This document shows positions 1 to 64,000 of a stretch of DNA of 64,000 nucleotides, one piece after another (position 1 is the stretch's first letter; each line of letters opens with the position of its first letter). Below the pieces are notes generated by a model that made no database searches, was not told where the DNA came from, and saw nothing but the letters and a program-made list of their open reading frames with translations. The position numbers were made by a program, and so were the translations under genes. The stretch comes from Candidatus Spongiisociaceae bacterium. GTDB taxonomy: Bacteria; Actinomycetota; Acidimicrobiia; Spongiisociales; Spongiisociaceae. The DNA is taken from positions 1,856,001 to 1,920,000 of the forward strand of contig OZ253564.1 in the NCBI GenBank assembly GCA_965262915.1, read 5' to 3'.

Positions 1-35
1 GCCGGGTAGTCCTGACTGTTTCGTGCATGTCCAGC

Positions 36-2099
36 CTACGGTGAGGTGGTTACCAGGGCGTCGACCGCCCAGACCGAGCCGGTCGTGACGATCAGCGGGT
101 TGATCTCGATCTCCAACAGTTCGGGATGGTCGGTCATCAGGGTGATGAGCCGGTGGACCAGGCTATTGAGCGTGTTCAGGATGGCACGGGGTCCACCCCG
201 GATTTCGAGGAGTCTCCCGCCGATGCGCAGGCGGCCGACAGCCTGATGAAGAACCGGGGTGAGGGCGGGGAGCAGGATGGTGGCCGTGTCGGCGAGGAGT
301 TCCACCAACTCGCCGCCGGCGCCTACCGTGAGCACCAGCCCGATCGGAACCTCCCGCCGGACCGACACCAGCAACTCGGCTACCGCCCCGGTTACCTCCT
401 GCTCGACGAGGACGGGCCGTCCTTGGTCGCCGAGTTCCCTGAGTGCCGATCTCAACTCGTCCGGGGTCCGGATGCCGGTTACCACGCCGCCCACTTTGGC
501 CTTGTGGTCGGGACCCACCGTCTTGGCAACCAGCGGGAAACCGAGACCCATCGACTCCTCGAACGCCGCGGCCGGGCTCCGGCTGCTCAGCACCACACCG
601 TCGGGCACGTCTATCCCGGCTTCCCGAAGCAGGGCCTTCGCCGAGGGTTCGTCGAGCGTGGAGTCTGGCTCGCCGGACCGTGGGGACGGTGGTCCACCCG
701 GCGGCAGATGCAGCGGCGGCGCCTCAGCGTCGAACCACCGGCCGGTGGCCGCGAGGGCCGCCAGGCCGCTGAGGGCCTCGTCGATCGAGTAGGCAACGCC
801 CAGGCCTCGCTCGGCGAGATGGTCCCGGATCCGGGCGGGGAGGTTCTCCGCCAGACCGGCCACGACCAGCCCCGGTTTGCGGACCGCGGTGGCGGCAGCC
901 TCGAAGGCGCGGAGAGTGGGCCACCAGGTGGTGTCGTCGTTGTCGCCCGAGGGCCAGTCGAGCACCAGCATGGCGGCGTCGAACGGTCCGGTCAGCACCT
1001 CCGTGAAGCACCGCGAGAGCGCCGCGGCGTCTCCCCAGATGAACGTGTGGTAGTCGAGAGGGTTGGTGATCGCCACTAGCTCGGACAGGGTCGCCCCCAC
1101 CCGCGCTCGGTGCTCCGCGAGGAACGGCTCGAACACGACCGGATGGTGGACCGCCCGATCCGCCACCAGGGCCGCCTCGCCGCCCGAGCACGACAGCGAC
1201 ACGAGCCGATTGCCGGGTAGGGGACCGACCGTCGCGAGGAGACCGAGCGTGGTGGTGAACTCGGGCAGCGAATTCACCATCACCACCCCGTAACGCTCGA
1301 AGAGCGCGTCGTACGAAGCAGCGGGCGCGGCCAGCGCCGCAGTATGCGACGCGGTGATCCTCCCCGCCCGGGCGGTGCGTCCGGTCTTGAGCACCACCAC
1401 CGGGGTTCTGCTCTCGTGGCAGGCGAGGGCGGCCCGGCCGAAGGCGAGAGGTTCCATGATGGACTCCAGATAGAGTCCTACCGAGGTCACCCGGGCGCAG
1501 TCGGCGAAGGCTAAGAGGCACTGCTCGGCCGTAACGGAGGCCTGGTTGCCGAGCGAGATCACGTGGCTGAAACCCACGCCCCGGCTGTTCATGGTGAGGT
1601 TCAGGGCGATGTTGCCGGACTGGCTGATCAGCGCCGGTCCCGAGTCCACCCTCCGGCAACCGTGGATATCCGGCCACAGGACCGCGCCGGTCACCGCGTT
1701 GATCGTTCCGTAACAGTTGGGGCCCACCAGCGGCATGTCGTGACCGGCGGTGAGCTGTCTCTGGAGCGCGGCGCCTTGCGAGCCTGCCTCGGCGAAGCCG
1801 GACGCGTACAGCACCGCACCCCCGCATCCCATGCCGGCCAGCTCGAGCACGATGTCCAGCGTGAGCCGGCGGTTGACGGCCACGAAGGCGGCGTCGGGTA
1901 CGCCGGGCAATCTGTCCAGGGAGCGGTAGACCCGATGCCCGGCCACAGAGCGCCGGCTCGGGTGAACCGGCCAGACCGGGCCTTCGAAGCCGAGCCGGTC
2001 GGATTGCCGGATGGCTTGTTCGGCCGCATCGCCCCCTATCGCGGCGATCGAGCCGGGTTCGAGAAGGCGGCTAAGGCTACGGTCGGCTGCCATGTTCAT
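36..2099 (-). CDS. Acyl-CoA synthetase (NDP-forming, acetate--CoA ligase family); candidate gamma-butyrobetaine/carnitine-CoA ligase
   Basis: CoA-binding N-terminus (LLEPGSIAAIGG, VGPNCYG, SQSGN, SLGNQA), NPLDYH, ATP-grasp C-terminus (EIEINPL). Start moved to ATG 2099, which overlaps the TGA of the upstream gene (ATGA). Confidence 0.85.
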   Translation of the reverse strand: MNMAADRSLSRLLEPGSIAAIGGDAAEQAIRQSDRLGFEGPVWPVHPSRRSVAGHRVYRSLDRLPGVPDAAFVAVNRRLTLDIVLELAGMGCGGAVLYASGFAEAGSQGAALQRQLTAGHDMPLVGPNCYGTINAVTGAVLWPDIHGCRRVDSGPALISQSGNIALNLTMNSRGVGFSHVISLGNQASVTAEQCLLAFADCARVTSVGLYLESIMEPLAFGRAALACHESRTPVVVLKTGRTARAGRITASHTAALAAPAASYDALFERYGVVMVNSLPEFTTTLGLLATVGPLPGNRLVSLSCSGGEAALVADRAVHHPVVFEPFLAEHRARVGATLSELVAITNPLDYHTFIWGDAAALSRCFTEVLTGPFDAAMLVLDWPSGDNDDTTWWPTLRAFEAAATAVRKPGLVVAGLAENLPARIRDHLAERGLGVAYSIDEALSGLAALAATGRWFDAEAPPLHLPPGGPPSPRSGEPDSTLDEPSAKALLREAGIDVPDGVVLSSRSPAAAFEESMGLGFPLVAKTVGPDHKAKVGGVVTGIRTPDELRSALRELGDQGRPVLVEQEVTGAVAELLVSVRREVPIGLVLTVGAGGELVELLADTATILLPALTPVLHQAVGRLRIGGRLLEIRGGPRAILNTLNSLVHRLITLMTDHPELLEIEINPLIVTTGSVWAVDALVTTSP

Positions 2100-3256
2100 C
2101 CGCCGAGGGGTCGGAGTATCGACCGGGAGATGATGTGGCGCTGGATCTCGGAGGTGCCGTCCCAGATGCGGTCCACCCTGGTGTCGCGCCAGAGCCTCTC
2201 GAGCGGTAGCTCGTCCATCAGGCCCATCCCGCCGAAGATCTGGATGGCCTCGTCGGTGACGAACTGGCACATCTCGCTGGCGTACACCTTCGCCATCGCC
2301 GCGTCGACATCGGTCATCGTGCCCCGCCCCTCCTTCCAGGCTGCCCGGAGGGTGAGCAACTCGGCTGCCTCGTAGCGGGTCTGCATGTCTGCCAGCTTGA
2401 AGGACACCCCTTGGAACTTGCCGATCGGCCTCCCGAACTGGGTGCGGTCCACCGCCCATCCGGTAGCCAGCCGGATGGCGCGCCGGGCTCTACCCAGGCA
2501 GACGGCCGCGACCTGCAGCCGGGTGGATCCGAGCCATTGGTTTGCGACGGCGAACCCCTGGTGCTCCTCTCCGAGAACGGACGATTCCGGGACTCGGCAA
2601 CCATCGAAGTTCAGGATGAAGTTGTGGTAGCCCCGGTTGGATACGGCCGTGTACCCGGGACGAACCTCGAAGCCCGAGGTACCCATGTCCACGAGAAAGG
2701 CGGTGATCCTCTTGCGGGATCCCCTGGGACCGGTCTCCTCGCCGGTGGCTGCGAACAGGATCACGTAGTCGGCGAGGTCGGCGTGGCTGATGAAGTGCTT
2801 GGTGCCGCTGATGACGTATCCGTCGCCCTCCCTCACCGCGGAGCACTTCATCCCCCGCAGGTCGGAACCGGCGTCGGGTTCGCTCATCGCCAGGCACTCG
2901 ACCCGTTTCCCTTGGACGGTCGGGAGCAGGTACCGCTCGACCTGCTCGCCCTCGCACGCCCGGAGGATGTTGGACGGCCTGGCCACTATGTACTGGAGGG
3001 CGTAGGAGGCTGCGCCGAGCTCCCGCTCAACGAGCGCGAGCGTGACGGGATCCAGGCCCGCGCCCCCATACTCGACGGGCATGTTGGCGGCGTACATGCC
3101 TGCATCAATGGACCGGGATCTGATCTGCTCCACCAGCTTCGAGCGAACCCGGCCGGTGCGCTCCACCTCGCCCTCGTAGGGGAAGAGTTCCCGCTCGGTG
3201 AACTCGCGGGCCACCTCGACGATCAGTCTCTGCTCGTCGGTGAGTCCGAAGTTCAC
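2096..3256 (-). CDS. Acyl-CoA dehydrogenase (candidate gamma-butyrobetainyl-CoA dehydrogenase)
   Basis: Motifs CLAMSEPDAGSD, GTKHFIS, RTQFGRPIGKFQGV, AIQIFGGMG, RIWDGTSEIQR; lies in the carnitine operon. Confidence 0.9.
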   Translation of the reverse strand: MNFGLTDEQRLIVEVAREFTERELFPYEGEVERTGRVRSKLVEQIRSRSIDAGMYAANMPVEYGGAGLDPVTLALVERELGAASYALQYIVARPSNILRACEGEQVERYLLPTVQGKRVECLAMSEPDAGSDLRGMKCSAVREGDGYVISGTKHFISHADLADYVILFAATGEETGPRGSRKRITAFLVDMGTSGFEVRPGYTAVSNRGYHNFILNFDGCRVPESSVLGEEHQGFAVANQWLGSTRLQVAAVCLGRARRAIRLATGWAVDRTQFGRPIGKFQGVSFKLADMQTRYEAAELLTLRAAWKEGRGTMTDVDAAMAKVYASEMCQFVTDEAIQIFGGMGLMDELPLERLWRDTRVDRIWDGTSEIQRHIISRSILRPLGG

Positions 3257-4740
3257 GATCCGCCCTTGGTTGCCATGACCCGACCGAGATGCTTGGGCGC
3301 AGGCATTTGCCTGTGTACCTCCCGGATGGCTCGGAGCGCGCGGGCCGGTAGTCCTTCTATGGGTGCCGGTCGCCCCGCACCGGTATCCATGTGGAGCAAC
3401 ATCTGCTCGGTGGCGGCGACCAAGTCGCCGTTTCCGGCATCGAACATCTCATGGTGCAGGTGGAGCCGCTTCTCGTCGAGACCCACGAGCCTGGTGGAGA
3501 AGCGCAGCGATTCGCTTGCGGTCACCTCTCGCAGGTAGTTGATGTGCGTCTCCACCGTGTAGAACGAATGCCCGGCTGCCCGGTAGGCCTCGTCGTCGCC
3601 GATATATCGGAACAGGGCGTCCGACGCCCATCCGAAGGCGGTCAGGTAGGCCGCTTCGGTCATGTGATCGTTGTAGTCGACCCACTCGGGTTCAACGTCG
3701 CAGCGGAACAGTTCCAAGGGTGCGGGAACGTCGTCGCCTTCGGACCACGTCATGGCTTCCTGGCCGAAGCGGCGGGCTTCCCGGCGGGCCAGGATCTCGC
3801 CGGCGCCGACACCCACGGAACGCAGGGATCTCATCGTGGCGATCAGGTAGTCGTCGCGCACCCGCTCCAACTCCTCCACCGACCTTCCCGCTGCCTGCTC
3901 GGCGGTTCCCGTCACCATGGCGTCGGTCAGGGACTCGGTGAGTTCGGGCGCTGCCATCCTGGTCCAGGGAAGCTCCAGGGCGGGACCGAACTGCTCCAGC
4001 ATGTGTTGCATGCCTCCGAGGCCGCCGGCCAGATGGAACGTCAGGTTGGTGCCCATCCCTACCCAGCGCAGACCGGGACCGTAGACGATGGCGTTGTCGA
4101 GTTCGCCGGTGGTGGCTACGCCGTCGTTCACCAGATGGAGGATCTCACGCCACAGCGCTTCCTGCAGCCGGTCGGACAGGTAGCCGGGAACCTCGTTTCG
4201 AACGATCAATGGATACATGTCCAGGTAGTCGTACACCTCGGCGGCCCGTTCGACGGTAGCCCGGGAGGTATGCATCCCACCGACGATCTCGCAGAGGGGG
4301 AGAAGGTAGACCGGGTTGAAAGGATGCCCGACCACCAACCGCTCGGGATTCGCGCATCCGGATGCAATCCGAGTCGGAAGCAGACCCGATGAACTCGAAG
4401 CGATTATCACGTCGGTGGGAGCGGCGGCGTCTAGCCGCTCGTGCAGGCTTACCTTGAGTTGCTCGTCCTCCGGAGCGGACTCCTGTATGAAGTCGGCGGT
4501 CCTGCAGACCTCCTCCGGGCTGTCCACGAACGCAACTCGATCGGGTCTGGCGCCCGGATAGAGGCCCAACCGCTGGACGCTCGGCCAGGCACGGCTGATC
4601 GCATTCCCCAGCCGTCTGCCGGCACCGGGTTCCGGATCCCAGGCCACCACATCGAGGGCACGGCTCAGCGCCCGGACGGTCCAGCCGGACCCGATGACTC
4701 CGGTTCCGATCACGCCGAACAGCTTCGGGGGGAAGGTCAT
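3253..4740 (-). CDS. lcdH: L-carnitine 3-dehydrogenase fused to a C-terminal thioesterase (CdhA-CdhB type)
   Basis: GVIGTGVIGSGW Rossmann motif, IQESAPE, ASSSSG, GHPFNPVYLLPL, DRLQEALWRE; C-terminal hot-dog domain (EWVDYNDHM, YTVETHINYLRE). Start at ATG 4740 or upstream at 4785. Confidence 0.88.
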   Translation of the reverse strand: MTFPPKLFGVIGTGVIGSGWTVRALSRALDVVAWDPEPGAGRRLGNAISRAWPSVQRLGLYPGARPDRVAFVDSPEEVCRTADFIQESAPEDEQLKVSLHERLDAAAPTDVIIASSSSGLLPTRIASGCANPERLVVGHPFNPVYLLPLCEIVGGMHTSRATVERAAEVYDYLDMYPLIVRNEVPGYLSDRLQEALWREILHLVNDGVATTGELDNAIVYGPGLRWVGMGTNLTFHLAGGLGGMQHMLEQFGPALELPWTRMAAPELTESLTDAMVTGTAEQAAGRSVEELERVRDDYLIATMRSLRSVGVGAGEILARREARRFGQEAMTWSEGDDVPAPLELFRCDVEPEWVDYNDHMTEAAYLTAFGWASDALFRYIGDDEAYRAAGHSFYTVETHINYLREVTASESLRFSTRLVGLDEKRLHLHHEMFDAGNGDLVAATEQMLLHMDTGAGRPAPIEGLPARALRAIREVHRQMPAPKHLGRVMATKGGS

Positions 4741-4800
4741 CTCCCGGTACCTTCGATGTTGGTCGTGTCCGCGGCCGTACGGCACCGGATCACCCCGATA

Positions 4801-5730
4801 TCAGAAGCCAACGCGGTCCAGGCCTTTGAGGGCCAGTCTCTCCCTGGTCTCGGCCGGGGTTGCGGGCTCCCGGGACAGTTCGCGCAGGATGCGCACGATC
4901 TTGGCCACCTGCTCGGCGTTGGACTCGGCCAGCTTCCCCTTCCGCAGGTAGAGACCGTCCTCCAAGCCCACCCGGACGTTACCTCCCAGAGTGGCGCCCG
5001 CCGTGACGATGTCGAACTGGTAGCGACCGCCCCCGAGGATCGACCACTCCAGATCGTGACCGAACAGGCGATTGGCCACCGTCTTCATCGCGACCACGTT
5101 CTCGATCTCAGGTCCGATACCCCCGAAGGTACCCATTACGAACTGCATGAAGATAGGGGGCTGGACCAATCCTCGGTCCGCGAAATAGGCCAGCGTGTAG
5201 AGATGGCCGATGTCGTAGGCCTCGAACTCGAAGCGGCAGCCGGTCCTCTCGGCTAGCACCGTGAGCATGTACTCGATGTCGCCGAAGGTGTTCACGAACG
5301 GTTCCCACTTGGTGCTCTCGAGGTAGGGCTCCTCCCAGTCGTACTTCCAGCGGCCCTCGTAGCGGGGGATCATCTGGAAGAGCCCGTAGTTCATGGTGCC
5401 CAGGTTGCAGGTGGCGAGTTCCGGCTTGAGCACTTCGATGACCCGCAGGCGTTCCTCGATGGTCTGGCCGGTAGCTCCCCCGGTGGTGATCGAGATGACC
5501 GCGTCACACCCGGCCTTTATACCGGCGCAGTACTCCCTGAAGATGCCGGGGTCCGATACCGGGCGGCCGTCGAGGGGGTCCCGGGCATGGATGTGGATGA
5601 CGCTCGCCCCCTCCCGGGCCGCATCCACCGACTGCCCCACGTGGTCCTCGATCGTGACCGGTATGTCGCTGTTCATGGTGGGGGTGTGGGAAGAGCCGGT
5701 CACTGCACAAGTGACTATCACGCTGCCCAT
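4801..5730 (-). CDS. Beta-keto acid cleavage enzyme (BKACE/DUF849); probable 3-dehydrocarnitine cleavage enzyme
   Basis: IVTCAVTG, IHIHARDP metal motif, GGNVRVGLEDGL, SNAEQV; adjacent to carnitine dehydrogenase. Confidence 0.88.
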   Translation of the reverse strand: MGSVIVTCAVTGSSHTPTMNSDIPVTIEDHVGQSVDAAREGASVIHIHARDPLDGRPVSDPGIFREYCAGIKAGCDAVISITTGGATGQTIEERLRVIEVLKPELATCNLGTMNYGLFQMIPRYEGRWKYDWEEPYLESTKWEPFVNTFGDIEYMLTVLAERTGCRFEFEAYDIGHLYTLAYFADRGLVQPPIFMQFVMGTFGGIGPEIENVVAMKTVANRLFGHDLEWSILGGGRYQFDIVTAGATLGGNVRVGLEDGLYLRKGKLAESNAEQVAKIVRILRELSREPATPAETRERLALKGLDRVGF

Positions 5731-5810
5731 CTCTTCGCTCCTTCGTCGTCGGATCTGTCGGGAACCACCCCGTCGCCATCATCCGGTGCAGTCCCCGGAC
5801 GGTGCAGGGT

Positions 5811-5844
5811 GTTTCATTATGCGGAACGTTCTGCTATACAGAAC
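5811..5844. promoter_or_regulatory. Tandem 17-bp palindromic operator pair (putative IclR site)
   Basis: GTTTCA-TTATG-CGGAAC followed by the perfect palindrome GTTCTG-CTATA-CAGAAC, in the divergent region between the carnitine operon and the IclR gene. Confidence 0.7.
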
Positions 5845-5925
5845 GATCATACGATAACCTGCCCCTACCGGGGCGTCAACAGGCACCCGATCCGCCGGAA
5901 GGCGAGGGTGCGGGGATGAGCAACC

Positions 5926-6687
5926 ATGAGGCGATCCTCCAACATCCAATCGGTCGAGCGGGCTTTTGCAGTCCTGCGCGCTCTGCATCCCAACGGCCAG
6001 GCCGTTTCGCTGGCGACCATCGCGAACTACACTGGCTTGCCCAAGAGCACTGCCAGCCGGCTCCTGTCAACCATGGTCGGGATCGGGGTGGTGGAGAAGG
6101 TCTCGGAAGCAGGGTACGCGGTGGGCCGCGAGTTGCGGGCGATCGCACACCCCGGGGTGGGCCCCTCCGATCTGGTCGGGATTTCAGCTACGTACCTGCG
6201 GGACCTGGTCCACGAGATAGGGGAGGATGCAGGGCTGGCCATACCCGACCGCGACCATGTTATGTACATCGACCAGGTGCAGAAGAGCCGGCCGGTACAG
6301 GTCCAGGACTGGACGGGTGAGCGGTTCGAGAACCACACCACGGCGGCCGGTTACGTATTCCTTGCCTCGTGGGACGACGAGGACCTCGATACATACCTGG
6401 CTCGTCCTCTTGCCAAGTCGAGTCCTACCACCGAGACCGACCCGGTACGGTTGCGCGAGTACATCGACATGGCCAGAAGCAACGGTTATGCCTGGACATT
6501 CGAGGCGTGGCTGGAGGGCGTGAACGGCGCCGCCGCACCGATCGTCGACGCCGCAGGTGGGGTTGTCGCGTCCATCAACCTGTACGGTCCGGCCTACCGC
6601 TTCCCGGGCGATACCGACCCGGACGCCATCGGCAAACGCCTGGTCGAGACAGCCGCCCAGATATCCCGCTATCTGGGAGCGACCTAG
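5926..6687 (+). CDS. IclR family transcriptional regulator
   Basis: IQSVERAFAVL and TGLPKSTASRLL HTH, TTAAG, GVNGAAAPI effector domain. Confidence 0.93.
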   Translation: MRRSSNIQSVERAFAVLRALHPNGQAVSLATIANYTGLPKSTASRLLSTMVGIGVVEKVSEAGYAVGRELRAIAHPGVGPSDLVGISATYLRDLVHEIGEDAGLAIPDRDHVMYIDQVQKSRPVQVQDWTGERFENHTTAAGYVFLASWDDEDLDTYLARPLAKSSPTTETDPVRLREYIDMARSNGYAWTFEAWLEGVNGAAAPIVDAAGGVVASINLYGPAYRFPGDTDPDAIGKRLVETAAQISRYLGAT

Positions 6688-7040
6688 CGATCGACTTCGC
6701 AAGATGAGTTGTATATTCGGGATTCGTAGTAGAGGTTGATCGTCCGCGTCGGGCCGACGTGTGGGTGATGGCCTGCCCATCGACCGGAATCCCTTCTCGA
6801 CGGCCGATACATTCGATCTTTCCGGGTTGTTGCGTTTCACCCCGCGGCCTACCCTCAGGAAAATATCTTCCCGAGGCGCATCCACCCGATGCCGTCGCCG
6901 TTGGAGGGTCTCGGCACCATCACCCAGGCCACAGACGACAGGTACCGGCCGCGCTGGACGATCTTGTGAGCATTGAGACCCTGCACCCATATGATCTGCT
7001 CACCTCGCAGGACATTGACGTGCTTCGGCACTATTCGCTC

Positions 7041-7385
7041 TCATACTCCCCGTACTTCCCGCGCGAGTACGAGGAGGCAGTCGTGGTCGGCCAGCATCCG
7101 GCGGAGCGGGGGGAGGTTCTGCAGAACGCGAACCTTCGCCTCGATCGGATCGGTTGCTTCGACGGCCACCAGAACCAAGCCCTTCTCGGAGGCGATCCTG
7201 CGTAGTTCCGGTTGCTCCAGCGAGTCCCGTTCGTAGAACAAGACACCGCGATACCCTCGGTGTGCCGCGGCGCGGATCAGAGCTGTGTCCTGCTCGTCAC
7301 CGCCGTCCCATCTGTCCAGAGTCACGCCGGCCGGAGCTTCCTCAGCCAGGCTCTGGGGCAGGACCGAGTCGTACAAGAACCGCAC
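7041..7385 (-). CDS. PIN-like domain protein (VapC45/DUF5615-like putative toxin)
   Basis: 114 aa; MRFLYDSVLP start, DTALIRAA and VLFYERD match the acidic pattern of DUF5615-like PINs; 3 nt downstream of a DUF433 gene. Confidence 0.65.
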   Translation of the reverse strand: MRFLYDSVLPQSLAEEAPAGVTLDRWDGGDEQDTALIRAAAHRGYRGVLFYERDSLEQPELRRIASEKGLVLVAVEATDPIEAKVRVLQNLPPLRRMLADHDCLLVLAREVRGV

Positions 7386-7388
7386 GAT

Positions 7389-8834
7389 TCAGGGAGCCGA
7401 CAGCAGCTGGTGACCGACTCTCACGGTGTCATCGAAGGAGGCGTTCTCCAGCTCGGGGTAAGCCGACAGGATCAGCTGACGGCCGTTGCGCCGGTCCAGA
7501 CCGGCCAAGCACTTCGCACTAATACGGTGGCCTTTCAGATGAGGCGTACCGTGGAGCACGGCAGGATGTAGCCTCGTATTCTGACTCGCATTCAACAAGG
7601 GAAGGGTCTTTCCGCCGCCGTATGGGAATGGACGAAACACGTCGTCGACGTCTGTGATGTCCAAGCTGAGGGGACGTTGGCCGGTTTCCACGTTCGCCCA
7701 GCCGTCCCCGCGGTCCACGAAAACCGCCCCCTCCGACGTGACTCTGAGCTTGACGGCTTTCTCGTCACCTGCAAACCGCGACAGCGCGGGAACCACATTG
7801 CTCGAAACCCTTCGAGGCGAGACCGACCTGAGATACGACCAGGTGCGGAACGCCACCAGGTCTCGAAAGGCCCATCGGATCGCGCCGGACGAGAGCGGGG
7901 TCAGCAGTTTCTGCTGTCGCAGGTAGTCCAGCGACGACCGAGCGGTTCCTGAGAGGAAGGCTACTTCCTTGGTCTGGTAGACGCCGGCCATGAAGACATC
8001 GGGTTCCCACAGCTTTGTGGTCACCTCGACAGGGAAGTCCTTGAACCGCAGCTTCTGGGGGCCGGGCAGCGCGGCGTCGACCCGGCGGAGCAGTAAGCCG
8101 AGTCGACGCTCGTCCTCCGGGAGGGACTCCGCGATGATCTGCGCCTCGGAAAACCCCGGGTATGTGCTCAACACCCGAGTCCGGGTCTGTGGCCGGCACA
8201 CCAGGACGGTCTGGGATCCGAACCACAACGGGATGTCGGCCTCCGGCGCCAACCTACGCACCACGGCGCCAGCCTGGTCGAGACGGACGGCAAACCGCAA
8301 CGCTCGAAGCGCGTCGAAGCCTCGATCGAGCACCACGACGGGGGCGAGGGGGAACGGGATATCGTCGGTGCGGGCACCGGGCCAGCACTGCCAGTAGAGA
8401 CACTTCTCGTCGGCCGTCACGGGAACTGTGTGGGGATCGATCCGGATCAACCCGGTAAGGTCGTTACCCAGCATATCGGCGACCCGCTTTCTGAGGGACT
8501 GACCGACCGCCGGATTGCCGCACAATGTCGCCGCAGCCAGCGACAAGTCTCGGTCGTCGGTGGAACTGGCAAGGTCGGCGACCGAGCGTGCCACTTCGAA
8601 GAGGTCCAGCCGAGTCGCGATCTCAGCGGCGAAGCGCAGCCGCTCGATGTCTCCCCGCAATAAAGGTAGGACCTCGCCGATAGCTCGGGGGAGGCACTCG
8701 GCATGGGCGACCGTCAGCCCTGTGGCGAGATAGTCCATGGTCGAAGCAAGCGACCGCGAACGAGGTGCCGTGCTGCTCAAGGCGTGAAGCACCGCAGCGA
8801 ACAGACCGGGTGACGGTTGCCTCACGGTCGCCAC
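7389..8834 (-). CDS. Protein with unknown ~270-aa N-terminus + MerR-like HTH + DUF433 (extended VapB45-like antitoxin)
   Basis: GVYQTKEVAFLSG...LDYLRQQKLLTP...WAFRDLV (MerR-like); LHPAVLHGTPHLKGHRI...AYPEL (DUF433-like). Confidence 0.7.
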   Translation of the reverse strand: MATVRQPSPGLFAAVLHALSSTAPRSRSLASTMDYLATGLTVAHAECLPRAIGEVLPLLRGDIERLRFAAEIATRLDLFEVARSVADLASSTDDRDLSLAAATLCGNPAVGQSLRKRVADMLGNDLTGLIRIDPHTVPVTADEKCLYWQCWPGARTDDIPFPLAPVVVLDRGFDALRALRFAVRLDQAGAVVRRLAPEADIPLWFGSQTVLVCRPQTRTRVLSTYPGFSEAQIIAESLPEDERRLGLLLRRVDAALPGPQKLRFKDFPVEVTTKLWEPDVFMAGVYQTKEVAFLSGTARSSLDYLRQQKLLTPLSSGAIRWAFRDLVAFRTWSYLRSVSPRRVSSNVVPALSRFAGDEKAVKLRVTSEGAVFVDRGDGWANVETGQRPLSLDITDVDDVFRPFPYGGGKTLPLLNASQNTRLHPAVLHGTPHLKGHRISAKCLAGLDRRNGRQLILSAYPELENASFDDTVRVGHQLLSAP

Positions 8835-9461
8835 TCGATACCCCCGAGCGCAGCGGTCGGAATATCCTGGTCTATGCGCTCATCGGGCACATCTCCAGAC
8901 GACCACTGCAGTAGCCGACTCGGTATCATGTCGATCCCGCGCGGTTCACGTACCTCGAGCCCGGCGGCGCACATCCTCTCCACCGGGAAGACCATCACGA
9001 TGTAGGGCTGCTCATCGTTGATCCGCAGCCGAGTCCTCGTTCCTACGCCGTCCAGATCAGAAATCCTGAAGACGGGCACCAACCAGGAGTGATCCGGCGG
9101 TACCAGTACTGTGTCATCTCGCAGATCGTTCCATATCGCTTCTACGGGGTTACCCAGGGATTCGAGATAACGCCGGTATAGCTCGCCGGTGCGGAAAACC
9201 CCTCGTCGAGCCGGACGGAGGTGGTAGCGCCAGAACACCTGGACCGAGACACAACGGGAGTAGTCGATAGTTGGTGACACCAGGGCTAAGTCGGGAAGGA
9301 TCTCCCGACGCACTTCCTTGAGTCGCTCCCAAACGAGGTCTGGTTTGGTGGTGACCAGCGAATTCCAGGTGAGCGACCTTGCGTCTGATGTACCTGGGCA
9401 AGCGCCAATCGTCGGCCACGACACGGATCATCTGGCGCGCCTCCGATGCTGCATCAATCAT
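8822..9461 (-). CDS. Hypothetical protein, probably frameshifted near 9350
   Basis: The ATG 9461 frame reads protein-like (MIDAASEARQMIRVVADDWRLPRYIRRKVAHLEF) and then degenerates. The 8822-9424 frame reads protein-like from about TKPDLVWERL onward and overlaps the next gene start. Confidence 0.55.
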
Positions 9462-9695
9462 GCAGTGTGAGCGTAGTAACCACCGCTTGGTCGGAGCGGT
9501 TTCATAGCCGTCGGAAAGGAGCAGCGGCCGCCTTCCGCTGCCAGGCTGGTAGCATGAACATATGTTCGATTATAGTCCCCTGGGCGGGTAACAAAGCAAG
9601 ATGCAACCTATTGCCAAACCCATATAACTACTCTTTCCAGGCCGAATCTCGGGATCAGAGTTGTCACCACCTCATGTGGTTTGTCAAGGACCCAT

Positions 9696-10425
9696 TCATG
9701 GGTCTGGTCCGGCGCGGGGTTGGGTCTGGTAGCCGTGGGGAGTTCGCCGCACTATGAGGTCTTGGGTTTCGAGCCACTTGTGGTGGCGGCGGCAGACCGC
9801 GACGAGGAGGTTAGCAATGTCCGTCTGGTCTCCATCACGGTGCCATTCCTCCATGTGGTGGAGTTCGCATTGGTGTATGGGGGCACCGCATTCGAAGCAT
9901 CCACCGTCGTGGATGGCCACCGCGAGGCGTTGGGCGGCGTTGCCGAGCCGTTGGTTGCGGCCTAGCCACAGGGGCCGGCCGGTCCGGTCGAAGATCATGG
10001 CGGCCAGTTGGTGTCCGGGGTGAGGGTTTGCATGATCGGGCGGGGTACCGGTCCGACACCGATGATCTCGACGGCCCCGTCGGGATCGGTTCCGTCCACT
10101 ACACCCAAGGGGGCGGTGAGGATCAGCTGGGTGGCGGCCTTGGCCTTGATCGATACGGCTTCGGTAATGAACTGGCCGGTGACCGCATCGCGGTTGGTCA
10201 ACAGTTCGTACACCACATCCGCCAAGCGCTGTTTGGGAGTACGGACCTCATCGGGATCCCGGCTGTCGGCACCATCTCGGTGGCGTCGGTGCTTGTACCG
10301 TTGGTCAACGGCTTGGCGGAGGTGTTCGAACTGGGGCCGAGGGACCTTGGCCATCAGCACACCGAGCCCGGTTTCTTTCTCCACCCACAGCTTGGCTTCC
10401 CGGGCCCGCCGCTGACGTCCGAGAG
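9696..10425 (-). pseudogene. DUF222/HNH endonuclease remnant (5'-truncated, frameshifted near 9996)
   Basis: RTPKQRLADVVYEL, GVGPVP, then in another frame IFDRTGRPLWLGR..AQRLA..DGGC..C..CELHH..W..GDQTDIANL..CRRHH. Confidence 0.8.
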
Positions 10426-10667
10426 GATCGACACCTCAAATAGGAGATAGTCGGTCGGACCTGAGTCGGTGGGCACCTCCCGTACGGCCACCTCCCGTAC
10501 GGCCACCCCAGAGCCTCCGCCACCGCGGCATGCTGGTAATCCTGCACTACCCAACCGCATGCCACAAGTTGCTGATCGACTTCGATGCGAGCGCGATTCT
10601 CGGCGTTTACGTAGTCAAGAAGTCGATTGTCCTGACCCGCCACGGATTCGGCCGCTGCGCTCATCAA
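10426..10667 (-). pseudogene. hsdR: Type I restriction endonuclease R subunit, N-terminal remnant
   Basis: ENRARIEVDQQLVACGWVVQD then, frameshifted, GVAVREVPTDSGPTDYLLF; contains a 15-bp tandem duplication (CACCTCCCGTACGGC x2). Confidence 0.7.
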
Positions 10668-10739
10668 CGATGAGGTTACACGGCAGGTGTGACACGACCG
10701 ACAGGCCTGCTCAGCGGCGTGTAGTGGCCAGTTACCGCC

Positions 10740-10937
10740 TTACGGGAGTCGCGCCAGTATTGCTGTACCCATGGCGAACACAGCCCCCAGAGTGGCCAAT
10801 CCTATGCCGGCGGTCCACTGAGTCATTCGCAGCATGTCCCGGCGGAGGTCCGCCACGGCTTTCGCCATCTCCGTTTGCAGTTCGCCTCTTACTGCGTCGT
10901 CCTTCGCGTCCACCAAGGACTCGGTGAGTGTGGTCAT
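10740..10937 (-). CDS. Small coiled-coil + C-terminal TM protein (DUF1640/CCDC90-like)
   Basis: 65 aa; ELQTEMAKAVADLRRDMLRMTQW followed by hydrophobic TAGIGLATLGAVFAMGTAIL. Confidence 0.5.
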   Translation of the reverse strand: MTTLTESLVDAKDDAVRGELQTEMAKAVADLRRDMLRMTQWTAGIGLATLGAVFAMGTAILARLP

Positions 10938-11108
10938 ACCGTGGTCCCTGTTGTGATTGTCGAAAGCCGAAGCGTCTTGCTCTTGCCGGCAGCCCTGTGA
11001 CGCGGCAGCGTATACGTCTCTCCGGGTAGGTCACGTATTACTACGTTTGACATAGTTGTATTATGACACTGCTCCGTTCTGAGCACAAGCGTCAGGAGTC
11101 ATCGCCGG

Positions 11109-12329
11109 TCATACCGGATAGTTGCTGGCGTGGGGTCGGGCCAGGGCTGCAGCGACGAGCGTGATCGCCGAGAAGACGATTACCACAACGCCGAAGGCCT
11201 TGGGGGTTCCGTCGTTGAACAGGCCAACCGCGGCACTGCCACCGGCCCCTATGGCGAAGCGGGCGAAGGTGGAGAACGCGGAGGCGCTGCCCGCCATGTC
11301 GGGGAACTCGTCCAGCACCCCGGCGAGGGTGCCCGGCGTCACCAGGTGCGTCAGGGACACTACGATCGCCGAGGCACACACCAGGCCGGCCAGACCCCCG
11401 AAGTCGGTCCGGGTCACCCACCAGAGCACTGCAGCACACCCCGCAAGGCACACGCTGCCGACCAGGACCACCCGGTGATATCCGATCCTCAGAACGTATC
11501 GGATGTTGAACGCCTGGGCCAGCCAGGCGCCGACCACGCCGACGCCGAACAGCGCCCCGAACCACTGCTTATCGAAGCCGTAGTAGTCGATGAAGATGAA
11601 AGGACTGGCCGCCAGGTAGGAGAACAACACGGCCGCCGCCGCGCCGCCGGCGACCCCATTCGCCACCGCCACCCGCGATCGGACTATGGACGCGTAGCTG
11701 CGCAGGCCGGTGGCCAGGTCGAGCGGGCGGCGACGGTCCGGTGGAAGGGTTTCCGGGAGCCAGGCCCACGCGGCTACGAACATCAGCCCTCCGATAACTG
11801 CCAGCACCACGAAGATGGCGCGCCAACTCCAGACGAGGAGCAGGAACCCGCCCAGGAACGGGGCGACGATCGGCGCGCCGAGTATGACCACCGTCAGCAC
11901 CGACATGGCGCGTGCCAGGGCGTTGCCGGAGAGGATGTCACGGAACATACTCCGCGCCAGAGCTACCGACGTCCCGCCGCAGGCTGCTTGTGCAAGTCGG
12001 AGCCCGATCATCATCTCCACCGATCCGGCTGCCGCGATCAACAGGCTCACCAGCGAGTAGACGACCAGCGCTCCCAGGATCAGCCCGCGACGTCCTATCG
12101 CGTCCGAGACCGGGCCGAACACGATCGGCCCGATGACCAGGCCCAGCAAGAATATGGTGACGGTCATCTGTGCGGTCCCGTCGGATGCGCCCAGTGAAGA
12201 GGCCAGCTCGGGAAGCGCGGGCAGGTACATGTCGACCGAGAGCGGCCCCAGTGACGATACGAAGCCCAATATGAGGTAGAGGCCGAGGCTCACGTCGACC
12301 TGCCGCGACTTTCCGGCGCCAAGACTCAT
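11109..12329 (-). CDS. Bcr/CflA family MFS multidrug efflux transporter
   Basis: LSVDMYLPALP, GPVSDAIGRR, LPETLP, about 12 hydrophobic segments. Confidence 0.9.
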   Translation of the reverse strand: MSLGAGKSRQVDVSLGLYLILGFVSSLGPLSVDMYLPALPELASSLGASDGTAQMTVTIFLLGLVIGPIVFGPVSDAIGRRGLILGALVVYSLVSLLIAAAGSVEMMIGLRLAQAACGGTSVALARSMFRDILSGNALARAMSVLTVVILGAPIVAPFLGGFLLLVWSWRAIFVVLAVIGGLMFVAAWAWLPETLPPDRRRPLDLATGLRSYASIVRSRVAVANGVAGGAAAAVLFSYLAASPFIFIDYYGFDKQWFGALFGVGVVGAWLAQAFNIRYVLRIGYHRVVLVGSVCLAGCAAVLWWVTRTDFGGLAGLVCASAIVVSLTHLVTPGTLAGVLDEFPDMAGSASAFSTFARFAIGAGGSAAVGLFNDGTPKAFGVVVIVFSAITLVAAALARPHASNYPV

Positions 12330-12575
12330 ACGGCGTGTCCCGGGCGAGGCTCTACCGGCCGGGCCGGCAGCGGAGCTCGACGGTCGAACCCTCGAGTGAT
12401 GAGGCCTGGTGGTAGCGCCTGATCCCGAGATGACCCGTGGAGAGGGTGCCCGGAAGGAGTCGGGTGACGTTCTCGGGCATCATCCTCGTCTTCTCCGGCC
12501 ATGCTCGCTCGATGCCGGCGACGGATCCACCCCACTCGGTTCGGAACGGGCGGTTGTCTGGCTCGAAGTCGGGGA

Positions 12576-14138
12576 TCACCACCGGGTGCCTTGGCCGGTC
12601 ACCTCTTCGACGGGGAGCTTGATCGGGTAGTGGTTTCGGATCCACTCGTCCTGGGCGCGCGTCACGTGGGTGGGAAAGTGCGTGCGCATGACTCTGCTGA
12701 CGTGTTCGTTGGCGCGCTCGGCGGCGTTGGTGGCGCCCAGGTCCTTCCAGTCGTCGGGGTTGTTGCGGTCTCCGATCATCGGGTAGACGTACTCCCGCTG
12801 CATCAGATGGAGGGTTTGAGCGCTTCCGAGGAAGTGGCCCGGGCCGAAGATCGTATCCTGGATGACCTGGGCGGAAAGGGTCGAATCGTCGATGTCGACG
12901 CCCCGGATGGTGCGGTTGACGGACCCGAGCATGTCGTTGTCGATCACCAGGGCGTCCAGAGAGAAACCCAGCAGTGACGCCAGCATCCCAGCCGACTCGT
13001 ACACGAGGTTGGCGCCGGCCTGACCGGCGAGGAGCGTTGTTATGCCCTTCTCGTAACCGGCCTGGTTGTCGGGGAGCTTGGAGTCGGCCATGCCCGCCGC
13101 CACGCCGGAAGGCAGGCCCAGCCAGTTGGCCATCTGGGCGGCGGCGGCGTTGAGGACGGCCTCCTCTCCCGAGCCGCCGCTCATGGCACCGGTGCGGAGG
13201 TCCGACACGAACGGCCACAGGCCCATCACGCACGGATGCCCGGGGCTGATCAGGTTGACGCTGGTCAGGCCGGCCAGGCATTCGGCCAAGGCTTGGACCA
13301 GCGATCCTCCCAGGGCGGCGGGGGAGGTGGCGCCTGCTTGGCCGGCGGAGAGCAGGTTGATGGGCATCCCGGTCCGGATCTGGGCCACCATGCACTCGGT
13401 GGATTCGTAGGCGAAGCGAAGGGGCGGCACGACGAAGGTGTTGTTGGCGCACACGAAGGGGCGCCGGCGGAACTCTCCTTCGCCCCCCAACACGTAGTCG
13501 TACATGTCGACCACCTGGTAGACATGCTCGGGCCGGAAGAAGGAGGTTCCCTGTGGCTTGTCGGTGCCCATCATCGTGGCGTAGGCGGTGTTGATGTCGA
13601 CTTCGCGGGATGTCTTGAGATCGCGGGTCACGATGGTCCGCACGAAGAAGTGGATGTGTTCGAGGGTGTCGATCAGGCGGGCGGCGTCGTAGAGGTCGAG
13701 AGTGGTGGTGGGGCGGAACTCGCGGGTGTGGTAGTCCAGCATCAGGACGGCTGCGCCGGCGGTGCCGAAATGGACCTTCGTACCGGACAGGTCCATGCTC
13801 TTATCCTCGTCGAGCCCATGCCAGACCCAGGATTTGGCGGCCACCTCCTCGACGACCCGTTCCACGACTGCTCGCGGATAGTGGAGCCGGTTCCCGTCGT
13901 CCAGATGCCCGCCCGCCGCGGTCACCGCTTCCGCGAACTCGGGGATCGGGTCCCCCATTCCGATCTCGTCGATCAGCCCGAGAGCCGTCTCGTAGACCCG
14001 CTGCATATCGGATTCGGTCAGTGGAGCGTAGGCACCCCCCTTGAAACCGGGACGTACGGCGCGCTCGTCAGCCGTGGGACCCGCGGCCCGCGCAGCCACT
14101 CGGGCGGCGCGACCTCCAGCTCGTCTGCGTCGCGCCAT
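12576..14138 (-). CDS. Trimethylamine methyltransferase (MttB) superfamily, non-pyrrolysine; candidate quaternary-amine:corrinoid methyltransferase
   Basis: AGATSPAALGGSL, DLRTGAMSGGSGE, ADSKLPDNQAGYEK, FGPGHFLG; Arg-rich N-terminus; no in-frame TAG. Confidence 0.9.
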   Translation of the reverse strand: MARRRRAGGRAARVAARAAGPTADERAVRPGFKGGAYAPLTESDMQRVYETALGLIDEIGMGDPIPEFAEAVTAAGGHLDDGNRLHYPRAVVERVVEEVAAKSWVWHGLDEDKSMDLSGTKVHFGTAGAAVLMLDYHTREFRPTTTLDLYDAARLIDTLEHIHFFVRTIVTRDLKTSREVDINTAYATMMGTDKPQGTSFFRPEHVYQVVDMYDYVLGGEGEFRRRPFVCANNTFVVPPLRFAYESTECMVAQIRTGMPINLLSAGQAGATSPAALGGSLVQALAECLAGLTSVNLISPGHPCVMGLWPFVSDLRTGAMSGGSGEEAVLNAAAAQMANWLGLPSGVAAGMADSKLPDNQAGYEKGITTLLAGQAGANLVYESAGMLASLLGFSLDALVIDNDMLGSVNRTIRGVDIDDSTLSAQVIQDTIFGPGHFLGSAQTLHLMQREYVYPMIGDRNNPDDWKDLGATNAAERANEHVSRVMRTHFPTHVTRAQDEWIRNHYPIKLPVEEVTGQGTRW

Positions 14139-14139
14139 G

Positions 14140-16557
14140 TCAGGCCCTCAACCTTTCGCTCCGGGGGTCCCAGACCGCCTCTGCCAGCACCGTGGCCGCT
14201 CGGCGGCGGTTCATCACGTCCACTTCGAAGGTCGAACCGGGAGCTTCGAACTCCGGGTCGACGTAGGCGAACAGGATGCTGCGGCCCACCGAGTGCGCCC
14301 ACGTTCCGCTGGTGGTAATTCCCATGATCCGGTCTCCGTCATAGGTCGGTTCGTTGCCCAGGCAGTCGGCATCGCCCTCGTCGAGCTCGGCGTACACCAG
14401 GACCATAGTGAGCGGCTCGGTCTGGTCCCGCCGGGCCACGGTGGCTTGCTTGCCTTGGAAGGTCCCTCGATAGTCCACGAAGCGGCCCAGGCGGGCTTCG
14501 ACCGGGGTGATCTCGGTGGTGAGCTCGGAACCGAACGCCTTGTAGGCTTTCTCGAGACGCATCACGTTCATGGCTCGGCTTCCGAAGTCGACGATTCCGT
14601 AAGGGGCGCCGGACTTGTGAATTGCTTCGTATGCCTCCACCAAGTGCTCCAGAGGCATGTGCAGCTCCCATCCCAGTTCCCCGACGTAGGAGACCCGCAA
14701 GGCGATGCAGGGGACGCCCGCCACTTCGATCTCCTGGCCCGTGAGCCAGCGGAACGCCTCGTTGGAGAGATCGGCCTCTGTGAGCCCGGCCAGCACCTCC
14801 CTGGAGTGGGGCCCGGTCACAGCCAGGATACCGGTCTGGTCGGTCACATCGACCACCGATACGTCCTCACCTTCCAGGATGTGGAAGGTGAGCCAGTCGA
14901 AGTCGTGCTGCTGGCCGACGATCGCCGAGTTCAGGTAGAAGCGGTCGGGGGCAAGGCGGGTGATAGTCATCTCGGTCTCGATGCCCCCCAGCGTGGTGAG
15001 CATGTGCACCAGCCGCATCCCCCCGTCGCGCGCGGGAAGGCGGTTGGCCGACAGGCGGTCGAGCAGGGTGGCGGCGTCGGTTCCGGTCACCTCGAACTTG
15101 GAGAAGGCGGTGAGGTCTGCGATCCCCACCCGGTCCCGGATAGCCCTCACTTCGCTCCCTACCTCGTCGTGGGCCGAGGAGCGGCGGAACGAATACATCT
15201 CCGGATCGGGAGAGAAGTACATGGCCCGTTCCCAACCCCACACCTCCTGCCAGCGAGCGCCCTTCGCGTCGAGGATGTCGTAGAGGGGGGTCTGCTTCAT
15301 CGGGCGGCCCGCATCCCGGTACTCGTTGGGCATCCGCACCTGGTACATCTCGTGGAATTCGTCGATCGAGCGCTCGTGGGTGTAGCGGCCGGGCGCGTAG
15401 GGGCCGAAGCGGCGGGGGTCCATCGCGGCCACGTTGATCTCGGTCTGGCCGTGGACCATCCACTGCGCCAGGTACTTGCCGGCCCCGGGTCCTTGGGTTA
15501 TGCCGATCGAGGCGCCCGCGCAGTACCAGTAGTTACGTAGCCCCGGAGCCGGGCCCATCAGGTAGCCGGCGTCGGGAGTATGGGTGATCGGCCCCGATAC
15601 CACCTGCTTGATGCCGGCACCGGCGAAGCAGGGGAGCCTCTGCGAGGCCAGGTCCAGCCAGGGCAGCAGGCGGTCCAGTTCCACCGGGGTGAGGTGGAAG
15701 GTGAGACCCCAGTCGATACCCTCCACACCGTACTCCTTGGCCTCGGCCCGTTCGTAGGGCCCGATAAGGAGACCGTCGTGCTCCTGGCGGTAGTAGCAGG
15801 AAGCCCGGGGATCGCGCACGACGGGATGCTCGGTCTCCAGCGCCGCCACCTCCTCTATACGCTCGGTGACCAGGTACTGGTGGATCACCGACTCTATGGG
15901 GACCTCGAGGCCCACCATGGCCCCCAACTGGGGAGCGTAGGAGCCGGCCGCGTTGACCACGTGCTCTGCAACGATGCGGCCTTTCTGGGTGATGACCTCC
16001 CAACGCCCGTCGGGAAGCAGGTTCATGTCGGTCACCCGGTTCTTGCGGCTGATTTCGGCGCCCAGGTTGCGGGCCCCCACCGCCATGGTGTTGGTGGCGG
16101 CGGAGGGATCGGTCCAACCGTCGCCCGGGGTCCATATGCCCAGCTTGATATCCGGCTCGACGTCGAGGAGGGGCGCCACCTCGGTGATCTCCGCCGGGCT
16201 CAGGAGGTGGCACTCCACCCCGATCAACTCCAGCATGCCCTTGACGTAGTAGAACCAGTCGACCTCGTTGTCGTATCTGGCCAGGCGCACCGCTCCGCAC
16301 CCGTGCCATCCCGAGTGCATTCCGGTCTCCTGTTCGATCACCTTGTAGAGGTCGGCGGTGTCCCGGTGGACCTTGGCCGTGTTGAGGTCGCCGATGAAGT
16401 GGGGTATCAGGCCGGCGGCATGCCAGGTGGAGCCTGAGGTCAGTTCGTCCTTCTCGATGAGGATGGTGTCGGTCCAGCCTTCGTGGGCGAGGAAGTAGAG
16501 GAGACCGACGCCCATGGCGCCCCCGCCTACGATCGCGACCTGGGCCTCGTCGCGCAT
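14140..16557 (-). CDS. GcvT-family FAD-dependent oxidoreductase (dimethylglycine dehydrogenase-like)
   Basis: AIVGGGAMG, ELTSGSTWHAAG, GPITHTPD, GWER, RVSYVGELGWELH, RLEKAY. Start placed at ATG 16557 behind GGAGG. Confidence 0.9.
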   Translation of the reverse strand: MRDEAQVAIVGGGAMGVGLLYFLAHEGWTDTILIEKDELTSGSTWHAAGLIPHFIGDLNTAKVHRDTADLYKVIEQETGMHSGWHGCGAVRLARYDNEVDWFYYVKGMLELIGVECHLLSPAEITEVAPLLDVEPDIKLGIWTPGDGWTDPSAATNTMAVGARNLGAEISRKNRVTDMNLLPDGRWEVITQKGRIVAEHVVNAAGSYAPQLGAMVGLEVPIESVIHQYLVTERIEEVAALETEHPVVRDPRASCYYRQEHDGLLIGPYERAEAKEYGVEGIDWGLTFHLTPVELDRLLPWLDLASQRLPCFAGAGIKQVVSGPITHTPDAGYLMGPAPGLRNYWYCAGASIGITQGPGAGKYLAQWMVHGQTEINVAAMDPRRFGPYAPGRYTHERSIDEFHEMYQVRMPNEYRDAGRPMKQTPLYDILDAKGARWQEVWGWERAMYFSPDPEMYSFRRSSAHDEVGSEVRAIRDRVGIADLTAFSKFEVTGTDAATLLDRLSANRLPARDGGMRLVHMLTTLGGIETEMTITRLAPDRFYLNSAIVGQQHDFDWLTFHILEGEDVSVVDVTDQTGILAVTGPHSREVLAGLTEADLSNEAFRWLTGQEIEVAGVPCIALRVSYVGELGWELHMPLEHLVEAYEAIHKSGAPYGIVDFGSRAMNVMRLEKAYKAFGSELTTEITPVEARLGRFVDYRGTFQGKQATVARRDQTEPLTMVLVYAELDEGDADCLGNEPTYDGDRIMGITTSGTWAHSVGRSILFAYVDPEFEAPGSTFEVDVMNRRRAATVLAEAVWDPRSERLRA

Positions 16558-16698
16558 GCTCGTTCCTCCGACGACTCTGAGTACGGGATGCCTCGGCACC
16601 CCGCCTGTTCCGGGTGTACGGTACTCCCCCGAGGGACGAGGATAGTGCCTAGCGGGGGTGTTATTACCCACATCTGCGGGATGTTCTCGGCGGTGTTC

Positions 16699-17610
16699 CT
16701 AGAGTCGGGTCAGGAGGTATTGGGCGGCCATCAGGTCGAGGTGACCACCGCCGGCGTTCTTGAAGAAGGTGATGTCGTCTGCATGGGTCCGGCCTGGAAC
16801 TGCGCCGGTCACGAGTTGGCGGTGATCGCCGAGTACGTCCCCCGCTGTTATGGCCCCGGTGTTCATCGGGATTCCGATCTCGCCGGTATCGAAGGCGGAG
16901 TCCCGCGAGTCCACGAACACGCGGGATCGTGCGATCGCGTCGTCGTCCGCTTCGCGCATGTGAGGTAGGTAGGCGCCGACCAGGTCGAGGTGGGTTCCGG
17001 GACGCAGCCATGCCCCCCGGATGAGCGGTTCCACCGTCATCGTCGCGCACGACACGATGTCGGCCGTCTCGACCGCCACCTTGAGGTCGGCGGTCACTCT
17101 CACATCGAGATCGGCCAACTCTGCTGCCAAGGCTTCCGCTCGATCAGTCGTGCGGTTCCAGATCGTCACCTCCTGGATCGACGGGCGGGCCGCCATATGT
17201 GCCCGGATCAGATGCGGCGCCATGGCCCCAGCCCCCACCATCAACAAACTGGCGGCCTCGGACCGGGCGAGATACCTGGATGCCAGCGCAGAATCACATG
17301 CGGTTTTGAACCAAGTGAGGGCGTTGCCGACTATCACGGCGCGCTCCTGGCCGGTGACCGGGTCGAACACGACATAGACAGTGTGGATGGAAGGGAGGTC
17401 GATGTTCCCCGGAAATATCGTGGCCAGCTTTATGCCCAGACCGGCTCGGGCCGCGAATCCGGCTCTGGCCAGCAGGCCGTTACCGTCGCTGTCATCCGTG
17501 TAGAGGTCGGCTACCCGGGCCGGAGTCAATCGGTGACAAGCCTCGAAGAAATCGATGAGAGGTTCGTACTCCAGCAACTCCAAGGCGTCTTGATGGGATA
17601 AGACCTTCAT
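16699..17610 (-). CDS. Ornithine cyclodeaminase / mu-crystallin family protein
   Basis: GIKLATIFPGN, LTWFKTACDSALA, VGAGAMA, GTHLDLVGAY..MREAD, ITFFKNAGG. Confidence 0.88.
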   Translation of the reverse strand: MKVLSHQDALELLEYEPLIDFFEACHRLTPARVADLYTDDSDGNGLLARAGFAARAGLGIKLATIFPGNIDLPSIHTVYVVFDPVTGQERAVIVGNALTWFKTACDSALASRYLARSEAASLLMVGAGAMAPHLIRAHMAARPSIQEVTIWNRTTDRAEALAAELADLDVRVTADLKVAVETADIVSCATMTVEPLIRGAWLRPGTHLDLVGAYLPHMREADDDAIARSRVFVDSRDSAFDTGEIGIPMNTGAITAGDVLGDHRQLVTGAVPGRTHADDITFFKNAGGGHLDLMAAQYLLTRL

Positions 17611-17631
17611 CGCCGGCCACGCTAGCGGCAA

Positions 17632-17854
17632 GTGTCGGGTGTCGGGTGTCGGGTGTCGGGTGTCGGGTGTCGGGTGTCGGGTGTCGGGTGTCGGGTGTTT
17701 TCGGGTGCCAGGTGCCAGGTGTCAGGTGTCAGGTGTTTTCGGGTGCCAGGTGCCAGGTGCCAGGTGCCAGGTGCCAGGTTTCAGGTGCCAGGTTTCAGGT
17801 GTCAGGTTTCAGGTGTCGGGTTTCAGGTGTCGGGTGTCGGGGGTCGGCTGTCAG
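17632..17854. repeat. Heptanucleotide tandem repeat array (GTGTCGG / GTGCCAG / GTGTCAG / GTTTCAG), about 30 units
   Basis: Directly visible 7-bp periodicity, with two GTGTTTTCGG interruptions. Confidence 0.95.
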
Positions 17855-17957
17855 TGGTGACTGGCGGGACTGAAGGATGCCCGGTGCCGCTTATCTGTGT
17901 CGGTCACTCGCCCGTTCCGTAGCTGGCCACAGAACCCATCATCAAGGACTGACACCT

Positions 17958-18200
17958 AATGGGGGTCCACCACTTCTGCCGGTTTGTCTGGGAGGGTGTG
18001 GTGGTTGAGCTGGCCGGCCGGTGAGTACTGATGGCACCCGGAACGCTGATTCCTAGTGCTAGAGCGTACCCCGGCCGGTTCGCGAGGGCCGCTTGTAGCG
18101 CTCATGGGGTGGCGTGCCATAGAGCACTGATCCATTAGGTCGCCGCCAGGCGTTTCCTCTGCAGCTCTGCTGAGAGTAGACCCACGCAAGAGGGAGGCGA
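17958..18200 (+). ncRNA. Putative IS110 bridge RNA
   Basis: Target guides TGGCACC (18032-38) and GTGCTAG (18056-62) inside a ccggccgg..gtac/gtac..ccggccgg stem; donor guides TGGGGTG (18105-11) and CCATTAG (18132-38). Exact RNA ends unknown. Confidence 0.8.
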
Positions 18201-18204
18201 AGGG

Positions 18205-19428
18205 ATGTTGTTTGTTGGTAACGACTGGGCTGAGGGCCACCATGATGTGTGTCTGATGGACGAGGGGGGATCCCGGCTGGGTTTCGCCCGTCTCCCGGAA
18301 GGCCTGGCGGGTGTGGCCAAGTTGCATGAGATGATCGCCGAGCACGCATCGGATCCGGCTGACGTGGTGGTAGGAATCGAGACAGATCGTGGGCTGTGGG
18401 TTGGTGCGCTCATTGGGGCCGGCTATCAGGTGTATGCGATCAACCCTAGGGCGGTTTCCCGTTACCGGGACCGTCACAGCCTGGGCGGAGCGAAATCAGA
18501 CCGCGGTGATGCCAAGGTGTTAGCGGATCTGGTACGCACCGACCGTCACAACCACCGCCGGGTGGCCGGTGACAGTCCCGGGGCGGAAGGTATCAAGATC
18601 GTGGCCAGAACCCACCAGAACCTGATCTGGGCGAGGGTGCGTCACACCAACCAGTTACGCAACGCTCTGCGCGAATACTACCCCGCAGCGCTGGAAACGT
18701 TCGCTGACCTGGCCCATTCCGACGCTGTGGCCGTACTGGGTCGGGCACCTGTCCCCAGCATGGGCGCCCGCCTGACGTTGCCCCAGATCCGAGCTGCGCT
18801 CAAAGCGGGCGGACGGAAACGCAACCTCGATCCGGTCGCCCGCAAAATACAGAACGGCCTCCGCGCCGCTCACCTCAGCGCACCCCCGGCGGTCGCCGAC
18901 GCCTTCGGAGCGACCGTGGGGGCACTGGTGAGCATCATCGCGGAGGCCAACCGCCAGATCAGCCAACTCGAAGCAACCCTCCAGACCCGTTTTGAGCAGC
19001 ACCCGGACGCCGTCATCTACCACTCCCAGCCAGGACTCGGTACTGTGCTCGGCGCCCGGGCGCTCGATAAGTGTTCGGGGACGACCCCCACCGTTACACC
19101 GGGGCCAAGTCCCGCCGCAACTACGCCGGAACGTCGCCCATCACAGTGGCGTCAGGCCGCAAACGTGCTGTCCTGGCCCGCCACGTCCGAAAAGCGGCGT
19201 CTCTACGACGCCCTGGACCAATGGGCGTTCTGTTCCCTAACCCCAAGCCCAGGAGCCCGAGCCTTCTACGACCAGAAACGAGCAGCCGGCGACCTCCACC
19301 ACCAAGCACTCCGAGCCCTAGCCAACCGCCTCGTAGGCATCCTCCACGGCTGCCTCAAACACCGAACGCCCTACAACGAACACACCGCCTGGGCACACCG
19401 AACCACCATCGACCAAGCCGCAGCTTGA
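18205..19428 (+). CDS. IS110 transposase/recombinase with an internal out-of-frame segment (~19071-19193)
   Basis: DEDD RuvC-like motifs FVGNDW, GIETD, KSDRGDA; C-terminal HHQALRALANRLVGILHGCL; conserved FGDDPHRY...YAGTSPITVASG is present only in another frame. Confidence 0.9.
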   Translation: MLFVGNDWAEGHHDVCLMDEGGSRLGFARLPEGLAGVAKLHEMIAEHASDPADVVVGIETDRGLWVGALIGAGYQVYAINPRAVSRYRDRHSLGGAKSDRGDAKVLADLVRTDRHNHRRVAGDSPGAEGIKIVARTHQNLIWARVRHTNQLRNALREYYPAALETFADLAHSDAVAVLGRAPVPSMGARLTLPQIRAALKAGGRKRNLDPVARKIQNGLRAAHLSAPPAVADAFGATVGALVSIIAEANRQISQLEATLQTRFEQHPDAVIYHSQPGLGTVLGARALDKCSGTTPTVTPGPSPAATTPERRPSQWRQAANVLSWPATSEKRRLYDALDQWAFCSLTPSPGARAFYDQKRAAGDLHHQALRALANRLVGILHGCLKHRTPYNEHTAWAHRTTIDQAAA

Positions 19429-19450
19429 CATTTACGCGCCTGGGGTGTCT
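19425..19450 (+). promoter_or_regulatory. -35 half of the IS110 circle-junction promoter
   Basis: TTGACA 19425-30 + 17 nt + TCT|AAT formed on joining the right end to the left end. Confidence 0.7.
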
Positions 19451-19461
19451 AGCACCTGTGG

Positions 19462-19486
19462 TCGGGTGTCAGGTGTCAGGTGTTAG
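19462..19486. repeat. Short heptamer repeat cluster (GGTGTCA-type)
   Basis: tcgggtgtcaggtgtcaggtgttag. Confidence 0.75.
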
Positions 19487-19713
19487 GGGGGCTGGCGGGG
19501 CGGCAAGGTCCTCGGTCTCTTTAGCCTCTGGCGGTGGCGGGAGACAGGTGCAGGGTGTCTTGAGCCATAGCGGTGACCCGATCAGCCCGTAGTGGCCTCA
19601 GTTCCATCATCCTGGCGCCTAGCAACGGACAACCGCCACCAGCCACGCCTCTTCTCATGGCTACTGACCTGCTCGGAGGGCCCATGGCATTCCGAATGCT
19701 GTCCGGTCGCCCC

Positions 19714-19743
19714 CTAACACCTAGCACCTAACACCCAACACCT
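19714..19743. repeat. Short heptamer repeat cluster in inverted orientation
   Basis: ctaacac ctagcac ctaacac ccaacac ct, the reverse complement of GTGYYRG-type units. Confidence 0.75.
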
Positions 19744-19751
19744 GGCCGGGG

Positions 19752-22460
19752 TTATCCGGTGTTGCGCATGCCTGCCGCGATGCCGTTGATGGTCATCAGC
19801 AGGCCGCGCTGGTACTTGTGGGGGTCACCTGAACGGGAACGCTGTAACAACTCGACCTGCAGCACGTTCAACGGGTCGAGATAGGCGTCTCTTACCGCAA
19901 GCGTGCGGCGCAGGAGCGGGCGATCCGCCAGCAGGTCGGTCCGGGTGACCCGCCGGATAGCGGCGATGGTACGGGCGTACTCCGCGGTGATCATGTCGAA
20001 CAGACTGCGGTGTTCGGCAGGTACCAGGTTGTCCACGTAGTGGCGGGCGATGGACAGGTCGGTCTTGGCCAGGGTCATCTCGACGTTGGAGACGAAGGTC
20101 CGGAAGAAGGGCCATTCTCGGTACATCCGAGCCAGTTCCTCACCGTCCCCGGCCGCGAATGCCGCCTCGAATCCGCTGCCCACCCCGTACCAACCCGGAA
20201 CGATCTGGCGTGACTGCGTCCAACCGAACACCCAGGGGATAGCCCTCAGATTGCTCACGCCGATCTTCTCCCTGTTTCTCCTGGCGGGGCGGGAGCCGAT
20301 GTTGAGGAGGCTCAACTCCTCAACCGGGGTCGATGTCGTGAAGTACTCGACCAGGCCGGGCTTCTCGATGAGCTGACGGTAGGTCCTGAAGGAGGCGGCG
20401 GATACGAGGTCCATTACGCGGTACCACCGTTGAACGTCCTCGATGGCGTGGTCCGGGGTGCGGCGGGCCAGAGATGCCTCGACCAGTGCCGACAGGCCCA
20501 GTTCGAGGTTCTGGGAGGCCAGACCCGCCAGCCCGTACTTGTCGGCGATCACCTCACCCTGCTCGGTGAGCTTGATGACGCCATCGAGGGCCCCGTAGGG
20601 CTGGCTCAGAATGGCGGCGTGGGTGGGTCCCCCACCCCGTCCTATGGATCCTCCCCGTCCGTGGAACACCTCGATGCGAATCCCGGTCCGGCGGGAAAGG
20701 TCGCGGATGGTCAGCAGCGCCTTGTGGATCTCCCACTGGGAAGTGGTGATCCCCCCGTCCTTGTTCGAGTCGGAGTACCCGACCATCACTTCCTGGGCGT
20801 TGCCCCGTAGTCCCAGGAGCCGGCGGTAAGCGCGCACCTCGAACAACTCCCGGAGGATGGGACCGATGGAAGTCAGATCGTCGATCGTCTCGAACAGGGG
20901 GACGAAGCCGAGTCGGGCCACATCCCGGGCCGGATCCACCAGACCGACCTCGCGGGCCAGCAGCACCGGTGCCAGGATGTCGTCCAGCCCACGGGTCATG
21001 GAGATGATGTACGACTCGACGACTTGGTCCCCGTGCGCATCCAGGAGTTGGCGAAGCAGCCGGAACAACTCCAGCGTGTCGTCACCGGGATCGTTGCCCG
21101 GCGGTGCGACCGGACGGGAACCCGACAACTCGTCGACGAGGAACCGCGTTCGCTCGTTGCGGTCGAGGTCGCCGTACTCGATGTCAAGGCAGGCCGTAAG
21201 GGCGGCGATTGCTCGATGGTGGTGGTCGGTGTGCTGGCGGATGTCGAGTGCTGCTAGGTGGAACCCTATCGTCGCTGCCAGACCCCTGGTCCGGGCGAGC
21301 CGGCCTGTGGCCATTAGCAAGCCTCGGTTCTCGCGCAGGGAAGCATCGATGAGAGCCAGGTCAGCGAGTAGTTCCGTCGGGTTGGAGTAGGCGTGGGGAC
21401 CACCGTCGCGCGTGTCCATCAGCCGCGAGCGGATGATCGTCAAGGCCTGACGGTATGGCTCGAGCTCCCTGGCCTCGGACAGCGAATCGCGGTGGGTGTC
21501 CCGGTGCCGGGCGATGAAGTCCACGAGCGCGGCCGACGCGTCAGTCACGGTGGCACTGATGCTCAACTCGGCCGCCAGCTCGGTTATCTCGGCGGTCAGG
21601 ATGTCCAGAGCGGTCCTGCGCTGCTGGTCGAGCACAGTCCGGGTCGTCGCGGGCGTGACGTTCGGGTTTCCGTCCCGGTCGCCTCCCACCCACGAACCGA
21701 ACCGGATCGGGCTATGGTTCCCGTCGAGTTCGCCCCCGATCAGCCGAACCGCTGCTGCGATGTTGTCCAGCAACCCGGGTATAGCCTCGCGGATGGTCTG
21801 TTCGAGGTAGTGGCGGACAAATCGGGCTTCGTCGATCGGGTCCGGTCGCTCGTCGCGTATCTCGTCGGTCTGCCAAATGACCTCTATCAACTCGGCGACC
21901 CGCCTGTCGATCTGTGCCTGGTCGGATGCGGACACCCGGGGGTTGCTCCGGGACGCCGTGGCTTGAGCGATCGCGGTCAGTTTCTCGAGGATGGTAGGTC
22001 GTGTCGCCTCGGTCGGGTGGGCGGTGAAAACCGGCTTCAGGATCGCCCGGTTGACCAGGGCGGCCACTTCGCCTGGTGATATACCCCCTTCTACGAGGGC
22101 GATAAGGCAGTCCTCGAATCCCTGTTCTGGAGTATGCCCCTCGACGTTGAGGTCCTCGACACGATGCACCTGCTCGATGATGTTGGCCAGATGGAAGTAG
22201 ACGGTGAAGGCCCGCACCATCTGCACGGCGAATTCGAGGTCCATGTTCCGGAGAAGCGCGGCCAGTTCATGGGACACCTCCGCCTGTTCGAGCCGTAACC
22301 GGCGCGAGAGGGTCCGCACCCGTTCCACCGAATCGAGCAGCCCACGGCCATGCTGGTGGACCAGCGTGGTGCCCAACTGCCGAGCGAGTCGCCGGATGTC
22401 GGCGCGCAGACCGGCGTCGATTGCATCCAAGGGGTAGATGTGGGCGACAACCTCCGGCAT
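19752..22460 (-). CDS. ppc: Phosphoenolpyruvate carboxylase
   Basis: VFTAHPTE, SWVGGDRDGNP, VPLFET, QEVMVGYSDSNKDGG, FHGRGGSIGRGGGP, LRAIPWVFGWTQSR, GIAAGMRNTG. Confidence 0.97.
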   Translation of the reverse strand: MPEVVAHIYPLDAIDAGLRADIRRLARQLGTTLVHQHGRGLLDSVERVRTLSRRLRLEQAEVSHELAALLRNMDLEFAVQMVRAFTVYFHLANIIEQVHRVEDLNVEGHTPEQGFEDCLIALVEGGISPGEVAALVNRAILKPVFTAHPTEATRPTILEKLTAIAQATASRSNPRVSASDQAQIDRRVAELIEVIWQTDEIRDERPDPIDEARFVRHYLEQTIREAIPGLLDNIAAAVRLIGGELDGNHSPIRFGSWVGGDRDGNPNVTPATTRTVLDQQRRTALDILTAEITELAAELSISATVTDASAALVDFIARHRDTHRDSLSEARELEPYRQALTIIRSRLMDTRDGGPHAYSNPTELLADLALIDASLRENRGLLMATGRLARTRGLAATIGFHLAALDIRQHTDHHHRAIAALTACLDIEYGDLDRNERTRFLVDELSGSRPVAPPGNDPGDDTLELFRLLRQLLDAHGDQVVESYIISMTRGLDDILAPVLLAREVGLVDPARDVARLGFVPLFETIDDLTSIGPILRELFEVRAYRRLLGLRGNAQEVMVGYSDSNKDGGITTSQWEIHKALLTIRDLSRRTGIRIEVFHGRGGSIGRGGGPTHAAILSQPYGALDGVIKLTEQGEVIADKYGLAGLASQNLELGLSALVEASLARRTPDHAIEDVQRWYRVMDLVSAASFRTYRQLIEKPGLVEYFTTSTPVEELSLLNIGSRPARRNREKIGVSNLRAIPWVFGWTQSRQIVPGWYGVGSGFEAAFAAGDGEELARMYREWPFFRTFVSNVEMTLAKTDLSIARHYVDNLVPAEHRSLFDMITAEYARTIAAIRRVTRTDLLADRPLLRRTLAVRDAYLDPLNVLQVELLQRSRSGDPHKYQRGLLMTINGIAAGMRNTG

Positions 22461-22467
22461 GGTCTCG

Positions 22468-22577
22468 GAGGGTACTGAAAAAGTCCCGTACAAAGGATTC
22501 GCTTGCTAGCCCACAACTCTCAGATCAAGTGGTTTGCCGACCAGCGAACCCCGCAAGATCCGTTTTTAAGTACCCTC
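22468..22577. mobile_element. MITE family B copy 1 (110 bp)
   Basis: TIRs GAGGGTACTGAAAAA / TTTTTAAGTACCCTC; flanking 4-bp direct repeat CTCG; homologous to 47532-47641. Confidence 0.85.
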
Positions 22578-22748
22578 CTCGGACCTTCTCGATTCCTCGG
22601 CCCATGTAGTAGGGGCCAAGTGGGCGATAAGTTTCCACTCCCGGTCGATGATTCCGGCCCGCGGTCGGCCTTCCACTCAATATATTCCGACCTATACAGG
22701 CATACGGTCAAACCGAGATCGAGTAGCGGCAAGGGATCGGGAGGGTAA

Positions 22749-23111
22749 ATGCGGGCATGCCGGACGCTGAGCGATCTCGTGGCGGAGATCGAGGATGGCG
22801 GGGGTCGGGGATCCCGGCACGTTGCCACACGAACGGGCCGAACCACCCCCACGCCGAAAGACAGGGAGGCGTACTCGCTGGGACGGTTGCGCCTGTCGCG
22901 CAACGTCACCCAAACCGAGCTGGGTCGCCGTCTCGGCCGCGCCCAGTCGGCGGTGTCGATCATGGAGAGCAGCGAGGACCATCTGATGTCTACGGTCAGG
23001 TCGGTCGTTGAGAGCCTCGGTGGAAGTATCGAGGTCGCGGCGGTCTTCGGCGATGAGCGGATTCCGATTGCGGTGCCTGTCCGGTCCGGTCGCCCCCCGG
23101 GATCCGGATGA
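22749..23111 (+). CDS. XRE-family HTH protein (HigA-like antitoxin)
   Basis: LGRLRLSRNVTQTELGRRLGRAQSAVSIME...STVRSVVESLGGSIEVAAVFGD; GGGAGG RBS. Confidence 0.75.
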   Translation: MRACRTLSDLVAEIEDGGGRGSRHVATRTGRTTPTPKDREAYSLGRLRLSRNVTQTELGRRLGRAQSAVSIMESSEDHLMSTVRSVVESLGGSIEVAAVFGDERIPIAVPVRSGRPPGSG

Positions 23112-23130
23112 CCCTCGCCCCTTGGAAGGG

Positions 23131-23159
23131 CCGGAGGGCGCCTGACAGGCGCCCTCCGG
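23131..23159. terminator. GC-rich hairpin between convergent genes
   Basis: CCGGAGGGCGCCT-GAC-AGGCGCCCTCCGG, 13-bp perfect stem. Confidence 0.7.
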
Positions 23160-23185
23160 GTAGTTCTTCGGTTGACAGGTTGGAT

Positions 23186-24607
23186 CTAGGCGGCGGCCAT
23201 CGCCTCCGCGATCCACGCGTCCACTTGTGCCTGGTTGTCGGCGATCCACTGCGTGACGAGCGCACCGACATCTTCGCCGGCATCCTGCCTTACGATCTGG
23301 AGCGACACGTCCACGACGTTGAGCTTCACGACCTCGAGCAGCTTGGCGGCTGCCGGGTGATTGGCCAGCATGTCGTGGCGGGCCGAGGCGAGGACATCGG
23401 CTGCCACCCAACCGATGTCGCAGACGCCGTCGTCGGCTGCACTGGGGCAGGAGTCGGCACCGATCGCAGGGGAGATGCCGGGCCGCTGGTCCCACTCTTC
23501 GCCGCCTTCACGGCCGAGAGGGTTGGAGTCGTCGAGCGGGATCTCTACACCGACCCACACGACGTTGTCGCCAGGACGGAGGTCGGTGATGTAGGAACTC
23601 GGGGTCCATGTGTAGGCGACCATCGGTTCGCCGGCGTCTGCCTTGGCAGTAGCCTCGGCGAACATAGCGTCGTAACCTGCGAGTACCTGGTCGATGTTCT
23701 CCCATCCCGAGAACGCGATCTGGCTCTGGATGATGTCGTCACATGTCCAACTCTCCGGACACCCGTAGATGTCGGCAATGCCGTTGCCCGGGTTGGGGTC
23801 TTGGGCGTCGTAGGCGGCGAGAGCGTCAGGGTTGTTGTTGAGATCGTCGAGCGTACTGATGCCGTATTCGGCTGCGAAGGACTTGGTCATCAAGTATCCC
23901 TGCAGGCCGCCGGCGAGCATCATCTCGCCCACCCGGCGTACGTGCTCGCCGACCAGGGAGCCATCAGCCAATTCAGCCGCTAGCCAGCTGTTGTGGCCCG
24001 GGTACCAGCTGTTGACCCAGAAGTCGGCCTCGCCCTGGGCCATTGCCAGGTAGGCCAGGTTGGGACCCAACTCGAGATCGGACGGATCGCTCACCTCGTA
24101 CCCCAGCATCTGCATGAGCTGCCGGACGAGTTCGGCCTGGAAGTAGCCGGTCGACCAGTTGGCGCGGGCCATCGTCAAGCTGACGCCCTCGCCGGGAAGC
24201 ATCATGGCTGCCGCTTCCATCTTGGCCGCTTCCTCGGCTGCCATGGCCTCGGCTTCTGCCGCTGCTGCGGCGGCCTCGTCCATCATGGCTTGGGCCTCGT
24301 CCATCATGGCCTGGGCCTCGGCTTGCGCCTCGTCCATCATGGCCTGGTCCTCGTCGGACATGGCCTCGGCCTCGTCGGACATGGCCTCGGCTTCTGCCGC
24401 TGCGGCGGTGGCCTCGTCCATCATGGCTTGGGCCTCGTCGATCATGGCTTGGGCCTCTTCCATCGCGGAGTTGTCCACCATGGCTTGCGTTGTGGGGGGT
24501 GCCGTCGTGGCCGGCGGCTGGGTGGTTTGCGGCTCATCGTCTCCGCATGCAGCAGCCACCAGAGTGAGGACTGCCAGCACCGCGATGATCCTGGTACTGA
24601 GTTTCAT
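23186..24607 (-). CDS. proX: Glycine betaine/carnitine/proline ABC transporter substrate-binding lipoprotein (ProX-like) with Ala/Glu/Met repeat stalk
   Basis: Lipobox VAAAC, ARANWSTGYFQA, FWVNSWYPGH, YGCPESWTC, YTWTP; start MKLSTR behind AAGGAG. Confidence 0.87.
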   Translation of the reverse strand: MKLSTRIIAVLAVLTLVAAACGDDEPQTTQPPATTAPPTTQAMVDNSAMEEAQAMIDEAQAMMDEATAAAAEAEAMSDEAEAMSDEDQAMMDEAQAEAQAMMDEAQAMMDEAAAAAAEAEAMAAEEAAKMEAAAMMLPGEGVSLTMARANWSTGYFQAELVRQLMQMLGYEVSDPSDLELGPNLAYLAMAQGEADFWVNSWYPGHNSWLAAELADGSLVGEHVRRVGEMMLAGGLQGYLMTKSFAAEYGISTLDDLNNNPDALAAYDAQDPNPGNGIADIYGCPESWTCDDIIQSQIAFSGWENIDQVLAGYDAMFAEATAKADAGEPMVAYTWTPSSYITDLRPGDNVVWVGVEIPLDDSNPLGREGGEEWDQRPGISPAIGADSCPSAADDGVCDIGWVAADVLASARHDMLANHPAAAKLLEVVKLNVVDVSLQIVRQDAGEDVGALVTQWIADNQAQVDAWIAEAMAAA

Positions 24608-24686
24608 AGTACTCCTTATCTTCTCTAATTGTGCACAGAGGGCTACATGAGAGCCCGAGCGCTTGACCTTTGGGGGAATGGGATGC

Positions 24687-26855
24687 TCACATAAGCACCT
24701 CGACCATTGCCTCGGTAGTGGCATCTGCCGTGGCAACCTCACCGAGCGGATCGCCGTACACCTTGGATCGCCGGAATTCCTTGAGTACGGCCATAGTGGA
24801 AGCCAGAATGAACAGTCCACTGACCATGGTGAGGAAGACTCCGATTCCGGTCAGGAACTGCATGTCGCCGGAGCGAACATGCGTGAATATCCATGCGAAG
24901 GCGATGCATGTCACACCGCTTCCCAACCCGGCGGTCGCTGTGCTCCATCGCCACCTCCACTGCTCGTCGCCGCCGAATACTCCCGCGGCGGGAAGGCCGG
25001 TCAACATGGCCAACAGGCCAGCAATCAGTGTCCAGAGGCCGAGCTGCGGGCCGGTGTTCGTAAGACCGTTGGTGAACGACGGTTGCCTGGATTGGGCCTC
25101 CAAGACAAGGAGATCGGCCGCGTATACGGCTTGATTCTCCGGATCCTCATCGGCCCTGCGCTTGAGTTCCTCGATCTCCATGGTCCGCGCTTCGGCTCCT
25201 GCCAGCACCTCGGGTGTAAGAGCTCGATCTGGACGGCTGTCAGCACTCCAAGCAGAGAATACGCCGAGAAGGAGAGTGAGGATTGCGATCCCCAGGCCAA
25301 TGATCCTCCCCCAGTGTATTCCCAACGGAAGCGGGTGGAGTGGCGAGTGCTTTGCGGCCCTCATCCACAGAATCGCTCCGATCGAGGCGATTAGCCCTCC
25401 TGCAATCGCAAGGTACACACCGATGCCGTGGCCGGGATCCACGGCGCCAGTCGCGATTCCGGCGTCGGTCACCGACTGGGCCAGTAAATGAGCGGACGCG
25501 ATAACCAGTGTGGCGATTGCTGCAATGACTGCCCCGTCGGCTGCTAGCCATCGGGGCGCTCGGCCCGGTCGGGCGCCAAAGGCTATCACCGTAAGTATTA
25601 CGAACAGACCCAGCGCCAATAGCGTGATACCGAACCAGGATCCTCCGGAGGCCGACAGTCCGTTGAAGACCTGACCATCAAGTTCACCTTCGACAGAAGC
25701 GTCCACCCACCTTCCCCACGCGCTGATCTTGCCGGCATTCGATGTCCACGGGAGGAAAGTGCTCACCACTGTTGCCAGGCCCCCGATAAGCGCCAGTAAC
25801 ATCGGGAGACGTTCGCCGGTGGAGACCGGCGCGTACTCCTCGGCTTCCTGGTACTTGACGACGGCCGATGGTTCGGTATCGGGGAGCAGCATCTCAGGAT
25901 CCCGGCGATGTTTCCAAGCCAGTTGGACCCGTTTGAACAGGTTGATGGACTCGGTGCCCTCGCGCTGCGACATCCGGTCGAGCACGACTGCTACCAGAAA
26001 GAAGGCCAGGCCCCCCGCCGCGCCTTCGCCGACATCCTGGTTGTTTATCGCCCGTAACAACACGCGCCCGAGACCGAACGAACCCATGATCGCGGCGACG
26101 CCGAGCATCGAGATGGCCAGCAGGAGGGTCTGGTTGATGCCGGTCATGATGGCGGGCCGGGCGAGTGGGATTTGAACGTCGAAGAGGACGCGGGCCTCCG
26201 AGGCGCCGTAGGCGCGGGAAGCCTCGACGACATCGGAGGGTACCTGCCGGATTCCCAGGTTGGTCAGGCGGATCAATGGAGGGAGGGCGTACACCATCGT
26301 CACCATCGTGGCTGAGACCTCGCCGAGTCCGAAGAACCAGATGAAAGGCAACATGTAGACGAAGGAATGGACCACCTGCATAGCGTCGAGGATTGGTCGC
26401 GTGACCTGCCAGACGCTGTCTACCCGACCACAGGCGATACCGACCGGAACCCCGATCAATACGCAGAGGATGACCGCCACGCCGATGAGACCGATCGTGG
26501 CAGCGGTCTCTCTCCAGAATGCGTCGTCCAGCAATCCGCAGAGCGTTAAGGCCACAGCTACGAAGGCAGCAACCTTCAAATTACGGGTGAGCCAGGCTAC
26601 CAACGCCATCGCCAGTACGATCCAGACCCACGAGATCTCGATCAGGAAGTCGCGGACCAGATTGCGGACCATGATCTCGAATGGCCAGGCCAATATGTCG
26701 AGCAGAACCTCGAGATTGACCGCTATCCACCTGGTTGCCTGTTCCATCCAATCCCCGAAGGGGACCTTCCACTCGTCGAGGACGGCGTTCTCCCAGATCG
26801 GTATACGTTCCGACGCTTGAGCGAGGATTGCGATGACGGGAGTCGGTATGGTCAC
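24687..26855 (-). CDS. proW: ABC transporter permease (ProW-like) with long C-terminal membrane extension
   Basis: [37 protein letters not shown] (EAA motif), IMTGINQT. Confidence 0.88.
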   Translation of the reverse strand: MTIPTPVIAILAQASERIPIWENAVLDEWKVPFGDWMEQATRWIAVNLEVLLDILAWPFEIMVRNLVRDFLIEISWVWIVLAMALVAWLTRNLKVAAFVAVALTLCGLLDDAFWRETAATIGLIGVAVILCVLIGVPVGIACGRVDSVWQVTRPILDAMQVVHSFVYMLPFIWFFGLGEVSATMVTMVYALPPLIRLTNLGIRQVPSDVVEASRAYGASEARVLFDVQIPLARPAIMTGINQTLLLAISMLGVAAIMGSFGLGRVLLRAINNQDVGEGAAGGLAFFLVAVVLDRMSQREGTESINLFKRVQLAWKHRRDPEMLLPDTEPSAVVKYQEAEEYAPVSTGERLPMLLALIGGLATVVSTFLPWTSNAGKISAWGRWVDASVEGELDGQVFNGLSASGGSWFGITLLALGLFVILTVIAFGARPGRAPRWLAADGAVIAAIATLVIASAHLLAQSVTDAGIATGAVDPGHGIGVYLAIAGGLIASIGAILWMRAAKHSPLHPLPLGIHWGRIIGLGIAILTLLLGVFSAWSADSRPDRALTPEVLAGAEARTMEIEELKRRADEDPENQAVYAADLLVLEAQSRQPSFTNGLTNTGPQLGLWTLIAGLLAMLTGLPAAGVFGGDEQWRWRWSTATAGLGSGVTCIAFAWIFTHVRSGDMQFLTGIGVFLTMVSGLFILASTMAVLKEFRRSKVYGDPLGEVATADATTEAMVEVLM

Positions 26856-28075
26856 AGGTAGGTTTCTCGTTCGAACCCGTCGATGAGTTGTTCGACCCGT
26901 CCCATTTCTTCCATGATCAGGCGTGGATCCAGGTTGCCTACGAGGCGGCCGTCGTTGTCTACGACGGCGATCGGTAGCCCGCGTCCGGCGGCTGCGTAGA
27001 CGGTGTTGAGGGTGGTCTCCGGTGTGGTCGTTTCGAAATCGGTTCGGAGAGCGACGGACATGTTGACCGAGCCCATGCTTGCTACCCGGACGCAGTCCGC
27101 GATGGTCAGCAGCCCCGTGGGGCGCCCGCTGCCATCGCAGGCGAAGGCTCCGGCCCGGTCACCGATGTGGTCGAAGGCTTCGGCCAGCGACAGGTCGGGA
27201 TCGACCGGTTTTGGAGCCGACATGACCTCGGAGCATTCGATGACGCGTCCCTGGTCTACGTCCTGCACGAACTCGGCTACGTAGGCGGTGGCGGGTTCGG
27301 TGAGTATCTCGTCGGGGGTTCCGATCTGGACCACTGCCCCGTCCCGCATGATGCATACGCGGTCGCCGATTCGCAGGGCCTCGTTGAGGTCGTGGGTGAT
27401 GAACAGGATCGTCTTGCGGAGTTCGTCCTGGATGTCCATCAACTCGTCCTGCATCTGGCGGCGGATGAGGGGGTCGAGGGCCGAAAACGCCTCGTCCATC
27501 AGCAGGATGTCGGGATCGGTGGCCAAGGCCCGAGCCAGTCCGACCCGTTGCTGCATCCCGCCTGACAGTTCGCGCGGGACGTTGCGCGCGTACGGTTCGA
27601 GACCCACCAACGACAGGGCCTTCATCGCGGCGGCGTCCCGGTCTTCCTTGCCGACTCCCTGGACCTTGAGCCCGTAGCCCACGTTGTCGATCACGTTGCG
27701 GTGGGGGAAGAGGGCGAAGTGCTGGAACACCATTCCCATCTTCTCGCGGCGGAAGGCTTGGAGTTGGGCGCCCTGCAACGACTGGACATCGGTTCCGTCG
27801 ACCCACGCTTGGCCGGCTGTAGCTTCGAAGAGCTTGTTCACCGTACGAAGAGCAGTGGACTTCCCAGAGCCGGAGAGGCCCATCACCACGAATATTTCGC
27901 CTTGGGACACAGAGAAGTTGACGTCCCTGATGCCTATCACATGGCCTGACTGCCGCTGGACCTCGTCCTTGCTCACACCCGCCCGAGCGAGGTCAAAAGC
28001 TCGGCCGTGCGGTTGGGGACCGAAGATCTTGTAGACGTTCTCAAGGCGTATCAGTTCGTTGCTGGCATCCGCCAC
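26852..28075 (-). CDS. proV: Glycine betaine/proline ABC transporter ATP-binding protein with CBS domains
   Basis: [48 protein letters not shown]; GTG start behind GGAGG. Confidence 0.93.
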   Translation of the reverse strand: MADASNELIRLENVYKIFGPQPHGRAFDLARAGVSKDEVQRQSGHVIGIRDVNFSVSQGEIFVVMGLSGSGKSTALRTVNKLFEATAGQAWVDGTDVQSLQGAQLQAFRREKMGMVFQHFALFPHRNVIDNVGYGLKVQGVGKEDRDAAAMKALSLVGLEPYARNVPRELSGGMQQRVGLARALATDPDILLMDEAFSALDPLIRRQMQDELMDIQDELRKTILFITHDLNEALRIGDRVCIMRDGAVVQIGTPDEILTEPATAYVAEFVQDVDQGRVIECSEVMSAPKPVDPDLSLAEAFDHIGDRAGAFACDGSGRPTGLLTIADCVRVASMGSVNMSVALRTDFETTTPETTLNTVYAAAGRGLPIAVVDNDGRLVGNLDPRLIMEEMGRVEQLIDGFERETYL

Positions 28076-28199
28076 TGCCGTTCCTCCCCATGGCTTGTCC
28101 TCTTTGAGCCGTGCCGCAGGAACCTGTGGGTTGCCCAAGCCTCTTCCGATGACCTTAGTAGGGGTTTATGAGGCTCCGCCGGGCCAACTACTACTCTCT

Positions 28200-28234
28200 G
28201 TTTCACGATACGGGACCGTTCCGCATCGTAGCAC
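28200..28234. promoter_or_regulatory. Tandem 17-bp operator pair upstream of the intact proVWX operon
   Basis: GTTTCA-CGATA-CGGGAC c GTTCCG-CATCG-TAGCAC. Confidence 0.65.
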
Positions 28235-28271
28235 AGAGCCGAGTGGCGTGACTGCTCGACCAGCTCCTATA

Positions 28272-28302
28272 AGGAGGGGTGCCCGTTTGGGGCACCCCTC
28301 CT
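28272..28302 (-). terminator. Hairpin after the second ABC operon
   Basis: AGGAGGGGTGCCC-GTTTG-GGGCACCCCTCCT. Confidence 0.7.
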
Positions 28303-28326
28303 CCGTTTCGGTAGCCTGTCGTCGGG

Positions 28327-30681
28327 TCAGCCGGTCAAGCGCGCCGCGCGGAGCCAGGAATCCGCGAGATCGCGGTTGTCGGCGATCCATTCGGCGGCGT
28401 GGCGTTTGATGTCCTCCTCAGTGGCCTCACCGCCCTGCATACGGACGTTCTGGAGGGCCACGTCGACCGGGTTGATGGTGAACAACTCGAACAGTCGGGC
28501 CGCGGCCGGGTTAGCGGCCAGGAAGTCGTTGTTGGCGGTCACCCTGATATCGGCCGCGTCCCAGCCCAGCAGGCACGGGTCGGAGGTGCACCGGTCACCG
28601 AGTGATGACGGGCCTTCTATCTGCGTGGGCGAGATCGACGGATCTTCGTGGATGGAGACCCATACCGCATTGTCGCCCGGACGCAGATCGCTGACGTAAT
28701 GAGACGGCGCCCAGGTGTAAACCAGGTAAGGCTCCCCGGCTCCGTCCCTGGCGATAGCATCCGCGATCATCGCGTCATAACCGCCGACATCGAACTGCTC
28801 GATGTTGCCCCAGCCGGCATTCTCGATCCAGGAGTTGATGTTGACGTGGCATCCCCATCCATCCGGGCAACCATATATCTGAAGTATGCCGTCGCCCGGC
28901 GAGGGGTCAGCCGCCTCGTACACAGCGAACTGGTCCGGATCGGCGAGCAGGGCATCGAGAGTGGTCAGCCCGTGTTCGTCAGCGAAGGCCTTGTTGGTGA
29001 TCAGCCCTTGCACTCCCGATCTGGCCATCTCCCGGCCCAAGCTGGTGACGTGTTCACTCACCAACGAGCCATCGGGCATCGCAGCGGCCAGGAACTGGTC
29101 GTGGTTCGGGAACCACGAGTTGACCCAGAAGTCGAACTCACCGTTGGCCATCGCCACGAAGGCGTTGGACGGCGCCAACTCCAGATCCTCGGGGTCGCTC
29201 ACCCCATACCCCAGCTCCTCCAACAGAGCCGCGTAGATAGCAGCCTGCAGATAACCGGTCGACCAGTTAGCCCGCGCCATCGTCGCCGAAACCCCCGAAC
29301 CGGGCGTCTCGTCAACCGGGACCCTGGCTATCGCCAGCCATACATCGACGGTGGCGCGGTTGTCGGCGATCCATTCGGCGGCGTGGCGTTTGATGTCCTC
29401 CTCAGTGGCCTCACCGCCCTGCATACGGACGTTCTGGAGGGCCACGTCGACCGGGTTGATGGTGAACAACTCGAACAGTCGGGCCGCGGCCGGGTTAGCG
29501 GCCAGGAAGTCGTTGTTGGCGGTCACCCTGATATCGGCCGCGTCCCAGCCCAGCAGGCACGGGTCGGAGGTGCACCGGTCACCGAGTGATGACGGGCCTT
29601 CTATCTGCGTGGGCGAGATCGACGGATCTTCGTGGATGGAGACCCATACCGCATTGTCGCCCGGACGCAGATCGCTGACGTAATGAGACGGCGCCCAGGT
29701 GTAAACCAGGTAAGGCTCCCCGGCTCCGTCCCTGGCGATAGCATCCGCGATCATCGCGTCATAACCGCCGACATCGAACTGCTCGATGTTGCCCCAGCCG
29801 GCATTCTCGATCCAGGAGTTGATGTTGACGTGGCATCCCCATCCATCCGGGCAACCATATATCTGAAGTATGCCGTCGCCCGGCGAGGGGTCAGCCGCCT
29901 CGTACACAGCGAACTGGTCCGGATCGGCGAGCAGGGCATCGAGAGTGGTCAGCCCGTGTTCGTCAGCGAAGGCCTTGTTGGTGATCAGCCCTTGCACTCC
30001 CGATCTGGCCATCTCCCGGCCCAAGCTGGTGACGTGTTCACTCACCAACGAGCCATCGGGCATCGCAGCGGCCAGGAACTGGTCGTGGTTCGGGAACCAC
30101 GAGTTGACCCAGAAGTCGAACTCACCGTTGGCCATCGCCACGAAGGCGTTGGACGGCGCCAACTCCAGATCCTCGGGGTCGCTCACCCCATACCCCAGCT
30201 CCTCCAACAGAGCCGCGTAGATAGCAGCCTGCAGATAACCGGTCGACCAGTTAGCCCGCGCCATCGTCACCGACACCCCCGCCCCGGGGCCTTTGCCAGC
30301 CTCTTCCAGCGCCATTTGAGCCTCTTCTGCGGCCATTTGAGCCTCTTCTGCGGTCTTCTGAGCCTCTTCAAGCCCCATTTGAGCCTCTTCTGCGGTCTTC
30401 TGAGCCTCTTCCAGCGCCGTTTGAGCCTCTTCGCCACCTTCCTCGGCCGCCGCTTCAGCTTCCGCCAGCGCGGCCTGGGCCGCCTCCAACTCAGCTTCGG
30501 CTCCGGCCAGAGCGGCGTTAGCTGCCTCTTCCGCGGCCTTGGCTGCCTCTTGGGCGCTGGTGTCGATGACGGTGACGGGAGGCTGCGTCTCGGTCGGGGC
30601 CTCCGGTTCGTCGTCCCCGCAGGCCACAGCCAGCAGTGCGAACACCGCCAGCACCGCTAATGCATTTCTCATTCGAGTCAT
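28327..30681 (-). CDS. proX: ProX-like substrate-binding lipoprotein with two tandem binding domains
   Basis: Lipobox LLAVAC; EEAQ heptad repeats; the domain MARANWSTGYLQA...AAEWIADNR occurs twice. Confidence 0.87.
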   Translation of the reverse strand: MTRMRNALAVLAVFALLAVACGDDEPEAPTETQPPVTVIDTSAQEAAKAAEEAANAALAGAEAELEAAQAALAEAEAAAEEGGEEAQTALEEAQKTAEEAQMGLEEAQKTAEEAQMAAEEAQMALEEAGKGPGAGVSVTMARANWSTGYLQAAIYAALLEELGYGVSDPEDLELAPSNAFVAMANGEFDFWVNSWFPNHDQFLAAAMPDGSLVSEHVTSLGREMARSGVQGLITNKAFADEHGLTTLDALLADPDQFAVYEAADPSPGDGILQIYGCPDGWGCHVNINSWIENAGWGNIEQFDVGGYDAMIADAIARDGAGEPYLVYTWAPSHYVSDLRPGDNAVWVSIHEDPSISPTQIEGPSSLGDRCTSDPCLLGWDAADIRVTANNDFLAANPAAARLFELFTINPVDVALQNVRMQGGEATEEDIKRHAAEWIADNRATVDVWLAIARVPVDETPGSGVSATMARANWSTGYLQAAIYAALLEELGYGVSDPEDLELAPSNAFVAMANGEFDFWVNSWFPNHDQFLAAAMPDGSLVSEHVTSLGREMARSGVQGLITNKAFADEHGLTTLDALLADPDQFAVYEAADPSPGDGILQIYGCPDGWGCHVNINSWIENAGWGNIEQFDVGGYDAMIADAIARDGAGEPYLVYTWAPSHYVSDLRPGDNAVWVSIHEDPSISPTQIEGPSSLGDRCTSDPCLLGWDAADIRVTANNDFLAANPAAARLFELFTINPVDVALQNVRMQGGEATEEDIKRHAAEWIADNRDLADSWLRAARLTG
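28371..30268. repeat. 914-bp direct repeat, period 984 bp (28371-29284 and 29355-30268)
   Basis: Both copies read identical by eye; identical shadow ORFs in the track are offset by 984. Confidence 0.9.
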
Positions 30682-30751
30682 TCCGGACCCTCCTCTTCTC
30701 GTCTCGGTTCTGGTTCTCTGTCTTTCTACGTACGGCGGTGTGGGTTCATTG

Positions 30752-32920
30752 TTACGTTCCCTGCGCAACCAACTCCTCTAGTTCGGTCTTCGCGGAATCC
30801 TCGGCCTGATCCATCAGGCTCCTTTCCCCCGCGTACACCTTGGTCCTCCGGAACTCCCTCAGCACCCAGCGGGAGGAGGCGAAGAGGAAAAACCCGGCCA
30901 GCAGGCACAGGAACGAGCCCGGCCCGCTGACGAAATTCGGGTCGGAGACGCGTACCAGCGAAGCGATCCATCCCGCCGACACCAACATCACTCCTACCCC
31001 GAGGGCGGAGACCGCCACGCTCGACCTCCAGCGCCGTCGCTCGTCGCGGCCCAACAACCCGGCTGCCGGTAGGTTGAGCAGAAGAGCCACCACGCCTAGC
31101 CACATGGTCAGGTATCCGAGGCGGGGTCCTGCCTCGTCGAAGCCGTCGGTACGGATGGGATTCTTGCGTTGCGCCTCGGCGGCCAGCGCCGCGATTTCTG
31201 TTGCGTTAAGCGCAGCCTTGGAGGGATCCGCCCGCGCTTCCTGTTCGAGGCGGTCCATCTCGGCCTGCAATTCGGGGGTGATAACCGACGCTACGCGCGT
31301 GTCGACCGACCAAGATGACAGTCCGGCCGCCAACACCATCCCGAAGATCCCCACCGACAGGAGGATACGGGTGATGGACACGGTGGACCGCAACGGACGT
31401 AACGGGCTGTAGGGGGCGTTTCGCATCCATACAGCGGCGCCGGCCACGGCGACTATCCCACCACCCAGCGCCATCCACACCCCGATGCCGTGGCTGTGGG
31501 ACACGGCGTCTGTCGGCGGATCGATCCACAGGTAGCCGACCGCCGAAGCCAGCAGGCCCGCGGCGAACATCAGGGCCCCGTCGGCCCCGAACCAGCGGGC
31601 CACCTCGCCCGGTTTGGTCAGCGTGGTCAGCGCGGAGCCCACAATCAGCAGGCTCATGGCCAGCACGGCGATCCCGAGGAAACTACCTCCCTCGGCGGCC
31701 AAGCCGTTGAAGGTCATCCCACCTAGGTCCAAGTCGAACTCCCGGCCGTAGGCCGAGATGCGGCCCGAGTCGCGTCCCCACGGTAGGAACACCGAGACCA
31801 GCCCCACTACCGCCCCCACCAGGGCGATCAGCACCCCCGCCCTCTCCGCGTTCTCCACTGGCGCCGGAGTCCCTTCCACAGCTAGATCGGTGATGATGTC
31901 CTCAGCAGGGGTCTCGTCCAGCAAGACTTCCGGATCCCGCCGATGCGCCCATGCCGCGCGGATGCGGGCGAACAGGTTGGCGCCCTCTCCGGCCTCGGTC
32001 TGGGAGATGCGGTCCAGAACCACCGCCACGATGAACAGCGCCAGCCCGGCAGAGGTCGACAGTGGGGTGTCGATGTTCAGAACCGCCCTGTACACCAAGA
32101 GGCCCAGTCCGCTGGCCCCCATGATGGCGGCGATACCGATCATCGAAATCGCCAGGAGCAGGGTCTGGTTGAGGCCGGTCATGATGGCGGGACGGGCCAG
32201 CGGTATCTGGACGTCGATGAGCACCCGCAGTTCCGACGCTCCGTAGGCGCGGCTGGCCTCCACCACGTCGGCGGGCACTTGGCGAACTCCGAGGTTGGTG
32301 AGGCGGATCAGGGGCGGAATAGCGAACACCATCGTCACCATCGTGGCCGGCTCCGGACCGAGACCGAAGAAGAAGATGAAGGGGATGATGTAGACGTAGG
32401 CATGGACCACCTGCATGGCGTCGAGGACCGGGCGTACCACCTTCCAGACCCCATCGATACGGCCAGATAGTACGCCTAGGGGAATCCCGACGATGGCGCA
32501 GATCACCACCGCTACCACGATCAGTCCGATCGTCGTAACGGTCTCCTCCCAGAACTCGTTGCCCAGCAGCCCGCATACCGCTAGCAGCAGGGCCAGAGCT
32601 ATTCCCACCTTCAGGTTGCGGGTGATCATCCCGACCACTAACACCCCTCCGCATACCAAGACCCAGGACATGTCGGTGATCTCCCACCACGGGTGGTATT
32701 CGGGTCCGTTGACGAAGTTCCGGAACAGGAACGAGAACGGCCACTCGATGATGTCGAGGAGGGTCCCCAAGTTGGCGACGCTCCACGACACCATCTCGTC
32801 CATCCAGGATCCGAACGGTATCTCCCACGCGTCGAGAATGGCGTTGTCCCAGAAAGGGACGCTCTCCTCGGTGTCGGGGCCCTGGACGAGGATGGTGGCG
32901 ATGTGTGTGAGCAATGTCAT
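30752..32920 (-). CDS. proW: Second ProW-like permease with long C-terminal extension
   Basis: Paralog of 24687-26855, same motifs and same 722-aa length. Confidence 0.88.
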
Positions 32921-33602
32921 AGATAGGTTTCCCGTTCGAAGCCGTCGATCGGTTGCTCCACCCGTCCCATCTCCTCGATGATGTGGCGCGGATCCAGGTT
33001 GCCCACCAGCCTGCCGTCCTCGTCCATCAGCAGGATGTCGGGATCGGAAGCCAGCGCTCGGGCGAGGCCGACCCGCTGCTGGCGGCCGCCGGATAGCTCG
33101 CGCGGGAGATTGCCGGCGTACGGTTCGAGACCCGCCAACGACAGGGCTTCATCGCGGCTTCGTCCCGCTCTGATTTGTCGACACCCCCGACGTTGAGCCC
33201 GTGGCCGACGTTGTCGATCATGTTCCGATGCGGGAACAAGGCGAAATGCTGGAACACCATCCCGATCTTCTGGCGGCTGGAAGCCTGGAGTCGGGCCCGT
33301 CGAGTGCTTGGACAGCGATACCGTCCACCCACACCTGGCCGGCTGTGGCCTCAAAGAGCTTGTTGACCGTGCGCAGAGCCGTGGACCTACCCGATCCGGA
33401 AAGGCCGATGAGCACGAAGATCTCGCCTGTCGAGGCCGAGAAGCTGACATCCATGATGCCGATGACATGGCCGCAATGTCCCAGCACCTCATCTTTGCTC
33501 ACCCCGGCCCGAGCGAGATCGAAGGCCCGGCCGTGCGGTTGGGGACCAAAGATTCCTATAGACGCTCTGCAAGCGTATCAGCGCGCTGTCGGCCTCCACC
33601 AC
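32917..33602 (-). pseudogene. proV: proV paralog: multiple frameshifts and a large internal deletion
   Basis: Fragments in three frames ([10 protein letters not shown]; [15 protein letters not shown]; [26 protein letters not shown] fused directly to [19 protein letters not shown]). Confidence 0.9.
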
Positions 33603-33716
33603 GGCGCTCCTCCCCGACTGGTCTCCGGCGCCCTGGCGTGAGACTCTGCGGACTGCCAGGCGCCTCAGTTTGACCTTAGTGGAGGGCTAGTCGCTTCGCC
33701 TTCCGAATCGGGATAT

Positions 33717-33751
33717 GTTTCACGATACGGTACTGTTCCGCATCGTAGCAC
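33717..33751. promoter_or_regulatory. Tandem 17-bp operator pair between divergent ABC operon 2 and fhs
   Basis: GTTTCA-CGATA-CGGTAC t GTTCCG-CATCG-TAGCAC. Confidence 0.65.
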
Positions 33752-33805
33752 GCGACGGATTAGCATGGCATCCGCATCAGCACCGACATCTCTCGCGGAG
33801 ACTCC

Positions 33806-35575
33806 ATGAGCGCCGGCAAAAGCTTCCCCTCCGATCTCGAGATCGCCCAAGCCGCCACACCGAGACCCATAGCCGAGATCGCCGAATCGATCGGTATCCG
33901 TCCCGGCGAGTTGATCCCCTACGGTTCCACCAAGGCCAAGGTCCACCTGGACATCCTCAAGCGGATCGGAAGCAACCCGACCGGCAGGTACGTGGACGTG
34001 ACCGCGGTCACGCCGACCCCGCTGGGCGAGGGGAAGACGACCACCACCATCGGTCTGGTGCAGGGTTTGGGGGCTCTGGGCAAGAAGGCCATTGCCACCA
34101 TCCGCCAACCGTCGATGGGTCCCACCTTCGGGATCAAGGGCGGTGCGGCCGGTGGTGGTCACAGCCAGGTCATACCAATGGACGAGTTCAACCTGCACCT
34201 CACGGGCGACATACATGCCATCAGCGTGGCGCACAACCTGGTGGCCGCCGCCATCGACGCCCGCTGGTACCACGAGCGGAGGCTGAGCGATTCCCAACTC
34301 GAGGCTCTCGGCATAGAGCGCCTGGACATCGATGTGTTCCAGACGCGCTGGCGGCGGGTGGTGGATGTCAATGATCGGGCGTTGCGCAATGTAGTGGTCG
34401 GTCTCGGAGGACGGATAGACGGCCGGCCTAGAGAGACGGGCTATGACATCACGGTCGCCTCGGAACTGATGGCGATCCTGGCTCTTGCCGACGGTAACGA
34501 CTATGCCTCGGCGCTACGCAACCTCCGGAACCGTTGCGCCCGCGTCGTCATTGGCAATGACAAGGGCGGCCGGCCGATCACTCTGGAGGACTTGGGGGTG
34601 GCGGGTGCGGTGACGGTGCTCATGCGCGACACCCTCCACCCGACCCTGATGCAGACGCTGGAGGGCCAGGCCGCCTTCGTCCACGCCGGGCCGTTTGCCA
34701 ACATCGCCCACGGGAACTCCTCGATCCTGGCCGATCGAGTAGCTCTTCAACTGGGCGACTACGTGATCACGGAATCCGGGTTCGGGTCCGACATGGGCAT
34801 GGAGAAGTTCATCGACATCAAGTGCCGGGTCTCCGGGTTGGTCCCCGATGCCGTGGTTCTCGTGGCGACGGTGAGGGCTCTCAAGACGCACGGAGGCGGT
34901 CCCAAAGTAGTGGCCGGGCGAGCGCTCGATGAGGCCTACACCAACGAGAACCTCCCGCTGCTGCAGGCCGGGTTGACCAACCTTGTTGCTCACATCGAGG
35001 GAGCTCGCCGATTCGGGTTGCGAGTGGTGGTGGCGGTGAACTCGTTTCCCACCGACACCCGGAACGAGATTGATACCGTGAAGCGGGCGGCTCTCGAGGC
35101 CGGGGCGCTTGCGGCGGTGACCGCCTCGCACTGGGCCGACGGGGGGAGTGGGGCTACGGACCTGGCCCGGGCTGTGATCGATGCCTGCGAGGAACCCAAC
35201 GACTTCCGGTTCCTCTATCCGCTGGAACACTCCATCAAACAGAAGATCGAGACCGTCGCCACCGATGTGTACGGCGCCGCCGGAGTGGAGTACTCGCCGC
35301 GGGCGGAGCGGGACATCTCCGGGTTCGAGAAGGACGGATTCGGTTACCTCCCCATATGCATGGCCAAGACACCCCTGTCGATTTCCCACGATCCGAAGCT
35401 GAAAGGGCGCCCCAGCGGGTACCGGCTGCCGGTCCGCGAGGTGAGAGCATCCGTAGGGGCAGGGTTCCTGATTCCGATCTTGGGGGCGATCAGCACCATG
35501 CCCGGCCTTGGCACCAAGCCGGCCTTCATGAACGTCGACATCGACGAGGACGGCAAGATCGTTGGGCTCTTCTGA
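33806..35575 (+). CDS. fhs: Formate--tetrahydrofolate ligase
   Basis: TPTPLGEGKTTT, GIKGGAAGGG, FNLHLTGD, HAGPFANIAHG, CMAKT, TMPGL. Confidence 0.97.
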   Translation: MSAGKSFPSDLEIAQAATPRPIAEIAESIGIRPGELIPYGSTKAKVHLDILKRIGSNPTGRYVDVTAVTPTPLGEGKTTTTIGLVQGLGALGKKAIATIRQPSMGPTFGIKGGAAGGGHSQVIPMDEFNLHLTGDIHAISVAHNLVAAAIDARWYHERRLSDSQLEALGIERLDIDVFQTRWRRVVDVNDRALRNVVVGLGGRIDGRPRETGYDITVASELMAILALADGNDYASALRNLRNRCARVVIGNDKGGRPITLEDLGVAGAVTVLMRDTLHPTLMQTLEGQAAFVHAGPFANIAHGNSSILADRVALQLGDYVITESGFGSDMGMEKFIDIKCRVSGLVPDAVVLVATVRALKTHGGGPKVVAGRALDEAYTNENLPLLQAGLTNLVAHIEGARRFGLRVVVAVNSFPTDTRNEIDTVKRAALEAGALAAVTASHWADGGSGATDLARAVIDACEEPNDFRFLYPLEHSIKQKIETVATDVYGAAGVEYSPRAERDISGFEKDGFGYLPICMAKTPLSISHDPKLKGRPSGYRLPVREVRASVGAGFLIPILGAISTMPGLGTKPAFMNVDIDEDGKIVGLF

Positions 35576-35756
35576 CTCGGTCCGCGAGCATGCGCACGAG
35601 CGGATCGCTCTCATCCGGTACCTAGTGGTCTGCCTGCAAGATGATTCGGCGCGCCCTGCTTGCCATCGACGCCCCTCGCCGCGTTCCGCCTCCTCGACGT
35701 ACCGCTGCGGGTACGCCTTCGTCGGCGGGCCTCGCGAGGAACGCCGCTGCCGGCGC

Positions 35757-36146
35757 ATGCCGCACCACCATCTCACAGACAGACCACTGGTCGACTGTCT
35801 CGACCTCGATCGGTCTGCGCAGTTCTGGGGTCCGCTCCTCGGCTTGCAGCCCGGGCGTCGGCTCGACAACTACCTGTTCATGGGTTCCGCCCTCCCCGGA
35901 TGCGATCTGGTTCTCCAACTCGTGGACCGGGTCACGACCGACAAAAGTCCCATCCATTTCGATATCGAAGGGCCGAATACGGAGGACTTCGAGAAGATCG
36001 TGGCCCGCGCGGAGCAACTCGGTGGCACAATCTTGGAGACAGTCGAGGAGGCCGAGTACACGTTGACGGTCATGACCGATCCTGACGGTAACGAGTTCTG
36101 TGTGAACCGGGTGCCATCAGGAGTGCCCGGCGGTAGCGACTCGTAG
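35757..36146 (+). CDS. VOC/glyoxalase family protein
   Basis: VDCLDLDRSAQFW, KSPIHFDI, VMTDPDGNEFCV; start uncertain. Confidence 0.75.
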   Translation: MPHHHLTDRPLVDCLDLDRSAQFWGPLLGLQPGRRLDNYLFMGSALPGCDLVLQLVDRVTTDKSPIHFDIEGPNTEDFEKIVARAEQLGGTILETVEEAEYTLTVMTDPDGNEFCVNRVPSGVPGGSDS

Positions 36147-36195
36147 CCGGCGGAGCACAACGCCCGTCGGGAGCGAAGGAAAAGGAGGTGTTCGA

Positions 36196-38079
36196 ATGCC
36201 GAAGGCGAAGCTTCCGCGTCTTACCACCCCGTATGTCAGGCGCGGCGGTGAGTTGGCGCCGACCACGTGGGATGAGGCGCTTACCGTCGCCGCGGCCGGG
36301 CTTGCGGCTCACAGCGGCCGTTCGTACGGGATGTTCTCGTGTTCCAAGGCCACCAACGAGATGAACTTCCTGGCCCAGAAGTTCTCCCGGATCGTCTTGG
36401 GGTCCAACAACATCGACTCGTGCAACCGCACCTGACACGCTCCCTCCGTCGCCGGTCTGGCGGCAGTTCTGGGACTGGGAGGCGGGACCTCATCCTACGA
36501 GGAGATCGAGACCACCGATGTGATCCTCCTGTGGGGTTCCAACGCGCGCGAGGCGCACCCGATCTTCTTCCACCACCTCATGAAGGGTGTGCGTAACGGC
36601 GCCACCATGTACGCGGTGGATCCGCGGCGGACCACCTCGGCTATGTGGGCAGATGTCTGGTTGGGGATCGACGTGGGTTCCGATATCGCTCTTGCCAACG
36701 CGGTGGGGCGCGAGATCATCGCGTCCGGCCTACACAACCAGGCGTTCATCGACCACGCCACCTACGGGTTCGAGGCTTATGCCGAAGCCGTCGAGCCCTG
36801 GACTCCGGAGCGGGGTTCCGAAGTGACGGGCCTTCCGGCCGGGGTGATCCGCCGGATGGCCCACGACTATGCAACGGCGGAGCAGGCGCAGATCTGCTGG
36901 ACGTTGGGCATCACCGAGCACCACAACGCCACCGACAACGTACTGGCCCTCATCAACCTGGCCCTGCTCACCGGTCATGTCGGTCGGTACGGCTCCGGTT
37001 TGGTGCCCATCAGAGGCCAGAACAACGTGCAGGGCGGCGGCGACATGGGTGCGCTGCCCGACAAGCTGCCCGGCTTCCAGGATGTCGAGGACCCGGTGGC
37101 CAGAGGCAAGTTCGAGGCGCTGTGGGGTCGATCCGTTCCCGACCGGGCCGGGAAGCACATTTCCTTGATGCTCGAGGCCATGGAGCACAAGGAGATCACC
37201 GCCCTGTACGTGATCGGCGAGAACCCCGCACAGTCCGAGGCCCGTTCGGACCATGTACGGGAGATCCTGTCGGGGCTCGAATTCATGCTGGTGCAGGACA
37301 TGTTCATGACCCGGACCGCCCAGCTGGCCGATGTCGTACTTCCCGCGGCGGCGGGATGGGCGGAAACGGAGGGCACCGTGACGTCCTCCGAGAGGCGGGT
37401 ACAGCGGGTCCGGAGGGCCCTCGATCCCCCCGGGGACGCCAAGGACGACCTCGAGATCATCTCCGCGCTCGCCGACCGGATGGGCAAAGGCTGGGGGTAC
37501 CCCACTGGCGAGGAGGTGTGGGACGAACTGAGAAGTCTGTCGCCGCTGCACGGGGGCATGTCGTACCGGCGGCTCGAAGAGTCAGGTGGTCTCCAATGGC
37601 CCTGCCCCGACGAAGACCATCCGGGCACGCTGTTCCTCCACGGTGGGCTCTGGGAGGATCCCATGCCCCGGGATCCGGTCCCGTTCATGCCCACTCCGTG
37701 GGCGCCCCCGGTGGACGAGCTGACCGAGGAGTTTCCCATCCGTCTCACCACGGGACGTCGCCTCGACTCCTACAACACCGGAGTCCAATCAGGCGGATAC
37801 GGCTCACCCCTGCGGGTCGCCGCGGCCATCGAGATGGCGCCGGAGGACGGCGCGGCGCTTGCTCTGTCGGAGGGCGAGATGGTCAGCGTTACCTCGAGGC
37901 GGGGAACCCTCGAAGTTCCGGTGTTCTTCCATCGGTCTCTCCGTCCCGGACTGGCCTTCATGGCGGTCCACAATCCCGACGAGGCAGATGTGAACCTGCT
38001 CACCGTGGATGTGTGGGATCCGAAGTCGGGTACCGCGGAGTTCAAAGCCACCGCGGTCCGTGTAGAACCCGTTGCCTAG
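36196..38079 (+). CDS. fdhF: Formate dehydrogenase catalytic (Mo/W-bisPGD) subunit, selenocysteine-containing (UGA 36433-36435)
   Basis: ORFs 36196-36435 and 36520-38079 are in frame; read-through gives NNIDSCNRT-U-HAPSVAGL; also IRGQNNVQGGGDMG, EGTVTSSERR, AEFKATAV. Confidence 0.93.
36436..36466 (+). promoter_or_regulatory. Bacterial SECIS element
   Basis: GTCGCC-GGTCT-GGCGGC hairpin 12 nt after the UGA; position and GGUCU apex resemble E. coli fdhF. Confidence 0.8.
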
Positions 38080-38177
38080 GAGGGTGGTGTGAAACCCCTT
38101 CACGGCCCGTCGACCGATGACATAATGCCTGTTCAGAGGAAGACGGGCCGTTGCTCCCACCGTTTTAGACCACCTTC
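38080..38177. mobile_element. MITE family A copy 1 (98 bp)
   Basis: TIRs GAGGGTGGTGTGAAAC / GTTTTAGACCACCTTC; CTAG duplicated on both sides; internal ACGGCCCGTC/GACGGGCCGT stem. Confidence 0.85.
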
Positions 38178-38190
38178 CTAGGAGGATCCC

Positions 38191-39987
38191 ATCGACCTGC
38201 GTCTCATGTCCGCAGTACCGACTCCTGTTGAGAGGGAGGCGGTCGATGACTTGCTCGGAGCGCCCCGCTCGTCCTGGGAAGGTGGCACGCTGCAGTCCCA
38301 CGACCTCCGCGTCGCGTTCGGAGGTTACCGCCGGTCGCTCGAGAACCGTCACATGCTGCTGCCGACCCTTCACGCCGTACAGGATCGGATCGGGTGGATA
38401 AGCAAAGGAGCTCTCAACTACATATGTGAGCGGTTGGCGGTGCCACCGGCCGAGGCCTACGGGGTGGCCGGTTTCTACGCGTTGCTGGCCTTGGAGGAGC
38501 GTCCCTCTCGGGTTGCCCATGTCTGCGACGACGTGGCCTGTGGTGCAGTCGGTGGTAACGACATCCTCGCCGACCTGGAAGGTCGACCGGATATCCATCC
38601 GAGCCCGTGCCTCGGCCAATGCGACCGGGGTCCGGCCGTTTTCCTGCAGCGGGCCGGCGACGAGGATGCCATCCTGGTGGGAGCAACGTCCCAGCGGGTG
38701 TTGGCCGCCCTGGAGGGCGACGCGTTGCCGCTTCCTACGGTGACAGTCCCGCAACGGGGGGACCCGTCACTGAAGCTGCTCCGGCGGATCGGTGTGGTCG
38801 ATCCGACCTCGTTGGACGGCTACCGGGCCTCCGGTGGCTACGAAGCGCTCCTGCGAGTTCTCGAGATGGGCCCCGGGCAGGTGATCGCCGAGATAAAGGC
38901 TGCCAACCTGCGGGGACGGGGTGGAGCCGCCTTTCCGATGGGTATCAAGTGGGATGCCGTTGCCCGCTCCGCGGAGACGCCCAGCTACGTGATCTGCAAC
39001 GCCGACGAGTCCGAGCCGGGCACCTTCAAGGACCGGGTCCTTATGGAGGGCGACCCCTTTGCCCTGGTCGAATCGATGACCATTGCCGGGTTGACCGTCG
39101 GTGCCGAACTCGGCTACCTCTATATCCGGGCCGAGTACCCCGTGGCGCAGGCCCGCATGTGCCAAGCCATCGCTTCGGCGCGCGGCGCCGGCCTGTTGGG
39201 GGAGGACGTTTCGGGTTCCGGCCGATCGTTCGACATCGAGGTCCGGCGAGGGGGTGGCGCATATATCTGCGGTGAGGAGACCGCCCTGATGAACTCGATC
39301 GAAGGCAAGCGGGGAGAGCCCCGCAACAAGCCGCCGTTCCCCACCCAGGTGGGCCTGTTCGGACGCCCCACGGTCATCAACAACGTGGAGACGCTGGTCA
39401 ACGTGCTCGACATAGTTCTCGAAGGGGGGGCGGCCTACGCCGAGATCGGAACCGGGGAGTCGACCGGGCCGAAGCTCTTCTGCCTGGCCGGCGCGGTTGG
39501 CAGCCCGGGGGTGTACGAGGTTGAGTTCGGACAGACGCTGGGCTCGCTCATCGAGCTGGCCGGCGGGATCACGGGGACGGGCCACCTGGGTGCGGTGATG
39601 CTGGGCGGAGCGGCTGGAGTCTTTGTCGGAGCGCAACACCTGGACATGCCGCTGACCTTCGAGCATGCGCGGGCCCGCAACGCCACCCTCGGGTCCGGGG
39701 TGGTCCTGGTATTCGACGACGACACCGACTTCCGTGCCATATCCCGCCGGATCGCCCGGTTCTTCCGGGACGAGTCGTGCGGCCAATGCGTACCGTGCCG
39801 GGTCGGCACCGTCCGCCAGGAGGAGTTGCTGGCCCGCCACCTGGCGGGCGGGCCTTTCGAGGAGCAGCTCTTCGACGATCTGGCCCGCGTCATGATGGAC
39901 GCGTCGATCTGCGGGCTGGGACACACCGCCTCGACTGCCATCCGGTCGGCTGTCGATCTGGGCCTTCTGGGGGATTCCGGTGGCTGA
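38191..39987 (+). CDS. NuoE/NuoF-like fused diaphorase subunit of NAD-dependent formate dehydrogenase
   Basis: HVCDDVAC..CLGQC (2Fe-2S), LRGRGGAAFP, CNADESEPGTFKD, GAYICGEETAL, ESCGQCVPCRVG. Start is ATG 38206 or ATC 38191. Confidence 0.9.
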   Translation: MDLRLMSAVPTPVEREAVDDLLGAPRSSWEGGTLQSHDLRVAFGGYRRSLENRHMLLPTLHAVQDRIGWISKGALNYICERLAVPPAEAYGVAGFYALLALEERPSRVAHVCDDVACGAVGGNDILADLEGRPDIHPSPCLGQCDRGPAVFLQRAGDEDAILVGATSQRVLAALEGDALPLPTVTVPQRGDPSLKLLRRIGVVDPTSLDGYRASGGYEALLRVLEMGPGQVIAEIKAANLRGRGGAAFPMGIKWDAVARSAETPSYVICNADESEPGTFKDRVLMEGDPFALVESMTIAGLTVGAELGYLYIRAEYPVAQARMCQAIASARGAGLLGEDVSGSGRSFDIEVRRGGGAYICGEETALMNSIEGKRGEPRNKPPFPTQVGLFGRPTVINNVETLVNVLDIVLEGGAAYAEIGTGESTGPKLFCLAGAVGSPGVYEVEFGQTLGSLIELAGGITGTGHLGAVMLGGAAGVFVGAQHLDMPLTFEHARARNATLGSGVVLVFDDDTDFRAISRRIARFFRDESCGQCVPCRVGTVRQEELLARHLAGGPFEEQLFDDLARVMMDASICGLGHTASTAIRSAVDLGLLGDSGG

Positions 39988-40963
39988 AGTCACGCTGACC
40001 ATCGACGGGTCGCAGGTCTCGGTGAGGTCCGGGTCCACCATCCTCGACGCCTGCCGGGCTACGGACAACGACCAGCCCACCCTGTGCTACCTCGACAACC
40101 TCACGCCGGTCAACGTGTGCCGGGTGTGCGTGGTCGAGGTGAAGGGGAGCCGCATCCTGGTGCCGTCCTGCAGCAGGACCGCCGAGCAGGGAATGGTCGT
40201 GTCCACCGACACCGAACGGGTGCGACACTCCCGAAAGATGGTCTACGAGTTTCTCGCCTCGTCGGTAGACCTCGGTCTGGTGGACGAGCAGACCGCCCGC
40301 TGGATGAAGGACTATGGATGCGATCCTGATCGCTACGGTCGTCCGGCCGGGCCGGTCGACGACCGGGACGAGCGGGTGGCCGGCCATCATCACGTGGGCG
40401 ACGGGGCCGAGGCAGAGACGGTTCACCAGCCGGTCAAGGTGGACAACGAACTGTACGTGCGCGACTACTCCCGCTGCATCCTCTGTTACAAGTGCGTGGA
40501 GGCGTGCGGGGAGGACGCCCAGAACACCTTCGCCATCGCCGTGGCAGGCCGCGGGTTCGACGCCCGGATCTCCACCGAGTTCGACACGGGACTGACCGAG
40601 GGGGCCTGCGTCTTCTGCGGCAACTGCATTGGCGTGTGTCCAACGGGCGCCCTCATGTTCCGCAGCGAGTACGAACTCAGGTCAGCGGGTCTGTGGCAGC
40701 AGGATCGCCAGAGTGTCACCCGGACCATATGCTCCTATTGCGGGGTCGGTTGCAACCTCGAGCTGCATGTCCAGGACAACAGGATCGTGAAGGTCACCTC
40801 ACCGATCGACCACTCGGTCACCTCTGGCCATCTATGCATCAAAGGCCGCTTCGGATACGAATATGTCCAGGAACTGGGCGACCTCGGCGTCACACCAATC
40901 GATGAGGTTCTGAGACGGGCGCGCGTGCCCGACGCGGGAAGCGGGGTCCGTGACGACCTATAG
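39980..40963 (+). CDS. Fe-S subunit (2Fe-2S + 2x4Fe-4S + molybdopterin-oxidoreductase Fe4S4 domain) of formate dehydrogenase
   Basis: CRVCVVE, CILCYKCVEAC, CVFCGNCIGVCP, TICSYCGVGC...LCIKGRFG. Confidence 0.9.
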   Translation: MAEVTLTIDGSQVSVRSGSTILDACRATDNDQPTLCYLDNLTPVNVCRVCVVEVKGSRILVPSCSRTAEQGMVVSTDTERVRHSRKMVYEFLASSVDLGLVDEQTARWMKDYGCDPDRYGRPAGPVDDRDERVAGHHHVGDGAEAETVHQPVKVDNELYVRDYSRCILCYKCVEACGEDAQNTFAIAVAGRGFDARISTEFDTGLTEGACVFCGNCIGVCPTGALMFRSEYELRSAGLWQQDRQSVTRTICSYCGVGCNLELHVQDNRIVKVTSPIDHSVTSGHLCIKGRFGYEYVQELGDLGVTPIDEVLRRARVPDAGSGVRDDL

Positions 40964-41026
40964 GGTCCGTTCGCCGGGCGCACACGGACCTGATGACCCC
41001 GTCAGCCGTCGCCCGGTTGCCGGCAT

Positions 41027-42304
41027 ATGGGCCGGGACGGTCCTGAAACGACTTCTTTGACGGCCCGCGCGCCGCGTTCGAGTCCTGGTTCAGGGGACGA
41101 ACGGCTCACCGGTTCGGCCACCGCGGCGGCCTTGTTCGGTGTGGTTATCGTGGTGACCCACGGGTTCGGGAACAGCCTCGTACCGGCTCTCCTGCCGCGT
41201 ATCGCAGAGTCTTTTGACGCGGGATACGGCGTTCTCGGTCTGGCCGTGGCCGCCGGGCTGATCGCCTACGGCGTGGGAGCAGCCCTTGGGATAAGAATCG
41301 TCGACCGTGTCCCGCCGAGGGCCTTGCTGGTTACCTGCCTCGCGGTTTGCGGCGCCGGCCTCCTGGCCGTATCCGGGGCAGGTTCGCCAGGAGTACTGGC
41401 CTTGTGTGTAGTCGTTATCGGCTTGGCATCACCGATCAGTTGGTCGGTGACGGTCTACTTCGTCGGTCGGGTGGTCGGCTCCGCCGCCCACGGCCGCGTC
41501 TTGGCCGTCGCCGCGGCCGGAGCCGGTGTGGGCAACGGAATAAACGGCGTTTTCGTACAGATGTTGACAGCGCGCGGGCAGTGGAGGTGGGCCTTCGTCA
41601 TCGCCGGAGGTCTGGCCGCAGCCATGGTGGTCGTAACCTTGCTGGTGCTTCGCCGTCCGATCGAGCCGCCGGCCCGGGCGGCTGGGACCGGTCGAGAGGG
41701 GGAAGCCTGGCGGCGAATCTGGTCGGAGCCGGCCGGGCGGCTCGTGATCCTGATGAGCATGGTGGCGGGTATCGGAACCTTCACGTTCTCCGCCTACCTC
41801 TCGGAAGTGGCGCTGGATGAAATGCTGGTGAGCCCGCTGGCGGCCGCAACCCCGTGGTGGTTGGCCTCGGCGGTAGGGATTGCGGTTGCCCTGCCGATAG
41901 GCTTGATAAGCGACCGCGGGTCCCCCGTCGGGGTTATGGCGATAACTGCTCTCACCTACGGGGCCTCCCTGACGATACTGGTGTTCACCTGGTCGTACCC
42001 GGCTCTCTTGATGGCCACCTTCGGGTTCGCGGTTTTCAGCTACCCGATCTGGGGGCTGTTCGGGCTGGTCGCTCACCGGAGCTTCCCACCCGAACTGGCG
42101 GTTCGAGCCGTGTCGGGCGGGTTGGCTGTAGCAGCATGCTCGGCCATGGCGGGGGTAACCGCGGCCGGTTGGTGGATAGACAGGACCGGAAGCTTACGAG
42201 GTCCGGCAATCGTGCTTGCCTTGATGATTACCGTGGTTGGGGTCCGGCTCCTTTGCCTCCACCGGGCTGCGTCGCCGAGGATCGGACACTTGTGGAAGAC
42301 GTAA
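41027..42304 (+). CDS. MFS transporter
   Basis: About 12 hydrophobic segments, IVDRVPPR and GLISDRG loops. Confidence 0.8.
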   Translation: MGRDGPETTSLTARAPRSSPGSGDERLTGSATAAALFGVVIVVTHGFGNSLVPALLPRIAESFDAGYGVLGLAVAAGLIAYGVGAALGIRIVDRVPPRALLVTCLAVCGAGLLAVSGAGSPGVLALCVVVIGLASPISWSVTVYFVGRVVGSAAHGRVLAVAAAGAGVGNGINGVFVQMLTARGQWRWAFVIAGGLAAAMVVVTLLVLRRPIEPPARAAGTGREGEAWRRIWSEPAGRLVILMSMVAGIGTFTFSAYLSEVALDEMLVSPLAAATPWWLASAVGIAVALPIGLISDRGSPVGVMAITALTYGASLTILVFTWSYPALLMATFGFAVFSYPIWGLFGLVAHRSFPPELAVRAVSGGLAVAACSAMAGVTAAGWWIDRTGSLRGPAIVLALMITVVGVRLLCLHRAASPRIGHLWKT

Positions 42305-42483
42305 CCGTCTGGGACGTCGGTGGCCGGCGCCAGGTTCAGATCGAGGACCCCGATTTTCTCGCACTTCCCGAGTACCTGTGTGCGCGCGATGTATCCCGTG
42401 TCAGGGTGGGCCAGTTGCGTTACACCTTCATTTGCAATCCCCGAGGCGGGATTCTGAACGATCCCGTGCTGCTGCGGGTGGGC
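42288..42483 (+). pseudogene. Internal fragment of a GcvT-family aminomethyltransferase (DmdA-like)
   Basis: LVEDVTVWDVGGRRQVQIEDPD...RDVSRVRVGQLRYTFICNPRGGILNDPVLLRV; no start or C-terminus. Confidence 0.65.
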
Positions 42484-42506
42484 CGAGGGATGCCCGTGGG
42501 GATCCC

Positions 42507-43631
42507 TCATTGCTGCTGTCCCCCCTCTTCGGGGTGGCTGCCGGACCGGATGTCGATCACGATGGCGCCCACATGACCCTTGCGCAGGAAGGTTTCCTGG
42601 GCCGAGCGGAGTTGCGCCAGAGGGTAGGAGGTCGCTACCAAAGGCCGGATCTCGCCGTTTTCTATGTAGCGGACCAGGTTGGCGAACACGCCGGGAGGCA
42701 CCACCGTGCAGCCGTGCATGGTGATGTCCCGTAAGTAGAGGGTGCGCAGGTCGAGCCGCACCATCGGCCCGCCGATGGCCCCTGCCACGGTGTACCGCCC
42801 ACCCCGGCGGATGGTGTCGAACAACGCGGGGAACTGCGGGCCTCCCACCACATCGGCCAGCACGTCCACACCGCCGGTCCGCTCGAGGATCTCGCTCGCC
42901 AGCGAGGACGAATTCCTGTCCAGCACGTGGTCTGCTCCGGTCAGCTTCCTCAAGAGCGACGCCTTGGACTTCGAGGAGATGGCAACAGTGGTGGCCCCCC
43001 GCCGGCGCGCCAGCTGGATCAGGGCGTTCCCCACCCCGCCCGAGGCCCCGGTGACCACCACCATATGTCCTTCCTTCACGCCCGCTCGTTCCAGCATGTG
43101 TTCGGCGGTCGAGTATGAACAGGGGAACCCGGCCAGTTCCATATCGGTCAAGCCGCTCCGAATCGGGTGGGCGTTTCCGGCCGGAACGGTCACGTACTCG
43201 GCATAGCCTCCGTCGCGTTCCGAACCGAGATACCCTGCTTTAGCCAGGTCGCCCTGCGGATCCCGCAACCACGCGTCGATCAGAACCCGCTCACCGACCC
43301 GATCCCCGTCCACCGAGGAACCCACCTCCACGATCCGCCCCACCGGATCGGCGCCCTGGATGAGCGGAAAGGTCAAGCCCCCGGTCCACGACCCGTCCGC
43401 GTCGGTCGTGGTCGTTTCCTCTCCGGTGGCCGTGCTCACCGACCTCGAGTACCAGCCGGTCCTGGTGTTGATATCCGTGTTGTTCATGCCACACGCGCCG
43501 ACCTCCACCAGTACCTCGTCCCGATCAGGGATCGGAACCGGCGCGTCGGTCACGTACTCCAGTCGGTCCAGCCCTCCATGACCTCTCAGCACGACAGCTC
43601 TCATGCCGTCCAGACGCTTACGGGAAGTCAT
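42507..43631 (-). CDS. Medium-chain alcohol dehydrogenase/quinone oxidoreductase family protein
   Basis: MRAVVLRGHGG, ACGMNNTD, FPLIQGAD, DGGYAEY, VVTGASGGVG. Confidence 0.88.
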   Translation of the reverse strand: MTSRKRLDGMRAVVLRGHGGLDRLEYVTDAPVPIPDRDEVLVEVGACGMNNTDINTRTGWYSRSVSTATGEETTTTDADGSWTGGLTFPLIQGADPVGRIVEVGSSVDGDRVGERVLIDAWLRDPQGDLAKAGYLGSERDGGYAEYVTVPAGNAHPIRSGLTDMELAGFPCSYSTAEHMLERAGVKEGHMVVVTGASGGVGNALIQLARRRGATTVAISSKSKASLLRKLTGADHVLDRNSSSLASEILERTGGVDVLADVVGGPQFPALFDTIRRGGRYTVAGAIGGPMVRLDLRTLYLRDITMHGCTVVPPGVFANLVRYIENGEIRPLVATSYPLAQLRSAQETFLRKGHVGAIVIDIRSGSHPEEGGQQQ

Positions 43632-43634
43632 AGG

Positions 43635-43862
43635 TCACCACGTGAATCCGGCTTGGGTTGCCGTCCGGGTTCCGCTCTCGTCGAGTTCTCGGAAGGCGCG
43701 GTCCACCGCCCGGGCGGTGGTTTCGAAGTGGTCGTCGCCATGGGCGAGGCTGACGAAGCGCCCGAGCCCCGGTATCACGTTGATCCCGTTCCGGAGCAGC
43801 GCCCTGTCGAGTCCACGGTTTACAGCCTGATCGGAGGCCCGCAGGTTCCGCATAGCGCTCCG
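43635..43862 (-). pseudogene. C-terminal fragment of a class-III aminotransferase (GSA-aminomutase-like)
   Basis: RALLRNGINVIPGLGRFVSLAHGDDHFETTARAVDRAF; cut at a degenerate MITE. Confidence 0.55.
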
Positions 43863-43960
43863 GAGGCCTCCCAACATGGAGGACCTGCCACAGGCCGATG
43901 ACATAGTGCCTGCTCACAGGAAGACGGGCCGTTGCTCTCCACCGTTTCACAGTACCCTTC
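43863..43960. mobile_element. MITE family A, degenerate copy
   Basis: GGCCGATGACATAGTGCCTGCTCACAGGAAGACGGGCCGTTGCTCTCCACCGTTT matches the core of 38080-38177; left end diverged, no clear TSD. Confidence 0.7.
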
Positions 43961-44160
43961 TGAGGGGGCGCGGAGACATGGATGTCCGGCCACCGGCGGG
44001 AACCCCATCATTCGCCAGCCTCTCATTCACAAACTCCGTACGCTTGAACAAGTCAGCGTGAACCGACGCCACACCCGAACTTACGACTACCCCCAACCTG
44101 CAACTACACGGCTGTAACCAGGCCATACGCCGAACCATCCCCGCGAAAAACACCCGCCAC

Positions 44161-45428
44161 CTAGCCGCTGTCGACGGCGCTGCCCGACGGAGCCTCCGTC
44201 GGGGCCGGGGGTTCGGTCGTTGTCGGGGTTTCGGTGGTTGTCGAGGTGGTGGATGTCTGCGGGGGAGGCGGTTGGTGCCGCGCGCAGTTCCCGGAGATGA
44301 TGTCGACGATCCGATCGAATCGCCCGCCCTCGGGAACCGGTACCGGTGCGCCGTCATCGTTGAGCAGATGCGGATGGAACGCCCATCCAACGATCCGGTC
44401 GGCATCGAAGTCGATCTGCAACACTCCGGTTTCTCCCGTGATTCCCCATCTCGGATGCCAGACGAAGTTGCCGAGCGAGTAGGCGACCAGCCTGCCGTCG
44501 GCGAACTCGACCGGCTGCAACACGTGCGGATGGTGACCGATGACCGCATCGGCGCCGGCGTCCAGCAGCTCTCGGGCGAACGACCGCTGCGCGGCGCTGG
44601 GGCAGGTGCTGCGCTCGATGCCCCAGTGGACCAGCGCGATCACCACGTCGGCCGCCCAGGCGGCGTCCTCGATGCTCTCGACAACTCGAGACGGCGGGCG
44701 GGCCGACGCGATACCCGGCGAGTCGGGACCCGCGGGGAAACTCCAGGGGACGATCATGGACACGCCGACGAAAGGACGCTCGTGGCCCCTTCGACGTCGA
44801 GAACCCGGTAGCGGTAGGCCTCGACATCGGTTGACCCCGCGCCGAGCGCCGCCACCCCGGCCGCCTCCAACAACTCGACGGTGTCCACCAGAGCGGTGGA
44901 GCCATAGTCCTTGGCGTGATTGTTCGCCAAGGATGCGACATCGACCCCGGCAGCCGCAATCCGCCGGGCCGCTGACGGCGGAGCTCGAAAGACGTATGTC
45001 TTGTCAGCCGGTACACCACGATCGCTGATCACCATCTCGGAGTTCACGACGGCGATATCAGCCGACGCCAGAGGCGGTTCGATGAACTCGAACGGGTCGA
45101 CGCCTCGGGGCTCGGTACGATCCATCAGCACATCGCCACCCGCGAGCAGCGTCCATTCCCTGGAGGGTTCGGGAGGCGGAACGGTGGTTGCGGTCACCGC
45201 CGAGGAAGGCGGGGGCGGTGAGGCCGTACTCGCGTTCTCCTCCGGGGAAGGGTCGGGGAGTGGAACCGTGGTTGTGGTCATCTCCGAGGAGGGCGGGGCG
45301 GTGGGAGAGGGGCCGGTATCCACCGGGCTCGGGCCGCCGGCCGTACACCCGCCGGCTAGTAGCGCCACGGCCAGCAGTGCAAGAGACAGGCGGACCGATG
45401 CTCGCGTCGAGTGTCCGGCCGCCTTCAT
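44161..45428 (-). pseudogene. CapA-family (PGA_cap metallophosphoesterase) lipoprotein, frameshifted near 44775
   Basis: AGGDVLM, VNSE, SLANNHAKDYG in one frame; VHWGIE, IGHHPHVLQP, YSLGNFVW in the next. Confidence 0.8.
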
Positions 45429-45804
45429 GGGAGAATCGTATCCGGCCTTCGCCCTCGCCCGGTCACAACCGAGGATATGGACCGGGTCTCGCGATGGGTT
45501 GGAGGTTCCCCTGGTGGATCCCGGACGTGGCCGACCGGACCGCAGGGCAAACAACCACATTCCGGACCCCGATGGGGTGGAAGAGAACCCGCGACCGGGG
45601 ACGGCGGAGAACCCATCCGTCTCACGATATCCCTGGCAGTGACCCTCCCTCGGGTGTCCAGCGACCGGAATGTGACCATCCGGTTGTGCCACGTCAGCGG
45701 ACGACGGGCCAACCAATTGACCCGCTCTTTGAGCACCCTCTCGGGTTGATCCGTTGCCTGACTTCCCGTGTGGGACGCGCCGGTGTGGTTGAGGCCGGAA
45801 CGCC

Positions 45805-47291
45805 TCACGGTGGCCGTTGGCAACTGTCGTCGAGGAAAGCACCGGTCTGGTTGGTGGTGCGCCTGAGAGCCTGTGTGACAGCCTCGCGTACCTGGGCGAT
45901 CGGTGCGTCGCCGGGCTGGAATTCGGGGGGGATGAAGTTGACTGTGACGATTCTCGATGTATCGAGCATGTCTGCCAGGTCGACAAGTTCGTCGAGACGG
46001 TCACGCGGGATGTCGGTGTTGATGTGATCGGTGATGATGTCGGCCAGCGCCACATAGTTGCGAACCATTCGTATGGACGGAACCTGGTCGATGAGCGCTT
46101 CGATGACGCATCGTTGGCGGGTCATGCGGTGCCAGTCCGTACTCTTGGTTCGGGAACGCACGTATCCGAGCGCCGCCAAGCCGTCGAAGTGGTGGTCACC
46201 CGGTTCCACGACGATGTCGATGTGCGGGCCATCGGGCACGATGGGCTTGATCCGGTCGTTGATCGACTCGGTAACGTGCACGTCGATGCCGCCGGACAGG
46301 TCGATGACCTCGACGAAGCCCACCATGCCGATGAGCACGTAGTACTGGATGTCGAGGCCGGTCAGTTGGGCGAGTGCCGATTTGATGGTATGGCCGGCCG
46401 TGTCCTCGACGTTCGGGAAGGCCTCGGGGAACCTCAGCCCCAGGCCGTAGATCTCGTTGGCGATGCCCGGATACCCGTCGGGCCATTGCTCGGCTGCGGG
46501 GGTCCCTTCGGGGAAGGTGACGTGATGCCAGTTGCGGGGTACGTTGAACGCCGCCGCGTCGCCGGTGGCCATATCGATCGAGAGCACGATGATCGTGTCG
46601 GTTCTCACACCGTGGCGGTCGAACCCGGTGTCGCTGCCGAGTAGGGCGATGGTGAGGCGATCGGCCCCGTCCCAGGTCGGAGGTGGTGCTGTCGTGACGG
46701 AAGCGGTGGCGGAGGAGTTGTGGTCGGGGGAGCCGCGACCGGGGCAGCCACGGTCGTCTGCGCAGGAGCGGTCTAGGTCGTCGGCGCCGCCGTGGTGGGA
46801 ACCGGCGTCCCGGTGGCGGTTCGGGTTCCGGTGGCGTCGAAGACCGTGGTCAGCATCTCGAGCTGGGTCATGGCGTATCCGACGACCAGAACGTGGGGCG
46901 CGGCGATGATCACGGCCAGGGAGGCGAGCGTGATCACGGAGAGGAATCGGTGGGTCACGCAAGGGCACTGCGGTGGGGCGCGGCGAGCCGCGGTCCTGTA
47001 CGCGTCGACCGCGATTCCGATACGAAGAGCCAGGACGCAGACGGTCCCGGCGATGACGATCCAGAGCCACGACGGGGTCACGCTCCAGGCCAGCAGCGTG
47101 GCCGGACGGCGCGTGGCGACATAGATCACGCCGGCGGCAGCCGCCCCGAGGGTTCCGAATGTCAGGACTGCGGCGCGGCCGTTGCGGTGTCCGAAGTGCC
47201 CCAAGCCCGGCCACGCCGCGGAGAGAGCCACCGCGGCCAACGGCTCGGGACCGCGCCGTGTGGACTCCCCCAATACCTGATCCACAGCCAC
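45805..47291 (-). pseudogene. LCP (LytR-CpsA-Psr) family protein, interrupted by TAG at 46773 and a frameshift
   Basis: N-terminal TM part 46773-47291; LLGSD, RTDTIIV, VPRN, ALGYVRSR, RMTRQRCVI in another frame. Confidence 0.8.
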
Positions 47292-47531
47292 CTCTCGGTC
47301 TGGGAGTAGTCCATCCTTCGTGGACGATGTATGCCAGGATGCGCCGAGGGTAGTTGGCGCCGGGCTGAAGCCCGGGCCTTCCCTCTCACCAGGGATGCCG
47401 ACCGAGGCTATTGTCTGGAACTCGGTCCCCTGGAGGGACCGGTCGGGAGAACGTGTTCCGGTTGCGGGGACCGTTCATCCGGGTCGGCTCATAGGTTCTC
47501 ACCCGGGGAGACAGAACTTGCTACGGTCCAG

Positions 47532-47641
47532 GAGGGTGCTCGAACAACCCGTGCAAAGAGGTTCGCTCGCTAGCCCACAACCCTCAGACCAGGTGGTTTG
47601 CCACCGGCCAACCCCGCAAAGGTCCGTTCTTGAGCACCCTC
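47532..47641. mobile_element. MITE family B copy 2 (110 bp)
   Basis: TIRs GAGGGTGCTCGAA / TTCTTGAGCACCCTC; flanks CCAG/CCGG; colinear with 22468-22577. Confidence 0.8.
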
Positions 47642-47852
47642 CCGGGACACGATACGGATGATCAGGGCTTCCCCGAGCGCAGGCAGCCGCCCTCCTGCAC
47701 CGCAGCCGGCGCCCCGTTCCCGCACCGGACACATAACGACCCGCCGTCCACCCGTCCTGACCGGAGTTGCCCCCCTGCGATCCCCGAGAACGGGTGGCGG
47801 GCCCCGCTACCCGGTCGGGATAGGGGGGGGCTGGCGGCGGCAGGGCGAACCG

Positions 47853-49388
47853 TCACGACCGGCGGCTGTCGGCAGGCCCGTCGAGCAGGTGGAAGAGCCA
47901 CTCGGCCGCGCCGGTCGCCGGTCCGGGAATGGCCCGTGTCCTGGTTCCCAGCGCGGCCAGCGCTCGGGCGGTTTCGGCCGCCGAGGCCGCCAGCGCGGCC
48001 CGGTTGCGCTCACCTCCGGGTTTGAGAGCGTTCACGATCTCGAAGGTGACCACATTCACCCTGGTCGGGGTGTGCTCGATCGAGGTCAACGACCATCGGC
48101 CGGTGGACGGGTTCCGGGTGACGGTGAACTGCAGGATCACCCCGTCCTGGGTTCCCGGCTTGCCATCCTCCCATCGCGGGGACTGGTTGGAGAGGAAGTT
48201 ACCCAGCCCGTAGACGAGGTACTCGTCCCCGATCCGATCCACGGGCTGCACCACATGGGCGTGATGGCCGATGATGAGATCGATATCGGGGGAGGACAGG
48301 AGGCGCGGTCCCAGGTCGGCCTGGTACCGGTCGGGCGCACGGCTGTACTCCGTTCCCCAATGCAGGGAAAGGATGATGAAGTCGGCGCCCGCGGCCCTCG
48401 CCCGACCGGCTTCCTCCAGGATGGCTTGCTCGTCGACGATGTTGACCATGTGGGCCTCCTCGGCGCGTAGCTCACCGATGTTGAGCCCGTAGGTGTAGGA
48501 GAGGTGAGCCACCGTCGCGCCTTTCACCTCTACCAAGTTGAGCCTCTCCTGCTCGTCGGGGGTGCGGGCCATCCCCGTGTGAGCCACGCCGGCGCGATCG
48601 AGCGCCTCGATCGTGCCGATCACCCCTCTCAGGCCGGTGTCGGCCGAGTGGTTGGAGGCCAGCGAGCAAGTGTCGTACCCGGCGTGGGCGATGGCATCGG
48701 CCAGCTGGTTGGGCACGTTGAACCGCGGATAGGAGGAGATCCGCTCGTTGTCGGGGGACATCGGCGTCTCCAGATGGCACACAGCCAGATCGGCCGCCCG
48801 CAGGATCTCCCTCACCTGGGAGAACATCGGTGTGAAGTCCCAGCCGTCGGCGGTGCGGGCCGTGCGGGCCACCGCCTTGTGGATGATCAGGTCACCGGTC
48901 GCGGCGATGGTGATCGAGCGGGATCGTCGGACGACCGTTGCCGTGGGCGCCGTCGACGTGGTGGCGGTCATCGCCGGGGCGGAGGTGGTGGAGGGCGCCG
49001 GGTGGGTGTCCGCCGGCAGAGAGGATGCCGCCCGTGCGCTCGAGGTGGGCGCGGTCGGATCGGGAACGGGCGCCGTGGTGGTCGTGGCAGAGGACGGTGT
49101 CCCGGCGGTCGGCTCGGGCGCGGTCGGGTCGGGAACGGGCGCCGTGGTGGTCGTGACCGGCGCCGTAGGGGGTCCGGCCGCCGTATCGACCGCCGGCATG
49201 GTCGGGTCGGGCGCAGGACCGGTACGGAATCCCGCCGCGATCTCCGCGGGGTCGGCCTCGCCGGTATGACCTGAACCCGCCAGCAACCATACGACCGGCG
49301 CGGCCACTGCGAGCAATCCGACAAGGACACCCAGGAGGGTGGTCCAAGACGGTGGAGGGCGACGGCCCGTCTTCCTCTGAACAGGCAT
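47853..49388 (-). CDS. CapA-family protein with N-terminal TM anchor and Pro/Thr linker
   Basis: ATGDLIIH, CHLETP, SLASNHSAD, LHWGTEY, IGHHAHVVQP, YGLGNFLS; start codon lies inside a MITE. Confidence 0.85.
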   Translation of the reverse strand: MPVQRKTGRRPPPSWTTLLGVLVGLLAVAAPVVWLLAGSGHTGEADPAEIAAGFRTGPAPDPTMPAVDTAAGPPTAPVTTTTAPVPDPTAPEPTAGTPSSATTTTAPVPDPTAPTSSARAASSLPADTHPAPSTTSAPAMTATTSTAPTATVVRRSRSITIAATGDLIIHKAVARTARTADGWDFTPMFSQVREILRAADLAVCHLETPMSPDNERISSYPRFNVPNQLADAIAHAGYDTCSLASNHSADTGLRGVIGTIEALDRAGVAHTGMARTPDEQERLNLVEVKGATVAHLSYTYGLNIGELRAEEAHMVNIVDEQAILEEAGRARAAGADFIILSLHWGTEYSRAPDRYQADLGPRLLSSPDIDLIIGHHAHVVQPVDRIGDEYLVYGLGNFLSNQSPRWEDGKPGTQDGVILQFTVTRNPSTGRWSLTSIEHTPTRVNVVTFEIVNALKPGGERNRAALAASAAETARALAALGTRTRAIPGPATGAAEWLFHLLDGPADSRRS

Positions 49389-49433
49389 TATGTCATCGGC
49401 CGACGGGCCGTGAAGGGGTTTTGCACCGCCCTC
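49335..49433. mobile_element. MITE family A copy 2 (99 bp, opposite orientation)
   Basis: TIRs GAGGGTGGTCCAAGAC / GTTTTGCACCGCCCTC; CCAG duplicated on both sides. Confidence 0.85.
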
Positions 49434-49645
49434 CCAGGATCGTGGTCGACCGGATGCCCGTACCCTCCCGCACCCTCAAGCGGCCCCCAACCCCATGCTC
49501 GGCAGTCCCGGACTGCCTGCGGTCTTGAGATCACGATCGACGGGACAGGACATCGTGTCGGTTCCGTTTGCGGGTCACGGAATGATACGCCTGCCATACC
49601 CATCCCAGCGGGAACCCGTCCCGGAGACGCATCGGGAGGGTCGCG

Positions 49646-50641
49646 TCAGGTTTGCTCCCGGGCGAGGCCGCGGCGGCGGACGATCTCGGCGGAGATGGCG
49701 GGCACCACTTCGTGGAGGTCGGCGATCACGGCCCAGTCGGCCTTGGTGACCATCGGGGCGTCCCGGTCGGTGTTGATGGCCAGGACGTTCTTGGCGTTCA
49801 TCATCCCGACCCAGTGTTGGATGGCGCCCGAGATACCGCAGGCTATATAGAGGTCAGGCGCCACGACGGTGCCGGTCTGGCCCACCTGGAACTTGTGGTT
49901 CTTCCATCCGTTGTTGGTCACCACCCTCGAGCAGCCCACCGCGCCTCCCAGCAGGTCGGCCAGTTCTTCGATGATGGAGAAGCCCTCGACGTTTCCTACG
50001 CCCCGCCCGCCGCTCACCACCACCGGGGCGGTGGCCAGGGTGATGCCCTCCGAGATCGTCACCCGGTCCTGCACCATGGTGACGGAGGCTGACTCGTCGA
50101 GGAGGGGCGTGAACACCGACACGCGACCCGCGCCCGGTACGCGGGCATGGGCGGCCTCCGTGCTGTGCGGGGCGAGCGTGACCAGCTTGGTGGGCGCGGA
50201 GAGCCTGGCCCGCTCGTGGAGGCTCCCGCCCCAGCGGACCCGGGTCATGAGCCAGTCCTCGCCGTCGGGTTCTATCTCCAGGCAGTTGGCAACCATCGCG
50301 AGGTCCAGGCGGGCCCCGGCGTGGGCCATGACCTCGTTACCACGGTCGGTTCCGGTTGCCATCACCGCGGCCGCACCCACGGAACGAGCCACCTGCACGA
50401 GGCTGTCGGCCCATGCGTCGGGCCCGTAGTCCCTGAGCAGTTCGTGCCGGACCACATGGACTTCCTCGGCGCCGAAGACGTCCATTCCGGCGGCCGGCCC
50501 GTCCGCGCCCTCGCCGATCACCGCCGTATGTAGAGAGGCGCCCATCGCCGCCGCCAGCCGCCTGGCCCCGGTGAGCCCTCCCAGGGTGGTCTCATCGATC
50601 CGGCCTCGATCATGCTCGACGAGGTACAGGAACACGCTCAT
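49646..50641 (-). CDS. etfA: Electron transfer flavoprotein alpha subunit
   Basis: VVSGGRGVG, QVGQTG, YIACGISGAIQH, AINTDRDAP; ATG 50641 overlaps the etfB stop. Confidence 0.93.
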   Translation of the reverse strand: MSVFLYLVEHDRGRIDETTLGGLTGARRLAAAMGASLHTAVIGEGADGPAAGMDVFGAEEVHVVRHELLRDYGPDAWADSLVQVARSVGAAAVMATGTDRGNEVMAHAGARLDLAMVANCLEIEPDGEDWLMTRVRWGGSLHERARLSAPTKLVTLAPHSTEAAHARVPGAGRVSVFTPLLDESASVTMVQDRVTISEGITLATAPVVVSGGRGVGNVEGFSIIEELADLLGGAVGCSRVVTNNGWKNHKFQVGQTGTVVAPDLYIACGISGAIQHWVGMMNAKNVLAINTDRDAPMVTKADWAVIADLHEVVPAISAEIVRRRGLAREQT

Positions 50642-51405
50642 ATCAGGCCCAGACCTTCCAGGATGTCGACGATGGCGGGTGCGGCCTCCGCTCCCTCCCC
50701 GAGAACGTCGACCCTGGTTCCGGCGGCCGGGGGTGTGACCAGGATCACCTTGGACTGCCCGCTCGATCCCGGTACGGGCTCGATGCGCGATATCGGGGCC
50801 CGCCGGGCGGCCATCCTCCCTCGCAGGGTCGGGTAGCGGGGCAGGTTGATGCCCTCCTTCACCGCCACCACCGCCGGGAGAGGCAGCCGGTAGACCTCCG
50901 AACCGGAAGGTGTCTCGCGCCGGGCGGTGATCCCTCCCTCCTCGGTGTCTATACCCTTGATCCCACTCACGATGGGCCGTCCCAGGGTCCGGGCCACCCG
51001 GATGCCCACCTGGTAGCCGCACGAGTCGGCTGATTCGCTACCGAACAGGATCAGGTCGAACGGATCCTCCTGGCCGGTCTCCATCTCGCCTATGGCGGCG
51101 GTGAGTGCCTTGGCGGTGGATACCGGATCCCAGTCGGGGATGTCGGTGGGCAGCAGCACCGCCGACGTCGCACCGACCGCCACGGCCGACCGAAGCTGTT
51201 CCTCGGCTTCCGGGGGACCCAGCGTCATCACGGTCACGGAGCCGCCCTCCCGTTCGACGATCCGGACCGCCTCCTCCACGGCGCACTCCTCGTGGGGGCT
51301 CACGGTGAACCCCAGCAGGGACGAGTCGATGTCCTGGCCGTCCGGGGTCAGGACGATCTTCGCTCCCGGCGCCGGGACCCGCTTGACGCACACCAGGATC
51401 CGCAC
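50638..51405 (-). CDS. etfB: Electron transfer flavoprotein beta subunit
   Basis: MRILVCVKRVP, AVEEAVR, DLILFGSESAD, INLPRYPTL. Confidence 0.93.
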   Translation of the reverse strand: MRILVCVKRVPAPGAKIVLTPDGQDIDSSLLGFTVSPHEECAVEEAVRIVEREGGSVTVMTLGPPEAEEQLRSAVAVGATSAVLLPTDIPDWDPVSTAKALTAAIGEMETGQEDPFDLILFGSESADSCGYQVGIRVARTLGRPIVSGIKGIDTEEGGITARRETPSGSEVYRLPLPAVVAVKEGINLPRYPTLRGRMAARRAPISRIEPVPGSSGQSKVILVTPPAAGTRVDVLGEGAEAAPAIVDILEGLGLI

Positions 51406-51425
51406 GACCTACCTCCGGACCGCCA

Positions 51426-53936
51426 TCAGCGCTTCATCCGGCTGTCGTCCGGATCGAACAGCGGTCGGGACCCGACCCGCGCCACCTTGACCGGGAACAA
51501 CTCGTTCTGGTACATGATCCGGAGTTCCTTCCCCTCCTCCGCCATGTCCGTGGGCAGGTACCCGATCAGTATGTAAGTGTACAGGGACGGTGCGGCGCCG
51601 GCCGAGGTGACCCGCGAAACGCGGCCCTTGGAGTCCACGATCCGCTCGCCGTCCGGAGTGAGGATCGGCTCGTTGCCACCCATCGGGAAGCGGGGGATAC
51701 CCGAGTCGGATACGTGGCTCTCCATCGTCAGGGTGCAACACACCGCCGCGGGGCCCGCGGCCCGGGCAGCGAGATAGGCTTCCTTGCCGATGAAGTCGGC
51801 GCTCTTGACCCTGGGGCGGGCCAGACCGGCCTCGACCGGGTTGTACTCCGATTCCAGTTCGGCCCCCATGAGACGGTAACCCTTCTCAAGGCGGGCCGTG
51901 GTTCCGTAGACGCCGGCGCCGACCGGTACCACCCCGAACTCCTGGCCGGCCTCCCACAGGGCCTGCCACAGCATGGGGGCGTGTTCCATGTTCGTGTACA
52001 CCTCCCATCCGAGGTCGCCCACATAGGAGATGCGGAACATGGTGACCGGAATCGAATCGATCGTGGCGTGTTTGAAGGTGCCGTAACGGAACCCCTCGTG
52101 GGAGATGTCGTCGGACGTGAGCTTCTGAACCAGGCTGCGGGCCTGAGGTCCCCACACTCCGATGGTGGACAGGGACGAGGTGATATCGGTGAAGGTGACG
52201 GATCCGTCCTCGGGGAGCCATTTGCGGAACCAGTAGGAGTCGCGCCCGCCGTCGAAGCCTCCGGTCACCACCCTGAAATGGTCTTCTCCCATCCGCAGCA
52301 CGGTCAGGTCGGATCGGAAGCCGCCTCTCTCGGTGAGGAGTGGCGTGTATATCCCTCTTCCCGGCGCATAGTTCACCTGGTTGACCGTCATGTGCTGCAT
52401 GTAGTCGAGCGCGCCCGGTCCCTTGATGTCGAAGATGGCGAACGCGGTCAGGTCGACCATCCCCACCCTGTCCCGCAGCGCCAGGTGCTCGGCGTTCTGG
52501 ATGGGTGACCACCAGCGGGAGTCCCACTCGTGGGGGCGTTGGGGGATCCGGTCGGCGTACTCCTCCAGCAGGGGGGTGTTGGACTCATACCAGTGGGGCC
52601 GTTCCCATCCTCCGGCCTCGAAATAGACGGCCCCGAGCGCCGACGTGGTGGTGTGGAGGGTACTGACCCGGCTGTTGCGTCGACTGTCCCACTGCTCCCG
52701 TGGGTGGACGATCCCGTAGGTCTTGTTGAAGTGCTCCGCGCACCGGGAGAGGATGTGCTGCTCGGACTTCATGTAGGGATAGAAGCGGGCGATGTCCGAG
52801 GCGTGGGGATCGATCTCGGGGTAGCCCTGGGTCATCCACTCGGCCAGCGCCCGCCCCGTGCCGGGGCCTTCCTTGATCCAGATCGCCGCGCAGGACCACA
52901 GGTTCTTCACCTCCGGGGTCTCTCCGACCAGGGGCATCGCGTCCGGCGTCAGCGAGAGCAGTCCGTTGATGCCGTACTTGATCTCGGCATCACCCAGCAA
53001 CGGCATCAGCTCCATGGCCTGCTCGAGTTGGGGATCGAAGTCGTCCATGGTCAGCGGCAACTCCGTGGGCGACAGGCGGGCTTCCTCGATCGAGGGGATG
53101 GTGTCGGGGTGGTGGAAGATCGGCCGGTGGGCATAGGACCCTACCTCCATGGAGCCGCCCGTCTGGCGCTCGTAGCAGAAGGTGTCCGCGTCGCGGACGA
53201 TCGGATAGCCGATCTCGCTGTTGGTGGCCGCCAGCACTTCGAGCGGACCCACGTCGATCATCTGGTGTACGGCCGGCGTGAGAGGGATCGAGGCACCGGC
53301 CATCGTGGCCAGGCGAGGTGACCAGACCCCACAGGCGATGACCACGTAGTCGCAGGTGATCCTCCCTTTGTTGGTGACCACCGCCCGGATCCGTGACCGC
53401 TTCGTCTCGATGTCCAGTACCTCCGTTACCGGGTGGACCGACAGGGCGCCCTTGCCCTGCGCGTACTCGCGCATCAGGGTCCCGGCGCGCAGGGAGTCGA
53501 CCACCGACACGCCGGGCGTATACCATCCACCCAGGATCACCGACTCGTCCAGGAAGGGCACCAACTCCTTCGCCTCGGCCGGGCTTACCAGCCAGCTCTC
53601 GATGCCCCAGCACCTGGCCGAGGTCATGCGTCGGTTGAGTTCGTGCAACCGTTCCTCGGTGCGGGCCAACTCCAGGCCTCCCGAGGTGACGCTGACTTCC
53701 ATCTCCTCGTACTGATGCTGGCTGTCGAGGGTGAGGTGGGTCATCTCCTTGTTGTGGTCCACCGGATAGATGAAGTTGGAGGCGTGCCCGGTGGAGCCGC
53801 CGGGGTTGGGCAGGGGGCCTTTGTCGAGCTGGACGATGTCTCGCCAGCCGAGCGCGGCGAGGTGTTTGACCACCGAGTTACCGACGATTCCGGCGCCGAT
53901 GACTACCACCTGGGCGCTGGTTGGGAGATCGCTCAT
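51426..53936 (-). CDS. GcvT-family FAD-dependent oxidoreductase (dimethylglycine oxidase/sarcosine dehydrogenase-like)
   Basis: VIGAGIVG, NPGGSTGHAS, LLSLTPD, GGWERP, RISYVGDLGWE, RLEKGYR; co-transcribed with etfBA. Confidence 0.9.
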   Translation of the reverse strand: MSDLPTSAQVVVIGAGIVGNSVVKHLAALGWRDIVQLDKGPLPNPGGSTGHASNFIYPVDHNKEMTHLTLDSQHQYEEMEVSVTSGGLELARTEERLHELNRRMTSARCWGIESWLVSPAEAKELVPFLDESVILGGWYTPGVSVVDSLRAGTLMREYAQGKGALSVHPVTEVLDIETKRSRIRAVVTNKGRITCDYVVIACGVWSPRLATMAGASIPLTPAVHQMIDVGPLEVLAATNSEIGYPIVRDADTFCYERQTGGSMEVGSYAHRPIFHHPDTIPSIEEARLSPTELPLTMDDFDPQLEQAMELMPLLGDAEIKYGINGLLSLTPDAMPLVGETPEVKNLWSCAAIWIKEGPGTGRALAEWMTQGYPEIDPHASDIARFYPYMKSEQHILSRCAEHFNKTYGIVHPREQWDSRRNSRVSTLHTTTSALGAVYFEAGGWERPHWYESNTPLLEEYADRIPQRPHEWDSRWWSPIQNAEHLALRDRVGMVDLTAFAIFDIKGPGALDYMQHMTVNQVNYAPGRGIYTPLLTERGGFRSDLTVLRMGEDHFRVVTGGFDGGRDSYWFRKWLPEDGSVTFTDITSSLSTIGVWGPQARSLVQKLTSDDISHEGFRYGTFKHATIDSIPVTMFRISYVGDLGWEVYTNMEHAPMLWQALWEAGQEFGVVPVGAGVYGTTARLEKGYRLMGAELESEYNPVEAGLARPRVKSADFIGKEAYLAARAAGPAAVCCTLTMESHVSDSGIPRFPMGGNEPILTPDGERIVDSKGRVSRVTSAGAAPSLYTYILIGYLPTDMAEEGKELRIMYQNELFPVKVARVGSRPLFDPDDSRMKR

Positions 53937-53959
53937 CCCTGGCTCCTGTTCCTACCCCT

Positions 53960-53994
53960 GTTCCATATCGTGGAACCCTCTTACGATACGGAAC
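53960..53994. promoter_or_regulatory. Tandem 17-bp operator pair upstream of the dehydrogenase-etf operon
   Basis: Perfect palindrome GTTCCA-TATCG-TGGAAC, then c CTCTTA-CGATA-CGGAAC. Confidence 0.7.
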
Positions 53995-54132
53995 AGCTTA
54001 ACCGTCGTTCGGGTAGGATGTCACCGCCAGACAGGGCGGGACAGCCCCCTGAACGGCTCATCGGCCACCGGTTGGCGGGTAATCCGACCGGGCGGAGATC
54101 CGCTGGCCGGAGAGCGCCGGTTGGGGTATGCT

Positions 54133-54167
54133 GTTCCACGATGTAGAACTGTTCCGCATCCTGAGAC
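54133..54167. promoter_or_regulatory. Tandem 17-bp operator pair upstream of the corrinoid operon
   Basis: GTTCCA-CGATG-TAGAAC t GTTCCG-CATCC-TGAGAC. Confidence 0.7.
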
Positions 54168-54212
54168 CATGATGCGGCTCCGTTCCCGGGTGAAGGGTTC
54201 CCATCCGCTCCC

Positions 54213-54920
54213 ATGGAAATGTTTGACGAAGAACTCGACCTCCGAACGCTCCCCGACGACGAACTCGTCGAGCAGATGCACGACGATCTCTACGACGGCC
54301 TCGCCGAGGAGATCCACGAGGGAACCTGCATCTTGCTGGAGCGAGGATGGAGTGCTTCCGAGGTGCTCAACGACGCCCTAGTGGCGGGCATGAGGATCGT
54401 CGGGATCGACTTCCGGGACGGGATTCTCTTCGTTCCCGAAGTCCTGCTGGCGGCCAACGCGATGAAAGCAGGTATGGCGATACTGCGTCCCCTCCTGGCG
54501 GAGACCGGCGCAGAGACCGTCGGCAAGGTAGTGATCGGGACCGTCAAGGGGGATATCCACGACATCGGCAAGAACCTGGTGGGAATGATGATGGAGGGGG
54601 CCGGGTTCGAGGTGATCGACCTTGGAATCAACACCGATGTCGAGGAGTTTCTGGAAGCACTCGACCTTCACCAACCCAACATTCTCGGGATGTCGGCCCT
54701 GCTGACGACCACCATGCCCTACATGAAGGTGGTTGTCGACACCCTCATCGCCAGGGGACTGAGGGACCGCTACATCGTCATGGTGGGCGGCGCGCCGCTC
54801 AACGAGGAATTCGGCCGGGCGGTCGGCGCCGATGCCTACTGCCGGGACGCCGCGGTAGCGGCCGAGACCGCCAAGGATCTGGTCGCAAGGCAGCGTATCC
54901 TCATGAGCGAGCATGTCTGA
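54213..54920 (+). CDS. Corrinoid (B12-binding) methyl-carrier protein
   Basis: FVPEVLLAANAMK cap domain; GTVKGDIHDIGKNLV (DxHxxG), MSALLTTT, VGGAP. Confidence 0.93.
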   Translation: MEMFDEELDLRTLPDDELVEQMHDDLYDGLAEEIHEGTCILLERGWSASEVLNDALVAGMRIVGIDFRDGILFVPEVLLAANAMKAGMAILRPLLAETGAETVGKVVIGTVKGDIHDIGKNLVGMMMEGAGFEVIDLGINTDVEEFLEALDLHQPNILGMSALLTTTMPYMKVVVDTLIARGLRDRYIVMVGGAPLNEEFGRAVGADAYCRDAAVAAETAKDLVARQRILMSEHV

Positions 54921-55593
54921 GGAGATCACTCCCGGGACGGCTTTCTCGGGAGTAACCCCGCTCGGGACCGGTACCGTCGGGGCGAGCACCGCGCCGCGCC
55001 TTCTGGTACTGGCTTGCGGGGCGCTCGCCTCGGAGATCCTCTACTTCACCAGGATCAACGGTTGGGATCATGTTACCCTCGCCTGCCTCCCCGCCCGGCT
55101 GCACAACACGCCGGACCGGATCGTCCCGGAGTTGGAAGCGCGGCTGCAGGCGGTGGCCGGCCGGTACGACAAGGTGCTGATCGGCTACGCCGACTGCGGG
55201 ACCGGAGGCCATCTCGATTCCCTCCTCGAGCGGTGGGAGAACGTCGAGCGGTTGCCCGGCGCCCACTGCTACGAGTTCTTCGCCACTTCGCCCGTGTTCA
55301 TGGAACTGCACGAGGCGGAACTCGGGACGTTCTACCTCACCGACTTCCTCGCTCGTCACTTCGACCGCCTGGTATGGCAGTTCCTGGGGCTCGACCGCTA
55401 TCCGCAGTTGCGGGACATGTACTTCGGGAACTACCGGAAGCTCGCCTACCTGTCCCAGTTCGATGATCCGTCGCTGGAGGAACGGGCCCGAGAGGCCGCT
55501 GCCCGCCTGGGCCTTGAGTTCCAGCACCATCGGGTCGGGCTCGGAGAGTTGGGCGCGAGCCTGGAGCGCTTCGCCGCTGCGGCGACGGGTTGA
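54913..55593 (+). CDS. DUF1638 domain protein
   Basis: LACGALA, LPARLHNTPDRI, YADCGTGG, GAHCYEFF, TFYLTDFL. Confidence 0.75.
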   Translation: MSEEITPGTAFSGVTPLGTGTVGASTAPRLLVLACGALASEILYFTRINGWDHVTLACLPARLHNTPDRIVPELEARLQAVAGRYDKVLIGYADCGTGGHLDSLLERWENVERLPGAHCYEFFATSPVFMELHEAELGTFYLTDFLARHFDRLVWQFLGLDRYPQLRDMYFGNYRKLAYLSQFDDPSLEERAREAAARLGLEFQHHRVGLGELGASLERFAAAATG

Positions 55594-55638
55594 TCCGACC
55601 ATGTACGGCGACCAGGCACCGAGAGCGGCTCGCAGGCC

Positions 55639-56025
55639 ATGACCGGGCGGCGTACCACGGCGCGTAACCAGAGGGCCAGGTCCGAGTTGATCACAATCCT
55701 GTGGCGTGACATACCGGCTCAGGTCACCGCCCGCTCGGGGAGGAACAAGATGGCGATCGAGCTTCCCGGACCCTTCCAGACAGCCATCGACCGCGCTGCG
55801 ATGGTGGCGGGCAAGCAGAGATACGACGAATACATAGAAGAGTGGCGCCGGACCGCCACCCCATGCGGGGAGGATGTCGAGGCCGAGGCGGCATCCGCGG
55901 CCGCTCGCATCGAGAGCGAGTACCCCAACTCGAGGCTCTTCAGGCTGGCGGCCAACGGGGGCTACGAGAATCCCCCCGGAGCTCCGAGGATGGCAGAAGA
56001 CGGGCAAGGGGAGGGTGGCCGGTGA
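55639..56025 (+). CDS. Small protein of the 'virulence factor' family found in B12 methyltransferase clusters
   Basis: ILWRDIPAQV, FQTAIDRAAM, YIEEWRR. Confidence 0.7.
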   Translation: MTGRRTTARNQRARSELITILWRDIPAQVTARSGRNKMAIELPGPFQTAIDRAAMVAGKQRYDEYIEEWRRTATPCGEDVEAEAASAAARIESEYPNSRLFRLAANGGYENPPGAPRMAEDGQGEGGR

Positions 56026-56933
56026 CCTACACGGTGGTGAGTTCGGCGACCCGTGAGGTCGCGATCGGGCCGGACCGTCCTTTCGTGGTGATCGGGGAGC
56101 GGATCAACCCGACCGGACGCCGGCTGCTGGCAGCCGAGATGCGGGAAGGCGACTATCACCGGGTCGAGGCCGACGCCCTGGCCCAGGTGGCGGCCGGCGC
56201 CCACATGCTGGACATCAATGCCGGCATCCCCCTGGCGGACGAGCCGGCCATCCTGGCCGAGGTCGTAAAGCTGGTCCAGTCCCTGGTGGACGTACCCCTG
56301 GCCATTGACTCGTCGATCGTCGAAGCCTTGGAGGCCGGCTTGGCGGTGTACCAGGGTAAGGCTCTAGTCAACTCGGTGACCGGCGAGGAGGACCGCCTCG
56401 AACGGGTCCTGCCGCTGGTAGCGAAGCACGGGGCGGCTGTGGTGGCCATCTCCAACGACGAGTCCGGCATCTCGGAGGACCCGGATGTGCGGTTCGCGGT
56501 GGCCGCCAAGATCGTGAGGCGGGCTGCCGATCACGGGATCCCGGCCGCGGACGTAGTAGTCGACCCGCTGGTCATGCCGGTGGGCGCCTTGCGCTACGCC
56601 GGAGTCCAGGTATTCGATATCCTGCGCCGGCTGCGGGACGAACTGGGCGTCAACTCCATGTGCGGCGCTTCCAATATCAGTTTCGGTCTGCCCAACCGGG
56701 CCGGGATCAACAGCGCGTTTCTCGCCATGGCCATCTCCAACGGCCTCACGTCGGCCATCACCAATCCTCTCGAGAAGGAGATCCTCGCATCGATCAAGGC
56801 CGCCGACGTGCTCACGGGAAACGACCGCGACTGCGTCAGCTGGATCCGGTCCTTCCGTGACCCTGCCGCGGCAGGCGGGCACAGGTCTCGCCGCCGTGGC
56901 GGTAGGCGCCGGCAGGCGGGGCGCGGTAGGTAG
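56022..56933 (+). CDS. Methyltetrahydrofolate:corrinoid methyltransferase (pterin-binding domain)
   Basis: VIGERINPTGR, LDINAG, LAIDSS, VNSVTGE, VDPLVMP, GASNISFGLP; GTG start overlaps the upstream TGA. Confidence 0.9.
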   Translation: MTYTVVSSATREVAIGPDRPFVVIGERINPTGRRLLAAEMREGDYHRVEADALAQVAAGAHMLDINAGIPLADEPAILAEVVKLVQSLVDVPLAIDSSIVEALEAGLAVYQGKALVNSVTGEEDRLERVLPLVAKHGAAVVAISNDESGISEDPDVRFAVAAKIVRRAADHGIPAADVVVDPLVMPVGALRYAGVQVFDILRRLRDELGVNSMCGASNISFGLPNRAGINSAFLAMAISNGLTSAITNPLEKEILASIKAADVLTGNDRDCVSWIRSFRDPAAAGGHRSRRRGGRRRQAGRGR

Positions 56934-56939
56934 CGCACC

Positions 56940-58970
56940 ATGGCCGGCTCGCCCGTGAAAGTCGTGTTCACTCCCTCGGGGAGGAGAGGCAACGTGGAAG
57001 CGGGTACCACGGTGCTCGAAGCTGCCCGCCATCTGGGAGTCGACATCGACTCGGTGTGCGGCGGTCGGGGCCTGTGCGGTCGCTGCCAGGTGACGCTGGG
57101 CGCCGCTGTCGGCATTCCCGCCACGGAAGGCCGTCTCTCGTCCCCCGAGGCCATGGAATTGGGCTACCGGGGGCGCCGCCGCCCTCTGCGGGACGGTCAC
57201 CGGCTCTCGTGCGCCGCCCGCCTGCAGGACGACGCAGTGATCGATGTTCCCCCTTACAGCCAGGTCCGCCGCCAAGTCGTTCGTAAGCGAGCCGAAGTGG
57301 TGGACATACCGGTCGATCCGGTGGTGCGGCTGCACTATCTGGAGGTGCAACCCCCCGATTTGGCTAGCCAGTCCTCCGACCTGGCCCGCACATTGCGGGC
57401 GCTGGAGGAGCAGTGGGGGATCACGGGGTCGTCGGTCGACCATCACGTGCTGGTCGATTTGCAGGACGCCCTGCGAGCCGGTGACTGGACCGTGACCCTG
57501 GCGGTCCACGACGGCGACACGGTCACCGGTGTGTGGCCCGGTTTCCACGACGGCCCGGTCGGGGTGGCGATCGACGTCGGATCGACCACCGTGGCAGGCC
57601 ACCTGTGCGATCTGTCCACGGGCTCGGTCCTCGCTTCGGTGGGGATGATGAACCCGCAGATCCGCTTCGGTGAGGATCTCATGAGCCGCGTCTCCTACGT
57701 GATGATGAACGAGGGGGGCGAAGCGGAACTGACGTCCGCCATCCGTGACGCCCTGGATCACCTGGTGGGCGAGCTGGTGGTGGAGGCCGGGCTGGAGAGG
57801 AGCGCGGTTCTCGAAGTGGCGCTGGTTGGTAATCCGATCATGCACCACCTCGTGCTCGGAATCGACCCACGGCGGCTCGGGGTGGCGCCTTTCGCGCTGG
57901 CCACCGACGGGCCTGTCCGAATCCCGTTATCCATTGTCGGGATCGAGGCCCACCCGGGTGCCCGACTCTATGTGCTGCCGTGCGTAGCGGGGCACGTGGG
58001 CGCCGACGCGGCCGGCGCGATTCTGTCGGAAGGCCCGCACCGCGGCCACGACATCCAACTGGTGGTCGACGTCGGCACCAACGCAGAGATCATGCTGGGG
58101 AACTCGGGGCGGCTGCTGGCCGCGTCGAGCCCGACCGGCCCCGCCTTCGAAGGTGCCGAGATAAGTTCCGGGCAGCGGGCCACCCCGGGAGCGATCGAGC
58201 GGGTGCGCATCGATCGTGAAACCCTCGAGCCGCGGTTCAAGGTGATCGGGGTCGATCTCTGGTCGGATGACGAGGGCTTCGAGGAAGCGGTTGCGGGGAC
58301 CGGGGTGATCGGTATCTGCGGCTCGGGCATCATCGAGGCTGTCGCCTGCCTCGCCCTGGCCGGGATCGTGTCGGCCGACGGTCTCATCCTGGAATCCACA
58401 CGTTCGGATCGGATCATCTCGGACGGTAGGTCTGCTACCTACCTGCTGCATGAAGGGTCGTCCGGGGGGGTGACCCGCATCGAGATCACCCAGACCGACG
58501 TGCGCGCCATCCAGCTGGCCAAGGCGGCGCTCTACGCCGGGATCAGGTTGCTCATGGACCACTTGGGCGTGGACCGGGTGGACGAGATCCGGCTGGCGGG
58601 CGCATTCGGCAGCCATATCGATCCGATCTATGCAATGGTGCTGGGCATGATCCCCGACTGCGATCCCGATCGCGTCTCGGCCGCAGGCAACGCGGCCGGA
58701 ACCGGGGCGATGATGGCGTTGCTCAGCGGCGCCGCCCGGGACGAGGTCGAGGATCTGGTGCGCAAGGTTGACAAGATCGAGACGGCGGTGGCACCGAGAT
58801 TCCAGAGCCATTTCGTGGAGGCGATGGCCATCCCCCACGCCACCGCTTCCGTCGAGCGACTGGCCCGGCGGATCGATCTGTCGGGGATCGTCACCGGCCC
58901 ACCCCCCACCGACCGACGAAGCCGCCGGCGGACGAGACGCCGCCGCCGCCGCTTGAAAGAGAGGCCATGA
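56940..58970 (+). CDS. ATP-dependent reductive activator of corrinoid proteins (RACo/ASKHA family with N-terminal 2Fe-2S)
   Basis: SVCGGRGLCGRC, IDVGSTT, GEDLMSR, DVGTNAE, GPAFEG, GICGSG, AGAFG. Confidence 0.9.
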   Translation: MAGSPVKVVFTPSGRRGNVEAGTTVLEAARHLGVDIDSVCGGRGLCGRCQVTLGAAVGIPATEGRLSSPEAMELGYRGRRRPLRDGHRLSCAARLQDDAVIDVPPYSQVRRQVVRKRAEVVDIPVDPVVRLHYLEVQPPDLASQSSDLARTLRALEEQWGITGSSVDHHVLVDLQDALRAGDWTVTLAVHDGDTVTGVWPGFHDGPVGVAIDVGSTTVAGHLCDLSTGSVLASVGMMNPQIRFGEDLMSRVSYVMMNEGGEAELTSAIRDALDHLVGELVVEAGLERSAVLEVALVGNPIMHHLVLGIDPRRLGVAPFALATDGPVRIPLSIVGIEAHPGARLYVLPCVAGHVGADAAGAILSEGPHRGHDIQLVVDVGTNAEIMLGNSGRLLAASSPTGPAFEGAEISSGQRATPGAIERVRIDRETLEPRFKVIGVDLWSDDEGFEEAVAGTGVIGICGSGIIEAVACLALAGIVSADGLILESTRSDRIISDGRSATYLLHEGSSGGVTRIEITQTDVRAIQLAKAALYAGIRLLMDHLGVDRVDEIRLAGAFGSHIDPIYAMVLGMIPDCDPDRVSAAGNAAGTGAMMALLSGAARDEVEDLVRKVDKIETAVAPRFQSHFVEAMAIPHATASVERLARRIDLSGIVTGPPPTDRRSRRRTRRRRRRLKERP

Positions 58971-58971
58971 A

Positions 58972-60510
58972 ATGGGAGCCCGGAGGAGACGCAGATCCGG
59001 AGGTCGGGCGGCGCGCCAGGCGCTGCGGACCGCCCGGGTGATAGAGCAGCAGCCCTTCCTCACCCGCAACCTGGGGCCCACCCAAGTCCTCTCGGAGGAG
59101 GGTCTGGAACTCATCGAGCACAACGCCGATACCTTGCTCGAGGAGGTGGGTATCGAGTTGATGGACTTTCCGGAGGCCCTGTCCATCTATGCCGGCGCGG
59201 GTGCCGAGATCGACGGTACCCGGGCCCGGTTCCCCAGGGGAATGTGCCGGGAGATCATCACCCGTTCCGCGCCGGGTTCGTTCATCCAGCACGCCCGCAA
59301 TCCGGCTCGTTCGGTCACCATCGGTGATCCGTACACGGTGTTCGCTCCCGCGTACGGCTCCCCGTTCGTGCGCGACGCCGACGCCGGTCGTCGCTATGCC
59401 ACCATCGAGGACTTCCGGAACTTCGCCAAGCTGACCTACATGAGTCCTGCTCTGCACCACGGGGGAGGAACCCTGTGCGAGCCTGTCGACCTACCGGTCA
59501 ACAAACGGCATCTCGACATGATCTACGCCCATGTGGTGTGCCATGACAAGCCGTTCATGTCCTCGGTGACCCGACCCGAGAGAGCTCAGGACTCGGTCGA
59601 CATGGCCAAGATCGTCTTCGGGGAGGACTTCGTCCGCGACAACACCGTGCTGATGGGGCTCTGCAACGCCAACTCCCCCCTGACGTGGGACTACGCCATG
59701 CTCGGGTCCGCCAAGGTGCTTGCCGAGAACAACCAGTGCGCCCTCATCACGCCGTTCATCATCGCCGGCGCCATGTCGCCGGTGACGGTTGCGGCGGCCG
59801 TCACCCAGACCCTGGCCGAGGCGCTGGCGGGCATCGCGTTCACCCAACTGGTCCGGCCCGGAGCTCCCGTCATATTCGGCTCGTTCGCCGCGTCGATGTC
59901 GATGCAGAGCGGCGCCCCCACGTTCGGAACCCCGGAACCGGCACTGGTGCTCTACGCGGTCGGCCAGCTCGCATCCCGCCTCGGGGTGCCTTTCCGGTCG
60001 GGCGGCAACCTGACAGCCTCGAAGACTCCCGACGCCCAGGCTGCCTACGAGAGCGTCATCACTTTCCTTCCCGCCCTCGCGGCAGGCGTCAACTTCGTTC
60101 TCCATACCGCCGGTTGGCTCGAGGGGGGCCTGACGATGGGATACGAGAAGTTCGTCCTCGATGCCGACCAGGCCTCGATGATGGCGCGGTTGGTGGGTGG
60201 CGTGGACTTGAGCGAGAACGGCCAGGCGATGGAGGCGCTCCTGACCAACGGGCCCGGTCAGCATCATCTGGGTACCGCGCACACCATGGCGAATTTCGAA
60301 AGTGCGTTCTGGGTGTCGAGCCAAGCCGATGTGGACAGCTTCGAGCAGTGGGAACTGAACGGGTCGCTGGACTCGGTGAGCAGGGCAAACGGCGAGTGGA
60401 AGCGTCTGCTGGCGGAGTACGAGGCCCCTGCCCTCGACGAGGCCGTCCACGAGGAGTTGACCGAGTGGATCGCGGCCCGCAAGGCGTCTTTCCCTGACTC
60501 GGACATTTGA
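58972..60510 (+). CDS. Second non-pyrrolysine MttB-superfamily methyltransferase (glycine betaine MtgB-like)
   Basis: FAPAYGSPFV, GGTLCEPVD, NANSPL, GAMSPVT, MQSGAPTFGTPE, GWLEGGL; no in-frame TAG. Confidence 0.9.
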   Translation: MGARRRRRSGGRAARQALRTARVIEQQPFLTRNLGPTQVLSEEGLELIEHNADTLLEEVGIELMDFPEALSIYAGAGAEIDGTRARFPRGMCREIITRSAPGSFIQHARNPARSVTIGDPYTVFAPAYGSPFVRDADAGRRYATIEDFRNFAKLTYMSPALHHGGGTLCEPVDLPVNKRHLDMIYAHVVCHDKPFMSSVTRPERAQDSVDMAKIVFGEDFVRDNTVLMGLCNANSPLTWDYAMLGSAKVLAENNQCALITPFIIAGAMSPVTVAAAVTQTLAEALAGIAFTQLVRPGAPVIFGSFAASMSMQSGAPTFGTPEPALVLYAVGQLASRLGVPFRSGGNLTASKTPDAQAAYESVITFLPALAAGVNFVLHTAGWLEGGLTMGYEKFVLDADQASMMARLVGGVDLSENGQAMEALLTNGPGQHHLGTAHTMANFESAFWVSSQADVDSFEQWELNGSLDSVSRANGEWKRLLAEYEAPALDEAVHEELTEWIAARKASFPDSDI

Positions 60511-60511
60511 G

Positions 60512-61375
60512 ATGACGGTCCCCTCGAACACCGGCCCAGGCCTCCAACGAGCTGAGAGGGCGGCGGTTAGGCGGATCCTCGAACATCCCAAGTTCGAGGT
60601 CCTTCCCCTCAAGAACGTGCTCGACCAGGTGGGGTGGTTGCCGGCCGGGGCGATCGTCTCGATAACGGCCTCTCCCACCAAGACGCTCGAGGACACGATG
60701 AACCTGGCTGCCGAACTGTGCCAACGCGGTTTCGATGTGATCCCTCATCTGTCGGCTCGCATGACCCACGACAAGACCCATCTCGCCTCTCTGCTCGGGC
60801 GGATGGAGGATCTGGAGATCTCCAAGGCCTTCCTGGTCGGCGGGGACGCACCGCAGCGGGGCATATTTCCCGACGCCTACTCCCTACTGCTGGCCATGGA
60901 CGACCTGGGCCATCATCTGTCCGAGATCGGAGTGACCTCATATCCCGAAGGACATGCCGTGATCCCGGACGGGAAGCTCCGCCAGGCTCTTGCCGACAAG
61001 CAGCCGTACGCCTCGTACATGACCACCCAGATGTGTTTCGACGCCCGGGCCATCGGCGACTTCGTGTCCGGTTGCCGGGCCGATGGCATCACCCTCCCCG
61101 TCCGGATCGGGATCCCCGGGGTGGCCGACCGGCTGAAGCTGATGCAGATCTCGGCCCGGATAGGTGTGGGACAGTCCGTGCGGTTCCTCTCCAAGCACCG
61201 GGGGTTGGTGAGCCGGTTCATCAAGCCCGGGGGATACGCGCCCGAGGACCTGCTCGAGGATCTCGCTCCCGTCGTGTGTGACGCCGAGGCCACCATCGTC
61301 GGCGTTCACATCTACACCTTCAACCAGTGCGAGACCACCGAACGCTGGCGGCAGGAATACCTGGCGACCCTGTAG
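60512..61375 (+). CDS. metF: Methylenetetrahydrofolate reductase
   Basis: IPHLSAR, FLVGGD, SYPEGH, TTQMCFD, HIYTFNQ. Confidence 0.85.
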   Translation: MTVPSNTGPGLQRAERAAVRRILEHPKFEVLPLKNVLDQVGWLPAGAIVSITASPTKTLEDTMNLAAELCQRGFDVIPHLSARMTHDKTHLASLLGRMEDLEISKAFLVGGDAPQRGIFPDAYSLLLAMDDLGHHLSEIGVTSYPEGHAVIPDGKLRQALADKQPYASYMTTQMCFDARAIGDFVSGCRADGITLPVRIGIPGVADRLKLMQISARIGVGQSVRFLSKHRGLVSRFIKPGGYAPEDLLEDLAPVVCDAEATIVGVHIYTFNQCETTERWRQEYLATL

Positions 61376-63150
61376 ACGGGTGGCCGGCGAGCGGTGGCCG
61401 ATGGCAGGACTCGGTCGCCGCCCGGTTCGACGATCTGCGCGGCGAGCCCGTCCCGCTCGAACTCCGCCATCCGTACCGGGTGCTGGCGGCTAGTCGAACC
61501 GAGGAGGTCCGGCGGGTGGTGGAGGAGGCGGAAGCCGAGTCGCGGTCCGGCGCCTGGGTGGCGGGGTTCGTGGCCTACGAGGCTGCACCGGCCTTCGACG
61601 ACGCGCTGGTGGTCCGGATGCCGAAGGCGGATCTTCCCCTGGCCTGGTTCGCCGCCTTCCGCTCCGCGGCTTCCGAGACGGCCGGGCGGGGAGGCGCCTA
61701 CCGGATGGCGCCATGGCGTCCGGAGATCTCGGAGGAGGAGTACGAGGCGGACGTAACAGCCATACAGGAGCTGATCACCGCAGGCGATACCTATCAGGCC
61801 AACTACACCTTGCGACTCCGGGGGCGGGTGGAGGGCGATCTGGCAGCCGTCTACGCCGATCTACTCGAAGCGCAAAGGGGGGGATACCACGCCTTCCTCA
61901 AGACCGGGGATCACACGGTGGTGTCGGCCTCGCCGGAGTTGTTCTTCCGCTGGGACGGGCGGAGGATCGAGAACCGGCCCATGAAGGGGACCATGCCGAG
62001 GGGCCGGTGGGAGCAGGAGGACCGCCGTCACCGGGAGCGGTTGCTGGCGTCGGGGAAGGACCGGGCCGAGAACGTGATGATCGTCGATCTGTTGCGCAAC
62101 GACTTGGGCAGGGTGGCCCGGTTCGGGACCGTGCAGGTCGAGCGCCTGTTCGAGATCGAGCACTTCGAGACGGTGTGGCAGATGACCTCGACTGTCGCCG
62201 CCGAGACCCGACCGGCCGTCTCCCTCTTCGACATACTCGCGGCCATGTTCCCGTGCGGGTCCGTGACCGGGGCGCCCAAGGCGCGCACCATGGAGATAAT
62301 CCGATCGCTGGAGACCTCTCCCAGGGGGGTCTATTGCGGAGCGATCGGGCTCCTCGCGCCGCCTGGCTCGGGACGGCCCAGGGCCGAGTTCTCGGTGGCT
62401 ATCAGGACCCTCGTGGTGGACGAACGGGACCGCTCGGCCGAGTACGGGGTGGGCGGGGGAGTGGTGCACGAGTCGACCCCGACCGATGAGTACCGGGAGG
62501 CGATGGTCAAGGCGAGGATCCTGCGGCGCCGGAGGGCTCCGGTGACCCTGCTGGAAACGATGCGCTGGGATCCGGGGAAGGGAATATGGTTGCTCGACCG
62601 CCACTTGAACCGCCTTCGGTCCTCGGCCCGGTACCTGGGAATGACCCTTCCCGAAGCCGAGATCGGTCGCCTGCTGGAAGGGGTCGTCGGTGAGCACCCT
62701 CTCCGGGTACGCCTGGTGGTCCCGGAGGGCGGCGAGCCCTCGATCGAGATGGCGCGCTTCGTGGCGCGGGCGCGTGTTGTAGGTCTGGCCATCGACACCA
62801 GGCCGATCGACCGGTCCGATGTTCTCCGCTATCACAAGACAACCCGGCGAGAACCCTACGACGAAGCGGTGGCCCGACACCCGGCCGCCGACGACGTGGT
62901 GCTGGTCAACGAACGGGGCGAGGCGGTGGAGACGACGATCGCCAACCTCGCGGTGCGGATCGGGAACGAATGGCTGACTCCGCCCCTCGATGCCGGATGC
63001 CTTCCGGGGACCTACCGGGAGGAACTCATAGACAGGGACGTCATCCGTGAACGCTCCCTGCCGGTTACGGATCTGGTGGCGGCGGACGAGGTGGCCGTGA
63101 TCAACTCGGTCCAGGGTTGGCGACCCGGAAAGCTGCTCGAAGGGGTGTGA
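61327..63150 (+). CDS. pabB: Aminodeoxychorismate synthase component I fused to ADC lyase (PabB-PabC)
   Basis: GDTYQANYT, SASPELFF, PMKGT, AENVMIVDLLRNDLGR, FPCGSVTGAPK; then LLETMR, HKTT, GCLPGT. Start uncertain. Confidence 0.88.
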   Translation: MRDHRTLAAGIPGDPVDGWPASGGRWQDSVAARFDDLRGEPVPLELRHPYRVLAASRTEEVRRVVEEAEAESRSGAWVAGFVAYEAAPAFDDALVVRMPKADLPLAWFAAFRSAASETAGRGGAYRMAPWRPEISEEEYEADVTAIQELITAGDTYQANYTLRLRGRVEGDLAAVYADLLEAQRGGYHAFLKTGDHTVVSASPELFFRWDGRRIENRPMKGTMPRGRWEQEDRRHRERLLASGKDRAENVMIVDLLRNDLGRVARFGTVQVERLFEIEHFETVWQMTSTVAAETRPAVSLFDILAAMFPCGSVTGAPKARTMEIIRSLETSPRGVYCGAIGLLAPPGSGRPRAEFSVAIRTLVVDERDRSAEYGVGGGVVHESTPTDEYREAMVKARILRRRRAPVTLLETMRWDPGKGIWLLDRHLNRLRSSARYLGMTLPEAEIGRLLEGVVGEHPLRVRLVVPEGGEPSIEMARFVARARVVGLAIDTRPIDRSDVLRYHKTTRREPYDEAVARHPAADDVVLVNERGEAVETTIANLAVRIGNEWLTPPLDAGCLPGTYREELIDRDVIRERSLPVTDLVAADEVAVINSVQGWRPGKLLEGV

Positions 63151-63214
63151 CGGGTCGCCGCACGGAACTCCGGCCCCAGGCCGAGTGGTGCGAACGGGAA
63201 GCCCGTCAAGCGGG

Positions 63215-63967
63215 CTATCCGCGCAACCTCCGGCCTAATAGGGCGACTATGGCCGATACCAGGATCGCCGACGCGGCGAGTATGGAACCCAGACACCCGC
63301 TCCGCCTGATCCGCGATGTCCGGGAGGTGCGAGGCGCCGGCTCCGGTTGAGCATCGGAGGAGTGATCGCGCAGGACGGCGGCGGTCCGGTTCTCGAGCTC
63401 GAGGCGTTCCTCAACCGCATGGTCGGTCTGCATCCGGAGCTTCGACAGTTGTTCGCGCTGCTCCTCGGTGAGCCACCGCGCCTCTACCTTGTTCAGCTCA
63501 CCGGCGGCCCTGGCGGTGTCGAAAAGGACCAAAGCCTCGGCCGCGGCCTTCATGTGCCGTTGGGCGGCCGCCCGGAACCGACGCTGCCGCCGTATTGCGC
63601 CGTCGAGGTGCAGCACGGCACCCCGGCGCAACTCCTTCGACACCAGGGCCAGCAGCGGCTCGGTGGAGGGGTCGGCGGCCAGGGCGAGGAGACCTTCGTA
63701 ATGGTCGGCGCGGGCGAGGAACTGGATACGGGCCGCCAGTTTCTCGGCCCGGTCCGTAGCCTCGGCGTGGCCGGCTCGTACGCGTTCGACGAGTTCCTTC
63801 TTCCGCTCGCTGTCCGCCTGGTCGGCAAGCCTCCGGGCACGGTTGAAATCGAGATCGTCGAGGGCTTCCTCGAATCCCTCGACCGGATTCATGTCCCCTG
63901 GTGACATGGACGGGAGGGTACTTTGGTCGGCGGGCTGTCGTGTAGTCTCGACGCTAGGTACTACCAA
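63215..63967 (-). CDS. Hypothetical alpha-helical protein with C-terminal hydrophobic tail
   Basis: 250-aa ORF with protein-like composition; ends SGCLGSILAASAILVSAIVALL. Confidence 0.55.
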   Translation of the reverse strand: MVVPSVETTRQPADQSTLPSMSPGDMNPVEGFEEALDDLDFNRARRLADQADSERKKELVERVRAGHAEATDRAEKLAARIQFLARADHYEGLLALAADPSTEPLLALVSKELRRGAVLHLDGAIRRQRRFRAAAQRHMKAAAEALVLFDTARAAGELNKVEARWLTEEQREQLSKLRMQTDHAVEERLELENRTAAVLRDHSSDAQPEPAPRTSRTSRIRRSGCLGSILAASAILVSAIVALLGRRLRG

Positions 63968-64000
63968 GGAGAGATCATGGCGCTGACCCTCACCTCCGCA

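Follow-up and report, generated by a model that had tools for sequence, protein, structure and literature searches.

Five tandem pairs of 17-bp palindromes lie in the 64-kb stretch of DNA analyzed here (the window), in which we locate one gene for an IclR-family regulator, starting at position 5926. Does this protein govern all five sites, as an earlier note on this DNA had proposed? Our comparison with related loci suggests instead that the five pairs are two operator classes for two sister IclR regulators, one acting in carnitine and the other in betaine and one-carbon metabolism.

Tandem palindromes in the window

Ten 17-bp boxes resembling GTTCC-N7-GGAAC form five tandem pairs in the window. 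All ten were located exactly where the earlier note had placed them: one pair has no gap (5811–5827/5828–5844), and four have a 1-nt gap (28200–28216/28218–28234, 33717–33733/33735–33751, 53960–53976/53978–53994, and 54133–54149/54151–54167). All five are intergenic, as had been claimed, in a window that is ∼85% coding by a rough gene list. There is no sixth tandem pair in the window and no intergenic box above 11 bits beyond the five pairs. The pairs are non-random tandem palindromes, but the consensus originally given for them, GTTYCR-N5-YRGAAC, fits only three of the ten boxes in its strict form. This form has four matches in the window on both strands (0.09 expected; four or more in 0 of 100 shuffles). 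When up to two mismatches are allowed, nine of the ten boxes match (the 53978 box needs three), but the window then contains 77 matches versus 44.5 expected, which is unspecific. With the strict pattern fitting few boxes and the loosened one being unspecific, the signal resides in how the boxes pair and in their inner positions.

A position weight matrix (PWM) derived from the ten window boxes scores these boxes at 15.5–24.5 bits, and the strongest other site, at 13.6 bits, is coding. As this test is circular, we also used PWMs made solely from sites in other genomes, grouped by the IclR clades described below. The clade-B PWM with gap 1 matches exactly the four gap-1 pairs in the window (33.8–36.4 bits), and the PWM from distant clade-A sites with gap 0 has the 5811 pair as its sole match (45.0 bits). 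In Markov-1 simulated windows any pair was found in 1 of 100, with a top score of 17.8. Scored crosswise, the clade-B PWM gives the 5811 pair 34.1 bits, and the clade-A PWM gives the 28200 and 33717 pairs 24.9 and 22.9 bits, respectively, and leaves the 53960 and 54133 pairs below its per-box threshold.

The carnitine locus and the targets of the gap-1 pairs

The gap-0 pair (5811–5844), a predicted class-A operator, is located in the spacer between divergent BKACE and IclR genes, 81 bp before the latter, and is kept in 11 orthologous spacers. A promoter-like site for the carnitine operon (5851–5879, minus strand; −35 at 5879–5874, −10 at 5856–5851) ends 7 nt before the operator. The promoter scan of this region returned one site versus 0.1 expected, whereas generic sigma-70 scans gave no promoter at the four gap-1 sites. 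In an alignment of the 11 orthologous spacers, the sole conserved blocks besides the operator are a TTGAC-like and a TANNNT-like element. The pair and the adjacent promoter are conserved in these spacers, and the pair is very probably bound by the 5926 IclR.

The regulator (5926–6687, plus strand, 253 aa) contains an HTH_IclR domain (PF09339, residues 9–59, E 2.4e-16, 59.6 bits versus a cut-off of 22) and an IclR_C domain (PF01614, residues 82–248, E 2.7e-29, 102.4 bits versus a cut-off of 24), and its relatives in the PDB are all IclR-type. A winged HTH, an effector domain, and a predicted palindromic operator near its own promoter mark it as a member of the IclR family. The protein remains under every NCBIfam equivalog cut-off. 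Its best matches are BhcR (124.9 versus 350), PcaR/PcaU/PobR (pcaR_pcaU, 121.1 versus 284.75), IclR, KdgR, and AllR, all scoring far below the curated cut-offs, and none of the named regulators is its orthologue. A Pfam scan of the 66 window ORFs of at least 100 aa found no second IclR gene, and tblastn with 10 clade-B/C queries (E up to 10), looking for a clade-B IclR gene or a remnant of one in the window, returned the 5926 gene only.

On the other side of the spacer lies an operon annotated by Pfam and NCBIfam as carnitine-to-betaine (36–5730, minus strand). It comprises genes for BKACE (4801–5730; Pfam 1.5e-95), a carnitine dehydrogenase-thioesterase fusion (3253–4785; NF005471, 427.9 versus a cut-off of 414, with a 4HBT_2 domain in the same protein), an acyl-CoA dehydrogenase (2096–3256; Pfam), and an acyl-CoA ligase-like protein (ORF 36–2459, start uncertain; Pfam), all on the minus strand. 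The dehydrogenase, the fused thioesterase, and BKACE of the carnitine dehydrogenase/BKACE pathway are thus encoded in one operon (substrates are predicted), and other loci keep this order of genes next to their clade-A IclR.

The four gap-1 pairs are predicted operators of class-B type. The pair at 28200–28234 (34.6 bits with the clade-B PWM) precedes, by 62 bp, the ATPase start at 28138 in the first copy of an OpuA-type betaine ABC importer (23186–28138, minus strand; ATPase with CBS domain, permease, and binding protein by Pfam). The pair at 33717–33751 (33.8 bits) lies between the ATPase gene of the second OpuA-type copy (28327–33553, minus strand; Pfam) and fhs, encoding formate-tetrahydrofolate ligase (33806–35575, plus strand; Pfam FTHFS 1.8e-247), which begins 55 bp downstream. 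Pfam agrees with the flanking genes as first described, but the ATPase gene of the second importer (about 32917–33553) is broken: its tblastn pieces fall into frames −2, −1, and −3, and ∼170 residues (217–389) are missing. The binding-protein and permease genes of this copy are open. The two pairs do descend from a duplication, as had been suspected. The coding DNA of the copies is 66–77% identical, the operators agree in 34 of 36 positions, and the flanks no longer align. This identity of the operator amid unalignable flanks points to selection acting on the duplicated OpuA operator.

The pair at 53960–53994 (35.0 bits; the second box is weak) is found 24 bp upstream of the start (53936) of a gene for a DMGDH-like dehydrogenase (51426–53936), which is followed by etfB and etfA (49646–53936 in all, minus strand; Pfam). 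The pair at 54133–54167 (36.4 bits) has a TANNNT hexamer directly before its first box; 46 bp downstream of the pair starts the corrinoid-protein gene that opens a corrinoid methyltransferase operon (54213–61375, plus strand; Pfam). The operon encodes a B12-binding protein, DUF1638, a small ‘Virulence_fact’ protein, a pterin-binding methyltransferase, a RACo activase, an MttB-family methyltransferase, and an MTHFR-like protein. All four domains of a putative non-pyrrolysine MttB-type betaine:corrinoid methyltransferase system (MttB-family, corrinoid, pterin methyltransferase, and RACo) are detected by Pfam, and among NCBIfam models the corrinoid protein comes closest to the glycine-betaine-specific MtgC (206.6 bits versus a cut-off of 370, which it does not reach). 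A further operon in the window, MttB1-DMGDH1-OCD (12576–17631), is without a box.

Box spacing and IclR clades in other Acidimicrobiia

We compared the window with 80 Acidimicrobiia loci, the top 80 among 563 confirmed matches, which were chosen via IclR protein motifs and not via DNA. Sampling through the IclR gene restricts the set to corrinoid operons with an IclR gene nearby. The tree of 81 IclR homologues separates clade A/C (28 rows, including the window) from clade B (53 rows), with SH-aLRT values of 99 each. The IclR gene is located beside BKACE/carnitine dehydrogenase in 21 loci and in the window, beside fhs or a corrinoid operon in 43 loci, and beside an MttB1-DMGDH1 pair in 4. Clade-A IclR genes, including that of the window, are divergent to the BKACE/carnitine-dehydrogenase operon. 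Clade-B IclR genes are found up to 4–8 kb from their fhs/corrinoid targets (L019, L024, L025, and L029). In L061, L066, and L048, the loci with the corrinoid operons closest to that of the window, the IclR gene directly follows MTHFR. The window ends 2.6 kb past its MTHFR gene. Clades A and C occur in the same assembly twice (L012 with L058, L014 with L080).

Counting boxes within 260 bp upstream of each gene, we find them at 25 of 28 clade-A/C IclR genes (20 pairs, all gap 0), at 35 of 53 clade-B IclR genes (12 pairs: 11 gap 1, 1 gap 2), at 26 of 30 corrinoid-protein genes (19 pairs: 18 gap 1, 1 gap 2), and at 21 of 28 fhs genes in clade-B loci (11 pairs, all gap 1). Control genes have no upstream box (ACAD 0/21, MttB2 0/33, DUF1638 0/19, VirF 0/23, and pterin-methyltransferase 0/20). 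The boxes are thus of the IclR type supposed in the earlier note, and their co-occurrence with this regulator, which the note had named as a check, extends to 60 of the 81 homologues when boxes upstream of the IclR gene itself are counted. Of 19 distinct sequences upstream of the corrinoid-protein gene, 18 (counted by eye) have a TANNNT hexamer that touches or overlaps the first box.

The spacing of the pairs was counted for gaps of 0 and 1 in the clade-A and clade-B loci, leaving aside five clade-C loci. The 22 clade-A loci contain 21 pairs, of which 19 are gap 0, all 33–63 bp ahead of the IclR match; the remaining two, in L013 and L014, are gap 1 and lie ∼7 kb off, before an MttB-like gene. 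The 53 clade-B loci contain 32 pairs, every one of them gap 1. Outside the window, gap 0 is confined to promoters of carnitine-linked clade-A IclR genes, gap 1 occurs in front of fhs, corrinoid operons, and clade-B IclR genes, and spacing class strictly follows IclR clade and gene context. Of the pairs in the window, one is gap 0, at its own IclR gene, as in L001–L003, and four are gap 1, at OpuA, fhs, DMGDH-etf, and the corrinoid operon. The window thus has the 1-nt-gap tandem boxes upstream of fhs and of a corrinoid-protein gene that are a feature of the clade-B regulon, and their distances to these genes (55 and 46 bp, respectively) are inside the clade-B range.

We also classed single boxes by likelihood ratio (A over B), with leave-one-out classing being correct for 29 of 36 A boxes and 48 of 56 B boxes. 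The eight gap-1 boxes give −1.4 to −8.1 bits (−6.1 and −1.4 for the 28200 pair, which favors class B; −3.8 and −5.6 for the 53960 pair). The 5811 pair gives +1.4 and +10.9 bits, values that are not independent because the class-A model held near-identical pairs from the close relatives L001–L005 and L008. On the protein side, the recognition helix is identical in clades A and B. A single column of the DNA-binding domain cleanly separates the clades (A141 versus S), and there is thus no protein-side explanation for the spacing rule. As a caveat on a two-regulator reading, a change of 1 bp is a small geometric difference.

One regulator or two

The reading we favor, at slightly better than even confidence, has the clade-A IclR on the gap-0 pair and a clade-B paralogue, encoded outside the window, on the gap-1 pairs. 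The two sister IclR-type repressors would have the same recognition helix and half-site (GTTCC/GGAAC) and would differ in the spacing of their two dimer sites. The 5926 IclR would occupy 5811–5844, probably as a dimer of dimers, with which the tandem box layout is consistent. The pair begins immediately beyond the −10 element in the divergent promoter of the carnitine operon, so that bound IclR would repress the carnitine operon and probably also its own gene, and a carnitine-pathway inducer would release it. The four gap-1 pairs would be the part, within the window, of a betaine and one-carbon regulon conserved in other Acidimicrobiia, where it is accompanied by a paralogous clade-B IclR gene beside fhs or the corrinoid operon; the paralogue of this genome would be expected beyond the 64 kb analyzed. 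The pairing of protein and site, the repression, the tetrameric binding, the effectors, and the clade-B gene of this genome are predictions from sequence comparison. More tentative, and in our estimate somewhat short of even, is the further idea that one base pair of spacing (0 versus 1 nt) insulates two paralogues with the same helix and half-site, which would give sponge-associated Acidimicrobiia a two-tier switch: carnitine-to-betaine conversion on one tier and betaine uptake, corrinoid demethylation, and one-carbon oxidation on the other.

The five-site regulon proposed in the earlier note is supported for the 5811 pair, with its conserved spacer, and not supported for the other four, which are gap 1 and class as B. 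The 5926 IclR would act on all five pairs if the clade-B paralogue had been lost in the sponge-associated lineage and its operators taken over, a scenario we regard as rather unlikely. It would agree with the scan of 66 ORFs, which found no IclR and no recognizable HTH regulator other than 5926 in a window that holds all four gap-1 targets and shows no clade-B IclR. The identical helix means that the 5926 protein could recognize single boxes of the gap-1 pairs; the cross-scores of the two PWMs point the same way, as may the apparent selection on gap-1 operators in this lineage, where 34 of 36 positions have outlasted an old duplication. Among the best 80 of 563 matches, no clade-B locus comes from any of the 22 clade-A assemblies, a weak indication of loss. 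Against a takeover, none of the 19 pairs at clade-A IclR promoters is gap 1, and none of the 32 pairs in clade-B loci is gap 0. The IclR promoter of the window has kept gap 0, likewise L001–L003, all eight gap-1 boxes class as B, and the clade-A PWM leaves two of the four gap-1 pairs under its threshold. The fhs and corrinoid operators are, moreover, positionally orthologous to those beside clade-B IclR genes.

Half-sites and recognition helix common to both clades would also allow intertwined control, in which both paralogues touch some common sites with graded affinity and betaine status feeds back on carnitine catabolism. In L013 and in L014, pairs of both spacings occur in a single carnitine cluster, and the accessible text of PMC5806209 provides a precedent in Pseudomonas aeruginosa, where the CdhR and GbdR sites overlap at the carnitine promoter. 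The clean separation of the spacing classes over many lineages suggests insulation and not sharing, and we consider such control improbable. Least credible to us, to the point of being very improbable, is that a regulator outside the IclR family binds the boxes and that their closeness to IclR genes is incidental. The HTH scan covered ORFs of 100 aa and more, and a small HTH protein could have escaped it, but the boxes precede the IclR gene itself in both clades and in many contexts, in loci that were chosen by protein motifs. Internal operon genes are free of upstream boxes, and a tandem 17-bp palindrome suits IclR dimers or tetramers.

Our preferred two-repressor reading has partial parallels in known systems. 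BlcR (AttJ) from Agrobacterium tumefaciens is an IclR-type repressor that binds two adjacent inverted repeats as a dimer of dimers, with a short spacer whose length matters. The layout of neighboring palindromes is alike; pathway and sequence are different. We know of no description of spacer length separating two BlcR paralogues, as 0 versus 1 nt appears to do here. TtgV from Pseudomonas putida (PDB 2xrn/2xro) belongs to the same two-domain fold family and matches the 5926 IclR with an E value of 1.4e-18. In the accessible part of a preprint (bioRxiv 10.1101/2023.07.27.550818), TtgV binds its operator as a tetramer, RNA polymerase is blocked, and ligand releases the repressor. By analogy, the tandem boxes beside the −10 element in the window would fit this scheme. 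The operator here, unlike that of TtgV, consists of two clear 17-bp palindromes 0 or 1 nt apart. The predicted target is quaternary-amine catabolism and not an efflux pump, and the effectors would differ.

Regulators of carnitine and betaine pathways also come from the TetR, LysR, and MarR families. The earlier note had described the known ones as mostly AraC-type or BetI, and the accessible text of PMC5806209 bears this out for CdhR and GbdR of P. aeruginosa, AraC-family regulators of carnitine and glycine betaine, respectively, with similar or overlapping sites. As far as that text goes, the likeness to our system lies in paired carnitine and betaine regulators and in divergent regulator and operon genes (PMC5806209). 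CdhR and GbdR belong to another protein family and are activators, in contrast to the likely repressors here, and we detect no AraC-type domain among the 66 window ORFs scanned. In our literature searches, no paper was found that connects operons for carnitine dehydrogenase, MttB, or dimethylglycine with an IclR regulator.

Carnitine and glycine betaine are nutrients that animals supply in abundance. Sponge symbionts have been noted to use carnitine in the accessible part of PMC5649159. The finding leaves general knowledge of IclR protein function unchanged. It provides a natural case for asking how tetrameric paralogues that read DNA through an identical helix may avoid cross-talk, and the IclR proteins could act as sensors of carnitine and betaine metabolites. 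A two-paralogue switch, if true, would be the IclR-family version of the AraC-family CdhR/GbdR pair, and the sites described here give a testable regulon for an uncultured lineage.

Operator pairs and their gene context

An earlier note on this DNA had located five pairs of adjoining 17-bp imperfect palindromes (boxes), and all ten boxes, with half-sites resembling GTTCC/GGAAC, are found at those positions. The boxes abut in the pair at 5811-5844 (gap 0) and are separated by 1 nt (gap 1) in each of the pairs at 28200, 33717, 53960, and 54133. All five pairs are intergenic, as the note had stated, in a window that is ∼85% coding. The IUPAC pattern it proposed is enriched when taken exactly (4 matches on both strands versus 0.09 expected; at least 4 in 0 of 100 shuffles) but is exactly met by only three of the ten boxes. 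Allowing two mismatches brings in 9 of 10 boxes at the cost of specificity (77 matches versus 44.5 expected), so the case depends on how the boxes are paired and on their inner bases. A position weight matrix (PWM) from the ten boxes scores them at 15.5-24.5 bits and the next best window site, which lies within a gene, at 13.6 bits. This test being circular, we rebuilt PWMs using sites from other genomes only. A PWM from loci of clade B (IclR genes linked to fhs or corrinoid genes) with a 1-nt gap returns the four gap-1 pairs and nothing else (33.8-36.4 bits), and one from distant loci of clade A (carnitine-linked, including the window's IclR gene) with gap 0 returns the 5811 pair only (45.0 bits). 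Markov-1 simulated windows contained any pair in 1 of 100 cases (top score 17.8). The five operator pairs are real and significant.

Pfam and NCBIfam confirm the gene map of the note with one correction, a broken ATPase gene in the second importer. The carnitine operon (minus strand) holds genes for BKACE (4801-5730), a carnitine dehydrogenase fused to a thioesterase (3253-4785), an acyl-CoA dehydrogenase, and a ligase, and is divergent from the IclR gene (5926-6687). Two OpuA-type importers (23186-28138 and 28327-33553), fhs (33806-35575), a DMGDH-like gene with etfBA (49646-53936), and an operon of corrinoid protein, pterin-methyltransferase, RACo, MttB (MttB2), and MTHFR (54213-61375) follow. 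The 5926 protein is IclR-family by both domains (Pfam) and reaches no named equivalog (NCBIfam); among solved structures, it is closest to generic IclR proteins and TtgV.

Several other features of the window were noted. An IS110-family transposase (18205-19428, plus strand) between an OCD-like and a PEP carboxylase gene looks like a lineage-specific insertion, because the flanking genes adjoin in the homologous locus L002 (16834-17748 and 17780-20506). The ∼4.4 kb from the IclR gene to an MFS transporter gene (6700-11100), whose ORFs lack Pfam families except for weak HNH and DUF433 matches, is possibly a mobile or defence island; this distance is ∼100 bp in L002, and locus L001 has an insert there too. 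Formate dehydrogenase alpha-like parts (36520-40963, plus strand) occur in an unusual order: the molybdopterin and C-terminal part (36520-38079), a NuoF-like subunit (38206-39987), and the Fe-S N-terminal part with the Mo-Fe4S4 domain (39980-40963). The split may be a conserved arrangement rather than damage, since the first two are neighbors in the same order in loci L064 and L070. Two minus-strand ORFs (44161-46055 and 47853-49388), each matching one half of the PGA_cap (CapA-like) profile, suggest one frameshifted gene; an intact PGA_cap paralogue lies 2 kb away.

IclR clades and operator spacing

Orthologues of the window's IclR among metagenome proteins (51-94% identity) form a clade. We aligned 24 of them with the window's IclR and searched genome contigs with the alignment; 599 stretches matched, 563 were confirmed, and the best 80 of 563 were kept, nearly all from Acidimicrobiia MAGs, the closest labelled as sponge-associated lineages. 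Loci were chosen via two peptide patterns, one of them the recognition helix, so a half-site common to all loci follows from the selection, which leaves the upstream DNA unbiased. In most of the 80 loci, a PWM scan places boxes 30-100 bp upstream of the IclR start. Boxes of 10 bits or more in the 260 bp upstream are found at 25 of 28 clade A/C and 35 of 53 clade B IclR genes, versus nearly none at control genes: ACAD (0/21), ligase (0/9), MttB2 (0/33), DUF1638 (0/19), VirF (0/23), pterin-methyltransferase (0/20), RACo (1/20), and MTHFR (1/17). This comparison bears out the earlier assignment and makes it well supported that the sites belong to IclR-family regulators. In a locus labelled Paracoccaceae (L068, 10001-13307), a clade B IclR gene lies by corrinoid protein (78% identical) and MttB (63% identical) genes in an arrangement resembling that of Acidimicrobiia, pointing either to horizontal transfer or to a binning or labelling issue.

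Window proteins were placed on the loci by tblastn, and a tree of 81 IclR sequences (IQ-TREE quick search, LG+G4, SH-aLRT support only) resolves two major clades, A/C (28 rows, including the window) and B (53 rows), with support of 99 each. Clade A/C members are divergent to BKACE and carnitine dehydrogenase in 21 loci plus the window, and a subclade of four loci (clade C) adjoins an MttB1-DMGDH1 pair. Among clade B members, 43 of 53 have fhs or the corrinoid operon no more than 6 kb away; the other 10 are on too-short contigs or in other contexts. The window's MttB1-DMGDH-like-OCD-like operon (12576-17631, minus strand) has no box upstream; in four clade C loci of other Acidimicrobiia (L030, L045, L058, and L080), the IclR gene directly adjoins the orthologous MttB1-DMGDH1 pair and has single boxes upstream.

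In a survey of gaps 0 and 1 that excluded clade C, the 22 clade A loci contain 19 gap-0 pairs, every one 33-63 bp before the IclR match, and two gap-1 pairs ∼7 kb off, before an MttB-like gene (L013 and L014). All 32 pairs in the 53 clade B loci have gap 1. Pair spacing tracks the IclR clade without exception, the two distant pairs aside. By gene, there are 19 pairs at corrinoid-protein genes (18 gap 1, one gap 2), 11 at fhs genes (all gap 1), and 12 at clade B IclR genes (11 gap 1, one gap 2). Class A boxes differ from class B in preferring T at position 5 and in an A/T-rich center. Likelihood ratios assign the 5811 boxes to class A (+1.4 and +10.9 bits, an assignment that is not independent, as the class A model includes close relatives of the window) and the eight gap-1 boxes to class B (−1.4 to −8.1 bits, an independent assignment); leave-one-out classing is correct for 29 of 36 A and 48 of 56 B boxes. 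The MttB-like gene of L013 (977-2559) and L014 (1320-2882), 39% identical to the window's MttB2, ends the carnitine cluster; a gap-1 pair lies ∼20 bp before its start and a gap-0 pair at the same cluster's IclR gene, and thus both operator classes share one cluster.

Proposed promoter occlusion and the duplicated importers

On the minus strand, a −35/−10 site running from 5879 to 5851 stops 7 nt short of the 5811 pair. Conservation across 11 aligned orthologous spacers between BKACE and IclR is confined to the pair and, at the positions of that site, to TANNNT-like and TTGAC-like blocks. The pair would therefore cover the transcript start of the carnitine operon, a classic repressor position. 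By eye, 18 of 19 distinct sequences upstream of the corrinoid-protein gene, the window's among them, have a TANNNT hexamer adjoining or overlapping the first box, and in the window and several clade B loci the fhs pair is followed within a few bases by a TANNNT-like hexamer. A generic promoter scan at the window's gap-1 sites returned no promoter. We infer repression by occlusion for both operator classes; IclR-family proteins typically bind as tetramers and occlude promoters (bioRxiv 10.1101/2023.07.27.550818).

The note had held that the 28200 and 33717 pairs are not independent, which the importer duplication bears out. The two clusters share 66-77% DNA identity, and the operator was apparently kept by selection, since 34 of 36 positions are identical and the flanks are no longer alignable. 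The only other part of the spacers still aligning is an identical 10-mer ∼40 bp off the operator in both leader regions (28150-28159 and 33671-33680), which may belong to the leader or the ribosome-binding region. The second ATPase gene (32917-33553, minus strand) is broken into tblastn pieces in frames −2, −1, and −3, with residues 217-389 of the copy-1 protein lacking a counterpart, and may be a decaying duplicate or an assembly error; the permease and binding-protein genes downstream remain open.

Candidate regulators of the gap-1 pairs

The note had proposed one IclR of a new type as regulator of all five pairs; the IclR assignment is supported by the comparison, and a single master regulator is probably too simple, as the spacing classes split by clade. 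We somewhat favor two regulators overall, the gap-1 pairs being served by a second, clade B protein. In its favor are the strict rule on spacing, the way the boxes are composed, and the fhs and corrinoid operators, which are positional orthologues of clade B ones; paralogues with the same helix also do share one assembly (L012 with L058, L014 with L080). Clade B genes can sit several kb from their targets; in L061, L066, and L048, whose corrinoid operons are most like the window's, the IclR gene follows MTHFR, and the window ends 2.6 kb past its own MTHFR gene. That the 5926 IclR binds all five pairs is a less likely but serious alternative: the 64 kb hold no further IclR gene or remnant, the DNA-binding domain is almost alike in both clades, PWM scores cross over between classes, and, a weak point, no clade A assembly gave a clade B locus among the best 80 of 563. 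Shared control of the sites by both regulators seems improbable, and binding of the boxes by a non-IclR factor most improbable of all.

The functional parallel to the proposed arrangement is the pair CdhR and GbdR of Pseudomonas aeruginosa, two related AraC regulators, one for carnitine and one for betaine, whose sites overlap (PMC5806209). A plasmid paper notes an IclR gene next to caiAB-like genes but does not study it further (PMC6514802). Our literature searches turned up no paper that ties IclR regulators to MttB, dimethylglycine, or carnitine dehydrogenase; in a paper that covers carnitine dehydrogenase, the IclR passages concern the E. coli glyoxylate-shunt repressor. BlcR recognizes two adjoining palindromes with a critical short spacer. 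A testable side-hypothesis is that one base pair of spacing may insulate two IclR paralogues from each other.

Follow-up and report, generated by a model that had tools for sequence, protein, structure and literature searches.

An IS110-family insertion sequence with a predicted bridge RNA whose target guides match the heptamer microsatellites of its host

Why should an insertion sequence lie precisely at the junction between two units of a 7-bp tandem repeat, and what could have directed it there? The question is raised by an IS110-family element of 1495 bp (copy c1; 17956..19450, + strand) in the window, the 64,000-nucleotide stretch of DNA analyzed here, which an initial annotation had read as a bridge-RNA system programmed for the heptamers of its host. 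The explanation that we favor, with a probability of roughly 0.88, is that c1 is a copy of an IS110-subgroup element with an IS621-type bridge RNA, and that the clade to which it belongs was retargeted to the YGRCACC arrays of the host genome. The IS110/bridge-RNA mechanism itself is already known; what the locus adds is a well-supported case of natural guide retargeting.

The extent of the element is defined by two CT cores. The left core (17956..17957, + strand) separates the left target arm (LT) tgacac (17950-17955) from the right donor arm (RD) AATGGGG (17958-17964), and the right core (19449..19450, + strand) separates the left donor arm (LD) TGGGGTGT (19441-19448) from the right target arm (RT) agcacct (19451-19457). 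A letter-by-letter check bears out the boundaries first proposed: removal of c1 at one CT joins its left flank, ctgacac (17949-17955), to the right one as ctgacac-CT-agcacct, and joining the ends of the element yields tggggtgt-CT-aatgggg. Five genomes of the genus together provide 27 full copies, in which these ends recur: all of them start with CTAATG and carry a CT core at both ends, and 26 end in TGGGGTGTCT, the exception being c11, whose right end is aberrant. The element lacks terminal inverted repeats, shares its core dinucleotide between the two ends and inserts without a scar, as do members of the IS110 subgroup. Two uninterrupted paralogous sites equal the flanks of copies c8 and c9 joined via a single CT, and a paralogue of the c1 left flank (98% identical) continues without interruption into ...GGACTGACAC-CTGGCACCTGGCAC. 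In IS1111-type elements the guide RNA lies at the right end. Assignment to that subgroup was considered and rejected, as the recombinase stop codon, ending at 19428, leaves a right end of only 22 bp before the element closes at 19450, and the structured RNA is found in the 249-nt left end.

Joining of the ends would also assemble a candidate promoter. A -35-like hexamer, TTGACA (19425..19430, + strand), would on circularization precede TCTAAT by 17 nt, the latter being formed from 19448-19450 and 17958-17960, and a script recovered this TTGACA-17 nt-TCTAAT arrangement across the joined ends of 26 of the 27 copies. The box at the circle junction is thus a putative promoter for the RNA, following the principle of a circle-junction promoter that drives the bridge RNA, as described for IS621 (Durrant et al.).

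The recombinase gene of c1 (18205..19428, + strand) has retained an intact DEDD domain, which scores 119.8 bits against PF01548. The intact paralogue c2 matches PF01548 (115.6 bits), PF02371 (36.3 bits against a cut-off of 21.3) and the NCBIfam model NF033542, 'IS110 family RNA-guided transposase' (181.7 bits; cut-off 140), which agrees with the family assignment made at the outset. PF02371, the C-terminal Tnp domain with the conserved serine, was absent from c1 in both readings tried. The only PDB match of the recombinase is the IS621 transposase (E 1.3e-07), to which the E, the D..D and the SG serine align, VASG of the element falling on YESG of IS621. The frame of c1 had been noted as needing repair; it is in fact broken twice, with two bases inserted (+2) at 19071-19072 and one (+1) near 19190, and the single 407-aa ORF listed for it masks about 39 codons that are out of frame, among them the catalytic-serine stretch (about 19152). 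Because of these two frameshifts, c1 is unable to make a recombinase of its own. Judged from its sequence, c1 is an IS110 member by descent (87-92% DNA identity to the intact c2, c6 and c7) but a pseudogene. The +1 frameshift near 19190 is common to c1, c3, c4, c5 and c11, and we considered a programmed frameshift at this point; nothing beyond the recurrence spoke for it, and the sharing is explained by the mosaic nature of the copies.

Inspection of the genome reveals 11 full-length copies among 23 matches, with c1 84-92% identical to the 10 others; the 406-aa frame is open in six of the 11 and broken in five. Copies c1 to c7 form one clade with a local support of 0.998 in a tree built from whole elements, guide columns included, a tree that is only an approximation because the copies are mosaic. 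Within this clade c1 is the most diverged member (87-92% identity). The near-identity of c6 and c7, which differ at 9 of 1486 positions (99.4% identical) and occupy different loci, and of c8 and c9 (99.3% identical), suggests recent movement.

If an RNA directs this element, its guides should lie in the non-coding left end (17956..18204, + strand; 249 nt, with the ATG at 18205). Re-reading of the sequence places all four proposed guide words there, at the positions and in the order originally given, on the + strand: a left target guide (LTG) TGGCACC (18032..18038), covering the six LT positions and the first core base; a right target guide (RTG) GTGCTAG (18056..18062), the exact reverse complement of CT+AGCAC; a left donor guide (LDG) TGGGGTG (18105..18111), which matches the right end at 19441-19447; and lastly the right donor guide (RDG) CCATTAG (18132..18138), the reverse complement of CTAATGG at 17956-17962. 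These orientations follow the strand rule reported for IS621, in which the LTG corresponds to the top strand of the left target and the RTG to the reverse complement of the right target, with the donor guides alike (Durrant et al.). The LTG had been described as one transition away from the target arm TGACACC. The difference is real, but its nature is that of a G:T wobble (rG:dT on the bottom strand), with G opposite the target A. As also proposed, the LTG equals a unit of the neighboring array (17632-17840), whose GGTGYCR units read TGGCACC on reverse complementation. In the heptamer clade the LTG has CC where the core is CT, leaving the second core base, T, unmatched. The RDG is exact in 23 of the 27 copies, and the other four carry CTGCTAG, a mismatch to their own left end.

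The bases that directly follow the two right guides conform to a further rule. In the handshake described by Hiraizumi et al., each loop is complementary to the non-cognate DNA at its position 7. The A at 18063, directly after the RTG, takes the handshake position, being the complement of donor T7, and the GT at 18139-18140, directly after the RDG, is complementary to target positions 6-7 (AC). By inspection, then, both loops agree at position 7 (the A after CUAG with donor T7, the G after UUAG with target C7), and in the heptamer clade the U that comes next pairs with target A6.

An indication that these words act as guides comes from their covariation with the flanking DNA, a check that the initial annotation had called for. 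Across the 27 full copies (11 from this genome and 16 from genus-mates; 25 distinct guide/flank combinations), target guides and flanks match at 10.16 of 13 non-core positions, as against 6.82 (sd 0.40) when flanks are permuted, a value that none of 20000 permutations reached. The same holds at 20 distinct loci outside the genus, with a match of 8.9 of 12 against 5.14 (sd 0.39) and again 0 of 20000 permutations. The covariation of guide columns with flanks in the 27 copies indicates that the guide matches exceed chance. The target-guide columns are the most variable of the RNA, with a column entropy of 1.43 bits for the LTG and 1.60 bits for the five non-core RTG columns versus 0.66 bits for the whole RNA, and the donor guides are nearly fixed (LDG 0.17 bits, RDG 0.15 bits). 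Within the heptamer clade, all seven copies have a 7-nt RTG that fits their own flank exactly, through distinct alleles: GTGCTAG beside CT-AGCAC in c1, GTGTCAG beside CT-GACAC in c2-c5, and GTGCCAG beside CT-GGCAC in c6 and c7. Over the six LT positions, the only departures of the LTG are a G opposite A (six of seven copies) and one mismatch in c4. In two further lineages, B (AGGCTCCT / TGATAG) and C (ATGCTCCT / ACATAG), the guides agree with their own, again different, flanks. The copy G001_L027 lies at a site that disagrees with the guides it carries (6 of 9 and 4 of 8 positions).

The insertion sites themselves confirm that this clade homes to heptamers. Seven of the 11 full copies (c1-c7) and two fragments, one a rearranged derivative (genome 2736781-2737490) and the other a right-end fragment ending at genome 1548912, lie at heptamer junctions of the form ...RCAC|CT|RRCAC..., all in one register and one orientation. 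The initial annotation had asked whether every copy would do so. This is not the case for four of the 11 copies in this genome or for any of the 16 genus-mate copies; their guides differ to match their own sites, which supports the guide model. Outside the genus, heptamer flanks were seen at none of the 20 distinct loci under comparison, and a scan of metagenome contigs returned no match to the heptamer-clade target-loop word.

How much of the genome offers such a site? Arrays of at least two units occupy 3423 bases, or 0.068% of the genome; the count of arrays is 73, against nine occupied loci. Within the window lie an array of GGTGYCR units (17632..17840), in which the target unit YGRCACC reads as its reverse complement; a 106-nt dispersed repeat core (17850..17955, + strand), which gave 16 hits in the genome with nhmmer and supplies the left target arm with its final bases; and a short, unoccupied run of heptamers in target orientation (CTAACAC CTAGCAC CTAACAC ...; 19712..19745, + strand). 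A subset of the arrays serve as arms of the 106-nt repeat and flank its core in inverted orientation. That the arrays are, as a rule, simply such arms was rejected, with only 10 of the 73 lying within 60 nt of a core. With wobble allowed, c2-type guides find 299 candidate sites, c6-type guides 211 and c1-type guides seven, where base composition predicts 0.9; occupancy is low, at nine loci for some 300 candidate sites. A search of 41 genomes for the four-unit pattern gave 171 occurrences here, 10, 4 and 3 in three genus-mates, and none in the remaining 37. The proposal that the arrays serve as safe sites has been tested in part: by a crude gene proxy, 54 of the 73 lie outside likely genes. One genus-mate (G007) has arrays, and element left ends there adjoin heptamer-like flanks; its contigs break inside the element, short of a readable target loop, and we do not count it as support.

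The left end is predicted to fold as a bridge RNA would. An RNAalifold consensus places a 5' hairpin at 17967..18004 (+ strand; alignment columns 12-49; 85% of cells pair, 86 distinct sequences), followed on the same strand by two stem-loops, each with an internal loop. The target-binding stem-loop (18013..18079) consists of a basal helix, an internal loop holding both target guides, and an apical helix, GGAA/TTCC (18040-18043 with 18050-18053). The basal helix has 14 pairs, 8 of them changed on both sides (97.8% paired), and the apical helix four, 3 of them changed on both sides (98.6% paired), such that 11 of the 18 pairs vary in a compensatory manner. In the donor-binding stem-loop (18092..18149), the apical helix GTGC/GCAC (18114-18117 with 18124-18127) is nearly invariant (98.2% paired) and so uninformative, and the basal helix is weaker (74-87% paired). 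On 55 sequences, 92.0% of cells pair in the consensus fold versus 30-51% when the partners are slid, and the covariation score of 0.229 compares with 0.134 after shuffling (0 of 500 shuffles reach it). An Rfam scan of 17400-19800, with E up to 1, assigned the left end to no family, and above threshold the interval held a single match, Ms_AS-4, antisense within the recombinase gene.

Whether the guides are exposed in loops, as a bridge RNA was expected to show, depends on the fold that is considered. In the family consensus they are, between helices 1 and 2; in the single-sequence fold they are not, as the LTG pairs with the RTG. Thermodynamic folds of the free RNA have the two heptamer-clade guides forming a 6-bp helix with each other, and the mean unpaired probability of these guides is about 0.15, compared with 0.33-0.84 in other lineages. 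The LTG and RTG are mutually complementary because their target is a tandem repeat. These models raise the prospect that the target loop may need to be opened by protein, or that activity may be low.

Taken together, these data suggest the following scheme. In the target-binding loop, UGGCACC and GUGCUAG would jointly define a target of 14 bp, TGRCAC-CT-AGCAC, formed by one heptamer unit and the next, and the guides of the second loop would target the joined ends of the element, TGGGGTGT-CT-AATGG. The element would leave as a circle, whose joined ends would create the promoter from which the bridge RNA is transcribed; the RNA-guided DEDD/serine recombinase would then carry out the strand exchange between circle and target at their CT cores, giving a scarless insertion. 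One clade, represented by c1-c7 and the two fragments, was retargeted to YGRCACC microsatellite arrays, with a left guide able to cover both TGGCAC and TGACAC units, the latter through the rG:dT wobble, and a right guide found as a chain of three alleles, each step a single substitution (GUGCUAG, GUGCCAG, GUGUCAG), and each allele adjoining its matching unit. Sister lineages carry other guides and are sited in other multi-copy sequences. For c1 itself, we infer that movement would be possible only with enzyme supplied by intact paralogues.

Several other accounts of the locus have to be weighed against this scheme. The association with heptamers could reflect survival rather than choice, if insertion were near random, survivors persisted only in neutral heptamer arrays and the guide matches were coincidental. 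The location of most arrays outside likely genes is consistent with insertions there being tolerated; however, all nine insertions share one of 14 possible register/orientation states, the RTG alleles fit the local unit variant in every one of the seven copies, and lineages that carry different guides occupy sequences to which these correspond, and we regard such a bias as barely credible. It is also conceivable that the causation is reversed or runs both ways, with the recombinase making or expanding the arrays, for example via half-site reactions, so that the arrays would be no pre-existing target. The sole genome with a heptamer-homing clade is the one with 171 four-unit matches, against at most 10 elsewhere; the element's right end, GGTGTCT, is similar to the unit read in reverse complement and forms with the right flank a palindrome, GGTGTC-T-GACACC; and the insertions lie at array edges at eight of eight loci. 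Against this, most of the 73 arrays have no element nearby, two genomes with at least seven copies each (G005 and G006) have none of the four-unit pattern, and the right-end sequence is kept in Rhodococcus, Mycobacterium and other relatives. In addition, the repeat units in a preprint are at least 50 bp, and replication slippage accounts for 7-bp arrays without any enzyme. We therefore hold an origin of the arrays in the element to be very improbable.

A variant of this idea, in which element and microsatellite co-evolve, the recombinase acting on arrays, with their hundreds of sites that fit the guides in direct and inverted orientation, through 'half-match' reactions that use the target loop only and the self-pairing loop serving as a brake, would explain the array expansion in one genome, the edge placement and the palindrome at the right junction. 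It could bring about changes in array length and flipping of the 106-nt core where inverted arrays flank it; we consider it improbable, if a little less so. The alternative to which we give most weight, while still judging it unlikely, is that the clade homed to heptamers in the past and is now inactive, so that the locus records history. In its favor, c1 is the most diverged copy of the clade and is frameshifted, four of the seven heptamer-clade frames are broken, and the self-pairing target loop could lower activity. Conversely, c2, c6 and c7 retain open 406-aa frames with both Pfam domains, c6 and c7 have scarcely diverged at their different loci, and the guides, donor ends and junction promoter sequence are intact in all seven copies.

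Since the mechanism was already known, these observations leave the current model unchanged, and their value lies in natural history and in hints for design. A guide-retargeting series has been kept in one genome, with three right-guide alleles separated by single-substitution steps and facing matching repeat variants. The rG:dT and rU:dG wobbles suggest that one guide may cover several target variants, and the self-pairing target loop, be it tolerated or a brake, bears on the design of bridge RNAs against repeated sequences. The microsatellite may also represent a new target class, self-renewing and able to survive insertion; we found no paper on a tandem-repeat microsatellite target in a search that lay outside the supplementary tables of IS110 surveys.

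Among known systems, IS621 of E. coli is the closest in design, sharing with the present element the DEDD and serine recombinase, the CT core, a left-end bridge RNA with target and donor loops, the handshake positions, a multi-copy natural target (REP in IS621) and, in the present element as a prediction from sequence, an RNA driven from the circle junction. The two differ in that protein similarity is remote, at the E value given above; that the RTG here is 7 nt long, versus four bases in the IS621 analysis of Durrant et al.; that the heptamer-clade LTG mismatches the second core base; and that the target is a 7-bp tandem repeat rather than the REP palindrome, such that the site recurs at each unit junction and neighboring sites outlast an insertion. 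ISPpu10 of Pseudomonas putida is likewise an IS110 element, reported to have all of its insertions in copies of one conserved intergenic sequence and a recombinase that acts in trans. Its target, however, bears a GC-rich stem-loop as a second specificity determinant; in the present genome, a number of arrays flank a 106-nt core in inverted orientation. A second IS110-family element harbors lineages B and C in its non-coding ends, which recalls IS4321 and IS5075, although the latter belong to the IS1111 subgroup and the target of c1 is a microsatellite, not another element. Finally, IS110 relatives in Actinomycetota (Rhodococcus, Mycobacterium, Nocardia, Gordonia and Acidimicrobiia), at 60-83% protein identity, have a left end that aligns as DNA and share the CTAATGG start, the donor guides and the fold, but carry other target guides and lie between other flanks.

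The element at 17956-19450 bears a CT at both termini and opens with a 249-nt non-coding left end, followed by an ORF that begins at 18205 and whose stop codon ends at 19428, leaving 22 bp to the element end. It occupies the gap between an ornithine-cyclodeaminase-family gene (16699-17631, minus strand) and a phosphoenolpyruvate carboxylase gene (19752-22493, minus strand). The initial annotation had read this region as an IS110 element with bridge-RNA guides aimed at a 7-bp tandem repeat of the host, and the four guide words it proposed, the left and right target guides (LTG, TGGCACC, 18032; RTG, GTGCTAG, 18056) and the left and right donor guides (LDG, TGGGGTG, 18105; RDG, CCATTAG, 18132), proved correct, both in coordinates and in their relation to the flanks and ends.

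The host genome, a single contig of 5.06 Mb, holds 23 matches to the element, 11 of them full length (c1-c11, with c1 the window copy), at 84-100% identity. Six copies (c2, c6, c7, c8, c9 and c10) retain an open 406-aa frame. The c2 protein contains both PF01548 and PF02371, scores 181.7 bits (cut-off 140) against the NCBIfam model NF033542, 'IS110 family RNA-guided transposase', and has as its sole relative of solved structure the IS621 transposase (E 1.3e-07), with which it aligns at the glutamate, at the D..D pair and at the SG serine. By every available sequence test, the element is a member of the IS110 subgroup. In the window-copy ORF, a domain search recovered the DEDD domain PF01548 (119.8 bits) and did not find PF02371; insertions at 19071-19072 (+2) and near 19190 (+1) place ~39 codons out of frame, the serine stretch among them, and this copy is a pseudogene, a non-autonomous relic. 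The +1 insertion, common to c1, c3, c4, c5 and c11, is an A (CCGAAAAGCGG, where intact copies have CCGTAACCGG) and, in c3 and c4, leaves a 414-aa ORF that ends in a low-complexity tail; proteins in the database that are 89-95% identical to that of c2 (P0001-P0004) are likewise 414 residues long, indicating that the variant is widespread. A match to Rfam Ms_AS-4 (RF02464; 19026-19109, minus strand; 68.9 bits, gathering score 50) runs antisense to the recombinase gene through the region with the +2 frameshift and probably reflects conserved IS110 coding sequence.

The flanks of c1-c7 (the heptamer clade) are all made of the heptamer unit, YGRCACC in target sense, and read RCAC-CT-element-CT-RRCAC. 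Heptamer flanks also surround a rearranged derivative (genome 2736781-2737490) and adjoin a right-end fragment (ending at genome 1548912), and all nine heptamer-context insertions share one register and one orientation (9/9). Each of the eight with both flanks present lies at, or no more than two units from, the edge of its array, as in c6, which has 25 units on its left and one on its right. For the left flank of the window copy, a 98% identical paralogue runs uninterrupted into CTGGCAC units. The expectation that every copy sits at a heptamer junction thus held for c1-c7 and the two fragments but not for c8-c11, which lie outside heptamer arrays, at AAGGCTC-CT-ATCA (c8, c9, c10) and GATGCTC-CT-ATGG (c11). 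The element boundaries are fixed by two uninterrupted paralogues of the c8/c9 site, in which the two flanks meet at one CT.

Several junctions show further structure. In the derivative, left-end bases 1-86 are followed by ~300 bp, within which a piece of the host DNA bordering the element on its right is repeated, and then by the last ~340 bp of the element; the flanks GTGGCAC-CT and CT-GGCACCTGGCA are retained. At the right junctions of c2-c5 (for example, genome 1361318-1361336), the palindrome GGTGTC-T-GACACC spans right end and flank, such that the conserved left-donor sequence is similar to a heptamer unit read in reverse complement. Where other copies have TGGGGTGT-CT, the right end of c11 (genome 290122-291611) runs CCTGGGG and then ATGCTC-CT, which repeats the left target arm, indicating that an intact target abuts a shortened right end.

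To follow guides and flanks together, left ends were aligned for our own copies and 16 full-length copies from four genus-mate genomes (G001, G002, G005 and G006). Within the heptamer clade, the 7-nt RTG is exact against its own right flank in 7/7 copies, pairing GTGCTAG with CT-AGCAC in c1, GTGTCAG with CT-GACAC in c2-c5, and GTGCCAG with CT-GGCAC in c6 and c7. Six of these copies have the LTG TGGCACC, and c5, with the flank CGACAC, has CGGCACC; over the six core-adjacent bases, a G opposite a target A is the sole departure in 6/7 copies, with c4 showing one further mismatch. As the left guide pairs with the target bottom strand (Durrant et al.), this departure is an rG:dT wobble, and on the same grounds GUGUCAG can read CT-GGCAC through rU:dG, whereas GUGCCAG cannot read CT-GACAC. 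Guides of other lineages also match their own flanks: AGGCTCCT with TGATAG, ATGCTCCT with ACATAG, and CACCCTCC with GGGCTAG and variants.

Across 25 distinct combinations, guides match flanks at a mean of 10.16 of 13 non-core positions, as compared with 6.82 (sd 0.40) for permuted flanks, and the observed value was reached in 0/20000 permutations. Outside the genus, 20 distinct loci gave 8.9 of 12 against 5.14 (sd 0.39), again with 0/20000, in a set that left out 13 genus-mate rows, six rows with guide gaps and two without a recognisable right end. Kinship among copies makes both permutations overstate independence, although at least 17 guide classes are represented. The predicted covariation of target guides with targets was accordingly borne out within and beyond the genus. 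One full-length copy in G001 (locus L027) has guides GAGCTCCT / ACATAG at the site ATGCTC-CT-ATCAGG and matches at only 6/9 and 4/8 positions, a mismatch compatible with insertion directed in trans by the RNA of another copy or with a recombinant origin of the element.

The RNAalifold consensus has a 5' hairpin, an internal loop that holds both target guides between a 14-pair basal and a 4-pair apical helix (GGAA/TTCC), and a second stem-loop with the donor guides. When this fold was assessed in 55 distinct left ends aligned with MAFFT, including Rhodococcus, Mycobacterium, Nocardia, Gordonia and Acidimicrobiia records, paired cells amounted to 92.0%, versus 30-51% with slid partners; 91 cells are changed on both sides, versus 27.7 (sd 4.0) after shuffling; and the covariation score was matched by 0/500 shuffles. 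The two target-loop helices contribute 11/13 of the pairs that change on both sides, while in the donor stem-loop the apical helix is invariant and the basal helix weaker (74%). Column entropy is 1.43 bits in the LTG and 1.60 in the RTG, against 0.17 and 0.15 in the donor guides and 0.66 overall; a bridge RNA would be expected to show just this contrast between changing target guides and constant donor guides. The bases following each right-hand guide agree with the handshake rule at position 7 (Hiraizumi et al.), and the joined ends form TTGACA-17 nt-TCTAAT in 26/27 copies (c11 is the sole exception), a putative promoter-like junction that matches the published idea of an RNA driven by the circular form (Durrant et al.). 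Taken together, anatomy, guide/flank covariation and consensus fold support the IS110 bridge-RNA reading.

Exposure of the guides in loops, as originally envisaged, is seen in the family consensus but not in free-RNA folds of single heptamer-clade sequences. Because both target arms are one repeat unit, LTG and RTG are complementary to each other; single-sequence folds place them in a 6-bp helix, and the mean unpaired probability of the target guides is ~0.15 in c1-c7 versus 0.33-0.84 in the other 20 copies. The insertion record, as read from the flanks, shows that these guides have worked. In the donor loop, the RDG is CTGCTAG instead of CCATTAG in c5, c10, c11 and a G002 copy (L055), and the bases preceding the LDG are GAG instead of CAT in c5, c9, c10 and c11, all with their own ends unchanged; these variants are scattered among lineages as if spread by gene conversion.

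The genome contains 73 strict arrays (at least three NGRCACC units), and arrays of at least two units total 3423 bases, or 0.068% of the genome. A four-unit heptamer pattern occurs 171 times here, 10 times in G007, four in G002 and three in G001, and a search of 41 genomes did not find it in the remaining 37. The unpublished genome G039 underpins none of the results given here. With wobble permitted, c2-type guides have 299 candidate sites; c6-type guides have 211 and c1-type guides seven, against 0.9 expected from base composition. With 3021 ORFs (62% of the genome) as a crude proxy for genes, 54 of the 73 arrays fall entirely outside likely genes, 11 overlap them in part and eight lie within them, a distribution that fits the suggestion that arrays serve as safe sites but does not prove it. 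A 106-nt dispersed repeat (window 17850-17955; 16 nhmmer hits in the genome) is typically flanked by inverted arrays, GGTGYCR upstream and YGRCACC downstream, with heptamers on both sides of 6/16 copies and on one side of 8/16. The window copy and c5 are placed at edges of this repeat, and only 10/73 arrays lie within 60 nt of one; it has no Rfam match and may represent either a structured RNA or something like a MITE.

A FastTree phylogeny built on 27 whole elements, with the guide columns retained, groups c1-c7 in a single clade (local support 0.998), the tree being approximate because copies are mosaic. The window-copy LTG recurs unchanged in two G002 copies that have the RTG GAGCTAG and sit in non-repeat DNA, and the RTG alleles can be ordered by single substitutions, GAGCUAG, GUGCUAG, GUGCCAG, GUGUCAG, an ordering that we infer. 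Sister lineages have another target. A second IS110-family element (1483 bp; a 421-aa ORF with PF01548 and PF02371) is present at genome 541931-546205, where an ISL3 transposase gene lies between two identical inverted copies, and at more than 30 related places. Lineage B (c8, c9, c10 and genus copies) is inserted ~143-145 bp into the non-coding left end of this element, and the target of lineage C is found ~20 bp away from the opposite end, such that one IS110 element is aimed at another.

In the published accounts, IS110 elements 'often target repetitive elements', REP being the case cited (Durrant et al.); ISPpu10 targets copies of one intergenic sequence with a stem-loop, and IS4321 and IS5075 target transposon ends. 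A full-text literature search found no description of a microsatellite target for IS110, though supplementary tables of the large IS110 surveys may list such targets, and 'tandem repeat' in the bridge-RNA literature found has, as far as seen, other senses. The heptamer microsatellite is thus apparently a natural target class undescribed so far. The mechanism itself is already known, and the present system works like IS621; what it adds is an apparently new target class, together with a neat series of guide retargeting within one genome.
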